Assembly (NCBI GenBank): GCA_000004695.1
Contig: CM000151.3
Location: 256,001 to 320,000 of the forward strand
From: Dictyostelium discoideum
Lineage: Eukaryota
Direction: 5' to 3'
DNA length: 64,000 bases
Part shown: positions 1-64,000 of the stretch, in pieces
How the letters are laid out: every line of letters starts with the position of its first letter
Position numbering within the stretch: the stretch's first letter is position 1
Made by a program: the position numbers and the translations under genes
Notes under the pieces: model-generated
Databases searched by the model: none
Seen by the model: the letters and a program-made list of their open reading frames with translations, nothing else
Told to the model about the DNA's origin: nothing

Positions 1-1
1 A

Positions 2-366
2 GACCCAATAATTGAATCAATTTCAGTTACTGATTCATATGATAAATTAAATAATGGTACTGCTGAAATTAAATTAAACTATAACTCAACATATCCAATT
101 AATTTCAAAATTATTGGTACTCAATTATCCAATCAAAATGGTATATTTTCAAATTTACCACCAAAAACATATGAAGTTCAAGTTACATTAACTGATAGAA
201 TGTGTCCAATCACAATTTCACAATCATTTACAATCAATTTTAAAACATCACCAACACCACCACCACTACCACAAGATCCATCTGATGAACTTTCAACATC
301 TTCATTTATTCAATTAAATATTTTATCATTATTATTAATTTCAATTTTCACTATTTTTATTTTATA
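2..366 (+). CDS. 3' end of an upstream gene (partial, no start in window): S/T/P-rich stalk (TSPTPPPLPQDPSDELSTSS) followed by hydrophobic C-terminal tail (FIQLNILSLLLISIFTIFIL), GPI-signal-like or C-terminal TM
   Basis: Open frame from window edge to TAG at 364-366. Codon usage is non-homopolymeric, unlike the flanking AT junk. Hydrophobic C-terminus. Confidence 0.4.
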
Positions 367-635
367 GATTTAAAAAATATTACACATTACTTTTAAAAAT
401 AAAAATTTAAAAATAAAAAAATAAAAAAATATATTCCTAATTTGGGTTTATGAAAATATTTAAAAATTATTACCAAAAAAAACCAAAATTAAAAGCTACT
501 TTATAAAGAAATTATTTTGTATAATTAAATAAAAAAAAAGAAAATGTAAATTTTTGTGAATATAAAAAGAAAATTTTTTTTTTTTTTTTATTATTATAAT
601 AAATAAATAAAAAAGATAAAACAAATAATAAAAAA

Positions 636-1863
636 ATGTTTAAACAAATAATTATAGTTATTAGTTTAGTTCTTTTTGCTTTTAATCAATTGGATATTGT
701 TTCAGCTTGTAGATGTGATTCAGATTGTGAAGATTGTAATGAATGTACTTTGGATACTTGCTCTCGTGGATGTTGTTCAAATGTTGAAATAGATTGTGAC
801 GATGGTAATCAATGTACTGTAGATTCATGTTCAAAAGAGACTGGTTGTGCCCATAATGATATTAATTGTGACGATGGTGATGCTTGTACTACTGATTCAT
901 GTTCCAAATTATCTGGTTGTTGTAACTTGCCAATCTCTTGTGATGATAATGATGCTTGCACAACTGATTCTTGTTTAAATTCTACCGGTTGTTCAAATTT
1001 ACTAATCTCATGTGATGATGGAAATGCTTGTACTACTGATAGTTGCTCAAAGAAAACAGGTTGTTGTAATTTATCAATCTCTTGTGATGATGGTAATGCT
1101 TGTACAACTGATGGTTGTTCAAAGGAAACTGGTTGTACTAATTCCAATATCGATTGTGACGATGATGATTCTTGTACTACTGATTCTTGTTCAAAGAAAA
1201 CTGGTTGTTCAAATTTACCAATGTCTTGTGATGATAATGATGCTTGTACTACCGATTCATGCTTAAATTCTACTGGTTGTTCAAATTTACCAATCTCTTG
1301 TGATGATAATGATACTTGTACTACTGGTTCTTGTTCAAAATCTGCTGGTTGTTGTAATTCACCAATTTCATGTGATGATGGTAATGCTTGTACTACTGAT
1401 GGTTGTTCTAAAGAGACTGGTTGTTGTAATACACCAATTACTTGTGATGATGGTGATTTGTGTACCAATGTCTTGTGATGATAATGATGCTTGTACTACC
1501 GATTCATGCTTAAATTCTACTGGTTGTTCAAATTTACCAATCTCTTGTGATGATAATGATACTTGTACTACTGATTCTTGTTCAAAATCTGCTGGTTGTT
1601 GTAATTCACCAATTTCATGTGATGATGGTAATGCTTGTACTACTGATGGTTGTTCTAAAGAGACTGGTTGTTGTAATACACCAATTACTTGTGATGATGG
1701 TGATTTGTGTACCAATGACTCTTGCTCTGAAAAAAGTGGTTGTTGTCATACTCCAGTTTCATGTGACGATGGTGAAGATTGCACAACTGACACTTGTTCA
1801 CCAAAATTAGGATGTATTCATACCTATATCACTATTCCTGAACCTCAACCTATTGATTGTTAA
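636..1863 (+). CDS. Secreted cysteine-rich protein built of ~10 tandem 24-aa (72-bp) repeats of Dicty_CTDC type (xxACTTDSCSKxTGCxNLPISCDD). Signal peptide MFKQIIIVISLVLFAFNQLDIVSA. Reading frame breaks at 1466 (frame 636..1478 continues in frame 1300..1863).
   Basis: ORFs 636..1478 and 1300..1863 encode the same repeat in two frames. The repeat architecture matches the 24-residue Cys-rich repeats of Dictyostelium extracellular matrix, stalk and spore-coat proteins (EcmA/EcmB class). Confidence 0.55.
1221..1714 (+). repeat. 247-bp direct tandem duplication (copy 1 ~1221-1467, copy 2 ~1468-1714). The period is not a multiple of 3, so it causes the frameshift in the Cys-repeat gene.
   Basis: accaATGtcttgtgatgataatgatgcttgtactaccgattcatgcttaaattc... 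recurs exactly 247 bp later. At the junction the first copy reads LPMSCDD in frame, whereas the second copy reads CTNVL-stop. Confidence 0.7.
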
Positions 1864-2016
1864 TAAATTACAAATGAAAAAAAATATTAATAAAAAAAAA
1901 AAAAAAAATTCAAAATTTTTTACTTTTTTTTGGCGGTCAATTTTTTTTTTTTTTTTTTTTCAGACATTTTTTATCGTCAACTTCATTACTCCAACACATA
2001 ATTTATACAAATAATA

Positions 2017-3749
2017 ATGTCAACAAGTAAAAAAATTAAAACAGATAATAATAAAATATTACAAGATGTGATTGATTATGAAATTTTAAAATCTTTAATA
2101 AATTATTTATTAATCAGCAAAAATAATAAAACAAATTATAATAATACTATTAATCAATATAAAATTAATAAATTTTATTTAAATAGAAATGAAATATTAA
2201 ATTATATATTAGTTTCAAAAAAGTGGTATAATTTTATATCATCAACAATATCAAATAATATTATTGATAATAAATCATTTGAACATTGGTTAAAAATTAA
2301 TTATAATAAAAATAAATCATTTATTGAAAATTACAATAACCAAAATCAATATGATAAAAATAATTTAATTTTTAATGACAAAGAAGATAATCAAAATAAA
2401 ATTAGTTTTAATAAAGAGTTTTCAATTATAAAAATCAAAGAATCAATAATCAATGATTATTTTAAATTCAATTTATTTTTAGATGATATTACAATTGATG
2501 ATTTTAAAGAAATTAAAAATAAATTTGAAAATAATCAATTACTTTATAATAGAATTGTAGTTAATGTTAAAACTGGTTATGAAGGGAATCAAGACGATAG
2601 TATTTTATTCGAAATACATGAATATATATCAAATGAAAATTCAGAAAACATATCAAATTTATTTAAAATATTAGAATTAAATTATAATTATTTGGAAATT
2701 GAGGGCTATAATCCAAGCTCTGAAGAAGATGATGATGAAAGTAATAAGAAATGTACTGAATTATATTTAAATAATTTATCAATTGCTGGTGTTGATAGAG
2801 ATGTAGGTGAAGATGAAGAAACAGTAAAGATATTCAAAATTTTCAAAGGTAAAAATTTAATTTATGATGGATCTGATGTTGCTTGTGATTGTCCAACACA
2901 TGTCGATTATTCAGCATTATTTGATCCAAATAATTCAGGTCAACAAGTTGAATCAATTAAAGTACAAAATAGATTAGATGGTGGTGAATATGTCGAAGCA
3001 CGTCATTTAATCAAAGTTAATCAATTTGAAAATTTACATTCAATTACAATACCAATTAATTCATTTCAAATATTATCAAACCTATCTGAAGAAATGGGAT
3101 TTAATAGTTTCTATAGTAATAGTACAGATTCAGGTAATTCAGAAAATATGAAATCCGAATTAAACCAAATGATTAATTCATTCATTACAAGTAAATCTTT
3201 AAAGAATTTAAATATATCATCCATAGAAAAAGAAGATTCAATTTATAGTGATGATTATGATGATGATGAAACTTTTGCTAATAATATTAATGAAACTATA
3301 GAATCATTTTCAAATTCATTTATACCATTATTTTCAGAATCAAATACATCAATTGAAAGAATTGAATTTGATTGTTGTGGTTTATTAAATATTAATACAT
3401 TTTCAAATTTATTAAAAAACAAATCAATTAAATATTTATATTTATATGATAATAGTGATTTCATTGTTTACTCTTCAAAACAAACTGGTCGTGGTGGTAA
3501 TGATTTACATAAAGAACCTATTTCAATTAATCAATATTTATTTGATAATATATTTTCATCGCCATTAACATCAATTAGACATTATAAAATTAATATCAAA
3601 GAATCAAATCAATTCAAATTAATATTTAATTTAATATTAAATAATATTTTTAAATTACAATTATATTCATTAATATTTGAATTAAATGAAAATGAGTTAG
3701 TTGGTGAATTTGTTAAAGAATTTAAAAATTTAATAAATAATATTTCAAT

Positions 3750-3786
<37 letters not shown>

Positions 3787-3915
3787 AAAGAATCAAATAT
3801 AAATTTAAAAGAAATTAAAATTAAAATCGGAGATGATGAATATATTCCTGAATTAAATAATATTAATAATCCATATTTCACAACAGTAATAAAGAAATTA
3901 CCAAAAAAAAATTAA
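2017..3915 (+). CDS. Tandem-family paralogue (632 aa): MSTSKKIKTDNN... protein with F-box-like N-terminus (candidate), LRR-like conserved blocks, acidic and polyQ cassettes
   Basis: Intact ORF. Conserved blocks shared with the other array members: DPxNSGQQVESIKV, EARHLIKVNQFENLHSITIPINSFQILSNLSEEMGF, NMKSELNQMINSFITSKSLKNL, SFxPLFSExNTSIERIEFDC, INTFSNLLxNKSIKYLYLY, PLTSIRHYKI, FNLILNNIFKLQLYSLIFE, NPYFTTVIKK. Confidence 0.8.
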
Positions 3916-4279
3916 ATAAATAATATTGGTTAATGAAAATTAATTATTATAAATAGTTTTAATAAAATTTTATTATTATTATTGGTTTTTATTGGTATTA
4001 TTATTTTTTTTTAATTTTTTAATTATTAACCATTTAGATATTAATAAAAAAAAAAAAAAATTTAAGCCCCAATTTAATTGAAAAAAAAAAATATATTTTT
4101 AAAAATATCTTTTTTTTTAGATATTAATAAAAAAAAAAAATAAAAAAATAAAAAAAAAAAAGTTTTTTTGGATAATTTTGAGAGAAAAAAAAAAAGTGAA
4201 GCTTTCATTTTTTTTTTTTTTTTTTTTTTGCTTAAAATTCATCATTCTAAAACACACTTTATTATTTAAACAAATAATA

Positions 4280-6361
4280 ATGCCAAAAAATAAAAAAATA
4301 AAAACAGATAAAAATAATAAAATATTTCAAGATGTTATTGAATTTGAAATTTTAAGATCAATAATCAATTATTTATTAATCAGCAAAAAAAAAAAAAAAA
4401 ATAATAATTATAATACTAGTAGTCAATATAAAATTAATAAATTTTATTTAAATAGAAATGAAATATTAAATTATATATTAGTTTCAAAAAAGTGGTATAA
4501 TTTTATATCATTAACAATATCAAATAATATTATTAATAATAAATTATTTGAATATTGGTTAAAAATTAATTATTACAATAAATCATTTATTGAAAATTAT
4601 AATAATCAAAATAAATATGATAAATATAATTTATTTTTCAATAACATAGAAGATTGCAAAAATAAAATTAGTTTTAATAAAGAGTTTTCAATTATAAAAA
4701 TCAAAGAATCAATAATCAATGATTATTTTAAATTCAATTTATTTTCAAATCATATTACAATTGATGATTTTAAAGAAATTAAAAACAAATTTGAAAATAA
4801 TCAATTACTTTATAATAGAATTGTAGTTAATCTTGAAACTGATTATGGTAGCGATGATGATGATATTTTATTTACAATACATGAATATATATCAAATGAA
4901 AATTGGGAAATCATATCAAATTTATTTAAAATAATAGAATTAAATTTTCATTTTTGGTTAGGTGAAGGTTATCAACCAAAATCTGAGGAGGAGGAGGAGG
5001 AGGAAGAGGAGGAGGAGGAGGAAGATCATCATGATACTGATGAATGTTGTAGTCCAAAATCTGAGGAAGACGATCATGATGAACATTGTAGTCCAAAATC
5101 CAAAGAGGATGATGATCATGACGAAGGTTGTCACCCAAAATCTGAAGAGGAGGAGGAGGAGGAGGAGGATGATCTTGATGATGAAGGTAATAAGAAATGT
5201 ACTGAATTATATTTAAATAGTTTAACAGTTGTTGGGTATGATCAAGATGTAGTTGAAGATGAAGAAACAGTAAAGATATTCAAAATTTTCAAAGGTAAAA
5301 ATTTATTTTATGATGGATCTGGTGATTCAATTGATACGTATACACATGTCAATTATTCAGCATTATTTGATCCAGATAATTCAGGTCAACAAGTTGAATC
5401 AATTAATGTACAAATTGAAACTATTAATGAAGAATTCGTTGAAGCACGTCATTTAATCAAAGTTAATCAATTTGAAAATTTACATTCAATTACAATACCA
5501 ATTAGCTCTTTTCAAATATTATCAAGTTTAGCGAAAGAAATGGGATTTACTAGTTTCTATTATAATAGTAAATCAGAATTTGGTAATTCAAAAAATATGA
5601 AATCAGAATTAAATCAAATGATCAATTCATTCGTTACATGTAAATCTTTAAAGAATTTAAAAATAACATCGGTAAATTTAACAGATTATCATATCAACTA
5701 TGAAGGTTATTATGATGGAAATGGAGATCTTGAAATTTTTGCTAATAAAATAAATGAAACTATAGAATCATATTCAAATTCATTCCAACCATTATTTTCA
5801 GAATTAAATACATCAATTGAAAGAATTGAATTAGATTGTATGCGTTTATTAAATATCAATACATTTTCAAATTTATTAAATAATAAATCAATTAAATATT
5901 TATATTTGTATGGTGATAGTGATTTCATTGTTTACTCTTCAAAATCAAGTGGTTATGGTGGTGGTAGTGAATTACATGAAGAATCTATTTCAATTAATCA
6001 ATTTTTATTTGAAAATATATTTACATCACCATTAACATCAATTAGACATTATAAAATTTGTTTCAAATTATCAAATCAATTAAGATTAATATTTAATTTA
6101 ATTTTAAATAATATTTTCAAATTACAATTATATTCATTAATATTTGAATTCGATGAAAACAAATTAGTTGGCGAATTTGTTAAAGAATTTAAAAATTTAA
6201 TAAATAGTATTCCAACTCAAATACAACAAAAATCAAATAACATAAATTTAAAAGAAATTAAAATTAAAATTGAAGATGATGAATATATTCCTGAATTAAA
6301 TAATATTAATAATCCGTATTTCACAACAATAATAAAGAAAATAGAAAAAAAATATGATTAA
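4280..6361 (+). CDS. Tandem-family paralogue (~693 aa from MPKNKKIKTDKNNKIF). Carries an expanded acidic cassette with (GAG)n poly-E and His/Cys-containing repeats HDTDECCSPKSEEDDHDEHCSPKSKEDDDHDEGCHPKSEEEE.
   Basis: ORF 4178..6361, but the upstream part (MREKKKVKLSFFFF...) is poly-T low complexity. The paralogue-conserved start is ATG 4280-4282, preceded by the ...aaacaaataata motif. Confidence 0.8.
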   Translation: MPKNKKIKTDKNNKIFQDVIEFEILRSIINYLLISKKKKKNNNYNTSSQYKINKFYLNRNEILNYILVSKKWYNFISLTISNNIINNKLFEYWLKINYYNKSFIENYNNQNKYDKYNLFFNNIEDCKNKISFNKEFSIIKIKESIINDYFKFNLFSNHITIDDFKEIKNKFENNQLLYNRIVVNLETDYGSDDDDILFTIHEYISNENWEIISNLFKIIELNFHFWLGEGYQPKSEEEEEEEEEEEEEDHHDTDECCSPKSEEDDHDEHCSPKSKEDDDHDEGCHPKSEEEEEEEEDDLDDEGNKKCTELYLNSLTVVGYDQDVVEDEETVKIFKIFKGKNLFYDGSGDSIDTYTHVNYSALFDPDNSGQQVESINVQIETINEEFVEARHLIKVNQFENLHSITIPISSFQILSSLAKEMGFTSFYYNSKSEFGNSKNMKSELNQMINSFVTCKSLKNLKITSVNLTDYHINYEGYYDGNGDLEIFANKINETIESYSNSFQPLFSELNTSIERIELDCMRLLNINTFSNLLNNKSIKYLYLYGDSDFIVYSSKSSGYGGGSELHEESISINQFLFENIFTSPLTSIRHYKICFKLSNQLRLIFNLILNNIFKLQLYSLIFEFDENKLVGEFVKEFKNLINSIPTQIQQKSNNINLKEIKIKIEDDEYIPELNNINNPYFTTIIKKIEKKYD

Positions 6362-6845
6362 AAAAAAAATAAAAAATAAAAAAAAAATAAAAAAGTGAAA
6401 TAATTTTTTATTTTTATTTTTTTTTTTTAAATAAAGATGTGGTTTCTCAATATTGAGAAGTTTTTTATTTTTTTTTTGAAAATTCTTTTTTTTTTTTTCC
6501 ATTATGGGAGGTCAATTTTTTTTCCAATTTTTTTTATTTTTTTTTATTTTTTTTTTTTATTTTTTTTTTTTAAATCGAATTTTTTACTTTTTTTTTATTT
6601 TTTTCTTTATTTTTGGTAAACATAAAAAAAGAGATATCAAATAGAAAAAAAAAAAAGTTATAAAAAAAAGAGAAATTAATTGTAATCATTTATTAATTAA
6701 ACATAAAGTTATTTTTTTTTTTTTTTTTTTTTTTTTATTCCAATTAATCCCATTTTTATTTTTCATAATAATTTTTATTTCCTTTTTAAAGTCTCATAAA
6801 AAAAAAAATTTAGAATTTGTTGGTCACTCTTTATAATTTAAACAA

Positions 6846-8050
6846 AAAATAATAATAATATCAACAAGTAAAAAAATAAAAACAGATAATAAAATATTTC
6901 AAGATCTGATTGATTTTGAAATTTTAAGATCCATAACCAATTATTTATTAACTAGCAAAAAAAAAATTAATAATAATAATAATATTAATAATATTAATAA
7001 TTTAAATAATAATAATATTATTAATCAATAAAATTAATAAATTTTATTTAAATAGAAATGAAATATTAAATTATATATTAGTTTCAAAAAAGTTGTATAA
7101 TTTTATATCATTAACAATATCAAATAATATTATTAATAATAAATCATTTGAACATTGGTTAAAAACTAATTATAATAATAATAAATCATTTATTGAAAAT
7201 TATAAAAATCAAAATCAATATGATAAAAATAAAATATTTTATAGCAAAGAAGATTATAATCAATATAAAATTAGTTTTAATAAAGAGTTTTCAACTATAA
7301 AAATCAAAGAATCAATAATCAATGATTATTTTAAATTCAATTTATTTTTAGATAAGCTTACAATTGGTGATATTATAGATATTAAAAATAAATTTGAAAA
7401 TAATCAATTGGTTTATAATAGAATTGTAGTTTATATTAAAACTGATGATGATTGGTTTCCATAATGTGATAATTTATTAAAATATTTAAAATACACGAAT
7501 ATGTATCAAATGGAAATTCAGAAATCATATGAAATTTATTTCAAATATTAGAATTAAATTATGGTTTTAGGTTGCGTAATGGCTATGATCCAAATCTGAA
7601 AGGGTATATTATGATGATAAAGGTAATAAGAAATCAACTGCTGAGTTATATTTTAATAATTTATCAATTGCTGGTAATAGATTTGCAGATGAAGATAACA
7701 AAACAGTCATGGTATTCAAAATATTCAAAGGTAAAAAATTATTTTATAATAAAACTTGTAGATATAGGTCAACACATGTCAATTGTTCATCATTATTTGG
7801 TCCAGATATTTCAGGTCAACAAGTTAAATCAATTGATTTATAAATTCGGTTTGGGAATTTGTTTATGAATTTAAAAATTTAATAAATAATATTTCAATTC
7901 AACAAAAACAACAACAAGAATCAAAACATAAATTTAAAAGAAATTAAAATTAAAATTGTAGTTGATAAATATGAAAAATTTCAAGAACTAAATTATTTTA
8001 AAAATCCATATTTCGCAATAGTAATAAAGAAATTACCAAAATGGTGGTAA
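6846..8050 (+). pseudogene. Decayed copy of the tandem family: family promoter motif present but ATG mutated (ATA), multiple stops and frameshifts, internal deletions
   Basis: tcactctttataatttaaacaaaaaataataataatATCAACAAGT at ~6836. ORF 7093..7464 encodes YNFISLTISNNIINNKSFEHWLK...NRIVVYIKT. Downstream fragments GNKKSTAELYFNNLSIAG, SGQQVKSID and NPYFAIVIKKLPKWW-stop lie in shifted frames. Confidence 0.75.
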
Positions 8051-8271
8051 CCTTAAAAGATAAAAAATAAATTTCTAAAAGCTAAAGATATATTTATGAC
8101 AGACATCCCTAGGAAAATATTTACAAAAAAAAAAAAAAAATAGAAAATAATATTATAGTATATTATTATTAATTTTTACACTTAATATTATTTATTATTA
8201 ATAAAAATATTATTATTTATTTGAATTAATTTGATTTGATTTAATTTGATTTATTTTTATAATCTTTAACA

Positions 8272-9460
8272 TCAATTAGGTCCATTTGAACAAAGTCTCA
8301 TTGTTTCTTTAATAAAGGCAACGATATAAGGGGCATTTTGTTTATGATTGAAATTGACATATTCATCATCTTTGACAGCTTTTTTAATTTCTAGATATGC
8401 AATCTCTTGAGGTTCTGGACGATTACATAATTGTAAAATTACCCAATTCATTGTGATTGTAACTGTACCAATGGCTGGTCCAAAAATATCAAAACAAATT
8501 TGATTGATTTTCATTGTATCTTCTTTAGTGATTTCATTTAATCCATATTCAATTAACAAATCATCCATTAAATCTCTTGGTTTACTTGGATCAATTGACT
8601 TAAAATGATTTTCATTTTGACTACTAATTATTTGTCTAACGATATCGCAACCTTTTAATCTTCTAGTAAAGAACCAATCATAAAGTGGTGAGAAAATTTC
8701 AAAACAATCAAATGCAGTTAGTTTTGAAAGATTACCAAAAACATGTTCAACTGCATTACCAATAGTTCTTGACAAGCCACTTTCAACTGATAAATCTTGA
8801 TTAAACATATATTTGAATAACATTGAACAAGCATATCCTTGAATATGTCCTTTTGGATAAAACTTAAAATAATTATTTAATAAATTAATATTAATAATTT
8901 TAATTGTAATTATTATTTCTTTAAAAAAAAACCTATAATTTCATTATTATTCGAAATTTTTTCAAGTGAATCAATAAATTCAATTGCTTTTTCTTCCATT
9001 AATTTTTTAGATGTATGAACTCTTAATTATTAAGAAACACTTGATTTTGCTCTTTTCCATTCGTCATCAGATGAGCTCATTACACCTAATCCATTACTTG
9101 AAGCATATCTCCAACCTGGAACTAAAAGTGATGGTTTGTAAAGGAAATTTTCATCTTTTTGAAAATACTTTACATCATAATTTGAGACAAATAAAAATAA
9201 TCTTTCTCCAATCCATGCTCTTACAATTAATTCATGTTCTTGAATTTTGAATAATTCCCAAAATCTAATTTGAACAACATTTCCAAGAATAGGAAATGCA
9301 ATTGGTCCACTTGGAGATTTTGTATGAATTTTCTTATTTTTTTTAACCTTTTTTTTTTTTGTAAAGAATTAATTAATTAATTTTAATTATTTCTAAAATA
9401 TATAAAATTAAATACATACAAAATCTTTTACCAAGAAAAGTATAATTAGAATAATAAAAC
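8272..9460 (-). pseudogene. Cytochrome P450 remnant. N-terminal anchor and Pro-rich hinge (PSGPIAFPILGN), WKRAK motif, I-helix-like GPAIGTVTIT and K-helix ETMRL are present. In-frame TAATAA (plus 9036-9041) sits after ...KSSVS. No PERF or heme-binding Cys region is present before the gene ends at 8272.
   Basis: Minus-strand translation of 9340..9040 gives KNKKIHTKSPSGPIAFPILGNVVQIRFWELFKIQEHELIVRAWIGERLFLFVSNYDVKYFQKDENFLYKPSLLVPGWRYASSNGLGVMSSSDDEWKRAKSSVS. ORF 8272..8823 gives ...DIFGPAIGTVTITMNWVILQLCNRPEPQE...VAFIKETMRLCSNGPN-stop. Introns with GT..AG at 8863-8932. Only AT-rich non-coding DNA follows until the family pseudogene at 8050. Confidence 0.6.
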
Positions 9461-10129
9461 ATTAACTATTTCCATTTCTCTTAATAATATAGTATTACTT
9501 TTTTTTTTTTTTCTTAACAATTTTTTTTTTTTTTTTCAAATATACTTAACAACAATTTTTTTTAAATGGAAGGTTTATTTTTGTTTTTATCTTTTATTTA
9601 TTTTTTTATTTTTTTATTTTTTATGAATTAATCACCAACAATTAATTGGTGAGTCGATTAATTAAAAGATCAATTACAGGTAAAAAAAGATAATCTGAAA
9701 AATAAAAAAATTTTAAGTGGTTCAATCACAAATTTTATTACTAAAAAAAAAATTAAAAAAAGTTAAACCTTTTTTTGACTTTTTATAAAAAACAAAAATG
9801 ATATTATAAAAAAGGTGTGGGTAATTAATTTAAATTAAAAAAACTAAAAAAAAAAACAAAAAATAAAAAAAACAAAAATAAAAAAAAACAAAAAATAAAA
9901 AAAAACAAATTTTACCCCAAAATTAAGATCTTACAAGTGGTGCATTCCAATAAAATTTTTTTTTTTTTTTTTTTTTTGAATGATTATCTGTTGGCAATTG
10001 TCAAAATTTTTATTAAATGGTGGTTATTTAATTTAAAGGAAAAAATAAAATAAAATAGATAAAATAAAAAATGGTGGTTATTTAATTTAAAGGTAAAAAA
10101 AAATATTACTTAATTAAATATTTCGAAAG

Positions 10130-10160
<31 letters not shown>

Positions 10161-10224
10161 CTTAATTAAATAATTCATTTCAATAGTTACAAGTTTTATA
10201 ATAAATATATAATTGAAATCTAAA

Positions 10225-13200
10225 ATGATTGAAGGAAATTTTGAAAAAAACAATGATAACCAAGTTGCAATAATTGGTCTTGGGCTAAGATTACCAGGTA
10301 ACTCGGGATCTCCTTTAGAGTTTTGGAAAAACTTGCTTGGTGGTTTTGATGGAATTGTTGATTCTAATGAAAGGTAAAAAAAAAAAAAAAAATTTAAAAA
10401 ATAAATAAATAAAAAATTAGAATTATAAAAAAAAAAATAAAAATAAAAAAAAAAATAAAAATAAAAATAAAAAAAAGTGATGGCGACTCACCTCTAACAC
10501 ACCATATTTTTTTTTATTTTAATTTTTTTCTTTTTTTTCATTTTCATCACCGTTGTCTTCATTTTTTTTTTTTTTTTTTAAATTATTATTTTTATTTATT
10601 TAGATGGAGCGACACATTCCATAGTATGGGAGAAATCTCAAATAAGAATGCAGGATTAATTGACTTGGAAGAGAATTGGCATTCTTTTGAGCCATTGTTT
10701 TTTGGGATCAATCCAACCGATGCTAAACAAATTGATCCACAAATTAAATTAATGTTAAAGTTAACATGGGAAGCATTTGAAGATGCATCAATTGATCCTT
10801 TAAAACTCAGAGGAACAAATACTTCTGTTTTTGTTGGTGCCGCAAATACTGATTATTCTTTTATTAATTTCGAATAAAATGAAGCGCCAATCAATGTTTT
10901 TAATGGTACTCTCAGCGCATTTGCAAATAGAATATCATATTGTTTTGATTTACGTGGTACTTCATTAACAATTGACACTGCATGTTCATCATCATTAAAT
11001 GCAGTTCATTTAGGATATGAATCAATTGTTAATGGTAAATCAAATTACTCTGTAGTAGCTGGTTGTAATATATTATTAAGTAATTATTATTATAATATTA
11101 GTAGCACACACATATATATAAAATAGTTTTCATATTTCTAATATTTTATTTTTATTATTATTATTATTCTAAAAAAAGATCCATATATTACTAGATCATT
11201 TCATTCAATTAATATTACAGGTAAATCTGGTAGATGTAATTCATTTGATGAATCTGCTGATGGTTTTGTACGTTCAGAAGGTGTTGTTGTATTAATTTTA
11301 AAAAGATTATCACTTGCAATTCAAGATAACGATCAAATTTATTGTGTAATGAAAGGAAGTAGTTCAAATGTAGATGGTACTTTTAAGAAAACAAACTTTT
11401 TTGCACCTTCAAAAAGTGCACAATCAACTAATATCAAAAATGCATTTTTATCATCTAATGGTGCAGTGAAATATCAAGATATTGATTTCTTTGAATTACA
11501 TAGTACAGGTACACAAGTAGGTGATCCAATCGAAGTTGAAGCTGTTGCTGATATTTTTAAAAATGTTAAACAAGAACCATTATTAATTGGATCAGTTAAA
11601 TCAAATATTGGTCATCTTGAACCTGCATCAGGTGTAGCATCATTAGCAAAAGTTTGTTTAATGTTTAAACATCGTCAATTTGTAAAGAATATCCATTTCA
11701 ATAACCCAAATCCAAATATTAAATTCAAAGAATGGAATGTTAAAGTATGCACAGAAACAACAGCATTCCCAGATAGACAAGTATCAATGGCAATCAATAG
11801 TTTTGGTATAACTGGTTCAAATGCATGTGTTTTATTGTCTGAATATATTAAACCTTCAGAATTAAAAAATCAAACATCCATGAAATTAAATGAAAAATCA
11901 AAATTATTAATACCAATATCAACCAACTCAAAGAAGTCACTCGAACAATTCAAATCAAAACTACTTGAAGAAATTGATACATACTCTGAAAGCTTAACTT
12001 TTGAAGAGTTTGCAATGTTCCAAGTTTATTCAAAAACAACCAAATTATCACAAAGATCAGTTTTAATTGGTAATGATTGGAATGATTTAAAAATTAATAT
12101 AAATGAAATTATTTCAACAAAAAATAATAAATCTGGTAATATTATCAAATCAAATGATATTAATCCACCATTAGTATTTTCATTTTGTGGTCAAGGTCCT
12201 CAATATTCAAAAATGGGTTTAGATTTATATGAAAATGAACCAATATTTAAACAATATATGGATTTATTAGATTCAATACTATTTAAATATTATGGATATT
12301 CAATCATTCAAAAACTAAGATCAATTAATGATGATCCAATTCTAATTAATGAACCAATATTAGCTCAACCATCTATATTTATGATTCAAATATCATTATA
12401 TAAATTATATTTGCATTGGGGAATCACACCATCAATAATAGTTGGCCATAGTTTAGGAGAAGTAGCCAGTGCATTTTGTTCAGGTATGATTGATTTAGAA
12501 ACAGCATGCTTCGTGATATATAAAAGAGCAATCATTCAAAATAAAACCAATGGATCTGGAAGACTTTTAGCAATTGGTTTAAATCTTGAAGAATTCTATA
12601 ATCAATTTTCAAAGGAATATCCAGAAATTGAAATTTCATGTTTTAACTCACCATCATCAATCGTTGTATGTGGTAATGAACATGATATATTAAATATTTC
12701 AAAATCATTAAAAGAGAAACAAATATTCAACTCTTTATTAGGTACACCATCAGCATTTCATTCATCAAAACAAGATATAATCAAAGATGAAATTATAGAA
12801 TCAACCAATCATATCCGATCAAGACCACCTTCTATAACAACATTTTCAACAGTCACATCAAATAAATTCGATAAAAATACACCTTATAATTCAAATTATA
12901 TATTTGACAATTTAAGAAAGCCAGTATTATTTCAACAAACCATTGAAAACATATTCAAACATATTGAATCAAATGATTTAGGTAATTCAGTAATATTTTT
13001 AGAATTGTCACCTCATCCAACTTTAAACCATTATGTTAAAGAAATGATTCCAAAGAATTCAAATTACTTTTTAAACAAAGATTCAATAAGTGTATTATCA
13101 TCAATAAATAAGAAAAAAGAAGATATCAACGAAATTCAATCAACAATTTCACAACTTTATTGTTTTGGTTACAATGTCGATTTTAGTGCCCAATTTAAAT

Positions 13201-16200
13201 CGGAAATAACATCAAATTCATTCAAGAAATGCTCATACATAATACCACATTATCAATGGGATGAATCATTATTTTGGAAAGAAGGTATTTCATCAATAAA
13301 TAATAGAAAGAATGGAGTATCAATAAATCAACTTGGTAATAAAAATGAATCATCACCACATATATCATATACATCATATATCGATATTAAAGAAGAACCA
13401 TTTAGATTCTTAAAAGATCATCAATTTCGTGGTAAATCAATTTTCCCAGGAGTTGGTTATTTGGATATTATTTTAAAACTTTTCCCAAATCAAGATTTAA
13501 CCATACCACTTTTAGAATTTAAATCACAATTTATATTATCTGAAGGTGTAAAAAAAACTCTTACAACCAATCTCTACAAAAGTGCAAAGAATGAATATAG
13601 AGCAACATTTAATTTTAAAGATCAAACAAGTGGTAAGTGGGTTCAATCTGCAAATAGTAGAATTTTAATGAAAAGTTTAGATGTAACAGTTAAAAAAGTT
13701 GATATTCAATCAATACGTGATCAATGTAATTGGTCAACTTTGAAAAGAGATCAATTATATAACTCAATTAAAAACTATTCAAACATTTCAATATTAGAAT
13801 CATTTCAAAGAATTGAAGAAGCTTCATATGGTGATAATAGATGCCTGTGTAAAATTTCATTGGATCCAACTTCAAGCTATGATAATGAATCATTTTTAAA
13901 TATTTGCATTATTGATACATGTATACATCCATGTATTTTCTTTGATAACCCAGCTTCGTCTGTTTTTGAAAGAATTGAACATTTAAAAATTTATTCTTCA
14001 AGTGTTCCATTAACTGCAGAAGATAGAGTGAAGCAACAATACGTTTACTGTTATGTTGAACTTATTAAACAATTTAGTGATTTTATGTATTTAAAAACAA
14101 CTTGTTTCTTAAAAGATGGTACTGTTCTATTACATTCTCCATTGGTAACAATTGCATCTACACTATCAACAAAAAATGAAATTGATATTGAATGTCCAAA
14201 CAATCAATTATTTTCACAATGTCTTCAACCAAAAGATTCAATTTTACAATCACCATTAATATTGAAAGAATATTTTAATCAACAACTTCAACTTCAACAA
14301 TCAAATATCATTTCAATATCTACTCTATCATCATATCTTTTTTCCACATTAAAGAAAATATTAAATAACCTCACCATTGATGAATTTCAAAATGATTCAC
14401 TTGAACAGTTGATTGAAAAATATTCATATATCTTGGAAGAAGTTCAAGAAGTTGGTACTATCAGATCCAATTTAATCCTCTTAACAATCAACTTTTTATT
14501 AACACATCACAAACATATTGATCAAAACCAAGTTTCAAACTTTCTCTTGAATAACATTCCAAACGAATTATTAGTTGTTGATAATATTGTTTCAAATAAA
14601 GGTATTTCACATATTGGTATTTATCAACATCAATTAATTTTAGATATAATTTCAAAATCAATTATTCCAATCGTAAATGAAAAAATAGTTTTTAGAATTT
14701 TAGAAATTGGATGTGGTGTTGGTGAATTAACTAAACTAATCAATGATAAATTAGAATCAATTTTAAATGATAATCCATCATATAACATTGATATAGAATT
14801 TGTATTTTCAGATTATACCGATTCAAAAGTATTATTAATTAAAGAAAGATTGTTCAGTTCAAAAAAGAGTTGTTTCTTTAAAATTATTGATTTAAACAAA
14901 CAATTACAAGAACAATCATTTTCACCATCTTATTATGATTTAATTATTCTATCAAATACAACAAATCAAATTAAAGATATCAACACATCAATTTCATTTG
15001 TAAATGAAATTTTAACTCCAAACGGTCATTTATTAATTTTAGATACAAATTTCATTCAAACATCAATAGATGAAGATTATTATTTAGAAAACTACAAACA
15101 ATGGTTATCATTTAATTATTTAAATTCTGGTAGTGGTGCAATGAAACTAAATCAATGGAATCAATTATTAATAAATGATTTGAAATTTAATAATTTCATA
15201 TGTTCAACAGGTGAAATTGAACCATATTTGATTCAAGTTCAAAAATCAAATTTATCAAATTCAATTAATTCAGTTAGTAAAGAGCATACATCAGAATATG
15301 ATCAAATTATAATTTTTGGTACTTGTGATGAAATTAATATTGGATCTTCTTTCTATGGCTTGGTTCCAATAGCAATAAATTCAATTGATAAGTTTAAAGA
15401 ACATGTCAAATTACAACAATTAACTGATAAATCATTAATATTATTTATTGAATCATTAAATCTATTAACAGTTGATAATTTTAATCAAGTCTCAATGAAC
15501 TATATAGAAATCAATCAACATTTATTAAAAAATGAAATTTCAGGTTGTAAACATATTTTAATTTCAAGAAATGTAAACTTTGAAACTTCAAACTTATTTG
15601 GATCATCATTAATTGGTTCATTTAGATACTTTTGTGAATTCAATCAATTAAATATATATTCATTTGAATTTGAAGGTAATAATATCCTTAGTGGTGATAA
15701 ATTATTTAATATTATTCAAGAATTATCAAATTCAAGCAAACATTCACAAAATGAATTTTCAATCAGAAGTGATGGTAAAATTTATTATGAAAGAATTAAA
15801 TTAGAATCAAATTTAAAATTAAAATATAAATCAAAATCATATATTGAAAATAAAAATGAATTAGTTTCAAGATTAAAACCAGATTTAACATTTGCATTAG
15901 AAGCGGTATTACCATTGAATCCAAATTTTGTTGAAGTTAAAGTAATGGCAAGTGGTGTTAATTTTAAAGATTTCTTAGTTTATCGTCAATTAATTAATAT
16001 GGCAAATTCAAATGAAAATGGTGATCCTTCAAAACCACAATTTGGATATGAACTAAGTGGAATCGTTACCAAAGTCGGTAAGAATGTGACCAAATTCAAA
16101 GTTGGTGATCATGTAATGGGAGGTGCTTTTCATACATTTTCATCAAGTGTTCATGTAGATCAAGAAAGAATCGAATTAAAACCATCAAACATTTCTTGGT

Positions 16201-17016
16201 TTGAAGCATCACACTCTTTAGTTTATTTAACTTCATATTGTAGTTTATTCGAACTTGGTAGATTGGATTTATATGGTTCAAGTGAAACAGTTTTAATTCA
16301 TTCAGGAAGTGGTGGTATTGGTTTATCTTGTATCGATTTATTACAAGTATATGGATTTAAAGGATATTTATTTGTAACTGTAGGCTCTGAAGAAAAGAAA
16401 CAATTTTTAAAAGATCGTTATGGTGATTTCATCACAGAGATTTATTCAACTAAAAATACAGACTATGAATATTTAATTAAAGAGAAATTAATTGAATTAA
16501 AAGCACCATCTCAAAAATATGGTAGTTTTTCAATGATTTGTGTGGATTTAATTATAAATACTTTATCAGCAGATTATATGTCCTGAATTTTCAAATAATC
16601 ACAACTTTATCCATCGTTCGTCAAATTATAAAATTCATCAAGATACTTTAGGTAAAACAATATTAATAACAGGTCAAGCAGGTCTTTCAGATACAATCAT
16701 AAAATGGATAAGAGAAAAAAGATCAGATTCTATTGAATCAATAATAGTATTATCAAAATCACCAATTAAATTTGAATTAGAAAGAGCAATTGGTAGAATA
16801 AGATCAACAAATTTGAAAATCTATTTTAAACAAGTTGATATTTCAGATGAAAAACTTTTATTAAAATCAATTAATCAATTATTTGAAGAAAATAAAAATA
16901 TTAAACCAATTGAATCAATATTCCATAATGCATTTTCACCAGCAGAATGTGAACCATTAGAAATTGATATGAATCATTTAATTATTGGTTTGATTAAAAA
17001 AAAAAAAAATGAATGA
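10225..17016 (+). pseudogene. Type I iterative polyketide synthase (Dictyostelium pks family), domain order KS-AT-DH-cMT-ER-KR(partial). Three lesions: in-frame TAA at 10875-10877 inside KS; frame change near 16580-16590 between ER and KR; KR truncated at 17016 with no ACP, immediately upstream of the transposon at 17116.
   Basis: Exon 1 10225..10373 ([30 protein letters not shown]...). Intron 10374..10603 (GTAAAA..TTTAG). Exon 2 10604..11079 with KS active site TIDTACSSSL. Intron 11080..11178 (GTAATT..AAAG). Exon 3 11179..16586. AT domain GHSLGE at ~12444. DH motif HQFRGKSIFPGVGYLD at ~13417. Methyltransferase LEIGCGVGELT at ~14700. ER KVMASGVNFKD at ~15940. KR Rossmann motif TILITGQAGLSD at ~16660, in the +1 frame. 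...DYSFINFE-TAA-NEAPINVFNGTLSAFANRISYCFDLRG is continuous KS sequence across the stop. Confidence 0.6.
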
Positions 17017-17115
17017 TCACATCCATTTTTTTTTTTTATATTTTATATTATTTTGTGCAAAATAAAAAAATAAAAAAATACACAAAAAACATATTCCCAA
17101 AAATTCAAATTTGCT

Positions 17116-17245
17116 GTTGTAGGGAATTTTCAATAAAATTTCACTGCCCAGCCAAAAAAAATTTAGGGTCAGTGATTTTTTTTTTTTCACTGTGAAATTA
17201 TCAAAATCACTGACCCTAAATTTTTTTTTTTTTCAAAAAACAAAT
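17116..17245. repeat. Left terminal inverted repeat of the transposon at 17116..19590
   Basis: Matches 55694..55820 in direct orientation and 19480..19590 and 60945..61054 in inverted orientation. Confidence 0.6.
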
Positions 17246-17306
17246 AAAGTTTGTTATTTTTTTGTTTTTAATTATTAATTCCTATTTTAATGGTTAATTA
17301 TTATAA

Positions 17307-17338
<32 letters not shown>

Positions 17339-18712
17339 TTTTTTCTCATTTTTTTTTTCTTTTTTTTTTATTTTCATATTTTCATTTTAGGACAACAAAT
17401 TATCAAACATTAAAGAAATCTAAAACTTCAGAATATTTATCATTTGAAAATAATTTAATTTAAAAGAAATGTGAAGAGTTTATATTATTTGTTATTAATG
17501 AATTACCAAAATTAAAATACTTAATTGGGTATTAATTTCAAAAGATGAAAGAACAAAAGCAGCAAAATTAGATAGTGAAGGTTTCTTTCAAAACAATTCT
17601 AAGTGTTACTCCAGTTGTTATCAATAATAAAAAATAAATAATAATAATAATGTGATATCATCAGCTCAATCTTCACTATCATTAAGTAGTGCATCAACAC
17701 CAATTCCAACTCCATTAAATACTAGTAGTAATAATATTGGTGGTAATACTACTACAAGTGTATCAGTGGGATAATCCCCAACAATTAGGGGTATACCATC
17801 ATCACCAGATCAACAAGTTTTATTCAACGCAAACCATCAGTCGGTGCAATATGATGCCAAAATTAAATTCTTCTTTGAATTGATCAACTGATTTCCTTGG
17901 TAAAGAAAGAGAAAATCATCAATCATCTTCACCTTCATATTCATCATTATCAATATCATCATCATCACAACAGCAACATAATAGTAACAATCATCCAAAA
18001 TCGATTGATGAAGCACCTGAAGTATTATCACCATTTGATATTTTACAATCAAAAGTTAATGCAGAGAATTCTTTATCTTCATCACAAGATTTAAATCAAC
18101 ATAATGTAACAACGGCTAGTCAAATTTTACAAGAAATTAAACCAACTAAAGAATTAACTAAACAAGAAACTGAAGCATGCAATTCCAGAGGAACCAATTG
18201 AAGAATGTAATAAATCAACTACAACCACTGCAATTAAGATCATCTTCTTCATCTTCTTCATCTTCTACAACAACAACAAAAACAACAACAACATCACCAC
18301 CACCACAACAACAATTAGATTCGCCATTACCATTACCAGTTAATATTATTAATATGCCAATGGATGATGATGAACTTATTAGTGATGGTACAATAAGTGG
18401 TGCTTAAACTAATGATGGTATCAATTATTGTACCATCATTAGTTAAAGAATCATCAAGAGAATCATTATTGGCTACAACTATTGATAATTCAACATTATC
18501 AACTACACCATCACCATCTCCAAAATTACCAACTCTTGAAACTGCTAAACCATTGTTACATCATCATCTTCTTCTTCTTCAAACACCACTACTCAAACTA
18601 ATAAAGTTTCTGGTGGTTCTGCTAAAGAAATTTGGACTAAAATTGATCAAAATACTGCACCATCAACTCCATCTAAAATTTTACCAAAAAGATTACCTTC
18701 TCAATCAAATCT

Positions 18713-18713
<1 letters not shown>

Positions 18714-18774
<61 letters not shown>

Positions 18775-18778
18775 TAAT
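18714..18778 (+). repeat. (AAT)n microsatellite, ~20 units
   Basis: Direct read. Inside the transposon at 17116..19590. Confidence 0.9.
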
Positions 18779-19342
18779 TAATTAAATAAATAAACAAAAA
18801 GAATAAATAAATAAAAACAATAAATAAAAAAAAAGATAATAAAATAAAACTACAATCTTAATTGAAAAAATAAATAAATAAATAAATAAATAAAATAAAT
18901 AAATAAAATAAAACTAGTTTTAATAAATCTAAAACTTTGTAAATATGTTTTGAAAAAAAAAAAAAAATTTTTATTTTATTGTTTAACTAAATTTGGTTTA
19001 AAATTCAAATAAAGAACTATCTACTCTAAAAAAGAAACCCTTTTCAAATGATAATTGTTGAACACCATTTCTACAATCACTACCGTCATGAGTAGAAAAT
19101 TACCATTTAAACTAAATTGAATAAATCCACTCGATAACCTGTTGGAAATTAGCTACTTGATGTTTTTTAATTATTATTTATTGTTTATTTGTTTATTTGT
19201 CTATTTATTTATTCATTTATTTATTCATTTATTTATTCATTTATATATTCATTCACTAATAATATTACCTACTTTAAAATTGAAAAAATGAAAATGAAAA
19301 AAAAAAAAAAAAAATTGAAAAAAATTGAAAAAAAAAAAATTG

Positions 19343-19391
<49 letters not shown>

Positions 19392-19479
19392 TCCCCATAT
19401 TTTTAATATTAAATAAAATAATAATTAAACCCAAAAATAAAATTCCCATTTAATAAACTTTATTTGTTTTTTGAAAAAA

Positions 19480-19590
19480 AAAAAAAATTTAAGGGCAGTG
19501 ATTTTTTTTTTCACTGCACAACTGTAGTGAAATTAAATAATAAAATTCACTGCGCTGGGCAGTGAAATTTTATTGAAAATTCCCTACAAC
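19480..19590. repeat. Right terminal inverted repeat of the transposon at 17116..19590
   Basis: Reverse complement of 17116..17245. Ends ...ttccctacaac. Confidence 0.6.
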
Positions 19591-19866
19591 AAAATAAATT
19601 TTTTGCTACCTCTAGTTTTTTTTAATCTATAATAAAAATATAAATATCCAAAATTATTAATTGAAATTTAATTGATTTTTAAATTGACAAAAGAAAAAAA
19701 AAACCGATATCTTGGACATCCAAGACAAAATTTTTTTTTTTTTTTAATTTTTTAATTTTTTTTCTTTTTTATTTTCTGCTTTTTTTTTTTTTTTTTTTCT
19801 TTTAAACAAAAAAACATAAATAAAAATAAAAAATAATAAATAACAAATAAATAATAAACAATTATA

Positions 19867-22800
19867 ATGAATAATGAATATAATGAAATATTATTTTGGA
19901 AAGTTTTTAAAAATAAATATTTATTAAATTATATATTAAAAAATAAATGTTGTCGTAAAAGTAAAAAATTTAAAAATATCACATCAGTAGATTCAATGTT
20001 AAAACATAAATTATATCAACTTTTGATATGTAAATTAAAAGCAGATGAAAATTTAAAATTTAAACATAGAAATTATAAAATCATGAATGAAATAAAAGAT
20101 ATAGAAGTATTCAAAGAGATATATTCATTATTACTTTTTAAAGGTTACCAAGGCTCTGAGGTTTTATTCGAAAAGATTTGGGGTATAAAATCAGTAGATT
20201 TATTTGATTTTCATATAAAATATCATCCAGAAGTATTTCAAACCTATATAGATCTTAAAATACACTCAATCTTCATATATAATCATCCAAAATTAATAAT
20301 AAAGGTTTTAAAATTTTTAGAAGAGTCCATCAATCATAATAAACCATTTACTTTTACCAAAATTGAAAGAAATTTTATCATTATGGAATATTTATATTAT
20401 AAACAACACCGATGCAATAGTGAAGAATTTAAAGAAAAGATGGAAATAATATCTAATATTCCAATATCTTCAACCTCAATACTTCAAAATTCATTTTCAA
20501 GTTCAGATAATAGTGTGGATGTAAATTGGTATCTAAAAAATAAAAAATTAATACCTTTTGGATTTAATAATATTCAAACATCATTTCATTGCTCTAAAGA
20601 AACTTTAAGATATTATTTCTCTCGTATTGGCGAGAAGAGAGATAAAGATATTCAACAATCTGTTTATTGCAAAAATAATTTAAGAATGTTTTCAAACTTT
20701 TGTTCTGACTTTGATTTTGCTATTTCCGACATCTATGAATGTATCTCTTCATCTATCAATTCAGTTTTATTATATTTTAAATTGTATTATTGCAACTATC
20801 ATGAATTTAGTAAATCAAAAAGTATACCAACATCGATTCAAACTCAAATTGATATAATAATTGGAAATAGTAAACATAGTGATTATAATGAATATCAATC
20901 AATTAAACAATTATTTCAACTATTTATTAATGAAACTAAATCTAATGTTTTATATGCATGGTATTTAAAAGAATATAATGAACCAATTGACACCATTCGA
21001 CTCTGTGAAAAAATTAAACTATTGTTAATATATTTTATGGCAAAAACCTATAGCACCAATATATTAAAGTTTCTATTGAAAAAACATGTAAAAATCAATA
21101 TAACAAAATCAGATTTGGACTATATTGGTGAAACATATCTCAACACTTTATTCAAAAGTAATCAAATAGATAATAACAATATTATTATGTTCTATAAAAT
21201 CTATTCCACACAAAAATCAATCATTATAGAAGATATTGAAGAAAAACCATTAGATGATGTAATATCAACAAAGGAACTTATCGATTTGCCTGAAAAACAA
21301 TTTCAATTAATTCTATTATCGAAATGGAAAGAAATTACATCAAATCTAATTGATAATGATATGATTGTTACAATTAAAGATAAAGAAACAATCGATTGGT
21401 TATCAGATATCGAAACAGGTGGTTGTAGTATTTTAAAAATAAGAAATGCTTTAAATTCAAAATTAAATCAAATGAAACTTGATTTTAGTACATCAGAATT
21501 ATTAGAATATGCAAGAATCAAATTTAAACGAGTAATTCCAATTTTAGATTCAAATAAACAGTTGTGTAATATTCACATTTTACGTACTCATGATGATATT
21601 GTATCATTAATCAATCGATTAAACCAATCAAACTTTAATGATAATGAAGATTTATTTAAATATTATATGATTCAAATTATTCAATTTGGTTCAAAAAATT
21701 CAATTAAATACCTAAGATTAATTTGTGATTCTATTGATGGGTTATTGTTGGACTATCTTGATTGGGGGGTTTTAGTAATGAGAATATTTAATTACGATTT
21801 GAGACTGTTTTATATTAACTCATATATATATGATATTTGGGATGTTTCGGCAGGTTATCATGAAAATGAAAAATTCAAACAATATAAAATACCAACTCAA
21901 CAAACATGTCAAATAATCAATCTCACTAAAATTAAAGTAAATTTCAATAACTTTCCAAATGTAACCTCTTATTTATTTCAAACATTTATTGAACTTTTAA
22001 ATTTTGAAGGTGTACAATTTATTCTTGATAATTTAAATGGTAAAGATTTAAAATTACATGAAAAAGCATTTAAAGATCGTTTTGATCATAGAATCTATAC
22101 ATGCAAATATTTATATAAAGATTTAATTGATATTATTCAGTTTTTAATTGATAGATTCAAAGATGGTCAATTATCATTATCAAATTTATCATTGATATTA
22201 AATTTCTTTTATTTAAAGTTAATTAGAGTCAATAATTTAACAATTGACCAAATTAAAACAGCTCATCAATTAATATCAAATTATATCAAAATAAAGAGTT
22301 CAAAATACACTTCATACTATTATTTAAAAACTTTTTCACCAATCATCGGATCATGTGTAGTCGTTATTGAAGTTCCCTGTGGTAGTTCTTTAAAAGAACC
22401 ATTCTTGAAATATTATATAAATACATCAGTATATACATTCGAATATATATTTACTGATAGAAATAATAAAGATTTAAATCAATTTATCGATTCAACAATC
22501 ATGGACATTGTAAAAGATAACTTTAATATCCAAGTCTCCAAGATGTTAGATTATAATAATCCAAGAGTTAATTTATTTTTACATTATTTCGAAATTGAAT
22601 TAAAATTTAGAAAGGAAAATAAAATCAAAAAACCATTTTTAAAATACCAACTATTGAAATTAATAATTAAAACATTTGATTTAGAATCATTTATTAAATT
22701 AGATAATTTATTACAACAATATGAACAAGAGGATGCTAATGATGATGGTGGACATGAAAATATAATAGGATCTATAGATAAATATAGATCCTATAGATAT

Positions 22801-22956
22801 TATGTCAAACCATTAGCATCTAATATGGTTGAATGGTTTGGTATAATTGTATACAAAGATTATTCAGATTATCAAGATATTATAAATTACTTATTTAATA
22901 AATATAAAAGCCAATTGAAACCATATGTAAATTACTATAAATCAAAAATCTGGTAG
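19867..22956 (+). CDS. Large hypothetical protein (1029 aa), N/K/I-rich with no recognised domain. Its N-terminal EILFWKVFKNKYL motif resembles EILFWKLFRNKAIY in ORF 47584..48540(-).
   Basis: Single long ORF with non-repetitive codon usage. A tandem hairpin plus T-run lies 90-150 bp downstream. Confidence 0.5.
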   Translation: MNNEYNEILFWKVFKNKYLLNYILKNKCCRKSKKFKNITSVDSMLKHKLYQLLICKLKADENLKFKHRNYKIMNEIKDIEVFKEIYSLLLFKGYQGSEVLFEKIWGIKSVDLFDFHIKYHPEVFQTYIDLKIHSIFIYNHPKLIIKVLKFLEESINHNKPFTFTKIERNFIIMEYLYYKQHRCNSEEFKEKMEIISNIPISSTSILQNSFSSSDNSVDVNWYLKNKKLIPFGFNNIQTSFHCSKETLRYYFSRIGEKRDKDIQQSVYCKNNLRMFSNFCSDFDFAISDIYECISSSINSVLLYFKLYYCNYHEFSKSKSIPTSIQTQIDIIIGNSKHSDYNEYQSIKQLFQLFINETKSNVLYAWYLKEYNEPIDTIRLCEKIKLLLIYFMAKTYSTNILKFLLKKHVKINITKSDLDYIGETYLNTLFKSNQIDNNNIIMFYKIYSTQKSIIIEDIEEKPLDDVISTKELIDLPEKQFQLILLSKWKEITSNLIDNDMIVTIKDKETIDWLSDIETGGCSILKIRNALNSKLNQMKLDFSTSELLEYARIKFKRVIPILDSNKQLCNIHILRTHDDIVSLINRLNQSNFNDNEDLFKYYMIQIIQFGSKNSIKYLRLICDSIDGLLLDYLDWGVLVMRIFNYDLRLFYINSYIYDIWDVSAGYHENEKFKQYKIPTQQTCQIINLTKIKVNFNNFPNVTSYLFQTFIELLNFEGVQFILDNLNGKDLKLHEKAFKDRFDHRIYTCKYLYKDLIDIIQFLIDRFKDGQLSLSNLSLILNFFYLKLIRVNNLTIDQIKTAHQLISNYIKIKSSKYTSYYYLKTFSPIIGSCVVVIEVPCGSSLKEPFLKYYINTSVYTFEYIFTDRNNKDLNQFIDSTIMDIVKDNFNIQVSKMLDYNNPRVNLFLHYFEIELKFRKENKIKKPFLKYQLLKLIIKTFDLESFIKLDNLLQQYEQEDANDDGGHENIIGSIDKYRSYRYYVKPLASNMVEWFGIIVYKDYSDYQDIINYLFNKYKSQLKPYVNYYKSKIW

Positions 22957-23124
22957 AAACTAAAATATAAAAATAAAACAATAAATTTTAGAATAATTGT
23001 TTATTAAAATAATAATAATAAAAAAAAAAAAAAAGAAATAAAGAAAAAAAAAGTAATTACGAAGGTGTTAATACCTTTTTTTTTTTCATACGAAGGTGTT
23101 AATACCTTTTTTTTTTTATTTTCA

Positions 23125-23157
<33 letters not shown>

Positions 23158-23447
23158 TTTGTTTTTTTTTTTATTTTTATTTTTTTTTTTCTAAGTATGT
23201 TGTTATAAAAGTGTAGTGTTCATATTTATTTTAATTTCTCTTTTTTTTTTGGTGTACACCAAAAAAATAATATAAAGAAATAATAATGTTAACAAAAAAT
23301 AAAAATAAATATTTCAAGATATTATTTTTTTGAAATTTTAAAATCCATGTGTTTTTATTTTTTTTTGTTTTTTTATTTTTTTTTTTTTTAAGTTTTAAAT
23401 ATTTTCATTTTTTTAACTCATTAGTCAGCTCACTCTTACAAATAATT

Positions 23448-25436
23448 ATGTCAACAAATAAAAAATTTAAAAAATATAATAATAAAATATTTCAAGATGT
23501 TATTGATTTTGAAATTTTAAGATCTATAATCAATTATTTATTAACCAGCAACACAAATAAAAAAAATAATAATAATAATTACAACACTAGTAATCAATAT
23601 AAAATTAATAAATTTTATTTAAATGGAAATGAAATATTAAATTATACATTAGTTTCAAAAAAGTGGTATAATTTTATATCATTAACAATATCAAATAATA
23701 TTATTAATAATAAATTATTTGAACATTGGTTAAAAATTAATTATAATAATAATAATAATTATAATATTATTAATAATAAATCATTTGATAATTGGTTAAA
23801 AATTTATAATAATAATAATAATAAATCATTTATTGAAAACTATAATAATCGAAATCAATATGATAAAAATAATTTATTTTTAAAAAGTGCTAAACAAAAT
23901 AAAATTAGCCAATTTAAAATTAGTTTCAATAAAGAGTTTTCAATTATAAAAATCAAAGAATCAATAATTAATGATTATTTTAAATTCAATTTATTTTTAG
24001 ATTATATTACAATTGATGATTTTAAAGAAATTAAAAAGAAATTTGAAAATAATCAATTACTTTATAATAGAATTGTAATTGATATTAATATTGGAAATGG
24101 TTATGATGATTATAGTTCAAACCAAAGTGATATTATATTTAAAATACATGAATATATATCAAATGAAAATTTAGAGACTATATCAAATTTATTTAAAATA
24201 TTAGAATTAAATTATGTTTATTTGGAAATTGGGGATTATATTCCAAAATCCCCTGAAAAGGGCAAAAGTAATAATAAGAAATGTACCGAAATGTATTTTA
24301 AAAGTTTATCAGTTGATGGTTTATATGAGAACGAAGAAACAGTAAAGATATTCAAAATTTTCAAAGGTAAAAATGTAATATTTCATGGTCCAACACATGC
24401 CGACTCACCATTATTTGACCCAGATAATTCAGGTCAACAAGTTGAATCATTTAAAGTACAAACTGATTTATTCGGATCTTTTGTTGAAGCACGTCATCTA
24501 ATCAAAAGTAATCAATTTGAAAATTTACATTCAATTTCAATAAAAATTAATTCATTTCAAATATTATCAAATATATCTGAAGAAATGGGATCTTATAGAT
24601 TCTATAATAATCATAATTATAAAAATGATCCACCAGATTCGAAAAATATGAAATCAGAATTAAATCAAATGATTAACTCATTCATTACAAGTAAATCTTT
24701 AAAGAATTTAAAAATAACAGCCAATAATACTACACACTATTCAATTGAATATGATGCTTGCTATATTGGAGGTGATCATGAAACTTTTGCAAATAAAATA
24801 AATGAAAATATAGAATCATATTCAAATTCATTTAAACCATTATTTTCAGAATTAAATACATCAATTGAAAGAATTGAATTAAATTGTTGTGGTTTATTAA
24901 ATATCAATACATTTTCAAATTTATTAAATAATAAATCAATTAAATATCTATATTTATACGGTGATAGTGATTTCATTGTTTACTCATCAAAACAAAATGG
25001 TGGTAATAGTGGTGGTGGTGATGGTGTATTACATAAAGAATCTATTTCAATTAATCAGTATTTATTTGATAATATATTTACATCACCATTAACATCAATT
25101 AGACATTATAGAATTAAATTCAAAGAATCAAATCAATTAAAATTAATATTTAATTTAATATTTAATAATATTTTTAAATTACAATTGTATTCATTAATAT
25201 TTAAAATTTATAAAAACGAATTAGTTGGTGAATTTGTTAAAGAATTTAAAAATTTAATAAATAATATTTCAACACAACAAGATCAACAACAAAAATTAAA
25301 TAACATATATTTAAAAGAAATTAAAATAAAAATTGAAGATGATAAATATATTCAAGAATTAAATAATATTAAAAATCCATATTTCACAACAGTAATAAAG
25401 AAATTACCAAAAAGGTTGTGTACACTTAAAAGATAA
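23448..25436 (+). CDS. Tandem-family paralogue (~663 aa from MSTNKKFKKYNNKIF)
   Basis: ORF 23349..25436. The paralogue-conserved ATG is at 23448, preceded by tcagctcactcttacaaataatt. All conserved blocks are present. Gly-rich cassette NGGNSGGGDGVLHKE. Confidence 0.8.
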   Translation: MSTNKKFKKYNNKIFQDVIDFEILRSIINYLLTSNTNKKNNNNNYNTSNQYKINKFYLNGNEILNYTLVSKKWYNFISLTISNNIINNKLFEHWLKINYNNNNNYNIINNKSFDNWLKIYNNNNNKSFIENYNNRNQYDKNNLFLKSAKQNKISQFKISFNKEFSIIKIKESIINDYFKFNLFLDYITIDDFKEIKKKFENNQLLYNRIVIDINIGNGYDDYSSNQSDIIFKIHEYISNENLETISNLFKILELNYVYLEIGDYIPKSPEKGKSNNKKCTEMYFKSLSVDGLYENEETVKIFKIFKGKNVIFHGPTHADSPLFDPDNSGQQVESFKVQTDLFGSFVEARHLIKSNQFENLHSISIKINSFQILSNISEEMGSYRFYNNHNYKNDPPDSKNMKSELNQMINSFITSKSLKNLKITANNTTHYSIEYDACYIGGDHETFANKINENIESYSNSFKPLFSELNTSIERIELNCCGLLNINTFSNLLNNKSIKYLYLYGDSDFIVYSSKQNGGNSGGGDGVLHKESISINQYLFDNIFTSPLTSIRHYRIKFKESNQLKLIFNLIFNNIFKLQLYSLIFKIYKNELVGEFVKEFKNLINNISTQQDQQQKLNNIYLKEIKIKIEDDKYIQELNNIKNPYFTTVIKKLPKRLCTLKR

Positions 25437-25454
25437 AAAATAAAACATCAAAAA

Positions 25455-25930
25455 AACTGGTGATTATGGTAGTGGTGGAAGTGGTAGTGGTAATAGTGGT
25501 GGTGATGGTGTATTACATAAAGAACCTATTTCAATTAATCAATATTTATTTGAAAATATATTTACATCTCAATAAACATCAATTAGACATTATAAAATTA
25601 AATTCAAAAATTCAAAACAATTAAAATTAATATTTAATTTAATATTAAATAATATTTTTAAATTACAATTATATTCATTAATATTTGAATTCTATGAAAA
25701 AGAATTAATTGGCGAATTTGATAAAGAATTTAAAAATTTAATAAATAATATTTCAACACAACAACAACAAAAATCAAATAACATAAATCTAAAAGAAATT
25801 AAAATTAAAATTAAAATTAAAATTAGACATAATGAATTAATTCAAAAATTAAATAATATTAATAATCCATATTTCAAAACAGTGATAAAGAAAATAGCTT
25901 TTAATGATGGTCGTGCACCGGAGAAAAAAA
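25455..25930 (+). pseudogene. 3'-terminal fragment duplicate of the family gene (segmental partial duplication) with an in-frame stop
   Basis: Encodes GDYGSGGSGSGNSGGDGVLHKEPISINQYLFENIFTSQ-stop-TSIRHYKIKFKNSKQLKLIFNLILNNIFKLQLYSLIFEF...NPYFKTVIKKIA. No 5' part is present. Confidence 0.7.
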
Positions 25931-26233
25931 CCTAAGAAATTTTACTATTTTGTGAGAAATTAAACTACCGCAAAAACTCATATTTTAAGAAACGATATTA
26001 TAATTTAATAAAATTTTTAACAAACTAATATCAATTTCTAATTAATAATTAATCACACTTTATTATTAAATTATCATAAAATAATAAAAGAATCTGGCCA
26101 TAATAAAAATATATTTTAATAAATTAAAAATTGATAAAATCTAATATTATTTAATTAAAATTACATTGGTCCATCAACTTCCATGCTGCATCATCAAACT
26201 GCTCCATAAACAACAATAAACAGCAACCAATCA

Positions 26234-26272
<39 letters not shown>

Positions 26273-26760
26273 GATTTAAATTTAGGAACAATTCACAAAA
26301 GTCATACTAATTATACCTTGTGATGTGAGGATTAAATTGAGTTTGTGCTTGAATTGATTGATCATGCAGAGTTTCTGAGCGGTTTGTCTGGTTGGTTCCA
26401 GATGTTCCAACACACCCTTTGATTTATATGTTGTTGATTTATATATTTGTTTGAGTGTGACACATTTGAAGGTTTAAAAAAAAAAAAAAAAAAAATTAAA
26501 AAAAAAAAAAATTTTTATTATTTATTTTTTTTAAACCATGACCAAATTTTTTTTTTTTTTTTTTTTTTGTGTTTATTTTAATAATTTATTTGTTTTTAAA
26601 TTTGTTTGAAATAGAAAAAGAATGAAACTTTAAAATTAAAAAAAAAATATGGAGATATTTGTGATGGTACCATTAAATTTCAAAAAAAAAAAAAAATTAA
26701 AAAAAATTTAAAAAAAAAAAATTGAAAAAATGAGCCATCCAAAATATCTGATTATTTTAT

Positions 26761-26802
<42 letters not shown>

Positions 26803-26858
26803 AAATTTAATTTTTTTTTTTAATTTTTTTATTAAAAAAAAAAAAAAAAAAAATCTAG

Positions 26859-26898
26859 CATTAGTCAGACTCACTCTTTATAATTTAGACTAATAATA
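26859..26898 (+). promoter_or_regulatory. Family-conserved upstream/5'-UTR motif (A)ACATTAGTCAGACTCACTCTTTATAATTTAAACAAATAATA immediately before the ATG
   Basis: Recurs at 29149-29189, 32432-32472, 38733-38764, 41635-41662, 23420-23447, 6826-6860 (pseudogene), 40795-40830 (orphan), 55540-55563, and inverted at 45917-45955. Degenerate versions at 1990-2016 and 4250-4279. Confidence 0.6.
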
Positions 26899-28827
26899 AT
26901 GTCAACAAATAAAAAAATAAAAACAGATAATAATAATAAAAAATTACAAGATATTATTGATTTTGAAATTTTAAAATCTATAATTAATTATTTATTAATC
27001 AACAAAAAAAATAATAATAATAATAATAATACTAGTAATCAATATAAAATTAATAAATTTTATTTTAATATAAATGAAATATTAAATTATATATTAGTTT
27101 CAAAAAAGTGGTATAATTTTATATCATTAACAATATCAAATAATATTATTAATAATAAATCATTTGAACATTGTTTAAAAATTAATTATAATAATAATAA
27201 TAAATCATTTATTGAAAATTATAATAATCAAAATCAATATGATAAAAATTATTTAATTTTTAAAAACAAAGATAATAACCAATATAAAATTAGTTTTAAT
27301 AAAGAGTTTACAATTATAAAAATCAAAGAATCAATAATTGAAGATTATTTTAAATTCAATTTATTTTTACATAAGTTTGAATTTGAAGATTTTAAAGAAA
27401 TTAAAAATAAATTTGAAAATAATCAATTACTTTATAATAGAATTGTAGTTAATGTTGATACTGATTATATGTGTGAAGATGATACTTTATTAAGAATACA
27501 GAAATATATATCAAATGAGAATCCAGAAATCATATCAAATTTATTTAAAATATTAGAATTAAATTTTGGTTTTTGGTTGGAAAATGGTTATCGTCCAGAT
27601 TCTGAAGAGGATGAGGAGGAGGGGGAGGATGATGATGATGATACTGATGATAAAGGTAATAAGAAATGTACCACTGAATTATATTTAAATAATATATCAA
27701 TTGATGGTTTTTGTATAGATGATGGTGAAGATAATGAAACAGTAAAGATATTCAAAATTTTAAAAGGTAGAAATTTAATTTATAGGGGATCTGATGTTGA
27801 AAGTGATAGTCCGACACATGTCAATTATTCAGCATTATTTGATCCAGACAATTCAGGCCAACAAGTTGAATCAATTAAAGTAAAAAATGAGTCTGATAAT
27901 GAAGAATTTGTTGAAGCACGTCATTTAATCAAAGTTCATCAATTTGAAAATTTACATTCAATTACAATACCAATTAATTCATTTCAAATATTATCAAACT
28001 TATCTGAAGAAATGGGATTTTATTCGTTATATCGTAATAATGCAGATTCAGGTAATTCAGAAAATATGAAATCAGAATTAAATCAAATGATCAATTCATT
28101 AATTACATGTAAATCTTTAAAGAATTTAAATTTATCATGTGCAAAATATATAAGCTTTAGTTTTGATGATTTTTCTCGTTTTGATCAAATTTTTGCTAAT
28201 CAAATAAATGAAACTATAGAATCATATTCAAATTCCTTTAAACCATTATTTTCAGAATTAAATACATCAATTGAAAGAATTGAATTTGATTGTATGGGTT
28301 TATTAAATATCAATACATTTTCAAATTTATTAAATAATAAATCAATTAAATATTTATATTTGTATGGTAATAGTGATTTCATTGTTTACTCATCAAAACA
28401 AACTGGTGATAATGGTGGTGGTGGTGATGATGATATTAATGAATTACATAAAGAACTTATTTCAACTAATCAATATTTATTTGATAATATATTTTCATCA
28501 CCATTAACATCAATTAGACATTATAAAATTAAATTCATAGAATCAAAACAAATAAAATTCATATTTAATTTAATATTAAATAATATTTTTAAATTACAAT
28601 TATATTCATTAATATTCGAATTCAATGAAAACGAAATAGTTGGTGAATTTGTTAAAGAGTATAAAGATTTAATAAATAATATTTCAACACAACAAAAACA
28701 AGAACAAAAATCAAATAACATAAATTTAAAAGAAATTAAAATTAAAATTAAAGATGATAAATATATTCAAGAATTAAATAATATTAATAATCCATATTTC
28801 TCAACAGTAATAAAGAAAATGGCTTGA
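26899..28827 (+). CDS. Tandem-family paralogue (642 aa)
   Basis: Intact ORF. Conserved blocks and upstream motif cattagtcagactcactctttataatttagactaataata at 26859-26898. Confidence 0.85.
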   Translation: MSTNKKIKTDNNNKKLQDIIDFEILKSIINYLLINKKNNNNNNNTSNQYKINKFYFNINEILNYILVSKKWYNFISLTISNNIINNKSFEHCLKINYNNNNKSFIENYNNQNQYDKNYLIFKNKDNNQYKISFNKEFTIIKIKESIIEDYFKFNLFLHKFEFEDFKEIKNKFENNQLLYNRIVVNVDTDYMCEDDTLLRIQKYISNENPEIISNLFKILELNFGFWLENGYRPDSEEDEEEGEDDDDDTDDKGNKKCTTELYLNNISIDGFCIDDGEDNETVKIFKILKGRNLIYRGSDVESDSPTHVNYSALFDPDNSGQQVESIKVKNESDNEEFVEARHLIKVHQFENLHSITIPINSFQILSNLSEEMGFYSLYRNNADSGNSENMKSELNQMINSLITCKSLKNLNLSCAKYISFSFDDFSRFDQIFANQINETIESYSNSFKPLFSELNTSIERIEFDCMGLLNINTFSNLLNNKSIKYLYLYGNSDFIVYSSKQTGDNGGGGDDDINELHKELISTNQYLFDNIFSSPLTSIRHYKIKFIESKQIKFIFNLILNNIFKLQLYSLIFEFNENEIVGEFVKEYKDLINNISTQQKQEQKSNNINLKEIKIKIKDDKYIQELNNINNPYFSTVIKKMA

Positions 28828-29189
28828 TTAAGGTTATTTATAAAAAAAAAAAAAAATAAAAAAAAAAATAAAAAAACTTATATTTTTTAAATTTATAATT
28901 TTTTTTTTTTTCATTTTATGTGGACCTATCTTTTTCCAAAAACTAATTATGTTTTTTTTTTTTTTTTAATACATTAACATAAATTTTTTTTTTTTTCACA
29001 CAATAACACACATTTTTTGAAATTAATTTTTGATATTTTTTTTTTTTTACCAAAAAAAAAAAATATTAAATTAAATTTTTTTTTTTTTTTATTTTTTTAT
29101 TTTAATACAGGTCAACCAATTGGCAAACTAAAAAAAAAAAAAAATTTAACATTAGTTAGACTCACTCTTAATAATTTTAATAAATAATA

Positions 29190-29297
29190 ATGTTAACAAA
29201 TAAACAAATAAAAACAGATAACAATAAAATATTTCAAGATATTATTGATTTTGAAATATTAAAATCAATAATCAATTATTTATTAATTAGCAAAAAT

Positions 29298-29345
<48 letters not shown>

Positions 29346-31112
29346 AGTAATCAATATAAAATTAGTAAATTTTATTTAAATAGAAATGAAATATTAAATT
29401 ATATATTAGTTTCAAAAAAGTGGTATAATTTTTTATCATTAACAATATCAAATAATTTTATTAATAATAAATCATTTGAACATTGGTTAAACATTGATAA
29501 AAATAATAATAAATCATTTATTGAAAATTATAATAATCAAAATCAATATGATAAAAATAATTTAATTTATAAAAACAAAGATAATAAACAAAATAAAATT
29601 AGTTATAATAAGGAATTTTCAATTATAAAAATCAAAGAATCAATAATCAATGATTATTTTAAATTCAATTTATTTTTAAATAGTATTACAGTTGATGAAT
29701 TTACAGAAATTAAAAATAAATTTGAAAATAATCAATTACTTTATAATAGAATTATAGTTAATCTAGAAACTAGTTATGATGCGGATGTTACTCTATTTAT
29801 AATACATGAATATCTCTCAAATGAAAACTCAGAAATCATATCAAATTTATTTAAAATATTAGAATTAAATTATAATTTTTTGTTGCCTGGAGGTAATAGT
29901 CCAAATTTAGAAGAGGAGGAGGATGATACTGATGATGAAGGTAATAATGAAGGTACTGAATTATATTTTAATAATTTATCAATTTCTAGTTATAATGAAA
30001 ATGTAGTTGAAGATAGAGAAACAGTAATGATATTTAAAATTTTTAAAGGCAAAAATTTAATTTATAAAAGATCTCAAGTTGATTATGATTATCCAACACA
30101 TATGAATTATTCAGAATTATTTGATCCAGATAATTCTGGTCAACAAGTTGAATCGATTAAAGTAATAATTGAAACTGATGGTAATGGAGAGTCTGTTGAA
30201 GCACGTCATTTAATCAAAGTTAATCAATTTGAAAATTTACATTCAATTACAATACCAATTTATTCATTTCAAATATTATCAAACTTATCTGAAGAAATAG
30301 GATTTTTTGTGTTCTATCGTAATAATGCAGAATTTGGTAATTCAGGTACTTCAGAAAATATGAAATCAGAATTAATTCAAATGATTAATTCATTCGTTAC
30401 AAGTAAATCTTTAAAGAATTTAAATATATCATCAGTAAATTCAAACTACTCAATTAGTTATAAAGATTATGCTAGTTATGATGGTGATCATGAAATTTTG
30501 GCTAATAATATAAATGAAAATATAGAATCATTTTCAAATTGTTTTAAACCATTATTTTCAGAATTAAATACATCAATTGAAAGAATTGGATTTGATTGTT
30601 GTGGTTTATTAAAAATCAATACATTTTCAAATTTATTAAATAATAAATCAATTAAATATTTATATTTAAATAATTGTGATTTCATTGTTCACTCACCAAA
30701 ACCAATTGATAGTGATTTACATAAAGAACCAATTTCAATTAATAAATATTTATTTGATAATATATTTTCATCACCATTAACATCAATTAGACATTATAAA
30801 ATTAATATCAAAAAATTGAAACAATTAAAATTCATATTTAATTTAATATTAAATAATATTTTTAAATTACAATTATATTCATTAATATTCGAATTCAGTC
30901 AAAACGAATTAATTGGTGAATTTTTTAAAGAACTTAAAAATTTAATAAATAATATTTCAACACAGCAACAACAACAACAACAACAACAAAAAATATCAAA
31001 TAACATAAATTTAAAAGAAATTAAAATTAAAATTAAAGATGATGAACACATTCAAGAATTAAATAATATTAATAATCCATATTTTGCAACAGTGATAAAG
31101 AAAATAGCTTGA
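29190..31112 (+). CDS. Tandem-family paralogue (640 aa). (AAT)n-encoded poly-N near the N-terminus; polyQ9 near the C-terminus.
   Basis: Intact ORF. Upstream motif aacattagttagactcactcttaataattttaataaataata. Confidence 0.85.
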
Positions 31113-31399
31113 TTATGGTTATGTTTATTAGAAAAAAAAACCAAAGTACTTAAATAGCTCAAAAACCAAACATTTCAGAAATTCTTATTTTAGAAAAAAA
31201 AAAAAATAAAAAAAAAAAAGAATAAAAAAAAAAATAAAAAAAAGGATATATGTATTTATAGATCTTAATTATACAAATAATAAAATTATCTTATTTTAAT
31301 ACCTATTTTTTTTTTGATAATCCGAAAAAAAAATAAGAGTTCTATTATTTTATTTTTTTTTTTTTTTTTTTTTTTTTTTAGTTTCGAGAAACTAAATGT

Positions 31400-32060
31400 G
31401 GAAGTGAATCTGTGTCTTCTTATTTAACGATTATTGATAAAGAGTGAGTACATGCATTTGAAGTTTTACCACCACCACCACTACTACTTGATTTACCTCC
31501 AGTAGTTAAAGTTTTACCACCACGGCCACTACTTGATTTACCGTCAGTAGTTGATGCTGAATGGAAAGTTGATGGATGTGGACCAGTAGTGGTTGATGAT
31601 GTAGTATGAGTAGTTGAAGATTGAATAGATACCAAATGATGAGAGTGCGCTATTAATTTGAACAATGTAATTGAAAACTACTAAAACAAAGTAAGTTGAA
31701 TCTCAGGTAAGTGGCATAATAGTTTGAACGTGGTGGTATTGTGTAAAGAAAATCGTTGACATAGTAACCTTTTTCTTTTCTTCTTTTTCTTCTTTTTCTT
31801 CTTTTTCTTTGGTGTACACAGGGTCATAGGTTCCCCGTCATTTTTTGAAAATGGGGCCTATCCCCTTAAAATAAAAAACTATATGCTAAAATTTATCTCT
31901 TTTTATATCCAATGTTGATTTAATATTATCTACGAAATGCTTATCTAACCAATAGATACCTGCTTTTTCATTTCTAATTGTACCAAGATTAAATTGAGTC
32001 AGTGAAATGTTTTGAATTGTACCTAATGAATCTTTATTATTATTATTATCTCTATTAAAA
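31400..32060 (-). repeat. Composite S/T-rich unit, copy 1. Minus-strand S/T/G-rich ORF 31420..31665, a conserved 5' module with ATGTCAACGAT... first-exon-like segment and GTAAGT motifs (31640-31770), (TTCTTC)n, then a ~200-bp module GGTGTACACAGGGTCATAGGTTCCCCGTCATTTTTTGAAAATGGGGCCTATCCCCTTAAAATAAAA... (31808-31990).
   Basis: The same multi-part unit recurs at 36745-37330, 37545-38220, 43510-43625 (truncated) and, inverted, at 63190-63490. Confidence 0.5.
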
Positions 32061-32164
32061 TAAAAATAAATTAAAAAAAAAAAATGAAAAAAAAAATGAA
32101 AAAAAAAAAAATGAAAAAAAAAAAAAATTAAAAAAAAAAGGGTTTTTTTTTTTTTTATTTTAAT

Positions 32165-32380
32165 TATTTTAAAGTAATTTCATTGTTTACTCATCAAAAC
32201 CTATTGATAATAGTAAAGGTCTTGGTGGTGGTGGTGGTGGTCGATTACATAAAGAACCTATTTTAATTTATTAATATTTATTTGATAATATTTTCATCAC
32301 CATTAACATCAATTAGATATTATAAAATTTAATATCTATAGTCCAAAACTATTAATAATCCATATTTCACAATAATATTA
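32165..32380 (+). pseudogene. Short degenerate 3' fragment of a family gene
   Basis: ...FIVYSSKPIDNSKGLGGGGGGRLHKEPILIY-stop..FDNIFITININ-stop-ILNNPYFTIIL. Frames are broken. Confidence 0.6.
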
Positions 32381-32431
32381 TGAAAAAATAAAAATTAATT
32401 ATTATCCAAAAAAAAAAAAAAAAAAAATTTA

Positions 32432-32472
32432 ACATTGGTCAAACCCACTCTTTATAATTTAAACAAATAATA
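32432..32472 (+). promoter_or_regulatory. Family-conserved upstream motif (aacattggtcaaacccactctttataatttaaacaaataata)
   Basis: Alignment across paralogues. Confidence 0.6.
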
Positions 32473-34452
32473 ATGTCAACAAGTAAAAAAATTAAAACAG
32501 ATAATAATAATAAAATATTTCAAGATGTTATTGATTTTGAAATTTTAAAATCTATTATCAATTATTTATTAATCAGTAAAAAAAATAATAAAAATAATAA
32601 TACTATTAATCAATATAAAATTAGTAAATTTTATTTAAATAGAAATGAAATATTAAATTATATATTAGTTTCAAAAAAGTGGTATAATTTTATATCATTA
32701 ACAATATCAAATAATATTATTAATAATAAATCATTTGAACATTGGTTAGAAATTAATTATAATAAAAATAAATCATTTACTGAAAATTATAATAATCAAA
32801 ATCAATATGATAAAAATAATTTAGTTTTTTATAGTAAAGATGATGGTGAATTCTATGTACATAAACATAATAATATTAGTTTTAATAAAGAGTTTTCAAT
32901 TATAAAAATCAAAGAATCAATAATCAATGATTATCTCAAAAACAATTTATTTTTAGATAAAATTACAATTGATGATTTTAAAGAAATTAAAAATAAATTT
33001 GAAAATAATCAATTACTTTATAATAGAATTGTAGTTAATTTTTGTCGTAATAATGATGATACACAAATGACAACATATAAATATGGTGAAGTTCATTATT
33101 TTAAAGATCAATATAAAATTTTATTTAAAATACATGAATATGTATCAAATGAAAATTCAGAAACCATATCAAATTTATTTAAAGTGTTAGAATTAAATCA
33201 TGATTTTGAGTTGGATAAAATTTATAATCCAAAATCTGAAAAGGATAATAAAGGTAATAAGAAACCTACTACTGAATTATATTTAAATAGTTTATCAATT
33301 GTTGGTTATGATTGGAGTAAAGATGAGGATGATGATGAAGAAACAGTAAAGATATTCAAAATTTTCAAAGGTAAGAATTTAATTTATGATGGTTCCGATA
33401 TTCAGCATGAAATTTCAACACATGTCAATTATTCAGCATTATTTGACCCAGATAACTCAGGTCAACAAGTTGAATCAATTAAAGTAAAAAGTGAACGTGG
33501 TAATGATGAGTATGTCGAAGCACGTCATTTAATTAAAATTAATCAATTTGAAAATTTACATTCAATTACAATACCAATTAATTCATTTCAAATATTATCA
33601 AACTTATCCGATGATAAAATGGTATTTTATCAGTTTCATAGATATGATACAGATCCAGACAATTCAGATAATATGAAATCAGAATTAAATCAAATGATCA
33701 ATTCACTCATCACATGTAAATCTTTAAAGAATTTAAAAATACTATGTGTAAATTCAAAAAACTATTCAATTGATTTTGAAAGATTGGTTGGTGGTGATAA
33801 AGTTTCGCCTTATGAAATAAATAAAACTATAGAATCATTTTCAAATTCATTTAAACCATTATTTTCAGAATTAAATTCATCAATTGAAAGAATTGAATTT
33901 GATTGTATGGGTTTATTAAATATCAATACATTTTCAAATTTATTAAATAATAAATCAATTAAATATTTATATTTATATGATGATAGTGATTTCTTTGTTT
34001 ACTCTTCAAAAGCAAGTGATAATGGTGGTGGTAATGAATTACATAAAGAACCTATTTCAATTAATCAATATTTACTTGAGAATATTTTTTCATCACCATT
34101 AACATCAATCAGGCATTATAGAATTTGTTTCAGAGAATCAAAACAATTAAAATTCATATTTAATTTAATATTAAATAATATTTTTAAATTACATTTATAT
34201 TCATTAATATTTGAATTCTGTGAAAACGAAATAGTTGGTGAATTTGTTAAAGAATATAAAAATTTAATAAATAATATTTCAACACAACAACAACAACAAG
34301 AAGAACAACAAAAATCAAACAACATCAATTTAAAAGAAATTAAAATTAAAATTATAACTCCATTTGAATATGAAGAATATATTCAAGAATTGAATAATAT
34401 TAATAATCCATATTTCGCAACAGTAATAAAGAAAATAATTACTGATTGTTAG
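32473..34452 (+). CDS. Tandem-family paralogue (659 aa)
   Basis: Intact ORF. Upstream motif aacattggtcaaacccactctttataatttaaacaaataata (32432-32472). Confidence 0.85.
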   Translation: MSTSKKIKTDNNNKIFQDVIDFEILKSIINYLLISKKNNKNNNTINQYKISKFYLNRNEILNYILVSKKWYNFISLTISNNIINNKSFEHWLEINYNKNKSFTENYNNQNQYDKNNLVFYSKDDGEFYVHKHNNISFNKEFSIIKIKESIINDYLKNNLFLDKITIDDFKEIKNKFENNQLLYNRIVVNFCRNNDDTQMTTYKYGEVHYFKDQYKILFKIHEYVSNENSETISNLFKVLELNHDFELDKIYNPKSEKDNKGNKKPTTELYLNSLSIVGYDWSKDEDDDEETVKIFKIFKGKNLIYDGSDIQHEISTHVNYSALFDPDNSGQQVESIKVKSERGNDEYVEARHLIKINQFENLHSITIPINSFQILSNLSDDKMVFYQFHRYDTDPDNSDNMKSELNQMINSLITCKSLKNLKILCVNSKNYSIDFERLVGGDKVSPYEINKTIESFSNSFKPLFSELNSSIERIEFDCMGLLNINTFSNLLNNKSIKYLYLYDDSDFFVYSSKASDNGGGNELHKEPISINQYLLENIFSSPLTSIRHYRICFRESKQLKFIFNLILNNIFKLHLYSLIFEFCENEIVGEFVKEYKNLINNISTQQQQQEEQQKSNNINLKEIKIKIITPFEYEEYIQELNNINNPYFATVIKKIITDC

Positions 34453-35214
34453 AAAATAAAAAATAAAAAATAAAAAAAAAAACAAAAAAAAATATTTCTA
34501 ATATTAATACATGTATGCATAGAGTTTTTATTCTAACATTCAATTTTTGTTTTTGGCGAAGTGTTAAATTAAAATACTTATAGGCTATCTCTTTGATGAA
34601 AGGAATTGTTATCCTTCTCTTGCCAAGTTTGTTTTAATTATAATACTATTGGAATGTGAAGATAGTGATAAATTATTATATGGTAGCAGTGATTTTGGAA
34701 TATGGAGATGATGGTGATAATAAAGATTTTTGGTTGAAAAAGATGGTGAAACTTTGTGAAGTTGTTGATAGATCTTTTAAACCTAAACTTTGCATATTGG
34801 AATAGCTGATGTTATTGAACAAAATACATTACCTCTAAAACCAAATAATTATGTTTGAACCACCAAATAAACTAGTTCCAAAGCTTGAAATTGTAAATAA
34901 TAGACCACCAATTGGTTGAGTTGAATCACATAGAAATCCACCATAGTAGTTGTTGATTGATGAGCCATGAGTAAATTGGTAGATGCCAATTCGAAGATGC
35001 TCCACTAGGTGATTATTGTATTGAAGCGAACAATTCCCAAGTGATACATATCAAGCAGTTAATACATCATCAGATTCACCATTCTCTTCAGACAATTCAA
35101 TTGTTAAATCATGTTTCAGGAACATTAGATTATCAAAACTTAGGTTTATCAACATTCTATGAAATTGGTACCATTGTTTGGATTGATTCAAATAACAATG
35201 ATAAATTCGAACAA

Positions 35215-35400
35215 CCACGTGATTGTCCCATGCCAAAATTATCATATTAATTTCAGCAGCCATATTAATTTTGGCATGGGACTTATGTCTGCCAAAATTA
35301 CCGTATTAATTTCAGCATGTACATAGCAGCCAAAATTAATAAGGTAATTTTGGCATAGAAAAAAAAAAAAGTCAAAGTCATTTAATTAATAATCATCTCA
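35215..35400. repeat. MITE-like palindromic repeat, partial copy (hairpin core CCCATGCCAAAATTATCATATTAATTTCAGCAGCCATATTAATTTTGGCATGGGAC)
   Basis: Same family as 35960-36420, 43680-43885, 47440-47580 and 51690-52150. Confidence 0.6.
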
Positions 35401-35884
35401 AATATAAACAAAATTTTAGTACTAAAATTATTATTATTATTTTTATTATAATAATTATAATAAAAAAAAAAAAAAAAAAATTTCATATTATTTTATTTAT
35501 ATCTTTTATTTATTTTTATCTTTTTATTTTTATTATTAATTTTATAATTTATTTTCATTTCTTTTTTTTAGTTGATGTATATTTTTTTATTATTCATTTA
35601 TGTCTACGTTCTAATAAAAAAAATATACACAAAAAAAAAAAAAATTAAAAATAAAAAAAAAAATAAATTGAAGGCACTCATATACTGTCTTCCCAAATAA
35701 CATGTTTTTCAATGTTTTTATACAAATCAGAATTATTTTAAAATAAATTTATGGGATTCTTTTTTTTGTTAATCAAGCAAAATAACGCAGGTATCTCAAT
35801 CAGTCACTTTTCTAAATATTAATTTTTTATTATTAAATCATTATATAATTAAATTAATTAAAATAATTAAAAAAAAAATAAAAA

Positions 35885-35920
<36 letters not shown>

Positions 35921-35959
35921 GAATGAAATGGAATAAAATAAATTAAAAAAAAGAAATAC

Positions 35960-36420
35960 AGAAATTAAAGAAACTTATTTCGAAATTGTTTAAACAATCA
36001 TACAGTTTAAAATTAAATAAATTGTTTTAAACCACCACTTTTTTTGAACACATGAAAATAAATAAGAAATAAAAATAAAAAGATAAAAAAAGATTTGTTT
36101 TTATTTTTTTTTATTTTATAATTATTCTTGTCGTCAGTATTGTTACTATTAATTAATCCCATGAGTTTTTTATTATTATTATTTTTAATTCTTTTATATT
36201 TGAGATGATTATTATTAATTAAATGACTTTGAGTTTTTTTTTTTATTTTTCTATGCCCAAAATTACCATATTAATTTCAGCCTAAAATAGGTGGTCTGTG
36301 CATGCCAAAATTAATATGGCTGCTGAAATTAATATGGTAATTCTAGCAGACATAAGTCCCATGCCAAAATTATCATATTAATTTCAGCAGCCATATTAAT
36401 TTTGGCATGGGACACGTGAT
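35960..36420. repeat. MITE-like palindromic repeat, full copy (~460 bp): conserved arm ...ttataattattcttgtcgtcagtattgttactattaattaatcccatgag...atttgagatgattattattaattaaatgactttgag... followed by a nested long hairpin of CCATGCCAAAATTA.CATATTAATTTCAGC units
   Basis: Near-identical to 51690-52150. Non-coding and strongly self-complementary. Confidence 0.65.
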
Positions 36421-36744
36421 ATCGGAAAATCACATGCATCAATTACATTAACCAACAATGGCAATGGTGAAACATCAACAATTCCAACAGATGTTGATGG
36501 AGCAGTAGTGGTTGATGATTACAAATTTTTATCCGTTAATTGTGGTTATAAAGTGTTTTTAATTTCAAATATTATATATAAAAAAAATAAAATTTTAAAA
36601 AAAACCAATTTGTAAAATACATTATAAAAAACAAATAATAATTATGTAACTATATGTAAAATAAACTTTTCAAATAAATAATATTAAAAATTATAGAAAG
36701 AAATTTTTAAGTTATCAATTTTCATTATTTTTTTTTTTACTGAA

Positions 36745-37330
36745 TTTGGTGTACACAGGATCATAGGTTCCCCCGTCATTTTTTGAAAATGGGGCACATC
36801 CCCTTAAAATAAAAAACTAAATGCTAAAAGTTATCTATTTTTATATCTAATTTCGAATTAATATTATCGAGGAAATCTGTGAATGCTAATCTAACCAACA
36901 GATACCTGCTTTTTCATTTCTATCAACATTGAATCTACTACAGATATTGATATTATTATTATTTAATTTTTGTGAAAGAAATGTCACGGAGGTGAACCTG
37001 TTTCTTCTTATTTGATTCTATACTTCTTAGTTGATAAAGAGTGTGGACCTGTAGTTTAAGTTAGTAGGTAGTGGTGGTAAAACTTGATGGCATCGTGTAA
37101 AGGATGATACAGTATGAGTGGTTGTTGATGCAGAACGAGTTGAAGCCTTTGTCAAAGTTGTGTATATCAAATGATGCGAATACTCTATTAGTTTGAACGA
37201 TGCTATTGTAAACTACTAAATCAGTGTAAGCTGTACATTTGGTAAGTGGCGTAATAATTGAACTTTGTGACATTGTGTAAAAGAGATCGTTGACATAGTG
37301 ACCTTGTGGTGTGAGGGTTCATTTGATTTT
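36745..37330 (-). repeat. Composite S/T-rich unit, copy 2: GGTGTACACAGGATCATAGG... module at 36748-36960, S/T ORF body at 37040-37150, conserved 5' module with ATGTCAACGATCTC... at 37190-37310
   Basis: Alignment to 31400-32060. ORF 37061..37273(-) is an off-frame artefact of the same region. Confidence 0.5.
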
Positions 37331-37544
37331 GTATAGAGCAAAGCCATACTAATAATACATTGTGGTGTGAGGGTCAATTGAGTTGGAAATTAATTTGTTT
37401 TATTATCGAACCTGATGCTTTCTACTATTAACACTACTTCTGGATTTAGTGTGATACCTATCCACTTTTACTATTACAATTACATGAAGTTCATGATAAT
37501 TTTAGGTTTTTTGATTTTGCTGATGGATATTGATGATCTTCTTC

Positions 37545-38220
37545 TTTGGTGAACACAGGATCATAGGTTCCCCGTCATTTTTTGAAAATGGGGCCCATCC
37601 CCTTAAAATAAAACCATATGCTAAAATTTATCCCTTTTTACATCCAATGTTGAATTAATTATCGAGGAAATAGGTGACCTGCTTTTCATTTCTATCTTCT
37701 GCTATGTATCAAAATTGTACCAAGATTAAATTGATCACTTGGGTTTCTATTGTTGTTTGGTGCTGACAGAAACCATTAAATCAGATTGTTGATCCGTTTT
37801 ATCTCTTCTTTACCACCACCAATACTTGATTTGCCGCAAGTAGTTTATGGTGCACCATGAGTAGCTGATGGAACAGTAGTGGTTGATGATGCAAAATGAG
37901 AAGTTAATGGACCAATAGAAGTTGATGGTGTTGCATGAGTAGTTGATGGACCAGTGGAAGTTGATGATGTAACATGAGTAGTTGGTGAATCAATGGAAGT
38001 TGATGATACAGTATGAGTATTTGATGGACCAGTGGAAGTTGATGATGTAACATGAGTAGTTGATCTACTACTACCACTACTACCACTACAACTACTGCTA
38101 CTATTAATACTAATACTAATACTATTACTAATACTAATACTAATACTAATACTAATACTAATACTAATACTAATTCTACTATCTTTACTATTCATTCCAA
38201 TTGGTGTTATCATCTGAAGT
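37545..38220 (-). repeat. Composite S/T-rich unit, copy 3. Module at 37548-37740. The minus ORF 37845..38213 encodes 12-aa S/T repeats (TTHVTSSTSTGPS) and begins in a (TACTAA)n microsatellite (ISISIS).
   Basis: Alignment to copies 1 and 2. Microsatellite at 38105-38175. Confidence 0.5.
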
Positions 38221-38764
38221 TGAATTAATTTTTATCACTTTTAAAACCGAATTCTCGACGTCTCCAAGAATATAAGAACAATAATTCAATATTGTTACAT
38301 TATGTTGTTGAAACATTTACACCTCTACCCCGTGCATATGTATCATTATTATTTGATATTGCAATTGAATGATTAACAATTAAAATGAAAACCAAAAAAA
38401 AAAAAAAAATTGGAAATTGGTAATGTTTCTACTGTAAAAAAAAAAATTAAAAAAAAAAATTAAAAAAAAAAAAAATAAAAAAAAAAATAAATAATTTTAG
38501 AAGCTATTATTATTTATTTATTTATTTATGTATTTATTTTTTTTTTATTTTTTTTATATATTTATCTTTTTAATTATTTTTTTGACAAATAATTGAGAAT
38601 GAAAACTAGAATTATTACCAATCTAATTTATTTCTTAATTTTTTTTTTTTTTGATTTTTCTTTTTTTTTTGATATTTTTCAAAAATTTTTTTTTAAAATA
38701 TATAAATGAGATATTTTAAAACATATCATTTATCAGACACTCTTTATAATTTAAACAAATAATA

Positions 38765-40618
38765 ATGTCAACAAATAAAAAAATAAAAACAGATAATAAT
38801 AATAAAATATTTCAAGATATTATTGATTTTGAAATTTTAAAATCTATAATCGATTATTTATTAACCAGCAAAAAAAATAAAAATAATAATAATATTAATA
38901 ATAATCAATATATAATTAAAAAATTTTATTTATATAGAGATGAAATATTAAATTATATATTAGTTTCAAAAAAGTGGTATAATTTTATATCATTTACAAT
39001 ATCAAATAATATTATTAATAATAAACTATTTGAACATTGGTTAAAAACTAATTTTAGTAATAATTCATTTATTGAAAATTATAATAATCAAAATCAATAT
39101 GATAAAAATAATTTAATTTATAATAACATAGAAGATAAACAATATAAAATTAGTTTTAATAAAGAATTTTCAATTATAAAAATCAAAGAATCAATAATCA
39201 ATGATTATTTTAAATTCAATTTATTTTTAGATCATTTTACGATTGACGATGATTTTAAAGAAATTAAAAATAAATTTGAAAAAAATCAATTACTTTATCA
39301 TAGAATTGTAGTTAGTGTTGATACTGATAATTATGGGTTTCCTAGTGATATTTTATTTACAATACATGAATATGTATCAAATGAAAATTCAGAAATCATA
39401 TCAAATTTATTTAAAATATTAGAATTAAATTTTGATTTTTGGTTGGATTACGGATATTGTCCACGTTCTGAAGAGGAGGATGATGAAGGTAATAAAAAAT
39501 GTAGAGAAATATATTTAAATAATTTATCAATTGCTGGTTATAATAGAGAAGTAGGTGAAGATGAAGAAACATTAAAGATATTCAAAATTTTCAAAAGTAA
39601 AAATATAATTTATGATGGATCCAATATTGATGAAAGTGATACTCCAACACATATCGATTATTCAACATTATTCGATCCAGATAATTCAGGTCAACAAGTT
39701 GAATCAATTAAAGTAAAAAATGAATATGGTAATGAAGCACGTCATTTAATCAAACTTAATCAATTTAAAAATTTACATTCAATTACAATACCAATTAATT
39801 CATTTCAAATATTATCAAACTTATCTGAAGAAATGGGATTTTGTAAGTTATATCGTACGATATATTCAGGTGATTCAGATAATATGAAATCAGAATTAAA
39901 TCAAATGATTAATTCATTCATTACAAATAAATCTTTAAAGTATTTAAATATATCATCTGTAAATTCAATATACACTCTTCCAATTAAAAATTATGATGGA
40001 GGTTATCATGAAATTTTTTTTAATAAAATAAATAAAACTATAGAATCATATTCAAATTCATTTAAACCATTATTTTCAGAATTAAATACATCGATTGAAA
40101 GAATTGAATTTGATTGTATGGGTTTATTAAATAATAAATCAATTAAATATTTATATTTATATGATAGTGATTTCATTGTTTATTCATCAAAACAAAAAGG
40201 TAATGTTAGTGGTATTCGATTACATAAAGAACATATTTCAATTAATCAATATTTATTTGATAATATATTTTCATCACCATTAACATCAATTAGACATTAT
40301 AAAATTAAATTCATAGAATTAAATCAAATCAAATTCTTATTTAATTTAATATTAAATAATATTTTTAAATTACAATTATATTCATTAATATTTGAATTCA
40401 ATGATAGCGAATTAATTGGTGAATTTGTTAAAGAATTTAAAAACTTAATAAATAATATTTCAACACAAGAACAACAAAAATCAAATAACATAAATTTAAA
40501 AGAAATTAAGATTAAAATTCAAGATGTTAATATTGATAAATATATTCAAGAATTAAATAATATTAACAATCCATATTTTACAACAATAATAAAGAAAAAA
40601 GCTAATAATGATGATTAA
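38765..40618 (+). CDS. Tandem-family paralogue (617 aa)
   Basis: Intact ORF. Upstream motif tatcagacactctttataatttaaacaaataata (38733-38764). Confidence 0.85.
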   Translation: MSTNKKIKTDNNNKIFQDIIDFEILKSIIDYLLTSKKNKNNNNINNNQYIIKKFYLYRDEILNYILVSKKWYNFISFTISNNIINNKLFEHWLKTNFSNNSFIENYNNQNQYDKNNLIYNNIEDKQYKISFNKEFSIIKIKESIINDYFKFNLFLDHFTIDDDFKEIKNKFEKNQLLYHRIVVSVDTDNYGFPSDILFTIHEYVSNENSEIISNLFKILELNFDFWLDYGYCPRSEEEDDEGNKKCREIYLNNLSIAGYNREVGEDEETLKIFKIFKSKNIIYDGSNIDESDTPTHIDYSTLFDPDNSGQQVESIKVKNEYGNEARHLIKLNQFKNLHSITIPINSFQILSNLSEEMGFCKLYRTIYSGDSDNMKSELNQMINSFITNKSLKYLNISSVNSIYTLPIKNYDGGYHEIFFNKINKTIESYSNSFKPLFSELNTSIERIEFDCMGLLNNKSIKYLYLYDSDFIVYSSKQKGNVSGIRLHKEHISINQYLFDNIFSSPLTSIRHYKIKFIELNQIKFLFNLILNNIFKLQLYSLIFEFNDSELIGEFVKEFKNLINNISTQEQQKSNNINLKEIKIKIQDVNIDKYIQELNNINNPYFTTIIKKKANNDD

Positions 40619-40794
40619 AAAAAATTATCTATATCTAAATTATTCATTTTTCATCCAACTATTTATTTTTTTTTTATTTTTTTTTTTTCAAGTTTTATTT
40701 GGATAAAATTAAATAAAATATTTTTTTTATTTATTTTTTTTTTTTTAGTTTCAAACTGTCACACCTGAATAAAAAAAATAAATGAAAAAACCCT

Positions 40795-40870
40795 CCCTCT
40801 TTATAATTTTTACAAATAATAATAATATCAACAAATTAAACAGACAATTATAATTTACAAAAAAAAAAAA
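40795..40870 (+). pseudogene. Orphan 5' remnant of a family gene (promoter motif plus first codons, ATG lost)
   Basis: ccctccctctttataatttttacaaataataataatATCAACAAATTAAACAGACAATTATAATTTACA with no downstream ORF. Confidence 0.55.
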
Positions 40871-41223
40871 AAAAAAAAAAAAAAATGGAAAAAAGAAAAC
40901 ATTTTTTTTTTTTAATTATTTCTAATTATTTTTAGAATTTAAACACTTTTATACACCTTATTATATTTTAAAATTTAAATTATTTAAAATGAGTGAATTA
41001 GGGGCAAAAAACGAAAAAAAAAAAAGAATTTCTTGCATAAAAAATATCTTTCTCAAATTTTTTTTTTTTTTTTTTATTTTATTTCATTTTTATTTTTATT
41101 TTATTTTTTATTTTATTTCATTTTATTTTTTTTTCCCAAAAAAAACCTTGTTTGAACCAAACAAATACTGTAACACACAAAAAAAAAAAATTGTAAACAT
41201 CTTTAATGGGTGCGACCATAAAT

Positions 41224-41272
<49 letters not shown>

Positions 41273-41662
41273 TTTGGGACAGTATTTGTTCGTTTCACAA
41301 AAAAAACAATTGAAAAAATCTTTCATGGCACTAAAAAAAGATTTTTAAAAAAAAAAAAAATGGATAAAATTTTAAAAAAACGATATCCATTTTGAATAAT
41401 TTAAAAAAAAAATAGGATGTATAAAGATAATCAAAAAAGAAACTTTTTATCCAAAAATGGATAAAGGTAAAATACTAAAAATTAAAATATATATATTAAA
41501 AAAAAAAATTAAATATATTTTTTTTATATATTTATTTTTTTTTTTTTTTTTTTTTTTTCTAAAAATTTAACAAAATAAACATTTTTTCAAAAAAAAAAAA
41601 AAAAAAAAAAAAAAAATTACCTCATTATTCTCGCGCACTCTTTATAATTTAAAAAAATAATA

Positions 41663-43516
41663 ATGTCAACAAATAAAAAAATAAAAACAGATAATAATAA
41701 AAAAATATTTCAAGATATTATTGATTTTGAAATTTTAAGATCAATAATTAATTATTTATTAATCAGCAAAAAAAATAAAAATAATAATAATAATACTAGT
41801 AATCAATATAAAATTAATAAATTTTATTTAAATAGAGATGAAATATTAAATTATATATTAGTTTCAAAAAAGTGGTATAATTTTATATCATTAACAATAT
41901 CAAATAGTATTATTAATAATAAATTATTTGAACATTGGTTAAAAATTAATTATAATAATAAATCATTTATTGAAAATTTTAATAATCAAAATCAATATGA
42001 TAAAAATAATTTAATTTCTAAAAACAAAAAATATAAACAAAATAAAATTAGTTTTAATAAAGAGTTTTCAATTATAAAAATCAAAGAATCAATAATCAAT
42101 GATTATTTTAAATTCAATTTTTTTTTAGATTATATTACAATTGATGATTTTAAAGAAATTAAAAATAAATTTGAAAATAATCAATTACTTTATAATAGAA
42201 TTGTAGTTAATGGTAGTTATGAAGGGGAAGTTTTATTTGGAATACATGAATATTTATCAAATGAAAATTCAGGAGTTATTTTAAATTTATTTAAAATATT
42301 AGAATTAAATCATGCTTTTAATTTATATTATAAACCAAAATCTGAAGAGAAGGATGAGGAGGATGGTCATGATGATAAAGGTAATAAGAAATGTACTGAA
42401 ATATATTTAAATAGTTTATCAGTTTTTGGTTTTGATGAAGGTGAGGGTGAAGTTCAAACATTAAAGATATTCAAAGTTTTCAAAGGTAAAAATTTAGTTT
42501 ATGATGGATCTGAAGAAGATCCTGATTTTCAAACACATATCAATTACTCTGCATTATTTGATCCAGATAGCTCAGGTCAACAAGTTGAATCGATTCAAGT
42601 ACAAAATAAATATGATAATGAAGAGTCAGTCGAAGCACGTCATTTAATCAAAGTTAATCAATTTAAAAATTTACATTCAATTATAATACCAATTAATTCA
42701 TTTCAAATATTATCAAACTTATCTAAAGAAATGGGATTTATTAGTTCCCATGGTTATGAAGAATATTCAGGAAATTCAGAAAATATGAAATCAGAATTAA
42801 ATCAAATGATCAATTCAATCGTTACAAGTAAATCTTTAAAGAATTTAAAAATAACATCTGTAAATTCAATATATTATCCAATTGATTACAAAGCTTTTTA
42901 TGATGGTGATCTTGAAACCCTTACTAATAAAGTAAATGAAACTATAGAATCATTTTCAAATTCATTTAAACCATTATTTTCAGAATTAAATACATCAATT
43001 GAAAGAATTGAATTTGATTGTATGGGTTTATTAAATATCAATACATTTTCAAATTTATTAAATAATAAATCAATTAAATATTTATATTTATATAATAGTG
43101 ATTTCATTGTTTTTTCACCTAAAAAAAGAGGTGGTCCATTTCATAGAGAACCTATTTCAATTAATCAATATTTATTTGATAATATATTTTCATCACCATT
43201 AACATCAATTAGACATTATAAAATTAAATTCATAAAATCAAATGAATTAAAATTCATATTTAATTTAATATTAAATAATATTTTTAAATTACAATTATAT
43301 TCATTAATATTTGAATTCAATGAAAACGAATTAATTGGTGAATTTTTTAAAGAATATAAAAATTTAAAAAATAATATTTCAACACAACAACAAAAATCAA
43401 ATAACATAAATTTAAAAGAAATTAAAATTAAAATTAAAGATGATGAATATATTCAAGAATTAAATAATATTAATATTCCATATTTCACCACAACATTAAT
43501 AAAGAAAATAACCTAA
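41663..43516 (+). CDS. Tandem-family paralogue (617 aa)
   Basis: Intact ORF. Upstream motif cgcgcactctttataatttaaaaaaataata (41635-41662). Confidence 0.85.
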   Translation: MSTNKKIKTDNNKKIFQDIIDFEILRSIINYLLISKKNKNNNNNTSNQYKINKFYLNRDEILNYILVSKKWYNFISLTISNSIINNKLFEHWLKINYNNKSFIENFNNQNQYDKNNLISKNKKYKQNKISFNKEFSIIKIKESIINDYFKFNFFLDYITIDDFKEIKNKFENNQLLYNRIVVNGSYEGEVLFGIHEYLSNENSGVILNLFKILELNHAFNLYYKPKSEEKDEEDGHDDKGNKKCTEIYLNSLSVFGFDEGEGEVQTLKIFKVFKGKNLVYDGSEEDPDFQTHINYSALFDPDSSGQQVESIQVQNKYDNEESVEARHLIKVNQFKNLHSIIIPINSFQILSNLSKEMGFISSHGYEEYSGNSENMKSELNQMINSIVTSKSLKNLKITSVNSIYYPIDYKAFYDGDLETLTNKVNETIESFSNSFKPLFSELNTSIERIEFDCMGLLNINTFSNLLNNKSIKYLYLYNSDFIVFSPKKRGGPFHREPISINQYLFDNIFSSPLTSIRHYKIKFIKSNELKFIFNLILNNIFKLQLYSLIFEFNENELIGEFFKEYKNLKNNISTQQQKSNNINLKEIKIKIKDDEYIQELNNINIPYFTTTLIKKIT

Positions 43517-43625
43517 AATTTAGGTGGTGTAATAGTTGAACGTGATGACATCGTGTAAAGGGGATCGTTGGCATAATAACCTACTAAATTTGGTGAACAC
43601 AGGATCATAGGTTTACTATAAACAA
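43510..43625 (-). repeat. Truncated composite S/T unit (5' module ATGCCAACGATCCCCTTTACACGATGTCATCACGTTCAAC... plus the start of the GGTGAACACAGGATCATAGG module)
   Basis: Alignment to 31700-31830 and 37250-37570. Confidence 0.45.
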
Positions 43626-43679
43626 ACATATAAAGAAATAAAAGATAAAAATAAAATGATATAAGATTTTTTTTTTTTT

Positions 43680-43885
43680 TTTTTTTTTTATTATTATTAT
43701 TATTGTAATAAAAAAAAAATAATAATTTTAGTACTAAAATTTTTTTAGTAATTTTAGTAACAGTTAATTAATCCCATGAGTTTCTATTTGTTTATATTTG
43801 AGATGATTATTAATTAAATGACTTTGACTTTTTTCTTTTTTCTATGCCAAAATTACCATATTAATTTCAGCATATACATAGCTGC
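43680..43885. repeat. MITE-like palindromic repeat, partial copy
   Basis: ...agtaacagttaattaatcccatgagtttctatttgtttatatttgagatgattattaattaaatgactttgac...ctatgccaaaattaccatattaatttcagc. Confidence 0.55.
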
Positions 43886-43936
43886 CAATGTGGTGTTCAA
43901 TTCATTCTAGATAATTTAAATAGTAACTATTATTAA

Positions 43937-44050
43937 CTATTTCTTTATTACTGTTGTGAAATATGGAATATTAATATTATTTATTTCTTGAATATATTCA
44001 TTATCATTAGTTTCAATTTTAATTTCTTTTAAAGTAATGTTATTTGATTT

Positions 44051-44126
<76 letters not shown>

Positions 44127-45916
44127 ATTGAAATATTATTTATTAAATTTTTAAATTCTTTAACAAAATCACAAACTAATTCGTTTTTATTGAATTCAAA
44201 TATTAATGAATATAATTGTAATTTAAAAATATTATTTAATATTAAATTAAATATGAATTTTAATTGATTTAATTCATTCAATTTAATTTTATAATGTCTA
44301 ATTGATGTTAATGGTGATGAAAATATATTATCAAATAAATATTGATTAATTGAAATAGGTTCTTGATGTAATTCATTACCGCTATAACTTGGTTTTGAAG
44401 AGTAAACAATGAAATCACTACCATATAAATATAAATATTTAATTGATTTATTATTTAATAAATTTGAAAATGTATTGATATTTAATAAACCACAACAATC
44501 AAATTCAATTCTTTCAATTGATGTATTTAATTCTGAAAATAATGGTTTAAATGAATTTGAAAATGATTCTATAGTTTCGTTTATTTTATTAGCAAAAATT
44601 TCATGATCAGCTCCCTTACAATCACGATAATATAAACCTTCATAATCAATTGGAGAATATTTTGAACTTACTGATGAGATATTTAAATTCTTTAAAGATT
44701 TACTTGTAATAAATGAATTGATCATTTGATTTAATTCTGTATTAATATTTTCAGAGTTACCCGATTCTGATTTACTATTATAAAATCTAATAAATCCCAT
44801 ATCCTCAGATAAGTTTGATAATATTTGAAAAGAGCTAATTGGTATTGTAATTGAATGTAAATTTTCAAATTGATTAACTTTGGCTAAATGGAGAGGTTCA
44901 ACAAATTCATCATTATCAGGTTCAATTTGTACTTTAATTGATTCAACTTGTTGACCTGAATTATCTGGATCAAATAATGCTGAATAATTGACATGTGTAG
45001 GCATATCACTACAAGTATCAGATCCATCATAAAATATATTTCTACCTTTGAAAATTTTGAATATCTTTACTGTTTCTTCATCATTACCTACTTCTCCATC
45101 AAAACCTGCAATTGATAAATTATTTAAATATAATTCAGTACATTTCTTACCACCTTTATCAGTATCATGATCACCTTCCTCCTCTTCAGAGTTTGGGCTA
45201 TAACCATTATCCAAACAAAAATCAATATTTAATTCTAATATTTTAAATAATTTTGATATGACTTCTGAATTTTCATTTGATACATATTCATGTATTCTAA
45301 ATAAAGTTGTTTTATTATTATTACTATCATAATCAGCATCAACATTAACTACAATTCTATTATAAAGTAATTGATTATTTTCAAATTTATTTTTAATTTC
45401 TTTAAAATCATCAATTGTAATCTTATATAAAAATAAATTGATTTTAAAATAATCATTGATTATTGATTCTTTGATTTTTATAATTGAAAACTCTTTATTA
45501 AAACTAATTTTATTTTGTTGATAATTATAATCTTCATCTTTAAAAATTAAATTATTTTTATCATATTGATTTTGATTATTATAATTTTCAATAAATGATT
45601 TATTTTTATTATTATAATTAATTTTTAACCAATGTTCAAATAATTTATTATCAATAATATTATTTGATATTGTTAATGATATAAAATTATACCACTTTTT
45701 TGAAACTAATATATAATTTAATATTTCATTTCTATAAAAATAAAATTTATTAATTTTATATATATTAATAGTATTATTATTTAAATTATTATTTTTATTT
45801 TTATTTTTTTTGCTAGTTAATAAATAGTTGATTATAGATTTTAAAATTTCAAAATCAATAATATCTTGAAATATTTTATTGTTATTATTTGTTTTTATTT
45901 TTTTACTTGTTGACAT
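43937..45916 (-). CDS. Tandem-family paralogue (659 aa), the only inverted member. (CAA)n-encoded polyQ of ~37 residues.
   Basis: Intact ORF on the minus strand. Family upstream motif in reverse at 45917-45955 (...cattattatttgttaacatgatatgttaagagtgagtttg). Confidence 0.85.
44051..44126 (-). repeat. (CAA)n trinucleotide microsatellite encoding polyQ (shown as (TTG)n on the plus strand)
   Basis: Direct read. The homologous polyQ in other paralogues ranges from 3 to 12 Q. Confidence 0.9.
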
Positions 45917-45955
45917 TATTATTTGTTAACATGATATGTTAAGAGTGAGTTTGAA
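45917..45955 (-). promoter_or_regulatory. Family-conserved upstream motif of the inverted paralogue
   Basis: Reverse complement reads caaactcactcttaacatatcatgttaacaaataataATG. Confidence 0.55.
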
Positions 45956-46267
45956 TTTTTAAAGTGTTTGAAAAAAAAAAAAGTAAAAAAAAAAAGAAAA
46001 AAAAAAAAAAAGTTGTGATTAGAGATGCTGGAAATGAAAAAAAAATAAAAAAAAAAAAAAAAAAAAATTTGGCAAAAAAAAAAAAAAATTGTTTTTTTTT
46101 ATTTTTTTTATTTTTTTTAAAAACAAGTTTAAACGATCCATCTTCTAATGGTAAAATGATGGGATCATTTAATTTTAATCTCTGAGTGCCGAAGAATTCC
46201 AATGGAGTATGAAGATGTTCAGTTGGTTCTATAGTTTTGTTTATAAATAAAAAAAGAGAGAATTTAA

Positions 46268-46708
46268 TTAATTAATTAAAAATAATAATAATAATAATAA
46301 TAGTTTACCTTGGTAAGCTTTACTCAAATCATGTAGTTTTTGTTTCTTTAGTGGTGACTTTCTTTTGAGGCTAGAGTTGGATTTTGAATCTTCATCTGAC
46401 TCCGATTCTGATGGATCTGAATATTCTTCCTCATTGTCATTTGGGTTTGGTAATTGTGGTTGTGGTGGTGTTATTGTTGGTATTGTCTGTGCAGTAGATG
46501 CAGAAGGGACTTGAACGGTGATTGTGTGACTTTTTAAATCTGATGAAATTTTCTTTATCCTTTGGGTTAACGCAGTTTTGGTTCTTTTTTGTTGGAAATT
46601 AATATTTAAATTATTGAGAATATCGTCGGCAACCAAAGAAGGTTTTTTTAATAATTCGCTTTTAATATAATTATCTTCAGCTGGAGACCAATTTGAAGTT
46701 TTGGGCAT
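46268..46708 (-). CDS. Myb/SANT-like DNA-binding protein (W-x2-E-D-x2-I...RTKTALTQRIKKI), acidic/Ser-rich tail. Probable GTAAAC..TATAG intron at ~46231-46310 joining a second exon (~46100-46230; ...EPTEHLHTPLEFFGTQRLKLNDPIILPLEDGSFKLVFKKNKK).
   Basis: ORF 46268..46708 begins MPKTSNWSPAEDNYIKSELLKKPSLVADDILNNLNINFQQKRTKTALTQRIKKI. ORF 45939..46202 continues after a splice with a phase-1 donor at caag|gtaaac. Divergently paired with the DDE_Tnp_4 fragment at 46947. Confidence 0.4.
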   Translation of the reverse strand: MPKTSNWSPAEDNYIKSELLKKPSLVADDILNNLNINFQQKRTKTALTQRIKKISSDLKSHTITVQVPSASTAQTIPTITPPQPQLPNPNDNEEEYSDPSESESDEDSKSNSSLKRKSPLKKQKLHDLSKAYQGKLLLLLLLFLIN

Positions 46709-46731
46709 TCTTTAAATATAAAAATAAAATT

Positions 46732-46771
<40 letters not shown>

Positions 46772-46946
46772 AAAAAAAAAAGAAGTTTTGTCAAAATACT
46801 CTCCATTAGTTTTTTCAAAAAAAAAAAAATGCACATTTTTTTTAAAAAAAATTACAGTAACAATAAATTACTATAAGCTGCTCGTAATATTTTACGAGGG
46901 CAGCACCAAAAAAAAAGTCCAGTAACTTTTACACTAAAAAAAAAAG

Positions 46947-47115
46947 ATTGATGGTATTAAAATTTATTCAGTCATAGACACCACATTATTTAATATTCAA
47001 AAACCAACTGATTTTCAAGATGTTTATTATTCACCAAAACACAAAAAACATGGCATCAAATTGGAAGTTGTATGCAACGTTTCAGATGGAAAAATCATTT
47101 GGGTATCAAATGGTG

Positions 47116-47183
<68 letters not shown>

Positions 47184-47319
47184 AAGAAACTAATTTTTTT
47201 TTTTAATTTTAGAATTTTATGGTGGGTCTGAACACGATATTACTATTTCAAGACATTCAGGTTTGGTTGATGGTGAATTTAATTTAGAGGAAGATGAAAA
47301 AATTTTGGCTTTCTATTAA
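46947..47319 (+). pseudogene. Harbinger/PIF-type (DDE_Tnp_4) transposase C-terminal fragment in two exons (46947..47112, 47213..47319); the intron contains an A73 tract; the N-terminal catalytic part is absent
   Basis: KIDGIKIYSVIDTTLFNIQKPTDFQDVYYSPKHKKHGIKLEVVCNVSDGKIIWVSN|EFYGGSEHDITISRHSGLVDGEFNLEEDEKILAFY-stop. This matches the DDE_Tnp_4 core ...aiDGThipi..P....yYs.Kh+.hsl.vqvvcd.dgrii.v..g.pGsvhD... Upstream in-frame TAA at 46935, with no further exon before the Myb-like gene. Confidence 0.55.
47116..47180 (+). repeat. Uninterrupted poly(A) tract (~65 nt) inside the intron of the transposase fragment
   Basis: Direct read. Confidence 0.9.
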
Positions 47320-47439
47320 TTAATAGAAACACTTTATCGATTATAAATAAAAATATTAAAATAACTAAAGATAAAAATGAAAATTTATAAAAAAAATTTA
47401 AATAATCATAAATAAAAGATAAAAATAAAAAGATATAAA

Positions 47440-47444
47440 AAAGA

Positions 47445-47475
<31 letters not shown>

Positions 47476-47580
47476 ATTCTTGTCATCAGTATTGTTACTA
47501 TAATTAATCCATGAGTTTTTTAATTATTGAATTTATATTTGAGAGATTATTATTTAAATGACTAAGAATTTTTTATTTTT
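47440..47580. repeat. MITE-like palindromic repeat, arm-only partial copy
   Basis: ttataattattcttgtcatcagtattgttactataattaatccatgagttttttaattattgaatttatatttgagagattattatttaaatgact. Confidence 0.5.
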
Positions 47581-47583
47581 TTT

Positions 47584-48540
47584 TTACTTACTATCATTAT
47601 AATCAGTAGCAGTATAGTTTATTGGGTCATCTAGCATTGATTTTAATCTATTATTATCTAATTTTCCTTCAAAATTTTCAATTTCTTGAATTGTTGTCGG
47701 AACTGATTCTAAAGATACTTTTAATAATATTATTGAAGTTGAAACTTGTTCTTTTTCTTTTTCTTTTTCTGATTCAGTTAATATCTTTAATTTTATTATT
47801 AATTTACAAGTGGTAATTAATCTTTTTAATGTTGATCTTTCATTAACCTGATATATAGTTTTGAGGTTTTTAATTATTAGATCAATTGTTAATTTACTAT
47901 TATTACAACTACTACTATTATTATTATTATTATTATCATTACCAATGTTATTTAAATAACATAATAATCCTTTAAAAATATTATCATTTTTTGGAATTTC
48001 ATCTAACTCGATTGATTTCTCACCAAAATCAGTGTTATTTAATGATGTTTCTAATGATGTTGATGATGGTGAGTTTGATTTTTTTAATTCTAAATTCTTT
48101 GATTGTATTATTGCAGTTGATACATAAATTGGTGAAGAGTAATAATACCTTTGAATTTTGAAAAAGTTTCTATTAAATTTGAAATCATTTTTAATTATTT
48201 CAAATAATTTCTTTAAATAAATTAAAATTAAATCTTTACGCCAACTAGATTGATCAGACTCTTTACGCCAACAAGTTTCACCAAATTCTAAATATCTACA
48301 ATTTCTATAAGCTTTTTCTTTTAAAATACTAATTTGATTTGAATCTATTAGTTTAGTTATTGACGATACTGAATCGTAACTAAATGAATATTGGTTATAC
48401 ATAAATGAGAATATCTTTTTATAAATTGCTTTATTTCTAAACAATTTCCAAAATAATATTTCAATTGGTTCTATATTATCTGTAATTGTTAATTTTATTG
48501 AATGAATTAGTATTTTCTTTTCGTTCATGTTCTTCTTCAT
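47584..48540 (-). CDS. Hypothetical protein (318 aa or longer). N-terminal EILFWKLFRNKAIY motif shared with the 19867..22956 protein. N-rich and acidic low-complexity tail.
   Basis: ORF on the minus strand with ATG at 48538-48540. The 3' end abuts a MITE fragment, so the C-terminus is uncertain. Confidence 0.45.
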   Translation of the reverse strand: MKKNMNEKKILIHSIKLTITDNIEPIEILFWKLFRNKAIYKKIFSFMYNQYSFSYDSVSSITKLIDSNQISILKEKAYRNCRYLEFGETCWRKESDQSSWRKDLILIYLKKLFEIIKNDFKFNRNFFKIQRYYYSSPIYVSTAIIQSKNLELKKSNSPSSTSLETSLNNTDFGEKSIELDEIPKNDNIFKGLLCYLNNIGNDNNNNNNSSSCNNSKLTIDLIIKNLKTIYQVNERSTLKRLITTCKLIIKLKILTESEKEKEKEQVSTSIILLKVSLESVPTTIQEIENFEGKLDNNRLKSMLDDPINYTATDYNDSK

Positions 48541-49428
48541 ATTCTCTTTTTCTTTTTTTTTACAATTTTAATCCTTTCAATTATTTCTTGTTTATTTAAG
48601 TGATTTATTTCTATACAATATGATTTTGCAATTTCTTTAATTGATTTTAAATTCTTTTTCTCTAATTCACAATTATTATCATTATCTTTATCATCTTATT
48701 AATTAAAGATGACAAAAATAATTTAAATATATAAATTATTTTTCATTGTTGTGGTGGTGGGGGAAATTAAAAAATAAAAAAAAAAAAATATAAAAAAATA
48801 TAAAAAAAAATATAAAAAAAAAAATAAAAAAAAAAAAAAACAAATAAAAAACATTTTTATGGTGAAACGGATTTTATTTAGTTTTTTTTTTTTTTTTTTT
48901 TTTTTTCTATTTTATTTTTTTTTTTTACTATTTTATTAAATATTTATATTTAAAAAAAAAAAAAAAAAAAACATATAAAAAACATTTTGTAACACTTAAA
49001 AAAAAAAAAAAAAAAAAAAAAATTCAGCGACTCTATTATGGTTTTAAAAAAAAAATGGTAAGTCATAAATATTCACTTAAAATAAACAAAAGTTTTACAA
49101 TCTTTATTATGATATACTAATATTAATTTTAGAAAAAAAAAAAAAAAAAAAAAAATTTTAGTTTAGATTAAAAAATTTTAAAAATAAAGGAATTAAATGT
49201 TATTGAAAATTAAATAAAATTAAATTTATTTATTTATTTATTTATTTATTTATTTGTTTATTTATTTTTTATTTATTTAATGGAATTCCGTTTATATATT
49301 TTTTTTTAATGAAATTTCATTAATTTTTTTTCAATGAAATTTCAAACAAAGAAATAAGCAAATATATATTATTTGTTTATTTCTTTGTTTGAAATTTCGT
49401 TGAACATTATTTTTAAACGAATTCAAAT

Positions 49429-49546
49429 GACTACATAACCCCTGTAAGCGGTTAGTATCCCCTTGTAATCCTTACAACCAGTGTAGCCCACAAATCCGGC
49501 CATTCGTCTTACAGGCCTATTAGCCGCTTACAGGGGTTACGTAGTC
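49429..49546. other. GC-rich island forming a long hairpin (23-bp arms GACTACATAACCCCTGTAAGCGG / CCGCTTACAGGGGTTACGTAGTC around a ~72-nt loop). The loop carries a DUSE-like CCCACAA motif and CCTTACAACCA, close to the class-I RNA CCTTACAGCAA motif. Candidate ncRNA locus. A second AT-rich palindrome lies at 49325-49400.
   Basis: Direct read. GC content is far above the flanks. Arms are complementary with a single mismatch. Confidence 0.3.
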
Positions 49547-50086
49547 ATTTTGCTCGTTGGGGGTGTAATTAATATTTATTTATATTTTTATTATGGGCTA
49601 ATTCTTTTTTTATTATTTAATGATAATTTTATATTAAAATATGATATATTATTAATTAATATTAATTTGTTAAAAATTTTATTATATTATAATCTCTTTA
49701 TAAAAAGTGAGAAATTATGTGTCATAAAATATCTAATAAAATAATGAATTTTCTAAAATTTTTTTTTCCAGCGAATAATAAAAAAAAAAAAACTGTTTTT
49801 GTTAACAATGGGGTGAAGATGATTTATTGTAATTTTTTAATAATTTTAGTTCTGTTTTTTTTTTAATGGAGATATGAGAGAGATTATTATGATATTTTGA
49901 ATGATTGGATCATAGTAATAAAACAATATTTTTAATTTTTTTCTTTTTTTTTTTTCTTTTCATTCTTTTTTTTTTTCTTTTCATTCTTTTTTTTTAGTAC
50001 TTAATCTTTTTTTTTTTCATCTTTCAAAATAAAAAAAAAATATTTATATAAATTTTAACTTTAAATTAAAATAAATAAATTTTAGA

Positions 50087-50509
50087 ATGGCTGAAGAATA
50101 TCATCAATTGAAAATTACAATATTTACTGATAAAGGGAGATCAACAATAAGTGGTTTTGGTAAGTTAATTAGAATTATTAATTTATAAATATTTAATTTT
50201 AGTTTATATATTAAAAAATGTAACATTTAATTTCATTCTTCTGGCTTTTTTAAAAATATAGAGTATCCTCAACCTATATTACCTTATCCTGCACCATATA
50301 CTTTTAGATTTTTTCATTACGATATTGAAGGCCCAAATTTAACCAACAAAGAATTTAAAGTAAAAACAGGTAAAATTGAATACAAAGGAGAAGAATTTGA
50401 TATTCCTCCATCATCTAAGGGCTCATGGAGAAGAGAAGATAACCTATTCGATTTAATCTCTGTTACAATATATCCAAGTAGACAACCAAAAAAAGTTTTT
50501 CATTATTAG
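50087..50509 (+). CDS. Small two-exon gene (exon 1 50087..50159, GTAAGT intron 50160..50261, exon 2 50262..50509) encoding a ~107-aa protein MAEEYHQLKITIFTDKGRSTISGF-E-YPQPILPYPAPYTFRFFHYDIEGPNLTNKEFKVKTGKIEYKGEEFDIPPSSKGSWRREDNLFDLISVTIYPSRQPKKVFHY
   Basis: ATG in good context (aaaATGg). Canonical g|GTAAGT donor and tatAG acceptor. Splicing removes an otherwise in-frame stop. Codon usage is non-repetitive. Confidence 0.45.
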
Positions 50510-50766
50510 ATCTTAAAAACAGATCTGAAACAATGAAAACAAAAATAAAAAATTTTAAAATTTTTTCATAATTGAATTGATATAAAAAAAAAATTATGAT
50601 TAAAAAAAAAATATGTGTGGAAAAAAAAAAAAATTAAAAATAAAAAATATATTTGTTTATGGTGTTATGTTTTTTGGTAAGGTTTAAAGTGATCAAAAAA
50701 TTATCATTCAAACTTGTATACCAGTGTTCGACCTTTTTCCACATTTGGAAAAAAAGGGTGTCTTTT

Positions 50767-51334
50767 TTAATTTCCCTTCCATTCCATGTTTTTGTTTGAT
50801 TGAGTTGTGATTCCACCATTATTGGAAGTTGTTGCAGCTTCATGTGTTGATCTAACTTCGGTGGTAGAGTGCTCGATTGCTTTTCCAACTAGGTCATCTG
50901 TTGATTTTCTTTTGGTTATTTCGATATCCCTTTGCAATTTATTTTTACTTGAGAGTTTGGTGGCCTCTATTCTAGAAGTAGGCTCAGTATTGTAATAAGC
51001 CTTTATAATAGCAGAATGATTATCTGCTTTATAATGATTACTGATGTGCTGTTGACACTGGTTTTGATTAATCATATGAGAGACACCATCTTCATCTTTG
51101 TTAAGCCTAACCTTCTCTATAATCTTCACTAAGTCTTTTGGGTACCAATTTTTTCTTTTTATCTTTATCAATATAAAACACTTCTTTAATAGTTGCCGTA
51201 CCATATTCTACATTCTCAACAACATACTGTTTATCCAAAATGTTTTTCCAATAGCTTATATTTTGTCCACTCAATTTGGTATTATGAAATTTATAATCTA
51301 TTTTAAATTTTACATCTTCGTCATATTTTTCCAA
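50767..51334 (-). pseudogene. Hypothetical gene interrupted by a single +1 frameshift near 51105 (ORFs 51107..51334 and 50767..51204 join as ...KRLSEDYREG / RLNKDEDGVSHMIN...). S/T-rich C-terminus. Function unknown.
   Basis: Two overlapping minus-strand ORFs in adjacent frames with continuous coding-like composition. The start of 51107..51334 is TTG, not ATG. An alternative ATG (MVFSKDNKLNNQLSATEIEK) lies upstream at ~51408 in a third frame. Confidence 0.3.
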
Positions 51335-51620
51335 GAGTTTTTTTAATTTATTTTTATTATTTTTTCAATTTCTGTTGCAGAAAGTTGATTATTTAATTTA
51401 TTGTCTTTACTGAAGACCATTTTTTGGAACGAAAACTTTAAAAAAATAAAAAAATAAAAAAAAAAATACTTTTTTTTTTTAATTTTTTTTTTTATATTTT
51501 TTTTTTTATATTTTTTTTTTTTAAATTTTTTTTTTTAATTTTTTTTTTTTATTTTATTTTTTTAAAGTTTCGAACAATTATATATAAAAAAAAAGTAAAA
51601 GATATCCCTTCGGTTAATTA

Positions 51621-51621
<1 letters not shown>

Positions 51622-51693
<72 letters not shown>
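51622..51693 (+). repeat. (AAT)n/(ATA)n microsatellite, ~24 units
   Basis: Direct read. Confidence 0.9.
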
Positions 51694-51698
<5 letters not shown>

Positions 51699-52150
51699 TT
51701 CGAAATGTTTAAACAATCATACAGTTTAAAATTAAATAAATTGTTTTAAACCACCACTTTTTTTGAACACATGAAAATAAATAAGATATAAAAATAATAA
51801 GATAAAAAAAGATTTTTTTTTTTTTTTTTTTTTATTTTATAATTATTCTTGTCGTCAGTATTGTTACTATAATTAATCCCATGAGTTTTTTTTATTATTA
51901 TTTTTAATTCTTTTATATTTGAGATGATTATTATTAATTAAATGACTTTGAGTTTTTTTTTTTATTTTTCTATGCCCAAAATTACCATATTAATTTCAGC
52001 AGCCATATTAATTTCAGCCTAAAATAGTTGGTCTGTGCATGCCAAAATTAATATGGCTGCTGAAATTAATATGGTAATTCTAGCAGACATAAGTCCCATG
52101 CCAAAATTACCATATTAATTTCAGCAGCCATATTAATTTTGGCATGGGAC
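51690..52150. repeat. MITE-like palindromic repeat, full copy (near-identical to 35960-36420)
   Basis: Shared arm ...aaacaatcatacagtttaaaattaaataaattgttttaaaccaccactttttttgaacacatgaaaataaataag... plus nested CCATGCCAAAATTACCATATTAATTTCAGC hairpins. Confidence 0.65.
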
Positions 52151-53069
52151 ACACACTACTACTATGATTCAACCAAATCAATATTCAACATTTAAATTAG
52201 AATTAATAGTATTAAAACAAGAATTTTCATTAATGTTCATTAAATTTAGAACGTAGTTTGAAATCATAGAATCATGACCCAACCACTGACTAGTAGTTTA
52301 AATCCATTCTCAAGTAATCATTCCAAATTATCACCACCAGCACCAAATGCAACATCAACTACAACATCAAATCAGCAGCATCTCAATCGAAACAATTGCA
52401 GCTCATGAATCAATTCTTACTCTTCAAATCTAGCCAGTAAATGGTATCTCTGAAAATGAGACAAAATCTCAACAAGCCACCCCAGAGAATTAGATTAGAG
52501 CTCTGAAGTTGATTGATGCAACCCATTGTTATCACAGGTGGTAAATCTGTAACAATATTTTCAACCATATGGTTAATATGAATAAATTTTATTATCTATA
52601 ATTAAAGGTTGTTGATTTAATCTATCGTTATTATTAATTTTATCTATTGATAAATCTAGTAGTATATCTCTTATCTCGTCTAATCTTTTTTTTGCAGTTT
52701 TTTGTGAAATTTTAAAAATAAATGATAAATTATCCATAGTAGGATAATTTTTTATAAAATAAAAAAATAATAATTTGAAATTTTTATTTTATTTTATTTT
52801 TCTTCGTTTATTGATCCATATATTTTAATAAAGGAAATTTTATCTACCCAAAATAAGGAGCGAAATTCCCTTTAATATATTCTCTAAGGAATTATATGTT
52901 TCCATTCTTTAATAATAATTCATTAAAATTAAAAAAAAAAAAAAAATTTAAAAAAAATAAAAAAAAAAAAAGACTTTTAAAATTGAATATGAAAATGGTG
53001 ATAATTATGCCATTATTGAATTTGTACTCTATGATAAATTTAATGGTCAAGAAATTTTAAACAAATGGG

Positions 53070-53112
<43 letters not shown>

Positions 53113-53489
53113 TTTTCTTTAATTTTACTGGCAATTAATATCTATCACACCACCAAAAAAAATACCCCATAATTTACATTCCTTTTAAAAAATTATGTAA
53201 AATGTATGTAAATTCATATTATTTTTTGAGTAGTTTTTTAATTTTTTAAGTTGTCGTGGAATTTTTTTATTTTATTTTTTTTTGTTTTTTTATTTTGTTT
53301 TTTTTTTTTTTATTTATTTTTTTTAATTTTTTATTTTCATTAATCCAAAAGGCTTTAAGTATCGATTTCTCTTTTATTTATTCTATTATATTATGTTCTA
53401 ATTTTTGTTGTAGACTTGTTCCGCAACTACAACATTAACTGTGTCACACCCAAACAAATAAAATTAAAAAAAAGATAAAAATAATAATA

Positions 53490-55472
53490 ATGTCAACAAA
53501 AAAAAAAATTAAAACAGATAATAATAATAAAATATTTCAAGATTTTATTGATTTTGAAATTTTAAGATCTTTAATCAATTATTTATTAATCAACAAAACA
53601 AATAATAATAATAATAATAATAATAAATATAAAATTAGTAAATTTTATTTACATAGAAATGAAATATTGAATTATATATTAGTTTCAAAAAAGTGGTATA
53701 ATTTTATATCATTAACAATATCAAATAATATTATTAATAATAAATCATTTGAACATTGGTTAAAAATTAATAATAATAATAATAATAAATCATTTACTAA
53801 AAATTATAATAATCAAAATCGATATGATAAAAATAATTTAATTTTTAATAACAAATATAGTAAAAATAAAATTGGTTTTAATAAAGAATTTTCAATTATA
53901 AAAATCAAAGAATCAATAATCAAAGATTATTTTAAATTCAATTTATTTTTAAGTAATATTACAATTGATGATTTTAAAGAAATTAAAAATAAATTTGAAA
54001 ATAATCAATTAGTTTATAATAGAATTGTTGTTGATATTAAAACTGGCTATTATGGTGAAGGGAATCAAGATGAAATTTTATTTAAAATACATGAATATGT
54101 ATCAAATGAAAATTCAGAAATCATATCAAATTTATTTAAAATATTAGAATTAAATCATGATTTTATGATAATCGATGACTTTCATCCAAAATCTAAAGAA
54201 GAGGATGAAGAGGATGAGGAGGATGATGAAAATGATAAAGGTAGTAAGAAATGTACTGAAATATATTTAAATAATTTATTGGTTTCCGGTTATGATCTAA
54301 CTATGGATGAGGATGAAGATAGAGAATCATTAAAGATATTCAAAATATTTAAAAGTAAAAATATATTTTATGATGGGTCTGGTATTGCTAGTGATATTCC
54401 AACACATGTCAATTATTCAGCATTGTTTGATCCTGATAATTCAGGTCAACAAGTTGAATCGATTAAAGTAAAAAATGAACTTGAAGATCCTGATTTTGTA
54501 GAACCACTCCATTTAATCAAAGTTAATCAATTTAAAAATTTACATTCAATTACAATACCAATTAATTCATTTCAAATATTATCAAACTTATCCGAAGAAA
54601 TGGGATATTTTAGTATCGATTGTTTTAAATCTGGTTTTGGTCTTTCAGATAATATGAAATCAGAATTAAATCAAATGATCAATTCATTCATTACAAGTAA
54701 ATCTTTAAAAAATTTAAAAATAACATCTATTAGTACAAAAGAAGATCCAATTGATTATGATGCTTATTATGATGAAGGTGATCTTCAAACTTTTATGAAT
54801 CAAATAAATGAACCTAAAGAATCATTTTCAAATTGTTTCAAACCATTATTTTCAGAATTAAATACATCAATTGAAAGAATTGAATTTGATTGTTGCGGTT
54901 TATTAAATATCAATACATTTTCAAATTTATTAAATAATAAATCAATTAAATATTTATATTTATATGATAGTGATTTCTTTTTTTCTTCATTAAAAACAAG
55001 TGATGGTGGTAGTGATGATTGTGGTATTGATGATGATGGTGGTAGTGATGATTGTGGTATTGATGATGATGGTGGTAGTGATGATTGTGATGCATATCAA
55101 AAAATTATTTCCATTAATCAATATCTATTTGAAAATATATTTTCATCACCATTAACATCAATTAGACATTACAGAATTAAATTCAAAGAATTAGATGAAT
55201 TAAAATTCATATTTAATTTAATATTAAATAATATTTTTAAATTACAATTATATTCATTAATATTTGAATTCAATGAAAACGAATTAGTTTATGAATTTGT
55301 TAAAGAATTTAAAAATTTAATAAATAATATTTCAATACAAGAACAACAACAACAACAACAAAAATCAAACAACATAAATTTAAAAGAAATTAAAATTATA
55401 ATAAATGATGACTGTTTAGAAGAATTAAATAATCCATATTTCAAAACAACAATAAAGAATAGCCCATATTAA
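53490..55472 (+). CDS. Tandem-family paralogue (660 aa). Contains a 3 x 27-bp tandem repeat encoding DGGSDDCGIDD at ~55010-55090. Its upstream region lacks the CACTCTTTATAA motif.
   Basis: Intact ORF with all conserved blocks. Confidence 0.85.
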   Translation: MSTKKKIKTDNNNKIFQDFIDFEILRSLINYLLINKTNNNNNNNNKYKISKFYLHRNEILNYILVSKKWYNFISLTISNNIINNKSFEHWLKINNNNNNKSFTKNYNNQNRYDKNNLIFNNKYSKNKIGFNKEFSIIKIKESIIKDYFKFNLFLSNITIDDFKEIKNKFENNQLVYNRIVVDIKTGYYGEGNQDEILFKIHEYVSNENSEIISNLFKILELNHDFMIIDDFHPKSKEEDEEDEEDDENDKGSKKCTEIYLNNLLVSGYDLTMDEDEDRESLKIFKIFKSKNIFYDGSGIASDIPTHVNYSALFDPDNSGQQVESIKVKNELEDPDFVEPLHLIKVNQFKNLHSITIPINSFQILSNLSEEMGYFSIDCFKSGFGLSDNMKSELNQMINSFITSKSLKNLKITSISTKEDPIDYDAYYDEGDLQTFMNQINEPKESFSNCFKPLFSELNTSIERIEFDCCGLLNINTFSNLLNNKSIKYLYLYDSDFFFSSLKTSDGGSDDCGIDDDGGSDDCGIDDDGGSDDCDAYQKIISINQYLFENIFSSPLTSIRHYRIKFKELDELKFIFNLILNNIFKLQLYSLIFEFNENELVYEFVKEFKNLINNISIQEQQQQQQKSNNINLKEIKIIINDDCLEELNNPYFKTTIKNSPY

Positions 55473-55481
55473 CCATCAGTA

Positions 55482-55523
<42 letters not shown>

Positions 55524-55539
55524 AAACTTGTTTTCAAAC

Positions 55540-55625
55540 ATACTCTTTAATATTAACAAATAATGTCAACAAATAAATTAAAAAACAGATAATAATAATA
55601 CAATATTTTAAAATTTAATTTTTTT
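55540..55625 (+). pseudogene. 5' remnant of a family gene (upstream motif + ATGTCAACAAATAAATTAAAAAACAGATAATAATAATACAATATTTTAAAAT) cut off immediately upstream of the transposon left end. The matching 3' remnant is at 61105..61160.
   Basis: catactctttaatattaacaaataATGtcaacaaat... then stops. 61105-61160 encodes ...LNNIFKLQLYSLKFE, the conserved C-terminal block. Confidence 0.6.
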
Positions 55626-55895
55626 TTTTTTTTTTTTATATAAATAAATAATTTACCTTTTGATTTGGAAATATAATTTATTTTATTTTGTTTGTTGTAG
55701 GGAATTTTCCATAAAATTTCACTACAGTAGCGTAGTGAATTTTATTATTTAATTTCACTACAGTAGCGTAGTGAAAAAAAAAAATCACTGACCTTAAATT
55801 TTTTTTTTTTTCAAAAAACAAATAAAGTTTATTAAATTGAAATTTTATTTTTTGTTTTAATTATTATTTTATTTATTTTTATTATAATTATTGTT

Positions 55896-55935
<40 letters not shown>

Positions 55936-56076
55936 CAATTTTTTTTTTTTAAATTTTTTTCAATTTTTATTTGTTTATTAAATTGTAATTTTATTTTTTG
56001 TTTTAATTATTATTTTATTTATTATTATTGTTAATTTTTTTTTTTTTTCAATTTTTTTTTTTTTAATTTATTTTTA

Positions 56077-58038
56077 TTAATTTATTTTTATTAACTCCCT
56101 GAGTTGTTCAATTGCTTGATTTACCATATCACTGTAAACACTGCACACAATTGAATTTTTTCTAGCTTTGTTACCTCTGGTGCATTTGATGTTTTTGCAT
56201 TTTCCTTTGTATACAAAAAAGTCCAAATATAATTCGTTTTCTATTACAGTTTTTACACAATGTTGGTGAAATTGTTTTGATTTTAATTCTAATGCTTCTA
56301 ACATCATATTTGGATTTTTAACGATTAAAGCATCACCACTATTTACATATAGTACTTTGGCTGCTTTTTCGAGGAATTTAGTCAAATTTTCCTCTGAATC
56401 TAACTATTCTTCATTGCCATATTCAATGGCTAAATTTCTTAAGAGTTTTATCGAATCTATTAATTCTTCGATCATTCTTTTTTTTTGAAATTTTTTTTTA
56501 TTTTGTTTTTTCAATTTTTTTTTTTTATTTTGTTTTTTCAATTTTTTTTAAGTTTTATTTTTTTTTATTTTTTTTTATTTTTTTTAACAAATGTAATTTT
56601 TTTTTATTTTTTTCAATTTTTTTTTTTTTTTAATTTTTAATTTTTTTTTTTTTTTTTAATTTTTTGTGTTGATTTGTGTTTTTTTTGTTTTTTTGATTTG
56701 GCCACTTGTTTTTATTTTCTAATTTCCCCATACCCCCTTCTATTAATTGCAACCAAATCAAGTTCTAATTTTTGTGTCCTTGTTAACTTTGTTTTTGCAA
56801 CTTTTTTTGAAGGTATCACATTAACGATTTTTCCTATTGATGGTGATTTGGAAGGTGATTTAAATGGTGATTTAAAAGGTGAATTGGAAGGTGATTTAAA
56901 TGGTGAATTGGAAGGTGAAATGGATGGTGATTTGGAAGGTGATTTAAATGGTGATTTGGAAGGTGATTTTAATGGTGATTTAAATGGTGAATTGGAAGGT
57001 GAAATGGATGGTGATTTGAGAGGTGATTTGGATGGTTTAGAATGTGATTTTAAAGGAGGTTTATTAACAATTGGTAGGACGGGAGGACGGCCTCTGAACA
57101 GTTGTTACTATACCACTATACCATTACCAGATTGTGGTATAGTATACGATGGTATTATTTGCACTTGAGGTAACTATTTCTTTTAATCTTTTAAATTCAT
57201 ATCCTTTCTCAAACAATTCATTAAATTTGGCGCTGTTAGATTATTATTTAAAAATGGGAGTATTTCTTCTTGTTCCATTTCATTATTGAGTTTGTGTTGA
57301 AATGGATTATCGTTAATGATAGGTGGAATATTTGATGGATTGTTAATAGCATCTTCCAAAACCCTAAATGGATCATTTTGTGTTACCAATTGATGCAAGT
57401 TGAAATTGGATAAATCCTTACCAAGATTTTTAATAAACTGAACCAAAAATTCAATAACTTTCCCATCATTATTTAAATAAAGACCAGAAGTAAAAGAATC
57501 AATATCTTTTTGTATGTTTGGCGATGTTCTAAAAATATCAACTGTTGATTGTTTATAAAGAACCAACTTGTTACCTCCTACAAAACCAGAGTATAAACCT
57601 TTTTTTTGAAGGCTATTGATTCCATCTTCCAAAAATTCAAGTTTATAAAGTTGTTTAGTGTCTTCCTGTATTACCTTATGAATTTTACACAAAATCAATA
57701 TTTTCTATTAGAATTAAATATAAAATTTGTTAATTATTACTGTTTCATATATTATTAATCTTTATGTTTTAATTACTTACATTATTTTTTTTAATTTCTA
57801 GAAAGAGTACAGTATCACCAACTTTCAATCCCTTTGGTGGTTTTGAATTCCATTGATTTTGGTAACTTGTGAGATTTTCAAGAATAATAGCTGTTCTTTC
57901 TTCTTTTGAAACATCTGAAACACCAATTGATTGAGAGTCTTGTTCTGATTGAACATTAATAAACAAAGGAACAATACCAACAGCTTGAGATGGTGTCATT
58001 TTAATTGTTCTTGTTTTTGTATTATTGTAATCATACAA
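56077..58038 (-). CDS. Probable downstream (C-terminal) exons of the same integrase-like transposase (ORFs 57769..58038, 57183..57698, 56077..56385), interrupted by a 24-bp minisatellite region
   Basis: KVGDTVLF motif typical of integrase C-terminal domains. Co-linear and co-oriented with the catalytic exons. No independent homology recognised for the last two ORFs. Confidence 0.35.
56830..57060 (+). repeat. 24-bp minisatellite (~9-10 units; ggtgatttggaaggtgatttaaat), read on the plus strand as GDLEGDLNGDLKGELEG... (ORF 56674..57168, probably spurious)
   Basis: Direct read of a tandem 24-bp periodicity. Confidence 0.7.
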
Positions 58039-58120
58039 AGCTTGTTTTAATAGTTCAGAAAGAGACCTAGAAGTACCATCAAGAAAACTAAAATTTATTT
58101 ATAAATGATTAATTAATAAA

Positions 58121-58872
58121 CATCACAGCAAAGAAAAAACCACCTTTAAATTCGCTTTAAATTAAATTTAAATTTGCTTTAAAGTCCTGAATTAAAGCAA
58201 TTTTAAAGGTAATTTTTAAGGTTACTTTAAAATCACCTTAAAAATTACCTTTAAAATTACCTTTAAAATTACCTTTTTAATGGCTTTAAAAGCGAGGTCC
58301 TGAGTTCGAATCCGTTATTTAACGGATAAATTTTTTAAAATTTTTTTTTTAATTTTTCAAAAATTACCCAAAAGGGATTCGATCCCCCGACCCTCTATCA
58401 AAGGGTAGTCTCATCAACCATTACACCATTTGATTGCTTTGATGAAAAATTTAAAAATGATAGAATATTTTATCCCCATTTTTTTGTGCTAAAATTAGAT
58501 CTTTTTTATTAAAAATCTTAAATTTATGTTTAAAGGAAATTTAAATTCACTTTAAATCTACTTTTAATCTACTTTAAATCCTATTTAAAATTAATTTAAA
58601 ATAAATTTTAAAGGTATTTTTAAATATCTTAAAAATTATCTTAAAAATTACCTTAAAAATCACCTTTAAAATCACCTTTAAAATCACCTTTAAAATTGCT
58701 TAAAAATTTATTTTAAAGCAAATTTTAAAGGCATTTTTAAATATCTTAAAAATTACCTTAAAAATTACCTTAAAAATGAATTTTTTAAACGCGGCTTTAA
58801 ATTCAATTTAAATCCAATTTAAATCAACTTTTCTTTAAATTTGCTTTAAAGGTGCATTTTTCTTTGCTGTGA
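58121..58872. repeat. 760-bp TIR-bounded MITE-like repeat, copy A. 17-bp termini ATCACAGCAAAGAAAAA / TTTTTCTTTGCTGTGAT. (TTAAAGG/TTACC)n-rich. Contains tRNA-like debris (GGTCCTGAGTTCGAATCC; and, on the minus strand, ATGGTGTAATGGTT D-arm-like plus ACCCT-TTGATAG-AGGGT anticodon-stem-like).
   Basis: ~95% identical to 59689..60450. Lies between the integrase catalytic and C-terminal exons. Confidence 0.6.
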
Positions 58873-59692
58873 TATCGATAATTTATATTGTTCACAATAT
58901 CATACTCTTGTTGTTTTAATTTTGAGATCCTCTCCTTGATAGTTCGATTCAATCTTTCTACCATACCTTGAGTTGTTGGTGTACGAGGAGCTCCATGTGC
59001 TGACTTGGAGCCTGGAAAAAGTTTTAGGAATTCTTTTTGGACTTTGTTTTTAAATTCACGTCCATTATCGCAGTGCCATACTTTCACAGGTTTGCCAAAG
59101 TACGTGAGAGCCAAAAAATTGTATATGGGAACTGTTCTCTTTGTTGTCAAACATCTAAAAAATAAATGATAATTAAAATAAAAAAAGAAAACTAATAAAT
59201 TAATAAATAAAAAATAAATACCTTCCAGTAGCAAATTTTGTAAAAGAATCTATGCATAGAATAATGTAAACAACATCGGTGTCGTACGGTTGTACAGAGT
59301 CATATTGGATAAGATCATCTAGTTTAGTTAGTATCTTTTCATTATCATCATCGTATGTAACTTTTTCTTTATGTTCACCTTTAATTGATGTTAAATCATA
59401 AACCAATCTTGAGTATTCCTCGGTATCTACAATTGGAGCAAAATCCTTTGTTATACCTATTAATTTATTTAAATTATTAAAAGAGTTTTAATATAAAAGT
59501 TACAAAACATCATATAAAAATGATTGATACCAAACCTTTTATTCTATTTCGTTGGCAAATGTCACACGTATCTACTGCATCAGATACAAAAGAATACAAT
59601 CCCATATTATAATATTTAGTCTTGTAGTTCCCATAGGTTGCATCTCTTCCTATATGACCTTTATGCATTTCTTCCCAGAGTGATACCATCAC
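58824..59692 (-). CDS. Integrase-like transposase, N-terminal and catalytic exons (HHCC zinc-binding motif, then DD35E-type core), split over three overlapping ORFs, implying introns or frameshifts
   Basis: H-x3-H...C-x2-C in ORF 59510..59692. D..D(NG)..E signature WHCDNGREF and QGMVERLNRTIK in ORF 58824..59234. Confidence 0.6.
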
Positions 59693-60450
59693 AGCGAAGA
59701 AAAAACCACCTTTAAATTCGCTTTAAATTAAATTTAAATTTGCTTTAAAGTCCTGAATTAAAGCAATTTTAAAGGTAATTTTAAAGGTAATTTTTAAGGT
59801 TACTTTAAAATCACCTTATTTAATATTTATTTATAGGCTTATCATTTAAGCTGAAGGGTTATTTTAATGGCTTTAAAAGCGAGGTCCTGAGTTCGAAGCC
59901 GTTATTTAACGGATAAATTTTTTAAAATTTTTTTTTAATTTTTCAAAAATTACCAAAAGGGATTCGATCCCCCGACCCTCTATCAAAGGGTAGTCTCATC
60001 AACCATTACACCATTTGATTGCTTTGATGAAAAATTTAAAAATGATAGAATATTTTATCCCCATTTTTTTGTTCTAAAATTAGATCTTTTTTATTAAAAA
60101 CCTTAAATTTATGTTTAAAGGAAATTTAAATTCACTTTAAATCTACTTTAAATCTACTTTAAATCCTATTTAAAATTAATTTAAAATAAATTTTAAAGGT
60201 ATTTTTAAATATCTTAAAAATTATCTTAAAAATTACCTTAAAAATCACCTTTAAAATCACCTTTAAAATCACCTTTAAAATTGCTTAAAAATTTATTTTA
60301 AAGCAAATTTTAAAGGCATTTTTAAATATCTTAAAAATTACCTTAAAAATTACCTTAAAAATGAATTTTTTAAACGCGGCTTTAAATTCAATTTAAATCC
60401 AATTTAAATCAACTTTTCTTTAAATTTGCTTTAAAGGTGCATTTTTCTTT
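59689..60450. repeat. 760-bp TIR-bounded MITE-like repeat, copy B
   Basis: Same termini (ATCACAGCGAAGAAAAAAA...TTTTTCTTTGCTGTGAT) and same tRNA-like segment. Lies upstream of the integrase start. Confidence 0.6.
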
Positions 60451-60743
60451 GCTGTGATTCTATAATCATTAATTACTTCTAAACACACTTCTTTTGATAT
60501 ATTTCTATCTCCGCCACAATTCATGACTTTTTTTTCAATTCTAAATAATTTTTCTTTTCTGTTTCTGTTTTTTATTGGTCAGAATTTAAAAAATGATTGT
60601 GTTATTGTAAGGAAAAATATTTACTCATCATGTAAAAATTTATAATTTTTATGTTTAGTATTTTCAAAATTATTATCTTCAATAAATTTTAAATAATTTA
60701 TAATTTCATTTATTTTATCTTGTTTCATTTTGGGAAAATGAAA

Positions 60744-60778
<35 letters not shown>

Positions 60779-61104
60779 TGTTGGGGAAAAAAAAAAAAAG
60801 TTTTGGCGCAAAAAAAAAAAAAAAAATTAAATAAAAAAAAAAAAAAATTAAATAAAAAAAAAAAAAAATAAAAAAACTTATATAGAACTAATAATCAAAT
60901 AAAAGATAATAATTTAATAAACTTTATTTGTTTTTTGAAAAAAAAAAAATTTAGGGTCAGTGATTTTTTTTTTTCACTACGCTACTGTAGTGAAATTAAA
61001 TAATAAAATTCACTACGCTACTGTAGTGAAATTTTATTGAAAATTCCCTACAACATTGTTCGATGAAAATGAGAAGATTTTTTTTATCCCAGTTGTAGTG
61101 AAAA

Positions 61105-61160
61105 AATTAAATAATATTTTTAAATTACAATTATATTCATTAAAATTTGAAAAAAAATAA
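61105..61160 (+). pseudogene. 3' remnant of the family gene disrupted by the transposon at 55694..61054
   Basis: aaattaaataatatttttaaattacaattatattcattaaaatttgaa = LNNIFKLQLYSLKFE block. No upstream coding. Confidence 0.5.
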
Positions 61161-61313
61161 TAAAAAAAAAAAAAAATTTTTGGCTTTTAAGATTTATGGA
61201 GAATTATCCATCAAAAAAAAAAAAAAAAAAAAAAGGTTAAAAAAAAAAAAAAGGTTAAAAAAAAAAAAAAAATTAAACTTTTTTTTAAAAACTTATTCTT
61301 AAAACAAATAAAA

Positions 61314-63032
61314 ATGTTAACAAATAAAAAAATTAAAACAGATAATAGTAATAAAATATTTTCAAATACTAATGATAATGAAATTTTAAGATCTTTAATC
61401 GATTATTTATTAATCAGCAAAAACAATAAAACAAATAATAATAATAATGCAAATCAATATAAAATTAAAAAAATTTTAATAAATAGAAATGAAATATTCA
61501 ATTATATATTAGTTTCAAAAAAGTGGTATAATTTTATATCATTAACAATATCAAATAATATTATTGATAATAAATCATTTGAACATTGGTTAGAAATTAA
61601 TTATACAAAAAAATCATATACTAAAAATAATAATAATCAAATTCAATATGATAAAAAGAAAATTAATTTTAATAAAAAGTTTTCAATTATAAAAATCCAA
61701 GAATCAATAATCAATGATTATTTTAAATTCAATTTATTTTTAGATAATTTTACAATTAATTATTTTAAAGAAATTAAAGATAAATATGAAAATAATCAAT
61801 TAGATTATAAAAGAATAGTTGTTAATCTTAAAACTAATTCTGGTGGTAATAAAAAAATTTTATTAAATATAAATGAATATGTATCAAATGAAAATTCAGA
61901 AATCATACCAAATCTATTTAAAATATTAGAATTAAATTCTGATTTTAAGTTGGACAAGTGCTATATTCCAATATCTGAAGGTACTGAAATATATTTAAAT
62001 AATTTATCGATTTCTGGTTATGAGGGTATAACATCGAAGATATTCCAAATTTTCAAAAGTAAAAAGATAATTTATGATGGGTCTTGTTGTCCAACAAATG
62101 TCAATTATTCAAAGATATTTGATCCAGATAATTCAGGCCAACAAGTTGAATCGATTAAAGTTAAAAATGAAAGTGGTAATAAACAGTTTGTTGAACCACA
62201 TCATTTAATTAAAGTTTACCAATTTGAAAATTTACATTCAATCACAATACCAATGGATTCATTTCAAATATTATCAGGCTTTTCTGAAAAAATGGGATTC
62301 AATAAATTTGATATGAATAATAAATATCCAGGTAATTCGAAAAATATGGAATCAGAATTAAATCAAATGATCAATTCATTCATTACAAGTGAATCTTTAA
62401 AGAATTTAAAAATATCATCAGTATGTTCACAATACGTTATTTTTAAAATGAATATTGATAAAATAAATCAAATTAAAGAATCAATTTCAAAATCATTTAA
62501 ACCATTATTTTCAGAATTAAATACATCAATTGAAAGAATTGAATTAGATTGTGGTGGTATATTAAATATCAATACATTTTCAAATTTATTAAATAATAAA
62601 TCAATTAAATATTTATATTTATATGATAGTGATTTTATTGTTTATTCATTTAAACAAACTGGTGGTGGAAGTTATTGTAGTATTAATCAATTTCTATTTG
62701 AAAATATATTTTCATCACCACAAACATCAATTAAACATTATGGATTTTGCTTCAAAAAATCAAATGAACTCGAATTAATATTTAATTTAATATTAAATAA
62801 TATTTTTAAATTACAACTATATTCATTAATATTTGTATTAAATAAAAACGAATTAATTGAGAAATTTGTTAAAGAATATGGAAAATTTATAAAAAAAATT
62901 TCAACACTAATACAAAAACCACAACAAGAACAACAAGAAAAACAAGAACAAGAACAACAACCACAGGAAATACAAAATTTAAATTTAAAAGAAATTAAAA
63001 TTAAAATTAAAATTAAAATAAAATTATTTTAA
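61314..63032 (+). CDS. Divergent, shorter tandem-family paralogue (572 aa; MLTNKKIKTDNSNKIF...). C-terminal (KI)n and (QEQ)n expansions. The family-conserved C-terminus (NPYFTTVIEK) lies out of frame at 63040-63125.
   Basis: Intact ORF with conserved blocks (DPDNSGQQVESIKV, NMESELNQMINSFITSESLKNL, SFKPLFSELNTSIERIELDC). Downstream QYFQELKNLKNPYFTTVIEKTVNING is in another frame. Confidence 0.75.
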   Translation: MLTNKKIKTDNSNKIFSNTNDNEILRSLIDYLLISKNNKTNNNNNANQYKIKKILINRNEIFNYILVSKKWYNFISLTISNNIIDNKSFEHWLEINYTKKSYTKNNNNQIQYDKKKINFNKKFSIIKIQESIINDYFKFNLFLDNFTINYFKEIKDKYENNQLDYKRIVVNLKTNSGGNKKILLNINEYVSNENSEIIPNLFKILELNSDFKLDKCYIPISEGTEIYLNNLSISGYEGITSKIFQIFKSKKIIYDGSCCPTNVNYSKIFDPDNSGQQVESIKVKNESGNKQFVEPHHLIKVYQFENLHSITIPMDSFQILSGFSEKMGFNKFDMNNKYPGNSKNMESELNQMINSFITSESLKNLKISSVCSQYVIFKMNIDKINQIKESISKSFKPLFSELNTSIERIELDCGGILNINTFSNLLNNKSIKYLYLYDSDFIVYSFKQTGGGSYCSINQFLFENIFSSPQTSIKHYGFCFKKSNELELIFNLILNNIFKLQLYSLIFVLNKNELIEKFVKEYGKFIKKISTLIQKPQQEQQEKQEQEQQPQEIQNLNLKEIKIKIKIKIKLF

Positions 63033-63189
63033 AATTAAATATAATCAATATTTTCAAGAATTAAAAAATTTAAAAAATCCATATTTCACAACAGTAATAG
63101 AGAAAACGGTTAATATTAATGGTTAAAAAAATATAAAAATTATAACACTCAATCAAATACTAAAACAAAAAACTTTTCAATTAAAAATC

Positions 63190-63490
63190 AAAACAATCTT
63201 GATGCTGAATCAATTTTTAAACCAATTAAACATAAAATTCATTCAACAGGTAAACCAACTACCCATGCCGTACCATCAACCACAACTGCTCCATCAACTA
63301 CTGGTGCTGAATCATCAGCCCCTACTGGTTCATCAACTACTCTTGCTGTATTACCATCACCACTACTGTACCATCAACCACAACTGCTCCATCAACTACT
63401 GTTTCACAAACTACTCATGCTGTATTACCATCACCACTACTGGTTCATCAACCACCCATGCTACACCATCCACCACTAGTGACTAACCAA
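63190..63490 (+). repeat. S/T-rich 12-aa repeat segment of the composite unit, inverted orientation (TTHAVPSTTTAPSTTGAESSAPTGSSTT...)
   Basis: Reverse-complement similarity to 37845-38060 and 31455-31640. Confidence 0.4.
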
Positions 63491-63785
63491 CTACTCGTGC
63501 TGCACCATAATATATATAATAATAAATAAATAAATAAATAAATAAATAAAAAGAATAAATAAATAAAAAAAAGATAAAAATTAAAATTGAATACCATCTT
63601 TCAATATTTTTTTTTTTATTGGTATCATTCGTTTTAATATGGTATCATTCGTTTTATTGGTGTAAGACTAGAGAAATTATTAGGTGTAGTTGGTGAAAAT
63701 TCAACATTCCCAATTGAAAGTATGGCAATATCAAGAAATAATCATTATTTAGGTAGTATTTCTCATGATTTTAGTTAAAAGTTGG

Positions 63786-64000
63786 AATATTGCTTGTTTC
63801 TATGAAGAGGATGAAAGTGAAGATGCTGATTCTGCAAATGCAAATGCAATTGAAATTGAAAATGATGATGATGATGATAGTGGTAGTGAAATGGGTGATG
63901 ATGACCATGATGATGATCATCATCATGGCGAAGAACAAGACAAAGAAGAAGAGGAATCTTCACCCGATGAAGATATTAAACTTAAAAAACCTCAACAAAA
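63786..64000 (+). CDS. 5' part of an acidic/His-rich gene running off the window (WNIACFYEEDESEDADSANANAIEIENDDDDDSGSEMGDDDHDDDHHHGEEQDKEEEESSPDEDIKLKKPQQ)
   Basis: Open frame to the window end with non-homopolymeric codon usage. The antisense His-rich ORF 63775..63963 is its mirror. Confidence 0.3.

Follow-up and report, generated by a model that had tools for sequence, protein, structure and literature searches.

A tandem array of eleven fast-turning-over genes on Dictyostelium discoideum chromosome 2 encodes a lineage-specific family of probable F-box/LRR substrate receptors

F-box/LRR adaptors are well known, as are lineage-specific tandem expansions of them, and the FBXL-type substrate receptors include SKP2, FBXL2, FBXL3 and FBXL17, yeast Dia2 and plant COI1/MAX2. 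In Dictyostelium, the Skp1-interactome candidates presented in PMC9485057 (with Sheikh et al. 2015 cited there) include FNIP-type LRR F-box proteins. Boland et al. 2022 (PMC9485057, Fig. S3) also listed as Skp1 co-IP interactors six genes (DDB_G0271408, DDB_G0271404, DDB_G0347826, DDB_G0271418, DDB_G0271228 and DDB_G0271202) that lie in the window analysed here, a 64,000-nucleotide stretch of D. discoideum DNA, as well as DDB_G0271434, a member of the same family from outside it. The listed genes were annotated with a predicted F-box, a "loop between helix 1 & 2" and an "LRR+" receptor domain (PMC9485057). That study treats the window genes as separate entries, whereas we analysed the array as one tandem family. 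The terms "chromosome" and "gene family" are absent from its main text, and "tandem" occurs there in one reference title only, indicating that the tandem family is not described in that text. Based on the analyses below, we consider it highly probable that the array is a lineage-specific subfamily of F-box/LRR (FBXL-type) SCF substrate receptors that evolves by birth and death.

The array and its turnover

The window genes correspond to DDB_G0271228 to DDB_G0271424 on chromosome 2 of D. discoideum AX4/AX2, with DDB_G0271408 and other copies giving 100% matches on AX4 chromosome 2, and GenBank and UniProt continue to list them as "hypothetical protein". The tandem array of eleven fast-turning-over F-box/LRR genes is real. 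A preliminary description had reported eleven intact full-length paralogues; eleven ORFs of 572–693 aa do lie exactly where it had placed them, in a 61-kb array within the window, but ten are full-length and the copy at 61314 has a frameshifted tail.

Ten of the ORFs are on the + strand. These are copy 1 (2017..3915, 632 aa, intact; its F-box and loop strings match those of DDB_G0271228 in PMC9485057 Fig. S3), copy 2 (4280..6361, 693 aa, intact; DDB_G0271404), copy 3 (23448..25436, 662 aa; DDB_G0271406, exact match), copy 4 (26899..28827, 642 aa; DDB_G0271408, exact match), which was the reference for the structure models, copy 5 (29190..31112, 640 aa, intact), copy 6 (32473..34452, 659 aa; DDB_G0271214, exact match), copy 7 (38765..40618, 617 aa; DDB_G0271412, exact match), copy 8 (41663..43516, 617 aa; identical to ACTFIT_002076, with DDB_G0271202 in the same 90% cluster), copy 10 (53490..55472, 660 aa; DDB_G0271418, exact match) and copy 11 (61314..63111; DDB_G0271424). 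The last is a 572-aa ORF with deletions whose C-terminal ~28 aa (63028–63111, +) are in another frame. Copy 9 (43937..45916, 659 aa; DDB_G0347826 by its loop string) is on the – strand, confirming the single inversion noted earlier. Each copy matched every other at E=0 by tblastn, and identity to the first copy was 68–80% among the array copies.

At least five decayed copies had also been proposed, and tblastn of the window identified three clear ones and one tiny remnant, all on the + strand. Decay at 6846–8050 was confirmed as a frameshifted pseudogene at 6885..8041, which is spread over several frames and has an internal deletion of about aa 330–580. The fragment placed at 32165–32380 was recovered as a frameshifted piece (about aa 492–552) at 32173..32353. 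The partial 3' duplicate, placed at 25455–25930, was found at 25510..25908, where it represents the 3' third of the gene (about aa 516–642) and belongs, as second unit, to a 484-bp x1.8 tandem duplication (25019–25896). The tiny remnant (…LNNIFKLQLYSLKFE; 61059..61151) spans 15–30 aa with an E of about 0.03. No frame showed family similarity at 40795–40870, where another remnant had been suggested, or near 55540, and the "transposon-split copy" at 55540/61105 is therefore unsupported.

An upstream or 5'-leader motif (…ACTCACTCTTTATAATTTAAACAAATAATAATG), which ends in ATG, had been attributed to each copy. Its strict form is present in five copies (0 expected by chance), at 26869..26901 in copy 4 and at 29160–29192, 32443–32475, 38735–38767 and 41633–41665 (all +). 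It is degenerate but recognisable in about four more copies and is retained by the pseudogene at 6885–8041, but it is absent at the copies at 53490 and 61314.

A single contig of one wild strain carries at least 42 cluster representatives versus roughly 15 in AX4, an approximately 3-fold difference in copy number between isolates. In addition, 8/11 copies are nearer to a wild-strain copy (77–87% identity) than to any local paralogue (63–75%), supporting paralogue lineages that are common to strains and not homogenised within a genome. Together with the pseudogenes and the partial tandem duplicate, these data uphold the birth-and-death dynamics that had been proposed, in which the array turns over by unequal tandem duplication and partial duplication as well as by inversion, deletion and frameshift. 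In one wild strain, a Tgr-like Ig gene lies beside the array. Only group-4 Dictyostelium has the family, and no orthology to any FBXL outside that group was detectable by sequence. Even the best D. citrinum relative has at most 30% identity to the family, versus 85% for the neighbouring PKS.

A split F-box, a predicted LRR solenoid and Skp1

The proteins have a short basic N-terminus, a split F-box and then about 500 residues of predicted LRR solenoid. In copy 4 the F-box helix-1 half (LQDIIDFEILKSIINYLLI, aa 16–34, 26944..27000, +) is separated from the helix-2/3 half (NEILNYILVSKKWYNFIS…, aa 59–90, 27073..27168, +) by an Asn/Lys-rich insert with an (AAT)n tract (aa 35–58, 27001..27072, +). 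Across the family this insert between helix 1 and helices 2/3 is 16–26 residues long.

With native sequences, the best scores against the Pfam F-box were 11.7–14.9 bits and none of the 65 members reached the gathering cut-off of 20.5; any F-box match at E<=1 was limited to 6/65, and the matches covered profile positions 15/20–38 only. Once the insert was removed from ten members, among which were relatives from D. purpureum, D. citrinum and D. dimigraforme, an F-box-type profile was the best family for 10/10 (PF00646; PF12937 for two) and 6/10 scored at least 20.5 bits, the choice of splice point by the analyst being a degree of freedom in these results. The PF00646 alignments of the spliced sequences ran in register from positions 4–13 through 36–38, and the D. 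purpureum member also passed PF12937. When the helix-1 half was reversed as a control, nothing scored above threshold and the match contracted to positions 17–38. A profile of the spliced N-terminus searched against the PDB identified 15 sequences at E<=10, of which 14 were F-box proteins aligned in register (matches included Dia2, Skp2, KDM2A, Cdc4, β-TrCP and FBXO42). Together, these data support the earlier reading of the N-terminal motif as an interrupted F-box.

Comparison with the F-box hallmarks LPxE[IL]LxxI[LF]xxL (helix 1) and V/C-x-[KR]-x-W (helix 3) showed that E23, I24, L25, I28, L32 and V67-S-K-K-W71 (copy 4 numbering) are conserved family-wide, with V67, S68 and W71 conserved in the whole family. 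Helix 1 does not begin with the canonical Leu-Pro; Ile/Leu-Asp takes its place.

Published Skp1 co-IPs bear directly on the proposal that these proteins are SCF adaptors. Most of the listed genes were recovered from vegetative and/or slug co-IPs and several were PhyA-enhanced; DDB_G0271404 is in class "p" only and has no stage flag in the supplement (PMC9485057). A Skp1 pull-down, which the preliminary description had put forward as a check, is in effect published for six window genes, so experiment already backs the SCF-adaptor idea. The association of the six copies with Skp1 is by co-IP/MS, in which the assignment of peptides to individual genes may be ambiguous because the paralogues are 65–80% identical, and we infer that the F-box docks on Skp1 directly.

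It is very unlikely, in our view, that the F-box is instead vestigial, with the insert and the missing Leu-Pro disabling Skp1 docking and the co-IPs being indirect or resulting from shared peptides. Such a view would fit the sub-threshold native scores, the low AF2 confidence for helix 1 (pLDDT about 35–40) and the published evidence being co-IP/MS only. However, both halves of the F-box are kept in register across species that are less than 30% identical elsewhere, I24, L32, L33, E60, V67, S68 and W71 vary little or not at all, and N-terminal pN between paralogues (0.090) is the lowest of all classes. Moreover, two different antibodies brought down multiple paralogues, at two stages, several were enhanced by Skp1 hydroxylation/glycosylation in the manner of bona fide F-box proteins, and other Dictyostelium F-box candidates, such as DDB_G0288687, also have a loop at this position (PMC9485057).

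The C-terminal ~500 residues had been described as compatible with LRR-like repeats, and structure prediction supports their forming an LRR solenoid of repeating β-strand/helix units. AF2 models (pTM 0.71 and 0.76) have β/α units alternating from aa 144, and Foldseek matched them to NLRP3/7/9, RNase inhibitor, SKP2 and FBXL3. In copy 4 the predicted solenoid comprises about 15 units (aa 144–642, 27328..28824, +). Unit spacing is irregular (25–50 aa), and the strands carry LRR-like motifs (for example LKNLKIS, IKYLYLY and LYSLIFE) with no regular LxxLxLxxN repeat. The profile searches that had been suggested returned no Pfam LRR family at E<=1 in any of the 65 members and no match to the FNIP repeat (PF05725) in family members. 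In a functional SCF complex, this domain would present substrates for ubiquitylation.

Variable tracts and selection

Column identities in the family alignment were 0.85–0.98 in blocks and 0.1–0.5 in indel-rich stretches. The mosaic reported initially is therefore genuine as an alternation, but its blocks are near-invariant consensus sequences and not strictly invariant. At the DNA level the variable cassettes are (AAT)n, (CAA)n, (GAR/GAT)n and (GGT)n tracts and minisatellites. Examples are the longest acidic tract, in copy 2 (4985–5169, +), which is (GAG)n plus a 42-bp x2.7 minisatellite, the (CAA)25 polyQ of copy 9 and a 30-bp x3 minisatellite in the Gly/Asp loop of copy 10. PolyQ tracts ranged from 3 to 25 residues, short of the ~37 claimed. 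Simple codon-repeat and minisatellite tracts of this kind arise by replication slippage all over this genome and do not amount to a specialised diversification device; slippage most simply explains their variation.

Conserved and variable segments alternate in a visually striking way and nearest-neighbour relationships shift from stretch to stretch along the gene, as might be expected if the cassettes were made by a dedicated mechanism (templated cassette exchange or targeted hypermutation, for example) in place of slippage and point mutation. We find this barely credible, as in the DNA the cassettes consist of runs of one codon and short tandem duplications, neither donor cassettes nor flanking repeats were found, a PHI test for recombination was not significant (p=0.19), and ordinary substitutions separate the closest inter-strain pairs (pN/pS about 0.46). 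The paralogues differ in codon-repeat tracts and minisatellites in surface loops, and also in the ~8 residues after each LRR β-strand. It is in the 8 residues following each strand that the most variable positions recur, and the concave-face residues of the strands are among the most conserved. By LRR geometry, we infer that these ~8 post-strand residues lie along one rim of the horseshoe and are the leading candidates for specificity determinants.

Simulation under neutrality predicted about 10 stops per copy, with 0/120 simulated lineages stop-free, and no stops were seen in the eleven open copies. The array ORFs are thus kept open by purifying selection, with amino-acid constraint being moderate once a paralogue exists. 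By crude counting methods on 11–14 sequences, pN/pS between paralogues was 0.81 (neutral expectation 0.98±0.15), while the closest inter-strain pairs gave 0.38–0.67 (pooled 0.46). Copy 11 had a pN/pS of 1.10 versus its closest relative, so its constraint may be relaxed. Values of pS varied along the gene, from 0.013 in the F-box region to about 0.3 elsewhere; local gene conversion could produce this unevenness, although the PHI test gave it no significant support.

The diversifying selection invoked in the preliminary description was not borne out by these values. The highest class, the post-strand loops, had a pN/pS of 1.14 with a bootstrap CI of 0.93–1.45, and no site class was significantly above 1 when judged by bootstrap CI against the neutral 0.98±0.15. 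We nonetheless weighed the possibility that the paralogue differences are adaptive, with the SCF receptor repertoire under positive selection for new targets such as pathogen, endosymbiont or rival-strain proteins, an idea already put forward for the F-box expansions of nematodes and plants. The paralogue pN/pS being nearly twice the closest inter-strain value would be consistent with this, as would the recurrence of variability in the 8 post-strand residues, the ~3-fold copy-number difference between isolates, the low identity to D. citrinum relatives compared with the adjacent PKS, and the Tgr-like Ig gene beside the array in one wild strain. However, pS is also raised in the loops, such that alignment error or relaxed constraint fits the data equally well, and the conserved concave faces and the lack of any class significantly above 1 do not favor adaptation. 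In addition, codon-repeat length makes up much of the visible difference, and a non-family neighbour pair had similar values (pS 0.114, ratio 0.50). On balance, an adaptive repertoire appears unlikely, although it deserves some weight.

More doubtful still is the speculation that the variable post-strand loops of these receptors recognise non-self proteins, whether of bacterial prey or pathogens, Chlamydia-like endosymbionts or rival strains. If so, the specificity of each paralogue would be fixed after an initial burst of change, giving a paralogue pN/pS about twice the inter-strain value, and the array would provide this social amoeba with a system of surveillance or conflict that works inside the cell through ubiquitin and has converged on the nematode and plant F-box expansions.

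Comparison with known systems

At least seven separate entries in the published Skp1 interactome are members of one family, with six of them in a single tandem array. Protist F-box proteins have diverged so far that they are missed by domain libraries. The array offers a concrete, genetically tractable block of SCF receptors that could be deleted or swapped between strains, and is of interest for its substrates and for roles in feeding, infection and social conflict.

Like FBXL proteins, the array proteins have an N-terminal F-box followed by a predicted LRR solenoid, their spliced F-box profile matches Skp2, Dia2 and KDM2A in register, and members associate with Skp1 in vivo (PMC9485057). They differ from FBXL proteins in that the F-box is split by a low-complexity loop of 16–26 aa and is without Leu-Pro, and the irregular LRR units match no Pfam LRR profile. 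Unlike the FNIP-type Dictyostelium F-box proteins, they have no PF05725 match.

The array resembles the Caenorhabditis and plant F-box expansions in its tandem organisation, high copy-number turnover and many pseudogenes (PMC8120010, PMC12951971, PMC3719486), and in having highly diverse wild isolates and an F-box that is conserved next to a receptor domain that varies more. That domain is LRR in the array, FTH/FBA2 in nematodes and FBA/Kelch/LRR in plants. The Dictyostelium family is small, at roughly 15–45 copies per genome, and its pN/pS shows no significant positive selection, whereas such selection is documented in the Caenorhabditis and plant expansions.

A parallel within the same organisms and genome set is the hypervariable allorecognition locus tgrB/tgrC (PMC12745789), which shares local birth and death, inversions, partial duplicates and loss of synteny between isolates. 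Tgr proteins, for which a recognition function is demonstrated, are Ig/TIG proteins that are either secreted or in the membrane, whereas the array is predicted to encode cytosolic F-box/LRR proteins, and its neighbourhood (pS about 0.1) is not clearly more diverged than the adjacent gene. Viewed alongside these systems, the array represents no new system or mechanism; it is a known kind of protein that has expanded in one lineage.

The tandem array and its decayed copies

An open reading frame (ORF) was present at the exact position of each of the eleven paralogues proposed in the preliminary description, ten on the + strand and one on the − strand (43937-45916), within a very AT-rich window (GC 0.14-0.30). 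Their products have 572-693 aa and are 68-80% identical to the first copy. Ten of the copies were intact as described; the C-terminal ~28 residues of copy 61314 lie in another frame (63028-63111), so this copy is not fully intact and, with a pN/pS of 1.10, deletions and the frameshifted tail, it may be decaying. Beyond the eleven ORFs, tblastn identified three decayed copies: one at 6885-8041, in several frames and without about aa 330-580; a partial copy, the 3' third of a gene, at 25510-25908, which Tandem Repeats Finder identified as unit two of a 484-bp x1.8 duplication (25019-25896); and a frameshifted fragment at 32173-32353. A remnant of 15-30 aa was found at 61059-61151. Remnants had also been claimed at 40795-40870 and about 55540, where no similarity was detected in any frame, and the proposed transposon-split copy is therefore unsupported. 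When the gene flanks were compared with the window by sensitive blastn, most matches were to poly(A)/poly(T), and no further family remnants emerged.

Copy 26899 matches DDB_G0271408 with 100% identity; this gene lies on chromosome 2 (8.48 Mb) of D. discoideum AX4. Exact look-ups identified copies 23448, 32473, 38765, 53490 and 61314 as DDB_G0271406, DDB_G0271214, DDB_G0271412, DDB_G0271418 and DDB_G0271424, respectively, and copy 41663 was identical to an AX2-214-type protein that clusters with DDB_G0271202. All looked-up copies carry the database name "hypothetical protein". The motif reported upstream of each copy was strict in five (≤3 mismatches in 33 nt; 0 expected) and recognisable in about four further copies and the pseudogene, but was missing at copies 53490 and 61314. 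This shared leader motif of 33-45 nt may provide common regulation.

Several other features lie among or beside the family genes. A Dicty_CTDC cysteine-rich repeat gene at 636-1863 (+) is split over two overlapping ORFs and contains 72-bp repeats and a 247-bp x2 duplication (99% identity). An isolated cytochrome P450 fragment at 8272-8823 (−; 183-aa ORF covering positions 153-337 of the 462 in the profile), which is either a single exon or the relic of a gene, sits between the pseudogene and a polyketide synthase (PKS) gene at 10225-16983 (+). The PKS gene looks truncated or inactivated: alignment with a 2496-aa relative was limited to aa 1-50, 50-2009 and 2122-2254, and the open frame does not begin until 11349, which implies that a stop lies in frame upstream. 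The two arms of a 243-nt inverted repeat, 80% complementary over its length and 98.75% over 80 nt, enclose the stretch 55693-61055. This stretch contains a retroelement relic whose direct repeats (58121-58894 and 59687-60479, 91-100% identical) include a tRNA-like T-arm sequence and lie on either side of integrase fragments (zinc finger and core) on the − strand; a tRNA scan found no tRNA. A repeat with a 12-nt period, which encodes GDLEGDLNGDLK-type units, makes up almost all of the ORF at 56674-57168 (+). Scattered among the family genes, in both orientations, are four copies of a dispersed element that measures about 230 bp and is probably the end of a transposon or a solo LTR; they lie at 35333-35510 (+), 36061-36293 (−), 51780-52001 (−) and about 43590-43820, the last about 120-350 bp downstream of the stop of copy 43937-45916.

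F-box, LRR domain and association with Skp1

Among the F-box, LRR and FNIP profiles by which it had been proposed to check the family, only the F-box was matched, and in the native sequences weakly. None of these sequences reached the Pfam threshold, and the lone recurrent weak match was to F-box profile positions 15/20-38, at the NEILNYILVSKKWYNFIS block; Pfam LRR and FNIP profiles had no matches in the family sequences. The preliminary description had suggested that the F-box is split. When the 16-26 residues between '…YLLx' and 'xE[IL][IL]…' were deleted from ten members, including D. purpureum, D. citrinum and D. dimigraforme relatives (<30% identity overall), the best family was of F-box type in all ten (PF00646; in two with F-box-like PF12937), the PF00646 alignment spanned profile positions 4-13 through 36-38, and the gathering score was exceeded in six. 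With the helix-1 half reversed as a control, nothing rose above threshold and the match shrank to positions 17-38. A profile of the spliced N-termini gave 15 matches to PDB sequences at E≤10, and 14 of these were F-box proteins, aligned at their own F-boxes (Dia2, Skp2, KDM2A, Cdc4, β-TrCP and FBXO42); every single E-value was marginal, but the F-box enrichment was not. Together, these data supported an F-box interrupted by a loop. A whole-length family profile searched against PDB sequences gave GPCR matches only, which we judged spurious.

The LRR-like character of the C-terminal part was borne out by two AlphaFold2 models (pTM 0.71 and 0.76), both of which predicted about 15 β-strand/helix units with high confidence from residue 144 to the C-terminus. 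Structural matches of this solenoid also included COI1, MAX2, Dia2 and FBXL3. The second model, for which the alignment included distant relatives, had helices at 54-67 and 69-85 (F-box H2/H3 region, pLDDT 55-75); helix 1 of the F-box was modelled with low confidence.

The Skp1 pull-down proposed for the family has essentially been published already, as six genes of the window are among those recovered in Skp1 co-immunoprecipitations, and the result supports the SCF reading. By mass spectrometry of Skp1 co-immunoprecipitates, Boland et al. (2022, J Biol Chem, PMC9485057) enlarged the list of Dictyostelium F-box candidates. Entries of their Fig. S3 include DDB_G0271408, DDB_G0271404, DDB_G0347826, DDB_G0271418, DDB_G0271228, DDB_G0271202 and DDB_G0271434, each with an F-box-like sequence, a "loop between helix 1 & 2" (e.g., LINKKNNNNNNNTSNQYKINKFYF) and the receptor domain "LRR+". 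The class codes of these entries denote recovery in vegetative and/or slug co-IPs, and several carry a mark for enhancement by prolyl hydroxylation of Skp1. By strings or exact sequence, six of the seven correspond to window copies 26899, 4280, 43937, 53490, 2017 and 41663. The genes were not treated there as a tandem family: the main text contains neither "chromosome" nor "gene family", and "tandem" only in a reference title. The main texts of papers gave no match in a search for the gene IDs; the decisive mention is in a supplement.

Variable stretches, selection and copy turnover

As described, near-invariant blocks (column identity 0.85-0.98) alternate with indel-rich stretches (identity 0.1-0.5, gap fraction up to 0.9). 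The term "hypervariable cassettes" over-read the latter, which at the DNA level are homocodon runs, namely (AAT)n within the F-box loop, (GAG/GAA/GAT)n following ILELN, (GGT)n preceding HKEPISINQ and (CAA)n close to the C-terminus, and minisatellites (42-bp x2.7 in copy 4280, 30-bp x3 in copy 53490). Codon-repeat tracts are abundant across the D. discoideum genome, and those of the family match the products of replication slippage found throughout it. The polyQ tract has the reported minimum of 3 residues and a maximum of 25, not ~37. Of the well-aligned positions with entropy >2.6 bits, 36 of 49 were in coil; high-entropy positions recurred within ~8 residues after each LRR β-strand, and the β-strand residues themselves were among the most conserved.

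The reading frames have been maintained. Neutral evolution simulated with the observed spectrum of substitutions would give each copy about 10 stops over 521 aligned codons, and none of 120 simulated lineages was stop-free, whereas all eleven real copies were. The simulated neutral Nei-Gojobori pN/pS was 0.98±0.15, and the ratio observed between paralogues was 0.81 (helices 0.73, other coil 0.67). The highest class, the post-strand loops, reached 1.14 (bootstrap 0.93-1.45). Positive selection may have acted but is not demonstrated by these values, and "diversifying" claimed too much. Three window copies compared with close wild-strain counterparts (loci L001-L003, about 87% aa identity) gave 0.38-0.67, pooled 0.46 at a pS of about 0.09. 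These figures indicated that each paralogue is under moderate purifying selection; divergence between paralogues is accompanied by faster amino-acid change.

The 1029-aa ORF at 19867-22956 (+), DDB_G0271218, was rejected as a "PKS" baseline and the true PKS ORF taken instead. The 1029-aa ORF has no Pfam match and belongs to an uncharacterised, multi-copy, strain-variable Dictyostelium family (paralogues DDB_G0276559, 276409, 276403, 276401 and 271262), and is thus a poor neutral baseline. Compared with its wild-strain counterpart (88.9% identity over 487 aligned codons), this adjacent non-family gene gave a pS of 0.114 and a pN/pS of 0.50.

Eight of the eleven copies were nearer to a wild-strain copy (77-87%) than to any local paralogue (63-75%), which argues for birth-and-death, as had been proposed, against concerted evolution. 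The PHI test for recombination was not significant (p=0.19) and incompatibility was uniformly high, a result compatible with both the presence and the absence of gene conversion in the array. Along the gene pS correlated with pN, which could reflect local homogenisation or equally a composition effect, since few synonymous changes are accessible to two-fold codons that end in A or T. In the alignment of all window copies, columns 61-120 (F-box helix 2/3) had a pS of 0.013, compared with 0.15-0.31 elsewhere, and a pN of 0.06; local gene conversion, composition or nucleotide-level constraint could each account for this.

Searched exhaustively with the family profile, 1.84 billion representative proteins yielded only 55 matches. 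All ten looked up by name were from group 4 Dictyostelium (D. discoideum, "cf. discoideum", D. citrinum, D. dimigraforme, D. firmibasis and D. purpureum). The best relatives outside the discoideum clade had 27-35% identity; the neighbouring PKS had 94% in "cf. discoideum", 85% in D. citrinum and 62% in D. firmibasis. Within the discoideum clade, 90%-cluster representatives number at least 42 on a single contig of one wild strain and at least 18 in another; the AX4 number is roughly 15. The wild-strain assemblies are those of a 2025 PNAS genome set (PMC12745789), whose main text covers tgr genes but is silent on the F-box/LRR family. At L001, in a wild D. discoideum strain (GCA_054859385.1), a Tgr-like Ig/TIG gene (PF24612 Ig_TgrO1; 285-2908, −) directly adjoins the array and the PKS is absent beside it, so local gene order differs from that of the window.

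Proposed function and known systems

The array is a tandem family that combines a split F-box with an LRR solenoid, several of whose members associate with Skp1 in vivo according to the literature, and whose ORFs are maintained as copies turn over. We infer that the F-box docks directly on Skp1 in spite of its loop and that the LRR domain recruits substrates to the SCF complex for ubiquitylation. By LRR geometry, the post-strand loops, along one rim of the horseshoe, may set specificity. The preliminary description was largely correct in its observations, and its structural and functional guess was right. That reading is already in the literature, gene by gene. The family-level picture, of one tandem, lineage-restricted, copy-number-variable FBXL-like array, appears not to have been described; six Skp1-interactome entries belong to this array, a seventh family member lying outside the window. 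As such, the array is a further case of a well-known kind of system.

Follow-up and report, generated by a model that had tools for sequence, protein, structure and literature searches.

In the 64,000-nucleotide stretch of Dictyostelium discoideum DNA that we analysed (the window), one member of a lineage-restricted, tandemly amplified gene family carries a long acidic segment dotted with His and Cys: is this segment a new functional element, or did the family already possess its parts? The gene, c4280 (4280..6361, forward strand), is an intact ORF of 693 codons and belongs to a Dictyostelium-specific family with a predicted LRR fold. Its expanded slot (4976..5203, forward strand) encodes 76 residues with a net charge of -35, 6 His and 5 Cys, and the peptide PKSEEEEEEEEEEEEEDHHDTDECCSPKSEEDDHDEHCSPKSKEDDDHDEGCHPKSEEEEEEEEDDLDDEGNKKCT is the in-frame product of these positions within the ORF 4280-6361. 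A preliminary description had confined this cassette to the 4280-6361 copy and assigned a short linker to the same slot of the other copies. Both statements hold: only one of the 11 full-length paralogues of the window possesses the cassette, whose peptide (e.g. SEEDDHDEHCSPK) was found in this slot alone, and the slot of the ten others measures 8-29 residues against 76 in c4280.

The same description counted three repeats of ~13 residues containing His and Cys. The repeats are real, but read in register they are four in-frame modules, which start at 4976, 5054, 5093 and 5135 and measure 78, 39, 42 and 69 bp, every length being divisible by 3. All four open with CCA AAA TCY, i.e. P-K-S, and their 3' ends are TGT-A[CG]T or TGT-CAC. 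On the forward strand, module 1 (4976..5053) reads PKS-E13-DHHDTDE-CC-S and retains GAT CAT GAT ACT GAT (DHDTD); module 2 (5054..5092) reads PKS-EE-DDHDE-H-C-S; module 3 (5093..5134) reads PKS-KE-DDDHDE-G-C-H; and module 4 (5135..5203) reads PKS-E8-DDLDDE-GNKK-C-T, with an ancestral GNKKCT tail and a Leu codon, CTT, that differs by a single base from the CAT (His) of the other modules. The founder module would be PKSEEDDHDEGCT, to which module 2 is identical at 35 of 39 positions. The module heads are not due to chance: CCAAAATCY occurs 9 times in the 64 kb for 2.05 expected, a number reached in none of 100 shuffles, and four of these sites are the heads of the cassette modules while four others are slot heads in other paralogues. 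The modules are ~60-75% alike. As their cores are of low complexity (GAT/CAT/GAA) and only 58-67% alike when aligned in pairs, homology is less secure for the cores than for the P-K-S heads.

TRF detects on the cassette a (GAG)12.7 run at 4985-5022, a 42-bp period repeated 2.7 times at 5038-5145 (score 119) and a (GAG)7.7 run at 5147-5169. The cassette is thus a coding micro/minisatellite of the D. discoideum type, head-to-tail, with periods of 3, 42 and 3, inside an ORF. Other natures of the segment were considered and ruled out. An intron or non-coding insert does not fit its GC content (43%, against 19% in the remaining CDS of c4280), its reading frame and its recognisable coding modules; D. 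discoideum introns have an AT content even higher than that of this CDS. As for an antisense gene, the ORFs that cross the cassette in other frames or in antisense are short and of low complexity, being by-products of its repeats. A structured RNA is dismissed as well, the lone Rfam match, sR53, scoring 19.8 bits for a gathering score of 49. A foreign or domain-like insertion is excluded by the lack of any significant Pfam match in the cassette and of any similar protein segment in all that was searched.

The slot itself is common to the family, and its length is highly variable. Among 64 members the median is 18 residues (IQR 15-21), and the longest slots are those of c4280, with 76, then two of 54 and 30. 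The cassette has no counterpart among the 64 aligned members and 84 homologues, and none of the 5.8 billion proteins searched bears it or a similar segment; relatives therefore do not share it at the corresponding position. The slot of 54 residues belongs to P0006, a member from D. cf. discoideum, and is made of poly-E/D: this expansion is independent of that of c4280.

By contrast with the cassette as a whole, its constituents are widespread. The linker module of the family can be written PKS-(E)n-DHD-E-G-(NKK)-C-T. Within the window, the ancestral module is best modelled, in single copy, by the slot of c43940 (45137..45202, reverse strand), YSPNSEEEEGDHDTDKGGKKCT, whose core matches module 4 at 31 of 39 aligned columns. 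Ancestral motifs are also seen as SEEEEGDHDTDKGGKKCT in c43940 and as GHDDKGNKKC in c41663, and the slot of the other-strain member P0005 is DGHHDTDDKGNKKC, those of P0076 and P0067 being alike. Other paralogues and other strains also show P-x-S-E-E..., DHD/DHHDTD and KKC. Across the slots of the 63 other members, 23 contain His, 37 contain K-(K/E)-C, and 22 contain P-x-S followed by three residues (D/E/K, then D/E, D/E). The suggestion that the expansion created metal-binding or phosphorylatable features is not supported in that form, since P-x-S-E-E, DHD/DHHDTD and KKC already stand in the single-copy linkers of other paralogues and strains. Features already present in the loop have been multiplied (CK2-type S-x-x-E/D, acidic charge, scattered His/Cys), and no new domain has appeared.

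The codon usage of the Glu runs points to a second process. The preliminary description placed pure (GAG)n on either side of the repeats; in fact the runs lie within modules 1 and 4, and the first is interrupted by GAA. Run 1 (4985..5023, forward strand), a microsatellite, has 13 codons, 11 GAG and 2 GAA, one of the latter internal and the other the last codon (TRF matches 94%); run 2 (5144..5167, forward strand) opens with one GAA, after which come 7 perfect GAG codons. In c4280, GAG accounts for 20 of 28 Glu codons in the slot versus 1 of 49 in the remainder of the gene. Such a homopolymer built mostly from one codon bears the signature of slippage. The bias is nevertheless older than the cassette: in the ten other paralogues GAG makes up 19 of 37 Glu codons in the slot versus 24 of 429 outside (Fisher p = 2e-12), its share outside the slot being ~6-9% in the genes of the family. 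This enrichment of a rare codon in the slot of the other paralogues indicates that the slippage seed predates the expansion in c4280. Slippage seems to be still under way in the pure GAG tracts alone; the modules, only about 60-75% alike, are too divergent for their duplication to be recent.

From these data it is quite likely that two ordinary processes of repeat mutation enlarged, in frame and in this lineage specifically, the acidic inter-strand loop that the family already had, and so gave rise to the cassette. A native linker close to CCA AAA TCT GAR GAR GAT GAT CAT GAT GAA GGT (AAT AAG AAA) TGT ACT, translated P-K-S-E-E-D-D-H-D-E-G-(N-K-K)-C-T, would have been duplicated in tandem, by unequal exchange or replication slippage judging from the anatomy of the modules. 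One copy would then have lost the 9-bp NKK segment, and the resulting 39-bp version would have been duplicated again, leaving three modules devoid of NKK followed by the original one that bears it. This order—duplication, loss of NKK, re-duplication—is a reconstruction by parsimony. The codon statistics show that slippage stretched the short GAG run, found in the slot of most paralogues, until it counted 13 Glu codons in module 1 and 8 in module 4. The end product would be a disordered surface loop of 76 residues, charged -35, on an LRR solenoid; a loop of that size may be tolerated because slot length varies freely across the family.

That c4280 encodes such a solenoid is a prediction. Matches to LRR folds were obtained for the predicted structure of c4280, which appears as a curved, ribonuclease-inhibitor-like solenoid of repeating strand/helix units. 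In the AlphaFold model, residues 235-307 have a pLDDT below 50 and are devoid of secondary structure, bracketed by confident strands at 219-227 and 310-319, so that the slot is predicted to form a disordered loop joining two beta-strands of the solenoid. Sequence profiles are silent on this fold: no Pfam LRR family matches c4280 at E <= 1, LRR is not among the Pfam families most often matched by the 64 members, and the family profile has zero matches among PDB sequences. F-box families are matched by a few members (PF00646 by 7 of 64, best E = 0.043; PF12937 by 3 of 64), all below the gathering score, and N-terminal helices are predicted in c4280 at 59-68, 70-81 and 87-93 with a pLDDT below 50.

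Could the multiplied features nevertheless serve the host protein? One may imagine that the expansion is adaptive, forming a multi-site phospho-acidic loop which tunes partner binding or turnover of an LRR adaptor. The cassette matches the CK2 consensus S/T-x-x-D/E at S235, S261, S274 and S288 and contains S-P at 258 and 271; conservation within the slot is highest at the acidic P-x-S head (the 22 of 63 slots mentioned above), and a PKEEEE head exists in the distant relative P0096. However, these sites are consensus matches alone, and the slots of the paralogues differ freely in length and sequence. Moreover the head occurs at most once in each of the 63 other members, which indicates that multiplicity is not a requirement of the family. 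The literature search returned no paper on the neighbouring family gene IDs. We hold an adaptive phospho-acidic loop to be unlikely.

Alternatively, the modules might constitute a functional Zn-, Ni- or Cu-binding loop, with His/Cys ligands among carboxylates, acting in metal sensing or buffering. The density of 6 His and 5 Cys in ~58 residues surrounded by Asp/Glu, and the H-D-E-x-C spacing repeated in modules 2 and 3, go in this direction. Yet these His and Cys derive from the single-copy linker, where they are variably present (in 23 and 37 of 63 members respectively, as above), and the number and spacing of ligands are not conserved between modules: HHDTDECC, HDEHC, HDEGCH and L..DDEGNKKC, the Leu of module 4 replacing the His of the others. 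The cassette is also predicted to be unstructured, by AlphaFold, which does not model metals, and it shows neither a significant Pfam match nor a similar sequence in the searches described above. A metal-binding role thus appears highly improbable, and the expansion of the native loop is most likely neutral or nearly neutral. As for the latter, the dN/dS of ~0.87 across the family (dS among paralogues ~0.18) is as compatible with diversifying selection as with relaxed constraint, which means that "neutral" is an assumption.

Is c4280 a living gene at all? No assembly searched holds a protein record for it, and a protein with its sequence or its cassette is absent from every source searched, as might be expected if it were a recently dead or never-expressed copy whose cassette reflects pseudogene decay, or if the cassette were an artefact of the reference assembly. 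The neighbourhood is moreover crowded with degenerate genes. A 693-codon intact ORF is however improbable without selection: in neutral simulations only 2% of the runs kept the ORF open once substitutions had reached 2% per site, and none did at 5%; the paralogues are separated by a dS of ~0.18. The insertion also preserves the frame exactly, all module lengths being multiples of 3. The absence from the homology search is weak evidence, because c29190, a gene annotated elsewhere, escapes the same search too. As the c4280 ORF is clearly maintained, its loop is probably translated, and a dead copy or an artefact seems very improbable. The degenerate neighbours include a fragment of the family (6885-8041), a P450 fragment and a broken PKS. 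The 90% cluster of the nearest match of the window PKS ORF contains pks22/23 on chromosome 4 and no record of the window's own ORF; the gene model for this PKS in the ACTFIT assembly is a multi-frame patchwork.

This second assembly (GCA_054883475.1, ACTFIT) was compared over the equivalent of 9836-38841 and 43455-64000 of the window, a stretch which begins ~3.5 kb from c4280. It differs from AX4 at 107 places over 49.6 kb, all intergenic: it is of AX4 lineage and hence uninformative on natural polymorphism. The other coding repeats of the array, within the compared stretch, are identical to the reference, which, the assembly being independent, speaks against an artefact. In the searched protein sets of divergent strains no c4280 orthologue was found above 78% identity, and the best matches of the family in wild-strain assemblies are at 78-87% identity.

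The cassette is not the sole repeat of its kind in the array. In c53490 the acidic slot (54186..54263, forward strand) is PKSKEEDEEDEEDDENDKGSKKCT and contains a 9-bp repeat of 3.2 copies at 54198-54226 (forward strand), unit GAAGAGGAT. Near the C-terminus of the same copy, a repeat of the unit DGGSDDCGIDD had been announced as 3 x 27 bp at 55010-55090; the unit, of 11 residues, is as described, but the repeat spans 55001..55089 (forward strand), with a period of 33 bp and 2.7 copies that are 100% identical. It sits in a separate Gly-rich variable loop and not in the acidic slot. A paralogue-specific in-frame duplication of 66 bp x 2 (92% matches) is found in c23445 (23695..23824, forward strand), and c61314 has a paralogue-specific repeat of 24 bp x 2. 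Codon runs are added to these, among them a perfect (CAA)25 encoding poly-Gln in c43940 (44051..44126, reverse strand), an (AAT)20 and a (CAA)12. Paralogue-specific repeats in c4280, c23445, c53490 and c61314, together with codon runs, support the view of the array as a hotspot of in-frame repeat gain.

Taken alone, the cassette is of little importance; if polymorphic it would be a handy length marker of the locus. It is a clean case in which the birth of a coding repeat can be dissected—a whole linker module repeated, then a pre-existing seed of rare codons stretched by slippage—and it illustrates that seemingly new His/Cys motifs can be multiplied ancestral residues. The host family may merit more attention, with its LRR fold, its dN/dS near 0.9, its maintained ORFs and its strong divergence between strains. 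By analogy, its members might be fast-diversifying recognition adaptors of the F-box/LRR type in group-4 Dictyostelium, with a hypervariable acidic loop, the four-module His/Cys and phospho-acidic version of c4280 included, selected for partner specificity or regulation; the family would then be a counterpart of nematode and plant F-box arrays linked to immunity or conflict. We consider this quite improbable.

His/Asp/Glu-rich low-complexity segments that bind metals are found in the cytosolic loops of ZIP/CDF transporters and in Hpn-like proteins. The c4280 loop resembles them in mixing His/Cys with carboxylates and in its predicted disorder, but has neither a sequence match to them nor a conserved ligand spacing. 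The comparison with the F-box/LRR adaptors of SCF (SKP2, FBXL2, FBXL17, COI1, TIR1) concerns the host protein and not the cassette; the family stays below the Pfam threshold for both F-box and LRR, and its N-terminus is modelled at low confidence. The F-box arrays of Caenorhabditis elegans and plants (e.g. PMC8120010, PMC3719486) share with the family a large tandem array, a high dN/dS and a restriction to one lineage, a likeness in evolutionary pattern alone. The closest system is D. discoideum itself, whose coding triplet repeats and homopolymers are abundant, young, mostly non-conserved and enriched in weakly constrained genes, slippage being their accepted mechanism (Sucgang et al. 2011, PMC3188802; Scala et al. 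2012, PMC3460934; for homopolymer expansions see also Eichinger et al. 2005, as cited in PMC3460934). Like them the cassette is in frame, mostly of a single codon, young, absent in relatives and housed in a lineage-specific, weakly constrained gene: it is an ordinary case of the coding-repeat instability already documented in this species. It differs in two respects: the dominant repeats are AT-rich (Asn, Gln, Ser, Thr) whereas its poly-Glu is written in the rare GAG, and this poly-Glu is combined with a 39-42-bp minisatellite that repeats a whole linker module.

The acidic cassette occupies 4976..5203 (+) of the window, within c4280, an intact 693-codon ORF (4280..6361, +) that we name, like its paralogues, by its start. 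The peptide quoted in the preliminary description is encoded in frame as described, but the repeats in register are four and not three: modules starting at 4976 (78 bp), 5054 (39 bp), 5093 (42 bp) and 5135 (69 bp), all headed by CCA AAA TCY (P-K-S). On the cassette, Tandem Repeats Finder (TRF) reports (GAG)12.7, a 42-bp period repeated 2.7 times (score 119) and (GAG)7.7; the GAG runs, formerly placed on the flanks of the repeats, fall inside modules 1 and 4. GC reaches 43% in the cassette vs 19% in the remainder of the CDS. Across the 64 kb window CCAAAATCY has nine occurrences vs 2.05 expected, a count reached in 0 of 100 shuffles; four coincide with the module heads, and another four with the first slot codons of c23445, c32473, c41663 and c53490. 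In an 11-way alignment this slot—an acidic inter-strand loop position—holds 76 residues in c4280 vs 8–29 in the ten other copies, which upholds the claim that only the 4280 copy carries the cassette. Across 64 aligned members from several strains the median slot length is 18 (IQR 15–21), that of c4280 being the longest, followed by 54 and 30. The cassette is real and was rightly noticed, but part of its description was wrong.

The content of the modules is found in single copy elsewhere. The slot of c43940 reads CCA AAC TCT GAA GAG GAG GAA GGT GAT CAT GAT ACT GAT AAA GGT GGT AAG AAA TGT ACT (P-N-S-E-E-E-E-G-D-H-D-T-D-K-G-G-K-K-C-T), and that of c41663, compared at the codon level, ends with GGT CAT GAT GAT AAA GGT AAT AAG AAA TGT ACT. 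Module 1 retains GAT CAT (CAT) GAT ACT GAT GAA ... TGT AGT of the ancestral slot, and module 4 retains GAT GAT CTT GAT GAT GAA GGT AAT AAG AAA TGT ACT, its CTT differing from CAT by a single base. AAT AAG AAA is missing from the shorter modules 2 (39 bp) and 3 (42 bp), of which module 2 matches the inferred founder PKSEEDDHDEGCT at 35/39. In family proteins of other strains the single-copy slots carry DGHHDTDDKGNKKC (P0005), DDHHQDTDEGYNKKC (P0076) and DGHQDTDDEGGKKC (P0067). A His is present in the slot of 23 of the 63 remaining aligned members, the K-(K/E)-C tail in that of 37 and a P-x-S head followed by D/E/K, D/E, D/E in that of 22; none has more than one P-x-S head. As these elements recur in single-copy slots of other paralogues and strains, they are ancestral and were not made by the expansion, contrary to the earlier proposal that the latter creates His/Cys and phosphorylatable features: His, Cys and the S-E-E-E head are traits of one linker module, since reiterated. 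In P0103 (D. discoideum ACTFIW_001726), a distant member, the equivalent loop NDDDEGC-SGGGGGGG-SNDDFC has a poly-Gly run between two acidic-x-C elements, a pattern that may reflect a separate, partial reiteration of the linker.

The c4280 loop has 76 residues and a net charge of -35, vs ~20 residues and ~-4 in c43940, and holds six His, five Cys, four CK2-type S-x-x-D/E consensus matches and two S-P. That it might be a metal-binding loop is weakened by the ligand spacing, inconsistent between modules, and by the His/Cys being not only ancestral but variable in the family. A phospho-acidic loop would be a somewhat better candidate, since no other element of the slot is as well conserved as the P-x-S-acidic head. 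Both readings are drawn from consensus matches only.

In c4280, GAG makes 20/28 of the Glu codons of the slot vs 1/49 in the remaining gene. The ten other paralogues show the same bias (19/37 in the slot vs 24/429 outside; odds ratio 17.8, Fisher p = 2e-12), so that a short run of the rare GAG predates the divergence of c4280; long, nearly pure GAG runs are the expected product of replication slippage on such a seed. The module cores are alike at 58–67% by pairwise alignment (75% for TRF matches), a divergence at least equal to that between paralogues (dN ~0.14, dS ~0.18), and thus either the module duplications are not recent or the loop is fast-evolving. The second GAG run, which is perfect, and the 33-bp repeat of c53490, 100% identical, look recent from their sequence. 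With the slot masked, the best identities of c4280 are 77.8% to the adjacent c2017 and 76–77% to several others; this comparison gives no close relative, so that the origin of the cassette can be dated no more closely than to somewhere along a long terminal branch.

The AlphaFold model of c4280 (64-sequence alignment as input; mean pLDDT 67, pTM 0.68) shows a confident alternating strand/helix solenoid at residues ~150–690. Residues 235–307, with a pLDDT < 50 and no secondary structure, lie between strands 219–227 and 310–319; the cassette is thus modelled as an expanded loop on the surface, between two of the early strands of the solenoid. Pfam F-box matches are weak (7/64 members, best E = 0.043, below threshold), no member matches a Pfam LRR family at threshold, and the family profile found nothing among PDB sequences. 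Exhaustive search of 1.84 billion representative proteins with this profile yielded no more than 55 matches. The sources looked up for distant full-length matches—D. discoideum, D. cf. discoideum, D. citrinum, D. dimigraforme and D. firmibasis—are all group-4 Dictyostelium, and the match of a D. purpureum protein is confined to the N-terminal ~100 positions of the profile. The AX4 relative DDB_G0272490 carries the UniRef name "F-box domain-containing". The host is predicted to be an LRR-fold protein restricted to Dictyostelium, whose N-terminus may be F-box-like.

TBLASTN with the 4280 protein as query finds eleven full-length copies in the window, whose GC is ~20%. They extend over 2017–63032, starting at 2017, 4280, 23445, 26899, 29190, 32473, 38765, 41663, 43940 (minus strand), 53490 and 61314, and are 66–78% identical in protein to c4280; with two degenerate fragments (6885–8041 and 25513–25896), 11 of 13 family copies are intact. 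Seven of the 11 ORFs are 100% identical to AX4 chromosome 2 proteins (DDB_G0271406, DDB_G0271408, DDB_G0271214, DDB_G0271412, DDB_G0271418, DDB_G0271424); c41663, the eighth, matches DDB_G0271202 at 96% identity and departs from it where the annotated model lacks 24 residues. The median pairwise dN/dS is 0.87, at dS ~0.18, so that either constraint on residue identity is weak or diversifying selection acts on it. The closest matches in wild D. discoideum assemblies are 78–87% identical, and strain ACTFIW holds ~40 cluster representatives. The family behaves like a fast birth-and-death array, whose ORFs are kept nonetheless: a simulated 693-codon ORF of the same base composition stays open in 2% of runs after 2% substitutions per site, and in none after 5%. 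That the ORFs are open despite their dS would support, indirectly, c4280 as a maintained gene.

Neither c4280 nor its cassette has a protein record in the collections searched. The homology search returned none of the intact ORFs c4280, c2017, c43940 and c29190, the first three were not on record by exact look-up, and a literature search on neighbouring family genes gave no paper mentioning them. However c29190, though missed by the homology search, has an annotated, identical 640-aa product in ACTFIT (assembly GCA_054883475.1), which also gives neighbouring copies models that do not follow the ORF, so that absence from protein searches is weak evidence. Gene models for the host family are unreliable. 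The ACTFIT model of c43940 has 592 aa vs 659 for the ORF, and that of c23445 has 771 aa, spliced into the downstream fragment.

Other loci lie in the window. A polyketide synthase (PKS) ORF at 11349–16586, extending to ~18815, starts in the middle of a ketosynthase domain, has no protein record of its own and shares 94% identity with the representative of the pks22/pks23 90% cluster (chromosome 4); ACTFIT stitches its 5' and 3' parts into a 2426-aa model out of many short open segments drawn from all three frames. The ORF is probably a duplicate in decay. Between a family pseudogene fragment and the PKS sits an isolated cytochrome P450 fragment (8272–8823, minus strand; profile positions 153–337 of 462, E = 8e-22). 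A Cys-rich "Dictyostelium repeat" protein (Pfam Dicty_CTDC, E = 2e-73, 9 repeats, at 636–1863) is split over two overlapping reading frames, 636–1478 and 1300–1863, which points to a frameshift, an intron or an error in the number of repeats. Within the paralogue array ACTFIT has a 645-aa gene with weak rve and Integrase_H2C2 matches, by its sequence probably a retroelement (piece L001, 13206–16183; window ~56.66–59.64 kb), and a Dicty_CAD-family gene (L001, 6603–7025; ~50.06–50.48 kb).

By walking ACTFIT, an independent assembly, with exact-protein look-ups we recovered the equivalent of 9836–38841 and 43455–64000, beginning 3.5 kb from c4280. Its identity to AX4 is 99.4–99.7%, with 56 mismatches and 51 indels, all intergenic and most indels of 1–2 bases. 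The seven covered paralogue CDSs are identical, repeats included, which confirms that these repeats did not arise from assembly error; among them, the perfect (CAA)25 and the (AAT)20 do not differ between the two. Being near-identical, ACTFIT and AX4 are effectively one lineage, uninformative on natural variation, or their differences are mostly homopolymer sequencing noise. In the wild-strain assemblies ACTFIW, ACTFIR, ACTFIZ and ACTFIY the arrays are heavily rearranged, and no c4280 orthologue is found among the best matches.

The view of the array as a hotspot for in-frame repeat gain holds. Paralogue-specific repeats are present in c23445 (66 bp x 2), c61314 (24 bp x 2) and c53490, with 9 bp x 3.2 in the acidic slot and, at 55001–55089, 33 bp x 2.7 (an 11-aa period) instead of the 3 x 27 bp first reported. 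Codon runs are found in c43940 (perfect (CAA)25), c29190 ((AAT)20) and c2017 ((CAA)12), and the slot of P0006 (D. cf. discoideum) expanded independently to 54 residues of poly-E/D. Close cross-strain relatives differ by a few acidic residues in the slot: SEEDEEEGEDDDDDTDD in c26899 vs SEEEEEEDDDDDDDDDTDD in P0003, and SEEEDDEG in c38765 vs SEEEEEEDEG in P0044.

The best-supported scenario is that the native linker module would have been reiterated in tandem, GAG slippage then following, and that the disordered loop would tolerate these changes in length. Known mechanisms of repeat mutation explain how the cassette arose, and the family that hosts it is of greater interest. D. discoideum has a great many coding repeats, most of them young; their positions are seldom conserved, and they are over-represented in lineage-specific genes under weak constraint (PMC3188802; PMC3460934). 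The cassette follows this pattern, and is slightly unusual on two counts: unlike the typical AT-rich repeats it uses GAG, rare in these genes, and it joins a codon run with a minisatellite copying the whole linker.

Follow-up and report, generated by a model that had tools for sequence, protein, structure and literature searches.

A 3'-truncated CYP517A pseudogene beside a PKS remnant on chromosome 2 of Dictyostelium discoideum, and its source unit on chromosome 4

The CYP517A subfamily and the identity of the chromosome-2 copy

The closest intact relatives of the cytochrome P450 described here are CYP517A4 (DDB_G0283933, Q54QD0) and CYP517A1 (DDB_G0283929, Q54QD2), both encoded on chromosome 4 of D. 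discoideum. In the chromosome-4 unit, a PKS of 2499 amino acids and a CYP517A gene are transcribed divergently; the tandem order is pks22-cyp517A1-pks23-cyp517A4, followed by an SDR and a Sec1 gene. Supplementary file 2 of PMC6524965, an inventory of CYP genes, records CYP517A3P, under the number DDB_G0271224, as "pseudogene", and this is the only CYP517A pseudogene in it. The table gives no lesion map for CYP517A3P and names no source unit. Literature searches with CYP517A, the DDB_G numbers and pks22/23 returned nothing further than this supplementary table of the eLife article. Five PKS pseudogenes have been reported for D. discoideum and are described as reading frames interrupted by a stop codon (PMC9618038).

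The locus lies in a window of 64,000 nucleotides (the whole stretch of DNA that was analysed), with a base composition of 21% G+C. Six open reading frames of the window match proteins of AX4 chromosome 2 with 100% identity (DDB_G0271214, DDB_G0271406, DDB_G0271408, DDB_G0271412, DDB_G0271418, and DDB_G0271424), and a seventh matches DDB_G0271202 with 96% identity, the gaps lying in the annotated model, which is shorter. The number DDB_G0271224 falls among those of the window genes, for example DDB_G0271202 and DDB_G0271214. Judged from this neighbourhood of gene numbers and from its place as the sole listed CYP517A pseudogene, DDB_G0271224 is very likely the gene studied here; the published entry and the window copy are both AX4 pseudogenes of the CYP517A subfamily, with no known difference between them. 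We therefore hold with high confidence that the feature is the annotated CYP517A3P of AX4 chromosome 2, a functionless, non-processed, duplicated pseudogene. Because it stands in a published inventory under the numbering of this region, the pseudogene was already known and its detection here is a rediscovery. CYP517A3P is an ordinary, already catalogued dead gene copy, of little significance past annotation hygiene; this analysis adds a map of its lesions at base level, the source unit on chromosome 4, and evidence for recent inactivation.

The P450 was first recognized from the sequence alone, and the original prediction of an N-terminal P450 part on the minus strand is borne out by two methods. 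The conceptual translation matches the Pfam p450 profile (PF00067, E=1.3e-34, 120 bits, profile positions 1-336 of 462), and residues 1-361 of 483 are aligned when intact relatives serve as tblastn queries (E=1e-179). The predicted extent of 9460-8272 was right at its lower end, where the frame closes, and too short at the other, where the start codon lies beyond 9460 (Table 1). The hinge PSGPIAFPILGN, WKRAK, and ETMRL, all named in advance, are found in the translation, and ETMR supplies the K-helix ExxR at codons 353-356 (window ~8307-8296, minus strand). By the nomenclature rule for P450s, members of a subfamily share more than 55% amino-acid identity. After repair of the frameshift, the stops and the splice site, the translation is 97.1% identical to AX4 CYP517A4 and 94.0% to CYP517A1 over 350 aligned residues, which places it within CYP517A. 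The proposed check had asked for the closest intact paralogue and the missing part; these are CYP517A4 and codons 362-483.

Table 1. Positions in the window of the P450 and PKS remnants, their lesions, and the flanking features
Feature	Position	Strand	Basis or remark
Tandem-array genes, examples	2017-3915, 4280-6361, 23349-25436, 26899-28827, 32473-34452		
Tandem-array genes, more examples	38765-40618, 41663-43516, 43937-45916 (-), 53490-55472, 61314-63032		
Tandem-array family pseudogene	6885-8041	+	residues 12-344 and 588-655 of a 659-aa member, frames 3/1/3/2/1/2
AT-rich spacer between P450 end and family pseudogene	8072-8280	.	~210 bp
CYP517A3P	8281-9475	-	codons 1-361 of a 483-codon CYP517A P450; Pfam, tblastn, DNA alignment to intact paralogue
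Start ATG	9475-9473	-	
Exon 1	9475-9420	-	alignment to intact paralogue
Intron 1, intact	9419-9348	-	72 nt; alignment
Exon 2	9347-8937	-	alignment
Intron 2	8936-8863	-	74 nt; alignment
Exon 3	8862-8281	-	alignment
1-bp deletion in T run, codon 9	9446-9452	-	between 9452 and 9451; TAA at 9448-9446
30-bp in-frame deletion junction	9226-9227	-	codons 60-70, GNYSKKYNGV lost; tblastn and alignment
3-bp in-frame deletion junction	9174-9175	-	one Val of DVVKYF lost; tblastn and alignment
TAATAA	9027-9032	-	CAA to TAA (codon 136), TCA to TAA (codon 137); alignment
Intron-2 donor, GT to AT	8935-8936	-	acceptor AG 8864-8863 intact; alignment
P450 breakpoint	8272-8281	-	CYP517A homology stops after codon 361 (GGA, 8283-8281); TGA at 8274-8272
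Divergent intergenic (promoter) region, P450/PKS	9476-10224	.	co-duplicated, well conserved relative to chromosome-4 unit
PKS pseudogene, paralogue of pks22/pks23	10225-16984	+	homology to chromosome-4 PKS
PKS nonsense codon TAA, exon 2	10875-10877	+	
PKS 9-nt in-frame deletion	near 15691	+	
PKS 332-bp frameshifting deletion	16579/16580	+	

Lesions of the P450 and of the adjacent PKS

Lesions were mapped against the intact paralogue of a closely related strain (L004, gene 6001-7604, exons 6001-6057/6131-6574/6654-7604), in an alignment of the window copy, this paralogue, the second chromosome-4 copy and the D. citrinum orthologue. Relative to the two chromosome-4 copies and the D. citrinum orthologue, the window copy carries six lesions in total. 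The tandem stops and the truncation had been predicted; the frameshift, the 30-bp deletion, the 3-bp deletion, and the change of the GT donor to AT are four more. The 1-bp deletion at codon 9 shifts the frame into a TAA, and the translation around it switches frame between MEIVNVLLF and LIILFLVKDF. TAATAA does consist of two consecutive in-frame stops, as had been read, at 9032-9027 rather than at 9036-9041, and both intact paralogues as well as D. citrinum have CAA TCA at codons 136-137. Beyond the breakpoint, the frame continues as CCT AAT TGA and ends.

The 122 codons that are lost (362-483) would have encoded the heme-ligand cysteine and the PERF-type motif, two regions whose absence had been noted from the start. 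This absence extends to the whole window. Residues 362-483 gave only chance matches in tblastn against the 64 kb, and word-7 blastn with the missing 3' coding part returned nothing other than AT-rich noise resembling 3'-UTR sequence. A downstream exon encoding FxxGxRxCxG and spliced over the family pseudogene had been named as the observation that would overturn the truncation; the motif scan of all six frames over 64 kb gave none of P450 context, its single match being unrelated and of low complexity (46440, plus strand). As a result of the codon-9 frameshift, the two adjacent nonsense codons, the dead intron-2 donor, and the 122-codon loss, no enzyme can be made from this P450.

One supposed sign of decay proved to be none. 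The I-helix had been described as having its acid/alcohol pair replaced by Val and Ile, a reading that was out of register. When aligned with CYP2C5, AGTETT pairs with PAVGTV, and so Gly occupies the acid position, while the conserved Thr is still in place. The PAVGTV motif is common to every intact CYP517A, including those of other species, and is accordingly a family trait and not a product of decay.

The P450 shares a divergent upstream region of ~750 bp with a PKS remnant. This remnant is ~96% identical at the DNA level to the chromosome-4 PKS of the related strain, and at 90% identity the protein of that PKS clusters with AX4 pks22 (DDB_G0284001) and pks23 (DDB_G0283931). A stop codon interrupts its frame, as in the PKS pseudogenes of PMC9618038; unlike pks22 and pks23, it is truncated at 16984 and has suffered the 332-bp deletion. 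Since homology stops at 16984, the last 242 residues are gone, which comprise part of the KR and the whole ACP. Given the nonsense codon, the frameshifting deletion, and the loss of the ACP and part of the KR, the PKS copy is dead as well. In PKS exon 3, ~1800 codons are still open, in a genome of 79% A+T.

An independent assembly from a near-identical strain (L006) is 99.7% identical over window 9836-32984 and reproduces the PKS nonsense codon, the junction of the 332-bp deletion, and the 3' break exactly. Because it begins at window 9836, this assembly confirms the lesions of the PKS and not those of the P450. That second fact is the one point in favour of a functional P450, in which the apparent lesions would be errors of sequencing or would be circumvented by splicing to a remote 3' exon, and such a gene is very improbable. 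The lesions are six and independent, a codon-9 frameshift and a dead splice donor among them; the heme loop and the 3' coding sequence occur nowhere in the 64 kb on either strand; the lesions of the adjacent PKS are exactly repeated in an independent assembly; and the locus is curated as a pseudogene. The open frame and usable splice sites of a working gene are absent from the window P450, and so is the heme-ligand loop (FxxGxRxCxG), which reads FGVGQRACPG in CYP517A4.

Origin from the chromosome-4 unit and time of inactivation

With 96-98% identity to the chromosome-4 unit and the same divergent layout, the 8.7-kb block at 8281-16984 is a copy of pks22/23-cyp517A1/A4 made at the DNA level. 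The window P450 has the intron positions of CYP517A4 and CYP517A1 and, like them, is paired divergently with a PKS (of 2499 amino acids on chromosome 4). It differs from both in the loss of codons 362-483 and in its frameshift, two stops, two in-frame deletions, and dead donor, and also in its surroundings: the chromosome-4 genes adjoin SDR and Sec1 genes, whereas the window copy sits inside an unrelated chromosome-2 gene array. The original prediction of a dead, 3'-truncated P450 between a family pseudogene and a broken PKS therefore stands, but the resident secondary-metabolism neighbourhood that it envisaged gives way to a single 8.7-kb copy of a chromosome-4 unit.

Since both introns, the promoter, and the PKS were duplicated together, the block is a DNA-level duplicate and not a retrocopy. 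That the P450 is a processed (retrotransposed) pseudogene is hardly credible, as both introns (72 and 74 nt) stand at their ancestral positions and the copy also includes the promoter, with 750 bp from upstream of the parent gene, and the divergent PKS. The locus shows what is expected of a duplicated pseudogene, namely parental introns and flanking DNA, an existing intact paralogue, and disabling lesions.

The age of the copy was estimated from the PKS. Among the sites derived relative to D. citrinum, 417 are common to the three D. discoideum copies, against 15, 9, and 9 that support one or another of the possible pairings, which indicates that the copy arose after the D. citrinum split and at approximately the time when the chromosome-4 units diverged from each other. 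Some gene conversion has possibly occurred among the copies. The branches of the D. discoideum copies are of similar length, ~1%. Simple dN/dS values were 0.47 for the pseudogene branch and 0.30 and 0.57 for the paralogues; this measure was replaced by a randomisation matched to the observed mutation spectrum. By the latter method, 28 of the 71 substitutions on the pseudogene branch are synonymous, where 17.7 would be expected under neutrality (P ~0.003), and the functional branch is comparable, with 22 of 54 against 14.6 expected. Taken together, the synonymous excess, the long open stretch of PKS codons and the ~1% branches point to constraint at the protein level over much of the history of this lineage and to a recent death, and we infer that inactivation was recent.

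Under the proposed mechanism, the unit (PKS and CYP517A transcribed away from a shared promoter) would have been copied from chromosome 4 to chromosome 2 after the D. citrinum split, around the time of the divergence between the two chromosome-4 units, and the copied PKS and P450 would have been inactivated recently. Among P450 and PKS homologues from more diverged strains, no gene model corresponds to the chromosome-2 copy.

Two histories of the block are about equally likely, each with slightly less than an even chance. According to the first, a complete, working PKS/CYP517A pair existed on chromosome 2 and was later cut at both outer ends and struck by point lesions. Its promoter and introns are intact, and the excess of synonymous changes (28/71 against 17.7), similar to that of the functional branch (22/54), suggests that the proteins were constrained for much of the time, although this constraint could equally date from the donor's time in the chromosome-4 tandem cluster. 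The decay of the PKS/CYP517A unit at the chromosome-4 site in other strains also agrees with erosion in place. On the other hand, two independent deletions are required, each ending within a coding region; there is no nearby remnant of either 3' end; and neither gene is interrupted by transposon or array sequence.

According to the second history, only an 8.7-kb fragment, from the middle of the P450 to near the 3' end of the PKS, was copied fairly recently, and the point lesions followed. Both block ends, 8281 and 16984, lie within coding sequence and both flanks are unrelated to the donor locus with its SDR and Sec1 genes, which suggests that a fragment alone was copied and was dead on arrival. 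The youth of the block, with its ~1% branch divergence and long open PKS frame, fits as well. Neutral-looking changes would, however, be expected of a block that had been dead since divergence, and the observed changes are not neutral. In view of the constraint signal, copying of a fragment therefore needs a working donor that had diverged from the sampled chromosome-4 copies beforehand, that is, a donor unit unsampled or since lost. It is also a point against this history that the block ends show neither target-site duplication nor microhomology. The earlier picture of a once-working pair that decayed is thus compatible with the synonymous excess, which agrees just as well with late copying of part of a working donor unit.

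It is unlikely, though conceivable, that the block is more than an inert relic, either through a promoter that still transcribes or through gene conversion with the chromosome-4 units. If the putative promoter were active, transcripts could arise such as one for a truncated KS-AT-DH-MT-ER polypeptide, or non-coding RNAs. If gene conversion took place, the block would be a reservoir of variation for a PKS-P450 unit whose copies are rapidly born and lost across the lineages of D. discoideum. With its link to chromosome 4, the lesion map shows neatly how a biosynthetic unit of two genes turns over by birth and death in social amoebae. The junction of the 30-bp deletion and the TAATAA can further serve as markers that separate this copy from its 97%-identical working relatives, both in the assignment of RNA-seq reads and in CRISPR design.

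The same unit was also observed in other assemblies. In strain ACTFIT, the CYP517A proteins of chromosome 4 (L001 10001-11610, L004 6001-7604) are reciprocal chimeras of AX4 CYP517A1 and CYP517A4, each with an N-terminal part that corresponds to one AX4 protein and a C-terminal tail that corresponds to its partner. Such a pattern indicates that the tandem units exchanged sequence, by gene conversion or crossing-over, or that the AX4 assembly contains a swap. The site beside the SDR and Sec1 genes holds decayed PKS/CYP517A copies in ACTFIW (L002 5059-11611) and ACTFIY (L003 2536-10792). The P450 models are 445 amino acids long in the former, with frame changes, and 235 in the latter; the PKS is split into 1259 and 1183 amino acids in ACTFIW and cut to 1835 in ACTFIY. 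The unit seems to be dispensable and repeatedly lost. In D. citrinum (L005 2854-12783), the same divergent P450/PKS pair is flanked by an MFS transporter on one side and by alpha/beta-hydrolase and SIR2 genes on the other. This different neighbourhood implies that the unit has moved as a block more than once.

Flanking sequences and the tandem array

Past the end of the P450 lie an AT-rich spacer and then a decayed family copy, in the order that had been described, so that family pseudogene, P450, and PKS form three pseudogenes in a row. The family pseudogene has lost ~245 residues internally; its nucleotide homology extends over ~6706-8071 and both of its own ends are kept. We considered whether the PKS/P450 block had split a gene of the array family, and rejected this candidate, because the family pseudogene has both termini and 16900-19900 is without family homology. 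The spacer at 8072-8280 has no homology to the 3' part of the P450 or to the remaining window, and no tRNA gene or transposon-type domain was found beside either end of the block. The suggestion that the expanding array and transposons had eroded the locus thus finds no support: the family pseudogene is not interrupted by the block, the spacer has no match, and neither tRNA genes nor transposon-type domains were found at the breakpoints.

Beyond the PKS break, the open reading frames at 16985-19866 and the large ones nearby contain no Pfam domain, and the inverted repeats consist mostly of poly-A/T runs. Directly past the PKS 3' breakpoint, a repeat of ~300 bp occurs in inverted orientation at 17115-17386 and 19262-19599, flanking 17.4-19.3 kb, and it recurs at 55685-55979 and 60712-61055. 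This repeat could be a small mobile element, or simply array spacer that is repeated. A palindrome of 18 bp lies near 17163-17220 (TTTAGGGTCAGTGATTTT ... AAAATCACTGACCCTAAA).

The array itself extends over window 2017-63032 and comprises at least 11 intact genes, each with a single exon and a product of 570-690 amino acids. In one homologue search, the family was found in Dictyostelium only, and it has no Pfam domain. The array copies are 62-72% identical to one another, and those that were compared reach no more than 64-87% identity to their best matches in other assemblies of the D. discoideum group, which suggests that the family turns over very fast. In addition, an open reading frame of 280 amino acids at 636-1478 (plus strand) begins with a signal-peptide-like sequence and carries nine CTDC cysteine-rich repeats (PF00526, E=2e-73).

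Follow-up and report, generated by a model that had tools for sequence, protein, structure and literature searches.

The window, by which is meant the whole stretch of 64,000 nucleotides of Dictyostelium discoideum DNA analysed here, contains on chromosome 2 a dead extra copy of pks22, accompanied by a part of the adjoining P450 gene. With a probability of roughly 0.93, positions 8282-17114 represent a non-processed (DNA-level) duplicate of the CYP517A4-pks22 unit of chromosome 4, decayed by one stop codon and two deletions. An initial annotation of this DNA had recognized a type I PKS of the KS-AT-DH-MT-ER-KR type with three independent disabling lesions, and hence a pseudogene. This core of the reading stands and its coordinates check out, but the frame change cannot be treated as a simple one, nor the transposon as the cause of the loss of the tail; moreover, while the decay of the pks gene was correctly seen, the inter-chromosomal duplicate of 10 kb to which it belongs and the neighbouring P450 pseudogene were overlooked. 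Since no complete KS precedes the stop codon, neither the ER nor the KR is complete and no carrier domain is left, no working synthase can be produced from the locus.

Pseudogenes of this kind are ordinary and already catalogued: the five annotated PKS pseudogenes of D. discoideum (Zucko et al. 2007, as cited in PMC9618038) are likewise PKS ORFs of AX4 that contain stop codons. In the pks22 copy, which may be one of the five, the damage includes two sizeable deletions, and the whole locus is a segmental duplicate. The complete repertoire of the species has been given as 40 PKS genes plus five stop-interrupted pseudogenes (PMC9618038).

The closest proteins are pks22 (Q54QD3) and pks23 (Q54QD1) of strain AX4, with an amino acid identity of ~96% once the intron gap is excluded, and the coding DNA of the copy is 96.8-97.1% identical to that of the two genes. 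Both of them, pks22 (DDB_G0284001) and pks23 (DDB_G0283931), lie on chromosome 4, share with the copy the KS-AT-DH-cMT-ER-KR-ACP order and the two introns, and combine this ~97% coding identity with the same divergently oriented CYP517A P450 partner upstream. The copy is distinguished from them by the stop at codon 141, the lack of codons 2013-2122 and 2258-2499, its location on another chromosome and a truncated P450 partner. Intact parents thus occur on the chromosome of 5.45 Mb and the copy on that of 8.48 Mb. As parent DNA for the comparisons, the pks22/23-equivalent genes (L003 and L001) of a second D. discoideum assembly were used.

The pseudogene is read from the forward strand and consists of exon 1 (10225..10373, with the start codon at 10225), exon 2 (10604..11079), which encodes the N-terminal part of the KS and holds the first lesion, and a first part of exon 3 (11179..16580; codons ~209-2012, delimited by Pfam and tblastn) which covers the rest of the KS, the AT, the DH, the C-methyltransferase and the N-terminal half of the ER. 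When applied to three intact relatives, these exon boundaries give exactly their annotated proteins. The first part of exon 3 is otherwise open, and the codon gap list, which extends over 7.5 kb, contains no frameshift beyond the known ones. Pfam recognizes KS, KS-C, AT, DH, MT, an ER reduced to ADH_N and half a KR, with matches to PF00109, PF02801, PF16197, PF00698, PF21089, PF08242 and PF08240. No single uninterrupted frame runs through all of the PKS domains, which are broken by the TAA of codon 141 and by the frameshift at 16580/16581.

The first lesion is a nonsense change of CAA to TAA in codon 141 (10875..10877, forward strand), as found upon alignment with the relatives; the in-frame TAA inside the KS that the initial annotation had reported is therefore confirmed. 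In pks22, in pks23 and in the orthologue from D. cf. discoideum, this codon is a CAA encoding Gln141. The stop lies upstream of DTACSSS, the motif of the KS active-site Cys.

The second lesion, located at 16579..16582 on the forward strand, is the junction of a 332-bp deletion (16368-16699 of the L003 parent) which displays a 2-nt microhomology, TG. Codons 2013-2122 of pks22 are gone and the frame is shifted; the segment removed comprises nearly all of ADH_zinc_N_2, the NADPH-binding half of the ER (residues 2000-2110 of pks22). The long frame closes at the TGA 16584-16586, and the KR sequence goes on in another frame from ~16573/16585. The change of frame at the ER-KR junction (16580/16581, stop 16584-16586) had been properly located before, but it is the scar of a deletion of 332 bp and not a small indel.

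Downstream of this scar, Pfam and tblastn detect a remnant of the KR (16581..16984, forward strand), which corresponds to its N-terminal half (codons ~2123-2257 of pks22) and no longer shares the frame of the sequence upstream. Of the KR of pks22 (2149-2329), only the part up to residue 2257 is kept, and with the nucleotide-binding half of the ER missing neither domain is complete. The third lesion, at 16977..16985 on the forward strand, is the junction of a ~773-bp deletion (17104-17876 of the L003 parent) with an 8-nt microhomology, TTTAATTA; it has taken away codons 2258-2499 (the C-terminal half of the KR plus the ACP) along with the stop codon and the first 45 bp of 3' UTR. The extent of the loss after the break, ~773 bp, comes from the comparison with intact pks paralogues that the initial annotation had proposed. 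The KR frame does end, as it had indicated, at the TGA 17014-17016 without any ACP behind it, but true KR homology reaches no further than 16984, and the ten codons that precede 17016 are former 3' UTR. A tblastn search with 15 close PKS proteins found the C-terminal half of the KR and the ACP nowhere in the 64-kb window, the sequence beyond the transposon included, and the ACP of pks22 (residues 2412-2497) is unmatched throughout it; the suggestion that the missing KR-ACP part might lie from 19590 onwards thus receives no support in the window.

The segment that follows the break (16985..17114, forward strand) aligns with the 3' flank of the parent (17877-18139 of L003), over the interval 46-308 bp beyond the pks22-type stop, and it stops exactly at the terminus of the transposon. 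Because AT-rich low-complexity matches swamp a plain blastn of such short flanks, the homology was assessed by direct alignment: it scores 80.8, whereas 1500 AT-rich segments used as an empirical null score 34.6 +/- 5.2 (maximum 47.7). The flank bears directly on the idea, put forward in the initial annotation, that the KR-ACP tail was taken away by the insertion of the transposon at 17115. The element lies just 130 bp downstream of the break and the homology block ends precisely at its left terminus, which would suit such an explanation; however, these 130 bp are the pks gene's own 3' flank, with the order found in L003 and L001, so that the transposon did not remove the tail. Its terminus (17115) does not abut the end of the gene homology (16984), and at the break codon 2257 is joined, through a clean microhomology, to a position 45 bp past the stop, which places the deletion wholly within pks-derived sequence. 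Removal by the transposon is accordingly very unlikely, and an internal deletion of the tail remains the preferred reading.

The element measures 2.48 kb (17115..19591, without assigned strand) and carries imperfect terminal inverted repeats of ~270 bp, with termini TGTTGTAGGGAATTTTC..., mapped by direct alignment, an automated search for inverted repeats having given only poly-T/poly-A pairs. A transposon adjoining the end of the gene had been correctly noticed, with a start at 17116 that is now corrected to 17115 (end at 19591). No clear direct repeat in the form of a target-site duplication was found on either side of 17115-19591. The gene does not continue past the element: beyond 19591 there is no pks flank, but sequence that matches the locus of strain ACTFIR. 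Blastn revealed related element termini at 55692-55979 and 60712-61055 of the window. On the right, the duplicated block is bounded by the element, whose association would seem to be with this edge of the duplication rather than with the loss of the tail.

With regard to the reality of the lesions, the TAA, the two deletion junctions and the transposon all recur identically at the corresponding locus (L004) of the second assembly, GCA_054883475.1. Identity between this assembly and the window amounts to 99.7%, with a single SNP within the gene, and the 30-mer at the TAA and the 50-mer at the lesion-2 junction are the same in both. No evidence was found for the alternative that the lesions are sequencing or assembly errors in an intact gene, although homopolymer errors are a general risk with AT-rich DNA and, outside the gene, do distinguish the two assemblies in places. 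Identical lesions in a second, separately deposited assembly are not sequencing errors, deletions of 332 and 773 bp cannot result from base-calling, and the missing segments occur nowhere in the 64 kb; the probability left to this alternative is practically nil. The second assembly probably derives from the same laboratory lineage, so that it excludes sequencing error but not a lineage-specific state of the genuine lesions. The wild strain ACTFIR has neither the block nor the transposon at the syntenic locus, where only the right-hand junction, at the right end of the transposon, can be aligned because the left side is rearranged.

It could also be proposed that the locus is still of use, be it through a protein that is truncated or spliced anew or through an RNA that regulates pks22/23. 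The promoter region has been kept, and the automated annotation of the second assembly contains a model of 2426 aa which extends from the pks ATG into the interior of the transposon. This model, however, must skip ~0.9 kb as extra "introns", ends in the transposon and has no Pfam match on record, the codon-141 stop precedes the catalytic Cys of the KS, and no chain can be carried because the window holds no ACP. A residual function is thus extremely improbable, and the locus is better regarded as a plain pseudogene.

Taken as a whole, 8282-17114 constitutes a single block, about 10 kb (about 10.1 kb) in size, copied from chromosome 4 to chromosome 2, of which the left end cuts the P450 gene and the right end touches the 17115-19591 element. 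A single blastn HSP of 8.4 kb joins 8281-16580 of the window to 8005-16367 of L003 at 95.5% identity. The P450 and promoter part lies within this HSP when compared with unit 2 of the tandem P450-PKS pair of chromosome 4 and reaches only 82.5% identity with unit 1; by its sequence, the source is the second unit of the pair, CYP517A4(-)/pks22(+). Both introns, the promoter region, a part of the upstream gene and the 3' flank are co-linear with the parent unit, as in non-processed pseudogenes. The reverse direction, in which the chromosome-4 genes would derive from the chromosome-2 copy, is unlikely because the P450 gene is cut here at the edge of the block.

The P450 fragment (8282..9359, reverse strand), recognized by Pfam p450, blastn and tblastn, is a copy of CYP517A4 and corresponds to CYP517A3P (DDB_G0271224), a published P450 pseudogene (PMC6524965, supplementary file 2). 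It breaks off after ...RLCSNG, where the block ends on the left, and lacks the haem-binding C-terminal ~125 aa; in addition, it contains two adjacent stops (CAA TCA to TAA TAA, ~9027-9032) and has lost 30 nt at one place and 3 nt at another. Its functional relatives CYP517A1 and CYP517A4 (DDB_G0283929 and DDB_G0283933) flank pks23 (DDB_G0283931) (PMC6524965). CYP517A3P lies in the same duplicated block as the pks copy and, like the P450s beside pks22/23, is a member of the CYP517A subfamily; it is a neighbour and not a PKS, was truncated on arrival and gained its two stops later. The intergenic region 9360..10224 (no strand), within the 8.4-kb HSP, is what served the parent unit as divergent promoter region; it was duplicated together with the genes and may also hold the short first coding exon of the P450. 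On the other side of the element, the ORF 19867-22956 is DDB_G0271218 of the 8.48-Mb chromosome, and the block is presently set beside this gene in a multigene-family region of chromosome 2. A tRNA scan found no tRNA gene in the 64-kb window.

The P450-pks unit on the left-hand side in D. cf. discoideum (ACTFIY_012485, L005) belongs to the same clade and is also decayed, with a gene model of 1835 aa that skips parts and a P450 of only 235 aa. As a positional orthologue of the copy it was rejected, its place being the ancestral Sec1/adh_short/P450 position; unlike the copy, it stands beside the Sec1 and adh_short genes and has kept its KR-ACP end, and it represents an independent decay event.

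The substitutions specific to the copy, 32 synonymous versus 36 non-synonymous, correspond to an omega of 0.29 (p = 1e-6 against neutrality) and not to the value near 1 of relaxed constraint. Such a value is unexpected for an old pseudogene. It concerns the age of the inactivation and not the status as a pseudogene, and is open to a caveat of gene conversion: either the lesions are recent, or differences inherited from a functional source were later erased in pks22/23 by gene conversion. That the copy was for long a working third gene of the pks22/23 type on chromosome 2, and died only recently, is accordingly a serious possibility, though held at somewhat less than even odds against a copy that never worked there. 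A recent death agrees with a block that brought along the entire gene together with its promoter region and 308 bp of 3' flank, with an omega not above those of the functional paralogues (0.33 and 0.62), with a branch length of 73 that does not exceed that of pks23 (72) or pks22 (81), and with the lack of any further frameshift in 7.5 kb. Against it, conversion between pks22 and pks23 is likely, as their coding regions are 98% identical versus ~82% for the P450/promoter part, and it can give ancestral, constrained differences a copy-specific look; a mutation bias at synonymous sites of an AT-rich genome may also lower omega. The P450 fragment, dead on arrival, has too few changes (S = 4, N = 8) to calibrate the comparison, and the partner P450 was never complete on chromosome 2.

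A more far-reaching version, in which the copy arrived complete with its own promoter, served as a third synthase until very recently and is, like the block and the element, polymorphic among wild D. discoideum, appears doubtful. The block is absent from ACTFIR, and under polymorphism the copy could be intact in some isolates.

Whatever its age, the history of the duplicate is as follows. Copying started inside the last exon of the P450, hence its truncation on arrival, and took in the promoter region shared by the two genes, all of pks including both introns, and 308 bp of 3' flank. The pks gene may still have worked when it arrived. Afterwards, the copy underwent the change of CAA to TAA at codon 141, the loss of 332 bp at a short microhomology, with the NADPH-binding half of the ER removed and the frame shifted, and, at a second microhomology, the loss of ~773 bp (half the KR, the ACP and the stop codon, with 45 bp of 3' UTR). 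Both deletions may have occurred via replication slippage or microhomology-mediated end joining.

Beyond annotation hygiene, the finding is of little weight. Gene predictors can be misled at this locus, one public annotation being the 2426-aa chimera of pseudogene and transposon, and reads from pks22/23 can mis-map to a copy that is 97% identical; knock-outs or expression probes for pks22/23 are best aimed at the regions deleted in the copy. The locus illustrates the gain and loss of members in the large and fast-evolving PKS family of Dictyostelium, with a P450-PKS unit copied between chromosomes and then eroded by AT-biased C to T nonsense mutations and microhomology deletions. If the copy did work until recently and is polymorphic, it would offer a live example of the turnover of polyketide gene content, possibly begun by a transposon-associated break repaired from chromosome 4.

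The closest proteins to the polyketide synthase (PKS) copy belong to a single 90% cluster, which contains the products of pks22 (DDB_G0284001, Q54QD3) and pks23 (DDB_G0283931, Q54QD1) of Dictyostelium discoideum AX4, both of 2499 aa, together with their orthologues from other strains and from D. cf. discoideum. At the level of the coding DNA, the copy is 96.8-97.1% identical to the two D. discoideum genes. Both pks22 and pks23 are located on the 5.45-Mb chromosome 4, and the ORF found at 19867-22956 of the window corresponds to DDB_G0271218 of the 8.48-Mb chromosome 2 of AX4. In the chromosome-level assembly GCA_054883475.1, the pks22/pks23-type genes lie in two units arranged in tandem, with a period of ~10.4 kb, each made of a P450 gene (minus strand) followed by a PKS gene (plus strand). 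Window 8281-16580 aligns with the second of these units (L003) as a single 8.4-kb HSP of 95.5% identity, including the P450 gene and the intergenic promoter region, whereas the P450 and promoter part of the block shows only 82.5% identity to the first unit; the source of the block is therefore the second unit, with a PKS of the pks22 type. With respect to Q54QD3 and Q54QD1 of AX4, pks22 and pks23 carry each other's exon 1 in GCA_054883475.1 (L002/L003, CM142510.1 4.21-4.25 Mb), protein P0125 combining the pks22 exon 1 with the pks23 body and P0127 showing the reverse combination; the cause is either gene conversion or, in one of the assemblies, an erroneous join within this 98%-identical tandem repeat.

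The G+C content of the window is ~22%. The copy of the PKS gene starts at 10225 and consists of exon 1 (10225-10373), exon 2 (10604-11079) and exon 3 (from 11179), separated by two short introns, and the same exon boundaries reproduce exactly the annotated proteins (2496-2499 aa) of three intact relatives. According to Pfam, the main frame encodes the KS (N, C and C-extension), AT, DH and C-methyltransferase domains and the ADH_N half of the ER, and the first half of the KR domain occurs in a different frame. Three lesions interrupt this organization. The first is the in-frame TAA at 10875-10877, correctly identified in the initial annotation. It occupies codon 141, which reads CAA in D. cf. 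discoideum as well as in pks22 and pks23, and lies upstream of the DTACSSS motif of the KS active site. The second, located at 16580/16581, had been described as a change of frame at the ER-KR junction; the TGA at 16584-16586 indeed closes the main frame and the KR sequence runs on in another one, but the frame change is the scar of a deletion of 332 bp of the parent (L003 16368-16699), a length that, not being divisible by three, shifts the frame. Its junction, where GATTATATG joins TCCTGAATTT, displays a 2-nt microhomology, and the deletion removed codons 2013-2122, which encode almost the entire ADH_zinc_N_2 half of the ER (pks22 residues 2000-2110) as well as the linker between ER and KR. 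The third lesion, at 16984/16985, lies within a shared octamer TTTAATTA and corresponds to the absence of ~773 bp (L003 17104-17876), i.e., codons 2258-2499, the stop codon and 45 bp of the 3' UTR; it affects the second half of the KR (domain 2149-2329) and the ACP (2412-2497). No further frameshift was found in the copy, and the remaining length differences are in-frame and each shared with one or another intact relative.

As stated in the initial annotation, the KR frame ends without an ACP, at the TGA occupying 17014-17016, and nothing PKS-like follows downstream. The comparison with PKS paralogues suggested there was performed by tblastn with 15 close PKS proteins, and no match to the KR C-terminal half or to the ACP occurs anywhere in the 64 kb, the region beyond the neighbouring inverted-repeat element included. 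Sequencing error as the source of the lesions is ruled out by GCA_054883475.1. There the locus (L004), which is not on the contig that carries pks22/23, matches the window with 99.7% identity over 23 kb and shares with it the TAA, in an identical context, as well as the two deletion junctions, the 3' remnant and the element. A single SNP distinguishes the two sequences within the gene, the other differences being almost all in homopolymer length. This assembly probably derives from the same laboratory lineage as the window and is therefore uninformative on natural variation. At this locus, its annotation calls a single gene of 2426 aa (L004 385-8926, equivalent to window about 10225-18774), running from the pks ATG into open frames inside the element, a fusion model best read as an artefact of automated prediction.

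The duplicated block begins at 8282, midway through the final exon of the P450 gene and after the residues ETMRLCSNG, so that the haem-binding C-terminal ~125 aa were never present at the locus. On the right-hand side, window 16985-17114 shows a colinear alignment with L003 17877-18139, located 46 to 308 bp past the pks22-type stop codon, and likewise with the 3' flank of D. cf. discoideum. Gap-tolerant local alignment yielded scores of 80.8 and 71.5, respectively, against a mean of 34.6 (s.d. 5.2, maximum 47.7) for 1500 equally AT-rich 900-nt segments. Homology ends with CAAATTTGC at 17114, and the next base is the first of the 2.48-kb element (17115-19591), with termini TGTTGTAGGGAATTTTC, imperfect arms of ~270 bp and an interior resembling degraded Ser/Thr-rich coding sequence. 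Its terminal region occurs as two more copies or fragments in the window (55692-55979 and 60712-61055), and no clear target-site duplication was seen at 17115-19591. The earlier proposal that this transposon removed the KR-ACP tail has to be abandoned, since the coding sequence is broken by a clean deletion with both ends in pks-derived sequence, and the break is followed by 130 bp of the 3' flank of the gene itself before the element begins. The element rather marks the boundary of the entire duplicated block on its right-hand side, and may have taken part in the duplication.

Past the element (19591), the sequence is not pks flank and matches the syntenic locus of the wild strain ACTFIR (GCA_054859385.1), where homology to the window picks up again at the right end of the element. 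Present at this locus, with 90-94% identity, are the genes of the flanking family and the orthologue of DDB_G0271218, and no PKS, P450 or element occurs within 10 kb. The block and element were thus either gained by the AX4 lineage through insertion or lost from ACTFIR, the exact empty site not being definable because the left side is rearranged. The ACTFIR region (L006, JBTAPF010000011.1 330-352 kb) also differs from the window in gene order and orientation, and a divergence corresponding to 90-94% identity is unusually high for a comparison within a species.

The age of the inactivation was approached from the substitutions unique to each of four aligned sequences over 2127 codons. The copy displays 32 synonymous and 36 non-synonymous changes (omega 0.29; p = 1e-6 versus omega = 1), compared to 10 and 24 (0.62) for the pks23-type gene of unit 1, 20 and 26 (0.33) for the pks22-type gene of unit 2, and 93 and 69 (0.19) for the D. 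cf. discoideum branch. The branch of the copy, at 73 sites, does not exceed in length the branches leading to the functional genes (72 and 81), and neither substitution counts nor branch lengths show any sign of long neutral decay. It is conceivable, at somewhat less than even odds, that the copy died recently, having arrived with the whole gene, promoter and 3' flank and having been functional for most of its history. The counts also fit another explanation, in which much of what looks unique to the copy would be old, constrained variation of the pks22 lineage that gene conversion with pks23 later erased in pks22 itself. Such conversion is likely, judging from sequence identity, because the coding regions of the two genes are 98% identical whereas their P450 and promoter regions reach only ~82%. 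The P450 fragment, dead on arrival, accumulated so few changes (S = 4, N = 8) that it cannot serve as a calibration of the neutral pattern.

Among the P450 genes, CYP517A1 (DDB_G0283929) and CYP517A4 (DDB_G0283933) are full-length in the P450 inventory and CYP517A3P (DDB_G0271224) is listed as a pseudogene (PMC6524965, supplementary file 2). The identifiers of the former two interleave with that of pks23, and DDB_G0271224 adjoins DDB_G0271218; the P450 fragment at 8282-9359 (minus strand), cut at the block edge, is therefore CYP517A3P, and the locus had already been recognised as decayed before this analysis. Besides two deletions, of 30 nt and 3 nt, its damage comprises two adjacent codons, CAA TCA, changed to TAA TAA.

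The PKS/P450 block is located inside a tandemly arrayed gene family, with at least 12 members of ~620-730 aa that have no Pfam domain and show 59-75% mutual amino acid identity (2017-6361, 6824-8040, 23349-34452, 38765-45916, 53490-55472 and 61314-63032). Stops and an internal deletion disrupt the member at ~6824-8040. The G+C content rises to 0.32 at 1001-2000 and 0.35 at 37001-38000, versus 0.13-0.25 around them. The left-hand P450-pks unit of D. cf. discoideum (L005, JBTAPH010000042.1 1.94-1.97 Mb), which adjoins Sec1 and adh_short genes, is also degenerate, with a P450 model of 235 aa and a pks model of 1835 aa with skipped segments; lying ~150 kb from the intact unit and not in tandem with it, it is a case of independent decay and rearrangement within the same clade.

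The core conclusion of the initial annotation, that the gene is a pseudogene, stands. Introns, promoter and flanks are kept, an intact parent is identifiable, and decay proceeded by point mutation and microhomology deletions. The genome of D. discoideum is reported to contain 40 putative PKS genes and five pseudogenes interrupted by stop codons (PMC9618038), along with 13 P450 pseudogenes or partial genes (PMC6524965), and the locus is a textbook non-processed pseudogene within this known picture of the organism.

Follow-up and report, generated by a model that had tools for sequence, protein, structure and literature searches.

A probable non-autonomous Tdd-4 relative carrying a dead gene fragment next to a polyketide-synthase pseudogene of Dictyostelium discoideum

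Introduction

Among cut-and-paste transposons, the Ginger2/TDD group has the integrase that comes closest to the ones found in LTR retroelements and Polintons. Its founding members are Tdd-4 and Tdd-5. The terminal inverted repeats (TIRs) of Tdd-4 were reportedly given as 145 bp by Wells in 1999, who is also said to have isolated Tdd-4 by plasmid target capture and to have reported a deleted version of 3.4 kb. TDD-4 has since been described as an element of 3839 bp, with TIRs of 260 bp, TGTNR termini and a 5-bp target-site duplication (TSD) (Bao, Kapitonov & Jurka 2010, PMC2836005). A non-autonomous Ginger2 element, the 252-bp Ginger2-1N1_NV, occurs in Nematostella (Table 2, PMC2836005), and 29% of GingerRoot elements carry gene fragments (PMC6839031).

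Here we describe two elements that share their ends, E1 and E2, in a 64-kb stretch of D. discoideum DNA, which we call the window. We propose that the smaller one, E1, probably belongs to the Tdd-4 (Ginger2/TDD) family as a non-autonomous element, in which the integrase interior has been replaced by a dead, host-type gene fragment and an AT-rich tail. As a non-autonomous mobile element it is of an ordinary kind, and only its details are new; a transposon specialist will find nothing surprising in it.

Results

Exactly four sites in the window carry the terminus GTTGTAGGGAATTTTC, namely 17116(+), 19590(-), 55694(+) and 61054(-), against 0.02 matches expected by chance from shuffles. The four sites form two inverted pairs, E1 and E2, and all four ends can be aligned, which bears out the claim of the first-pass annotation that a small and a large element have common termini. 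The bounds proposed there for the small element, 17116-19590, were nearly right: the real ends sit one base outside the GTTGTAGGGAATTTTC sites, at 17115 and 19591 for E1 and at 55693 and 61055 for E2, where they read TGTTG...CAACA and fit the TGTNR pattern (Table 1). At both ends E1 has the termini of the autonomous element, as inverted copies; given as a motif, the Tdd-4-type end pair is TGTTGTAGGG...CCCTACAACA. It had also been considered that the termini might be those of an LTR or non-LTR element. The terminal repeats of E1 and E2 are inverted, not direct, and neither element contains a reverse transcriptase domain. In JGI metagenomes and prokaryotic genomes the exact terminus pattern gave 0 matches, as expected.

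Table 1 Features of the two elements and of the flanking pseudogene, in window coordinates.
Feature	Position	Strand	Remarks
Polyketide-synthase (PKS) pseudogene	11349-17016	+	KS_C, AT, DH, MT, ER, then frame-shifted into KR
E1, complete non-autonomous Tdd-4-type element	17115-19591		2477 bp
E1 left end region	17115-17386	+	TIR and T-rich subterminal tract; 73% identical to the E2 left end over ~272 bp
Inverted duplication (palindrome) in the E1 left arm	17154-17228		88% self-complementary; replaces two subterminal palindromic motifs
Passenger pseudogene in E1	17389-18716	+
AT-rich 3' tail of the passenger	18717-19298	+	(AAT)n, AAAT repeats and poly-A
E1 right end region	19299-19591	-	TIR and poly-A/T subterminal tract; 88% identical to the E2 left end over 295 bp
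Two subterminal palindromes, CACTGC-N-GYAGTG	19512-19529 and 19548-19564		36-bp period; motif scan
E2, Tdd-4 copy	55693-61055	-	Integrase on the minus strand
E2 target-site duplication, TTGTT	55688-55692 (left) and 61056-61060 (right)
E2 left TIR	55693-55838	+	146 bp, near-perfect; partner 60911-61055 (145 bp)
Nested MITE-like insertion 1 in E2	58124-58871		748 bp; ends CACAGCAAAG...CTTTGCTGTG; flanked by AT/AT
Nested MITE-like insertion 2 in E2	59690-60456		767 bp; 94% identical to insertion 1

E2 spans 5363 bp, or 3844 bp without two nested MITE-like insertions of ~750 bp each, to which it owes its 5.4-kb length. Insertion 2 splits the N-terminal exon of the integrase, and its excision in silico restores ...VINDYRMVSLWEEMHKGH.... 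Over 146 bp the TIRs of E2 differ by two mismatches and one indel; a weaker, T-rich similarity then extends to ~260 bp. The flanking TSD matches at 5 of 5 positions (chance ~0.004). The integrase encoded by E2 is of the type with an H2C2 zinc finger and a DDE core: Pfam recognizes its Integrase_H2C2 domain (E 5.8e-8), while the rve match (E 2e-6) lies below its cut-off. SPXX-type repeats are visible in the translation, and the integrase is 92-97% identical to the AX4 proteins DDB_G0292352 and DDB_G0282919. By its size, TIR, TSD, TGTNR termini, SPXX region and protein identity, E2 is thus assigned to Tdd-4 (Ginger2/TDD), in agreement with the Tdd-4-like family that its integrase content had initially suggested. 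The sources name the two AX4 proteins only as 'hypothetical' or 'integrase catalytic domain'; as neither carries a Tdd-4 name, the label given to E2 rests on its structural matches.

By eye, E2 and its nested insertions contain tRNA-like stretches. ARAGORN and Rfam, run on both, returned no tRNA and no RNA family, only sub-threshold miRNA matches.

The ends of both elements had been described as exact inverses over ~110-130 bp. This holds for E2, whose TIRs are near-perfect even beyond that length, but the arms of E1 are identical over the outer 38 bp only and ~74-76% identical overall: beyond them, a local inverted duplication follows in the left arm, which resembles the right arm again only further inward. 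Between the two elements, on the other hand, ~110-130 bp is an underestimate, for the likeness of E1 to E2, although confined to the end regions, reaches inward for ~272 bp at the left end and for ~293 bp at the right end, with 73-88% identity. The interiors show no likeness to each other.

Each subterminal unit consists of a small palindrome, CACTRC-N5-6-GYAGTG, followed by GAAWTT. The 35-bp direct repeat first noticed in the right termini is therefore real, but its period is 36 bp and in E2 it is not a feature of the right terminus only, since two units are present in each arm (55720, 55756, 60975 and 61011). In a motif scan of E1, two units were found in the right arm (19512 and 19548) and none intact in the left. 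We presume these palindromes to be integrase-binding sites. In both arms of E1 the first palindrome has a form of its own, CACTGCCCAGC..., whereas E2 and a copy from another transposon-rich locus (L001) read CACTAC...; sharing this private variant marks the arms as a matched pair rather than two random solo ends.

Between its end regions, E1 holds ~1.9 kb of foreign DNA: a single plus-strand coding sequence with ~8 frame changes and three in-frame stops, which runs to a natural stop codon at 18714-18716, and then the AT-rich tail. No ORF in E1 is longer than 125 aa and none encodes a transposase. The first-pass annotation was accordingly correct in seeing a derivative with a filler interior, devoid of transposase and broken into short ORFs; it took these for low-complexity sequence only, whereas they are the remains of one decayed coding sequence. 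The stitched translation of this passenger has no Pfam domain. An intact parent gene was not found in a protein search with the stitched passenger, whose results were dominated by low-complexity words. The reported 3.4-kb version of Tdd-4 with a simple internal deletion was rejected as the identity of E1, which is without any Tdd-4 interior.

Copies of the passenger exist elsewhere. Positions 17893-18174, searched against 1.84 billion representatives, had DDB_G0282771 as their sole match, at 96% identity. This AX4 gene model ends in the same out-of-frame ...ETEACNSRGTN* as the E1 passenger; its cluster mate DDB_G0278667 contains three separate pieces of E1 and the same ending. One identical frameshift is common to all three sequences. 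Both gene models, annotated solely as hypothetical proteins, appear to be read out of sister E1-type copies; they lie on one AX4 contig of 6.36 Mb, probably chromosome 3. In strain GCA_054859355.1, an 81% copy of the 3' part of the passenger lies ~2.3 kb from a diverged Tdd-type end (locus L003); this copy is fragmentary, with that one diverged end only, and shares part of the AT-rich tail, once in direct and once in inverted orientation. The initial concern that E1 might have no other genomic copies is answered, as far as its interior goes, by these three matches. Four further TE-rich loci (L001, L004, L005 and L006) contain Tdd-4 ends and the nested MITE family, and no other E1-type passenger.

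The same frameshifted passenger is present at two or more further AX4 loci, which speaks for an amplification of the unit when the passenger had already died. That it was copied as a unit is indicated by the recurrence of the identical frameshift and by the passenger piece adjoining a diverged Tdd-like end in another strain. In principle, a multicopy passenger could also stem from segmental duplications or from a host gene family in decay, and not from transposition.

No 5-bp TSD surrounds E1: the left flank reads TTTGC (17110-17114) and the right one AAATA (19592-19596), and both pentamers are identical in a second strain. A second TTTGC lies at 19601-19605, separated by 9 nt from the right end of E1 (chance within 20 nt ~0.012), which is at best suggestive. 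A 17-nt duplication at the flanks was dropped as a candidate, 10/17 matches not being significant in AT-rich DNA.

The PKS pseudogene upstream is truncated at position 91/180 of the KR profile, and its stop codon lies 98 bp to the left of E1. It carries other lesions as well, a frameshift and an internal deletion in ER. No PKS sequence was found to the right of E1, and the missing half of KR does not lie inside E1, as Pfam gave no match in the interior. With E1 removed, 373 bp would separate the upstream stop (17016) from the start of DDB_G0271218 (19867), a plausible intergenic length.

E1 is also present in strain GCA_054883475.1 (L002, 7275-9725), at 98.5% identity and at the same place within an orthologous locus that is 99.7% identical; it is the sole orthologue retrieved from another strain. 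A search through the downstream gene revealed neither an empty site nor an insertion polymorphism in AX4 and this one near-identical strain, and other strains gave paralogues of that flanking gene with 60-73% identity. An automated gene model of GCA_054883475.1, 2426 aa long, leads from the PKS across the left end of E1 into its interior.

Discussion

We now propose a history for E1. The element keeps both end regions of Tdd-4, ~275 and ~290 bp long, with the TIR and the TG...CA termini; its right end also has the paired palindromes. Its interior may have been replaced when an excision double-strand gap, or an interrupted copy, was repaired from an ectopic template. The passenger would already have been inactivated by frameshifts, and the unit amplified afterwards. 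Without a transposase of its own, E1 would depend on one supplied in trans, and we infer that this is the Tdd-4 integrase: coming from an autonomous copy such as E2, it would bind the ends, cut at TG/CA and integrate the element with a 5-bp stagger.

The copy described here is probably no longer mobile, and its flanks probably differ from those of the original insertion site. Three features speak for this: the missing TSD, the left-arm palindromes lost through the inverted duplication, and the PKS cut in mid-domain. A pseudogene that breaks off in the middle of KR right beside E1 suggests an adjacent deletion or recombination between elements. Most economically, E1 would have inserted and an adjacent deletion followed, or two family members would have recombined and removed the DNA between them.

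The latter could go further and concern E1 itself. In a scenario that we take seriously, while holding it for the less probable one, two E1- or Tdd-4-type copies in the same orientation recombined, deleting everything in between, including the 3' end of the PKS, so that E1 is a chimera with flanks from two different sites. E1 indeed has no TSD, whereas that of E2, at a distance of 36 kb, is perfect; the PKS stops at the KR break about 100 bp from the left end of E1 and does not continue on its right; and the two arms agree so modestly overall. The identical outer 38 bp and private palindrome variant of the arms, however, fit a single element, even if two sister copies would produce them too, and in a PKS that has suffered other lesions the truncation may be unrelated to E1. 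What is at stake is the history of E1 and not its identity, as a chimera would still be a non-autonomous Tdd-4 derivative.

Since a deleted Tdd-4 has reportedly been known for long and dictyBase lists 19 Tdd-4 elements, E1 might already have a name. The repeats of D. discoideum have been charted exhaustively, Tdd, DDT and thug included (PMC5633606). We nevertheless find it unlikely that E1 belongs to a named D. discoideum repeat family (Glockner et al. 2001, Repbase, dictyBase), for example as a listed Tdd-4 variant: no Tdd-4 derivative with a foreign interior appears in the literature covered, of which the original Tdd-4 and repeat-catalogue papers are not part, and the two AX4 gene models in sister copies are known as hypothetical proteins only.

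Finally, it is barely credible that E1 is made of two independent solo Tdd-4 end fragments bracketing native chromosomal DNA with a decayed local gene: the lack of a TSD and the compatible reading directions along the 2426-aa gene model would agree with it, but both fragments point outward as in a single element, are truncated at similar depth, share private sequence variants and enclose an interior that has no PKS homology (no Pfam match, no KR or ACP) and is not specific to this locus, same-frameshift copies being present at other AX4 loci and one copy adjoining a Tdd-type end in L003.

We thus retain E1 as a probable non-autonomous member of the Tdd-4 family with a captured interior. It would show that in Dictyostelium the Ginger2/TDD group, too, gives rise to derivatives with a passenger, as is seen elsewhere with MULEs, hAT and GingerRoot. 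E1 also offers a natural, ends-only substrate on which to determine what the integrase requires in the 146-bp TIR and in the paired palindromes. On the practical side, automated gene models fuse the PKS pseudogene with the E1 passenger, and masking the E1 family would remove such artefacts. A far bolder reading, which we consider a long shot, is that of a small 'Pack-Tdd' family: integrase-type (Ginger2/TDD) transposons would capture and amplify host gene fragments in an amoebozoan, and this copy would have remodelled the locus by removing the 3' end of the PKS and giving it another 3' end together with a coding-like region further downstream, from which the 2426-aa fusion model would result. 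If, on this reading, the fusion were transcribed, it would represent transposon-mediated exon shuffling in the large PKS repertoire of Dictyostelium.

Compared with known systems, E1 stands closest to Tdd-4, with which it has the TGTTG...CAACA (TGTNR) termini, the TIR and subterminal architecture and the host species in common; it differs in having no integrase or SPXX region, in its size (2.5 kb versus 3.8 kb), in the missing TSD and in the rearranged left arm. The same D. discoideum genome harbours other DNA-transposon families, thug and DDT (Glockner et al. 2001). The termini of E1 are those of Tdd-4, unlike the CACAGCAAAG... ends of the elements nested in E2.

Like Ginger2-1N1_NV, E1 is transposase-less and has kept the TIRs of its autonomous Ginger2 partner. 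In Nematostella, such Ginger2 elements are short MITEs that number more than 50 copies and carry no passenger, whereas E1 is a 2.5-kb, low-copy element with a gene fragment. Pack-MULEs, maize elements of the Ds1/Ds2 type and GingerRoot belong to other superfamilies and hosts, and for E1 we infer a handful of copies, with no parent gene identified; yet in all of them the TIRs of an autonomous family surround a captured, dead host coding sequence that is amplified, in the case of E1 presumably, together with the element.

Termini of E1 and E2

E1, the element with Tdd-4-type ends, is a relative of Tdd-4 that is non-autonomous and carries a passenger. In the window, the 16-mer GTTGTAGGGAATTTTC has exactly four occurrences, in two inverted pairs (0.02 expected), and the four ends of E1 and of the integrase-encoding E2 align well, which bears out the common termini proposed in the first-pass annotation. 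Because the window is 79% A+T, all chance estimates were made against its own shuffles or k-mer frequencies. The true termini lie one base outside the 16-mer; the outermost TGTTG...CAACA sets E1 at 2477 bp and E2 at 5363 bp. E2 starts with TGTTG and is flanked on each side by TTGTT (chance ~0.004), settling the exact ends and target-site duplication (TSD) length that had been left undefined. The subterminal direct repeat reported earlier is real, with a period of 36 bp instead of 35 bp; its unit consists of the small palindrome CACTRC-N5-6-GYAGTG and, after it, GAAWTT.

E2 is a Tdd-4 copy that itself carries two passengers. On its minus strand lies a multi-exon integrase gene with an H2C2 zinc finger and a DDE core, 92-97% identical to DDB_G0292352 and DDB_G0282919 of the reference strain AX4, with an SPXX-type repeat run downstream of the integrase homology. 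The terminal inverted repeat (TIR) is near-perfect over 146 bp, with weaker similarity out to ~260 bp. Once the two nested elements are removed, E2 measures 3844 bp and its N-terminal exon is again continuous; Bao et al. 2010 (PMC2836005) give TDD-4 a length of 3839 bp, long TIRs, termini of the form TGTNR and a TSD of 5 bp. The second Tdd-4 ORF (MIEELIDSIKLL...ELIKIN) contains one in-frame stop. Owing to this stop and the two insertions, E2 is probably not an active source of integrase.

The nested elements are 94% identical to each other, with ends CACAGCAAAG...CTTTGCTGTG. Both belong to a dispersed MITE-like family of ~750 bp with ends CACAGCAAAGAAAAAACCACCTTTAAA...TTTAAAGGTGCATTTTTCTTTGCTGTG, AT bordering every copy on both sides, and 12-bp tandem repeats (TTAAAAATTACC-like) in its interior; these two copies sit inside the Tdd-4 integrase gene. 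Stretches resembling tRNA halves by eye gave no match with ARAGORN or Rfam.

Feature coordinates (window, unless a comparison locus is named)
Feature	Position	Remarks
E1	17115-19591
E1 left-arm inverted duplication	17154-17228	88% self-complementary
E1 interior	17389-19298
E1 terminal stop codon	18714-18716
E2	55693-61055
Second Tdd-4 ORF of E2	56385-56077	minus strand
Nested MITE-like element 1 in E2	58124-58871	748 bp; AT on flanks
Nested MITE-like element 2 in E2	59690-60456	767 bp; AT on flanks
MITE-like copies outside the window	L001 2083-2629, 9727-10236; L005 8948-9676; L006 14580-15331
Polyketide-synthase pseudogene	11349-17016	start probably near 10250; frameshift at ~16586
2426-aa fusion model	L002 385-8926	window ~10251-18792
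Tandem gene family copies	2017-8100, 23349-34452, 38765-45916, 53490-55472, 61314-63032	inverted copy at 43937-45916
72-bp tandem repeat array	714-1908	at least ~13 units; within or adjoining ORF 636-1478
Candidate TIR-type element	L003 7246-8520	~1.3 kb

Arms and interior of E1

E1 resembles E2 only in its end regions, at 73% over the leftmost ~272 bp and, compared with the E2 left end, at 88% over the rightmost ~293 bp. The outer 38 bp of the E1 arms are identical, and in both arms the first palindrome has a private form (CACTGCCCAGC...), unlike E2 and a third Tdd-4 end, from L001, which read CACTAC... there; the arms are thus a matched pair. In the left arm, a local inverted duplication stands in place of both palindromes; scanning for the motif recovers intact palindromes only in the right arm, where there are two. 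With its left arm damaged, E1 is probably immobile today.

The E1 interior has no counterpart in E2 or the rest of the window. Three-frame translation reveals a single plus-strand coding sequence with ~8 frame hops and three in-frame stops, followed after its terminal stop codon by an (AAT)n/poly-A-rich tail. ORF and Pfam analysis found no Pfam domain in it and, in agreement with the first reading, no transposase.

Copies of the passenger

This decayed coding interior (query 17893-18174) has a single match among 1.84 billion representative proteins, AX4 DDB_G0282771 (66 aa, 96% identity), whose C-terminus is the out-of-frame ...ETEACNSRGTN(stop) found in the window past the frameshift near 18175. 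DDB_G0278667 (316 aa), which falls in the same 90% cluster, joins three separate pieces of E1, KCEEFILFVINELPKLKYLIG, ASTPIPTPLNTSSNNIGGNTTT and KRENHQS...ETEACNSRGTN(stop), and so ends as DDB_G0282771 does. Both are on the 6.36-Mb AX4 contig; DDB_G0271218, the gene right of E1, is on another. The two proteins look like gene models read from sister copies.

Locus L003, from strain GCA_054859355.1, contains an internally deleted copy of the 3' part of the passenger (81% identity), a segment of its tail in inverted orientation and, ~2.3 kb from the passenger copy, a diverged Tdd-type end (...AAATTTCCCTACTA). As the dispersed copies have the inactivating frameshift in common, their sequences indicate that the passenger is multicopy and was amplified after its death. 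Carriage inside a mobile element would account for such dispersed dead copies. Protein searches, including the 1.84 billion representatives, detected no intact parent gene.

Directly upstream of the L003 fragment lies a candidate TIR-type element, starting TGTTGTAGCGAG... and ending ...AAAATTTCCCTAAAT, which contains an (AAATC)n microsatellite; this is possibly a further non-autonomous element of the Ginger2/TDD type.

Flanks of E1

Left of E1, ORF 11349-16586 encodes a polyketide synthase (KS_C, AT, DH, MT, ER), most of the ER apparently lost internally. Past the frameshift, a KR domain ends at profile position 91/180; the pseudogene has no ACP, and 98 bp separate its stop codon from the left end of E1. 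To the right, no polyketide-synthase sequence is present in the 275 bp up to DDB_G0271218. E1 lacks a TSD (TTTGC on the left versus AAATA on the right), with the same flanks in a second strain, GCA_054883475.1, whose contig JBTAPE010000001.1 is colinear with window 9867-32956 at 99.7% identity.

Given the missing TSD and a synthase cut mid-KR and absent on the right, the likeliest history is that E1 inserted and DNA next to it was later deleted, or that two members of the family recombined and the DNA between them was lost; either event would erase the TSD. TTTGC recurs 9 nt past the right end (chance ~0.012 within 20 nt), at most a hint of, for example, imprecise cleavage taking along 9 nt of former flank.

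The automated annotation of GCA_054883475.1 fuses pseudogene and passenger into one model across the left TIR. The window ORF 19867-22953 is 100% identical to AX4 DDB_G0271218. This gene (window 19867-22956) is one of a second large family that varies between strains (~1000-1600 aa, without Pfam domains), with many paralogues in other strains (60-73% identity) grouped on single contigs. A tandemly amplified family has ~12 copies in the window (ORFs of 570-730 aa, 60-95% mutual identity); a 356-bp piece of it (L003 10984-11339, 90% to window 53757-54119) lies inside a Tdd-like remnant.

Comparison with known elements

The termini and TIR architecture of E1 match Tdd-4 and place it in that family. 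The original reading of a non-autonomous element with Tdd-4-type ends was essentially right; this copy has neither a TSD nor putative binding motifs intact in both arms. Altogether, E1 appears to be a member of a small multicopy family, here crippled and at a rearranged site. It is of use mainly for annotation hygiene and, as a natural 'ends-only' substrate, for work on a Ginger2/TDD integrase.

In the accessible literature, Tdd, DDT and thug are named as the DNA-transposon families of the D. discoideum genome, and no mention is made of a Tdd-4 derivative with a foreign interior, though an earlier description may exist. Like any non-autonomous TIR element, E1 has its ends in cis and, presumably, its transposase in trans. 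It resembles the gene-fragment carriers: Pack-MULEs, Ds-type elements and GingerRoot elements, 29% of the latter carrying gene fragments (PMC6839031).

Follow-up and report, generated by a model that had tools for sequence, protein, structure and literature searches.

A repeated S/T-rich cassette on Dictyostelium discoideum chromosome 2, co-amplified with a tandem gene family and probably carrying a constrained promoter-like module

A stretch of 64,000 nucleotides from chromosome 2 of Dictyostelium discoideum (hereafter the window), with ORFs identical to the AX4 proteins DDB_G0271214 and DDB_G0271412, contains several related units with an S/T-rich part. A preliminary description made from the sequence raised the question whether these units represent a small multi-exon gene family with conserved UTRs and first exon or a retroposon-like repeat. 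From the comparison of copies within the window and between strains, the units are probably copies of a single small, lineage-restricted, gene-like cassette on the minus strand, that is, a decaying orphan transcription unit in which the promoter/leader would be the constrained part.

All units lie on the minus strand, where the upstream module a is followed by b, the S/T body c and finally d. A unit consists of aUp, a 105-nt a-core, a purine-rich microsatellite linker whose length differs among copies, the short and conserved b, the fast-evolving, low-complexity S/T/G-rich ORF c, d and an A-rich tail containing AATAAA (Table 1). Part a is always first and d always last in single units and at array ends, and the copies often form head-to-tail pairs. 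The three copies reported for module a were recovered at 31808-31976, 36745-36922 and 37545-37677 (87-90% identity; blastn E 1e-41 to 1e-58 within the 64 kb). Of the ~200 bp described for module a, only a core of 105-106 nt is strongly conserved. The aUp part contains conserved ATGAAAAAGCAG/GTATCT and a WGATAR-like TAGATAAG. Module b was matched at 31629-31771 and 37164-37305 with 79% identity, with a partial third copy in the stump (43521-43582), and the flank d is common to units 1 and 2 with ~72% identity.

The repeats described as three four-part units are real, but unit 3 has neither b nor d, and 36745-37330, which had been taken for one unit, is not one. As the order on the minus strand is a-b-c-d, this segment mixes parts of two units, namely a of one and d-c-b of the next. 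The actual arrangement is a tandem pair: c3, a3, the spacer, b2-c2-d2 and then a2, beyond which nothing recognisable was found. The ORF of unit 3 comprises 122 aa (38213-37845) and is followed by a frame-shifted tail down to about 37780; the body of this unit is called as a gene in GCA_054883475.1. Its tandem period corresponds to 13 aa instead of the 12 aa read before, and in units 1 and 2 the S/T body contains no tandem array detected by TRF at a score of at least 50. The stump proved to be genuine. It lies on the minus strand at 43520-43613 and comprises b and the last ~30 nt of the a-core; its a side is cut off by a remnant of the transposon thug-S (43640-43880), and its b side abuts the stop codon of a gene (41663-43516) of the family discussed below. 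Copies of thug-S adjoin units and cut into them. The S/T part described alone at 63190-63490 is marginally similar (64-71% identity in blastn; nhmmer E 0.04-0.4), but it is degenerate and located on the plus strand, and its membership in the cassette family is doubtful.

Table 1. Features of the cassette units in the window (position 1 is the first nucleotide of the window).
Feature	Position	Strand	Remarks
AX4 model first exon	32191..32194	-	4 nt, ATGA/GTAAAC; supplies start codon
aUp, unit 1 (upstream part of a)	31934..32049	-	exon 2 of DDB_G0271410
a-core, unit 1	31807..31912	-	105-106 nt; 21 copies, five strains
Linker between a and b	31776..31806	-	purine-rich microsatellite, AAG/GAAAAA on minus strand (TRF, alignments)
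Module b, unit 1	31678..31775	-	ATG at 31762-31760 (MSTIFFTQYHHVQTIMPLT, stop), then ACTTAC...TTTTAGTAG
Module c, unit 1	31420..31677	-	85-codon S/T/G-rich ORF without ATG; exon 3 of DDB_G0271410
Module d, unit 1	31348..31445	-	ORF end, 3' flank and A-run (31348-31379, 32 nt)
Unit 3 body (c3)	37842..38213	-	(ATTAGT)n microsatellite and 5.7 copies of a 39-nt S/T repeat
a3	37546..37735	-	aUp fragment and a-core, upstream of b2
Spacer a3/b2	37306..37545	-	240 nt; short direct repeat (TTGTGGTGTGAGGGT...)
b2-c2-d2	36979..37305	-	degenerate copy; ATG at 37296 retained, S/T frame broken by frameshifts
a2	36746..36978	-	aUp and a-core, head-to-tail after d2

Unit 1 has already been annotated in AX4 as DDB_G0271410, a hypothetical gene with three exons and 125 aa ('Uncharacterized protein' in UniProt), and its product was rebuilt exactly from the window exons 32194-32191, 32049-31934 and 31677-31420. 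Although this is the same locus, the model covers one unit only, starts with the very short first exon listed in Table 1 and places the a-core and b within an intron. On the sequence level, neither the paralogues nor the other strains lend it support.

Assemblies of four more strains yielded 18 further a-cores, resulting in a total of 21 (window and loci L003-L007). In the window, L003, L004 and L005 every unit is located between genes of a ~640-aa family (DDB_G0271214-like) and on the opposite strand. The exception is L006, where a family gene on the minus strand is followed by a unit (5059-5318) of the same orientation. A spacer like that between a3 and b2 was also found in L004 at about 19550. 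One unbroken alignment of window 31064-32137 with L005 8279-9391 (84.7% over 1145 nt) starts inside a family gene and spans the A-run, d, c, b and a. As no break in homology occurs between the 3' end of the family gene and module a, with the A-run, d, c and b in between, the copies are products of segmental duplication; the homology is continuous with the array flanks, and position and orientation are consistent apart from the one case in L006. Most family genes of the window have no adjoining unit, and number and integrity of the cassettes vary between strains. All full units (a with b, c or d) in the window and the loci examined are within the array of the ~640-aa family. Outside the main array, the finds were limited to short c/d remnants beside dispersed family genes (L008, L009) and to the a-core on its own (L008, L010). 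The cassette has spread together with the family array and not by retroposition. It is located in the spacer downstream of family genes, usually in antisense, and has been multiplied along with these by tandem or segmental duplication and unequal crossing-over. Compared with tandem, strain-variable arrays that contain companion pseudogenes, as in the DDB_G0271214/DDB_G0271412 family, the cassette likewise belongs to the repeating block. In contrast, its sequence is unrelated to the family genes, and its non-coding 105-nt a-core is better conserved than their coding DNA.

This pattern bears directly on the retroposon alternative, according to which the copies would stem from repeated insertion of a reverse-transcribed transcript, with the A-run behind d as its poly(A) tail. 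The 32-nt A-run of unit 1 speaks for such an origin, and the cassette is similar to SINEs and processed retrogenes in its short size and in having this run behind the 3' flank. Nevertheless, we consider retroposition extremely improbable and reject this part of the preliminary description. The A-run is common to copies and internal to a duplicated block in which homology goes on to the 3' end of the neighbouring family gene; thus, no poly(A) tail marks the 3' boundary of the repeated unit, and the d end of unit 2 has no A-run. The units reside in one array, with fixed orientation where checked (window and three loci) and often as tandem pairs, and full copies dispersed at unlinked sites were not found in the window and the loci examined. 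Unlike SINEs and processed retrogenes, they also bring their own upstream promoter-like module. Target-site duplications were not seen by eye; the flanks of unit 1 share only the AT-rich 7-mer TAATAGA, and the copy boundaries are not discrete.

Conservation within the cassette is highest in the a-core. In unit 1 a TATA box at about 31899-31907 is followed by a T-run and by the 46-nt imperfect palindrome GGGGATAGGCCCCATTTTCAAAAAATGACGGGGAACCTATGACCC (about 31820-31865). Read directly, it consists of TATAAAAAG, 21 nt, TTTTTTATTTT and AAGGGG, with nearly invariant TATA box and T-run. Column identity is mostly at least 90% (21 copies, five strains). Mean pairwise identity is 0.92 in the a-core, 0.83-0.84 in aUp and 0.79-0.80 in b. 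When the same 69 copy pairs are compared, the values are 0.915, 0.83 and 0.80, with 0.71 in the 5' part of c and 0.57 in d, whereas neighbouring family genes are ~85% identical. The 37-mer CCCCATTTTCAAAAAATGACGGGGAACCTATGACCCT is invariant, as are 25 of the 55 hairpin columns (19 copies).

In Dictyostelium Pol II core promoters a TATA box followed by an oligo(dT) run is expected about 30-40 nt before the start site. According to work attributed to Kimmel and Firtel (1983), these promoters reportedly consist of a TATA box, then an oligo(dT) stretch before the cap site. The a-core displays both sequence features in this succession and thus resembles the canonical promoter in its TATAAAAAG-21 nt-TTTTTTATTTT order. 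In contrast to the generic Dictyostelium promoter, which has no palindrome, it is most invariant in the palindrome that follows the T-run. A hairpin fold is predicted for this palindrome, with 94% of cells paired and one compensatory double change; all covariation measures are within the shuffle range, at a variation too low for power. The a-core may be pictured as a Pol II core promoter composed of a TATA box, ~20 nt and an oligo-T run, continued by the first ~60 nt of the predicted transcript, which would fold into the 46-nt imperfect hairpin. Being promoter-like in sequence and at the same time the part under constraint, it most likely represents a cis-regulatory promoter and leader module. 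Gene conversion, or the easy alignability of a G+C-containing island in AT-rich DNA, could be partly responsible for its high identity.

The other alternative of the preliminary description, a gene family, came nearer to the truth in that unit 1 is annotated and the cassette, with a TATA box, T-run, leader, body and AATAAA, resembles a small transcription unit, but the exons are different and 12 of 14 frames are broken. The predicted ATGTCAACGAT first exon, spliced at GTAAGT motifs in the ATG segment b, did not hold. These motifs (31691, 31708) belong to the plus strand and thus run antisense to the ATG, so that they provide no splice donors for the b ORF. The minus strand reads ACTTAC just upstream of TTTTAG, and its sole GT sites in b are GTCAAC, GTTCAA and GTTTTA. 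A spliced family could still encode small S/T-rich, mucin-like and possibly secreted proteins, with the a-core and b lying in an intron and carrying a regulatory or RNA element there, either according to the AX4-type model or to an MKKQ/FSITLFKLIA... variant using the ATGAAAAAGCAG/GTATCT donor. DDB_G0271410 exists as an annotated model, the conserved ACTTAC...TTTTAG(TAG) just before c resembles a branch point and splice acceptor, ATGAAAAAGCAGGTATCT is among the best conserved stretches of aUp, and two copies have kept an open S/T frame of 85-106 codons. We nevertheless regard such a family as quite unlikely. The AX4 model requires, in addition to its 4-nt first exon, a 256-nt intron of 31% G+C; its GTAGAT donor is missing in most paralogues, and the exon-2 frame is shifted by an 8-nt indel. 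From FKLIA to the stop in d, the S/T frame is open in only 2 of the 14 units, unit 1 being one of them. The two intact copies differ by 18.5 nonsynonymous and 3.5 synonymous changes (pN/pS about 1.8). Hence, neither conservation of the ORF across paralogues nor purifying selection was found. Furthermore, no convincing signal peptide is visible, no homologue apart from the model itself was present among 5.8 billion proteins, and the a-core is conserved even where flanking exons are missing, namely in 'solo a' copies and at L008 and L010. A small conserved peptide in the a-core (MKKQ/HIVFYFKGIGPIFKK) was rejected because the copies differ by 2-, 4- and 20-nt indels. Most copies are decaying. They show frameshifts, internal deletions, 'solo a' derivatives and transposon truncation, and the ATG of b is lost in cf. 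discoideum copies. Coding capacity of the cassette is thus doubtful, and the S/T body would represent an orphan ORF or the body of a non-coding transcript, with selection at the protein level weak or absent.

A different explanation for the conservation of the a-core comes from its occurrence outside the array. Matches in L008 (10252-10344) and L010 (2042-2127) are each followed by a ~640-nt element X with a shared sharp terminus. These two a-cores sit inside ~1-kb transposon-like elements at unrelated loci in two strains; therefore, the a-core is a reusable module, possibly of transposon origin. It might be a fragment or small mobile module of a DNA transposon family that landed upstream of an ancestral S/T gene, in which case its conservation would reflect transposon function or recent spread and not host regulation. 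Besides the two ~1-kb elements, this is favoured by the sharp end of element X at ...GATTTTCTTCGCTGTG in three copies, by X-end-like inverted termini flanking two ~750-nt elements of the window (58125-58871 and 59690-60456), and by an inverted partial X in L008 at 8905-9221. On the other hand, the copies in the array are homologous to one another on both sides of the a-core, in aUp as well as in the linker and b, which means that the ancestral unit had a single a-core and that repeated insertion did not take place. By eye, neither TIRs nor target-site duplications were evident at the borders of the unit and of the 105-nt core, the X copy of L007 is without the core, and only two non-array copies, from non-randomly chosen loci, are available. 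On balance we consider this explanation unlikely, though deserving of some weight. The presence of the a-core inside the two elements is a point of similarity to Dictyostelium non-autonomous DNA transposons (thug-S; DDT-type with long TIRs), whereas the a-b-c-d unit differs from them in showing no TIRs or target-site duplications on inspection and in having spread within a larger duplicated block. PiggyBac-like TTAA/GGG ends and terminal repeats of the core were unsupported.

The statement that the units could not be assigned to a known family was confirmed, since no Pfam, Rfam or protein homologue was found except the AX4 model itself. At the gathering threshold, Rfam 15 detected only mir-7131, within thug-S hairpins, in the whole window, and a permissive scan of 31300-32150 resulted only in chance-level matches with E above 2. 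A tRNA scan of the window gave no hit, and a tRNA/B-box origin of GGTTCCCCGTC was rejected by eye. The DUSE promoter motif of ncRNAs, [AT]CCCA[CT]AA, was absent when the sequence was read by eye. A C/D-box snoRNA on the plus strand of c, suggested by a weak snoR09 match, was dismissed since conservation of the C box does not extend to unit 2. In Pfam neither the S/T ORFs nor the family protein had a match. Protein searches returned the AX4 model as the sole match for the product of unit 1 and nothing for the unit 3 ORF, and a full HMMER search with the aUp ORF returned only the AX4 model and two spurious repeat proteins. As expected, an exact-pattern scan of metagenome and prokaryotic genome contigs with an invariant 33-mer had zero matches. 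Our literature search on DDB_G0271410 and on descriptions of Dictyostelium repeats retrieved nothing relevant. PsA and SP96 are examples of S/T-rich low-complexity surface and spore-coat proteins of Dictyostelium. The cassette is similar to these in composition and in its short S/T/G repeats of variable length, but shows no detected sequence homology to them and no visible signal peptide, and its copies are mostly broken.

These results correct the reading of the locus. One copy has been annotated as a hypothetical gene on the basis of a fragile ab initio model, whereas it is in fact a member of a family of cassettes, mostly dead and variable between strains, whose amplification accompanied that of a tandem gene family. 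The single feature of note is the 105-nt a-core, which exceeds neighbouring coding DNA in conservation, contains a 46-nt palindrome and recurs in transposon-like elements. It is a speculative and rather improbable idea that the a-core, as a conserved promoter with a structured leader, launches convergent, largely non-coding transcripts toward the 3' ends of the fast-evolving family genes, and directly into them in truncated copies, and thereby exerts an antisense or RNAi-type control of the strain-variable array through a module recruited from or shared with a DNA transposon. If the a-core is not a promoter/leader, the locus would be an instance of ordinary genome turnover. If it is one and convergent transcription is driven from it, the a-core would become a candidate cis-regulator for a Dictyostelium gene array that evolves rapidly, and would also exemplify a module that transposons and host units have in common.

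The units are copies of one cassette, spread by segmental duplication together with a family of genes of ~640 aa whose tandem array, at ~85% nucleotide identity, is the main feature of the window. In protein sequence these paralogues are only ~65-80% identical. No Pfam domain was detected in the family; nearly all of its 92 detectable relatives are labelled D. discoideum or 'cf. discoideum'. Copy number varies strongly among strain assemblies, and in one strain the locus tags are spread over ~150 consecutive genes. The window has a G+C content of 16-30% and also includes genes for a Dicty_CTDC repeat protein and a polyketide synthase. The AX4 chromosome 2 proteins DDB_G0271214, DDB_G0271412 and DDB_G0271414 are identical to window ORFs, and contig JBTAPE010000001.1 of another D. 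discoideum assembly matches the window at 99.7% identity. A piece of a family gene upstream of one paralogue is a duplication junction marker, and a mosaic of short ORF fragments between a family gene and module a of unit 2 looks like pseudogene debris; part of it is a 117-aa gene in the annotation of one new assembly.

Features of the window and of loci from other strain assemblies (L007, L008, L010)
Feature	Position	Strand	Remarks
~640-aa gene array	2017-63032		11-13 genes, e.g. 29190-31112, 32473-34452, 38765-40618, 41663-43516; 43937-45916 on minus strand
Family gene piece	32200-32330		3' part (cf. 34020-34120), in spacer upstream of 32473-34452
ORF mosaic	34540-35225, 36414-36560	both
Unit 1	32049 to ~31390	minus	single complete unit, then 32-nt A-run
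DDB_G0271410 exon 1	32194-32191	minus	ATGA only
DDB_G0271410 exon 2	32049-31934	minus	ORF inside aUp
DDB_G0271410 exon 3	31677-31420	minus	S/T ORF
Units 3 and 2, head-to-tail pair	c3 38213-37780; a3 37735-37546; 240-nt spacer; b2-c2-d2 37305-36979; a2 36978-36746	minus
Stump	43613-43521		final 30 nt of a, plus b
thug-S-type element	35225-36413		complete, ~1.19 kb; mir-7131 hairpin 36311-36399
thug-S remnant	43640-43880		like 36150-36290
thug-S copy	~51.9-52.2 kb		mir-7131 hairpin 52048-52136
Elements of ~750 nt	58125-58871, 59690-60456		12-nt subrepeats TTTAAAATCACC / TTAAAAATTACC
a-core	L008 10252-10344	plus	next to element X
a-core	L010 2042-2127	minus	next to element X
tRNA-Val	L007 20388-20462		~210 nt from X end
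tRNA-Leu	L008 13827-13908		near X and S/T-unit remnants

All modules are read from the minus strand, with a first, then b, c and d. Self-comparison of the window recovered the three copies of module a (87-90% identity) and the repeated S/T bodies c (~70% alike) of the preliminary description. Segment b is present in two copies at 79% identity, the stump being a partial third, and flank d in two at ~72%, unit 3 being without it. More sensitive nhmmer searches revealed no additional window copies. Of the three separate units proposed, only unit 1 stands alone; the other two form one head-to-tail pair. The stump is real, its a side cut by a remnant of the non-autonomous DNA transposon thug-S and its b side abutting a family gene stop codon; the truncation of its a-core indicates that the cassette pre-dated the thug-S insertion. 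The GTAAGT motifs assigned to the ATG segment are on the plus strand, and hence antisense to the ATG. Instead of a 12-aa period, unit 3 has one of 39 nt (13 aa), and no significant tandem array was found in units 1 and 2. The putative S/T part at 63190-63490 lies on the other strand with only marginal nhmmer similarity.

Nested terminal inverted repeats (GTCCCATGCCAAAATT...) bound the complete thug-S-type transposon, whose right arm is an Rfam mir-7131 hairpin. It splits a plus-strand SdrD_B/colossin-like coding fragment (...VWIDSNNNDKFEQPRD|IGKSHASITL...) and is flanked on both sides by ACGTGAT, an apparent 7-bp target-site duplication. In the further thug-S copy both strands of the hairpin score (94-99 bits).

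Loci of 20 kb from four other assemblies, chosen via ~640-aa family proteins and therefore biased to the array, were scanned with the modules, giving, with the window, a total of 21 a-cores, 15 b segments and ~20 S/T bodies. Every unit of the window and of three loci (L003, L004, L005) lies in a spacer between family genes, on the opposite strand. The antisense rule has an exception in L006, where one unit comes after a minus-strand family gene and shares its orientation. Since arrays start with a and finish with d, a is the upstream end. Window 31064-32137 and L005 8279-9391 form one alignment (84.7% over 1145 nt) that runs from inside the family gene coding end via spacer, A-run, d, c, b and a and onward. 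As this homology continues past the A-run, the latter is an internal, common feature, and the cassette has multiplied within a larger duplicated block. Retroposition, the mobile origin considered in the preliminary description, is thus rejected, its probability being negligible.

The other proposal, a multi-exon gene, has a counterpart in existing annotation. Peptides of unit 1 matched a single protein, DDB_G0271410 of AX4 (125 aa), which could be rebuilt exactly from the window as three exons. Its second intron (256 nt, 31% G+C) begins with GTAGAT and encloses the entire a-core and b. The model has the look of an ab initio construct. The GTAGAT donor is absent from most paralogues, and an 8-nt indel alters the exon-2 frame among them. 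That the locus is genuinely a spliced gene, with an element in its intron, is rather improbable. In a search of 1.84 billion representative proteins the peptide of aUp, the segment upstream of the a-core, had no homologue but the AX4 model. A 122-aa ORF of unit 3, annotated as a gene in one new assembly, had no homologue in a protein search. In 14 units the S/T frame was traced from the conserved FKLIA(H/Y)SHHL as far as the d stop codon. Two of them (unit 1 and L005 8914) have it open; the remaining 12 carry frameshifts, stops or large deletions, and several 'solo a' derivatives stem from deletions between the AAG-rich linker and AAGAAG in d. The units are mostly degenerate. The two intact copies differ by 18.5 nonsynonymous and 3.5 synonymous changes (pN/pS = 1.8), and the unit 1 ORF is without ATG. 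In b an ATG starts an ORF of 19 codons in a different frame; cf. discoideum copies lack this ATG. Two earlier AUGs would be present in a transcript with its start in the a-core. With 12 of 14 frames broken, this pN/pS and these ATG losses, the protein-coding reading is weak, a fast-evolving peptide of low complexity being the product of one or two copies at best. The S/T body is probably an orphan ORF or a non-coding transcript body.

The best conserved part of the unit is a core of 105-106 nt, sharply delimited in the 21-copy alignment: TTGGATATAAAAAGAGATAAATTTTAGCATATAGTTTTTTATTTTAAGGGGATAGGCCCCATTTTCAAAAAATGACGGGGAACCTATGACCCTGTGTACACCAAAG. Over the same 69 copy pairs, mean pairwise identity is 0.915 in this a-core, 0.83 in aUp, 0.80 in b, 0.71 in the 5' part of c and 0.57 in d; the adjoining family genes, for comparison, are ~85% identical. 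The core contains a TATA box, a T-run 21 nt on, and a 46-nt imperfect palindrome with ~16 possible base pairs in a predicted fold. A TATA box followed by an oligo(dT) run is reportedly the classical Dictyostelium core promoter layout, which the a-core matches at the sequence level. The A-rich tail that follows d contains AATAAA, and the cassette as a whole has the structure of a Pol II transcription unit of ~500 nt, in which the a-core probably acts as a promoter and leader module under constraint. More speculatively, it might drive convergent transcription into family genes; this would agree with the stump, in which b adjoins a family gene stop codon. Hairpin pairing potential is kept in 94% of cells with only one compensatory change, all measures being within shuffle range. 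No Rfam family matched the a-core or cassette, and the invariant 33-mer had, as expected, zero matches in metagenome and prokaryotic contigs. The palindrome may have either an RNA or a DNA-site role.

Three loci beyond the main array were sampled (L008, L009, L010), and the a-core recurs in transposon-like elements at two of them. There the right half of the palindrome equals the array consensus over ~27-37 nt, with one C-to-T in the loop of L010, and after the core comes X, an AT-rich element of ~640 nt, of which an inverted partial copy is also present in L008. X is present in L007 as well, the three copies ending sharply at ...GATTTTCTTCGCTGTG. Similar sequences form the inverted termini of the two ~750-nt window elements, which probably represent a DNA transposon family whose long terminal inverted repeats are rich in subrepeats; X is very probably the end of such a family. 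Two tRNA genes lie close to X. Array units and X-associated loci provide at least two sequence contexts for the a-core, which is thus a discrete module. That it is transposon-derived, its conservation not reflecting host function, is unlikely and compatible with a promoter and leader module. In the array, however, the copies are homologous in the sequences to either side of the core; the ancestral unit therefore had a single core already, without repeated insertion.

Thus, the units are real, but largely what turnover of a tandem array ordinarily produces; one of the copies, unit 1, is already known as the annotated hypothetical gene DDB_G0271410. The conserved palindromic a-core is the sole part deserving follow-up.
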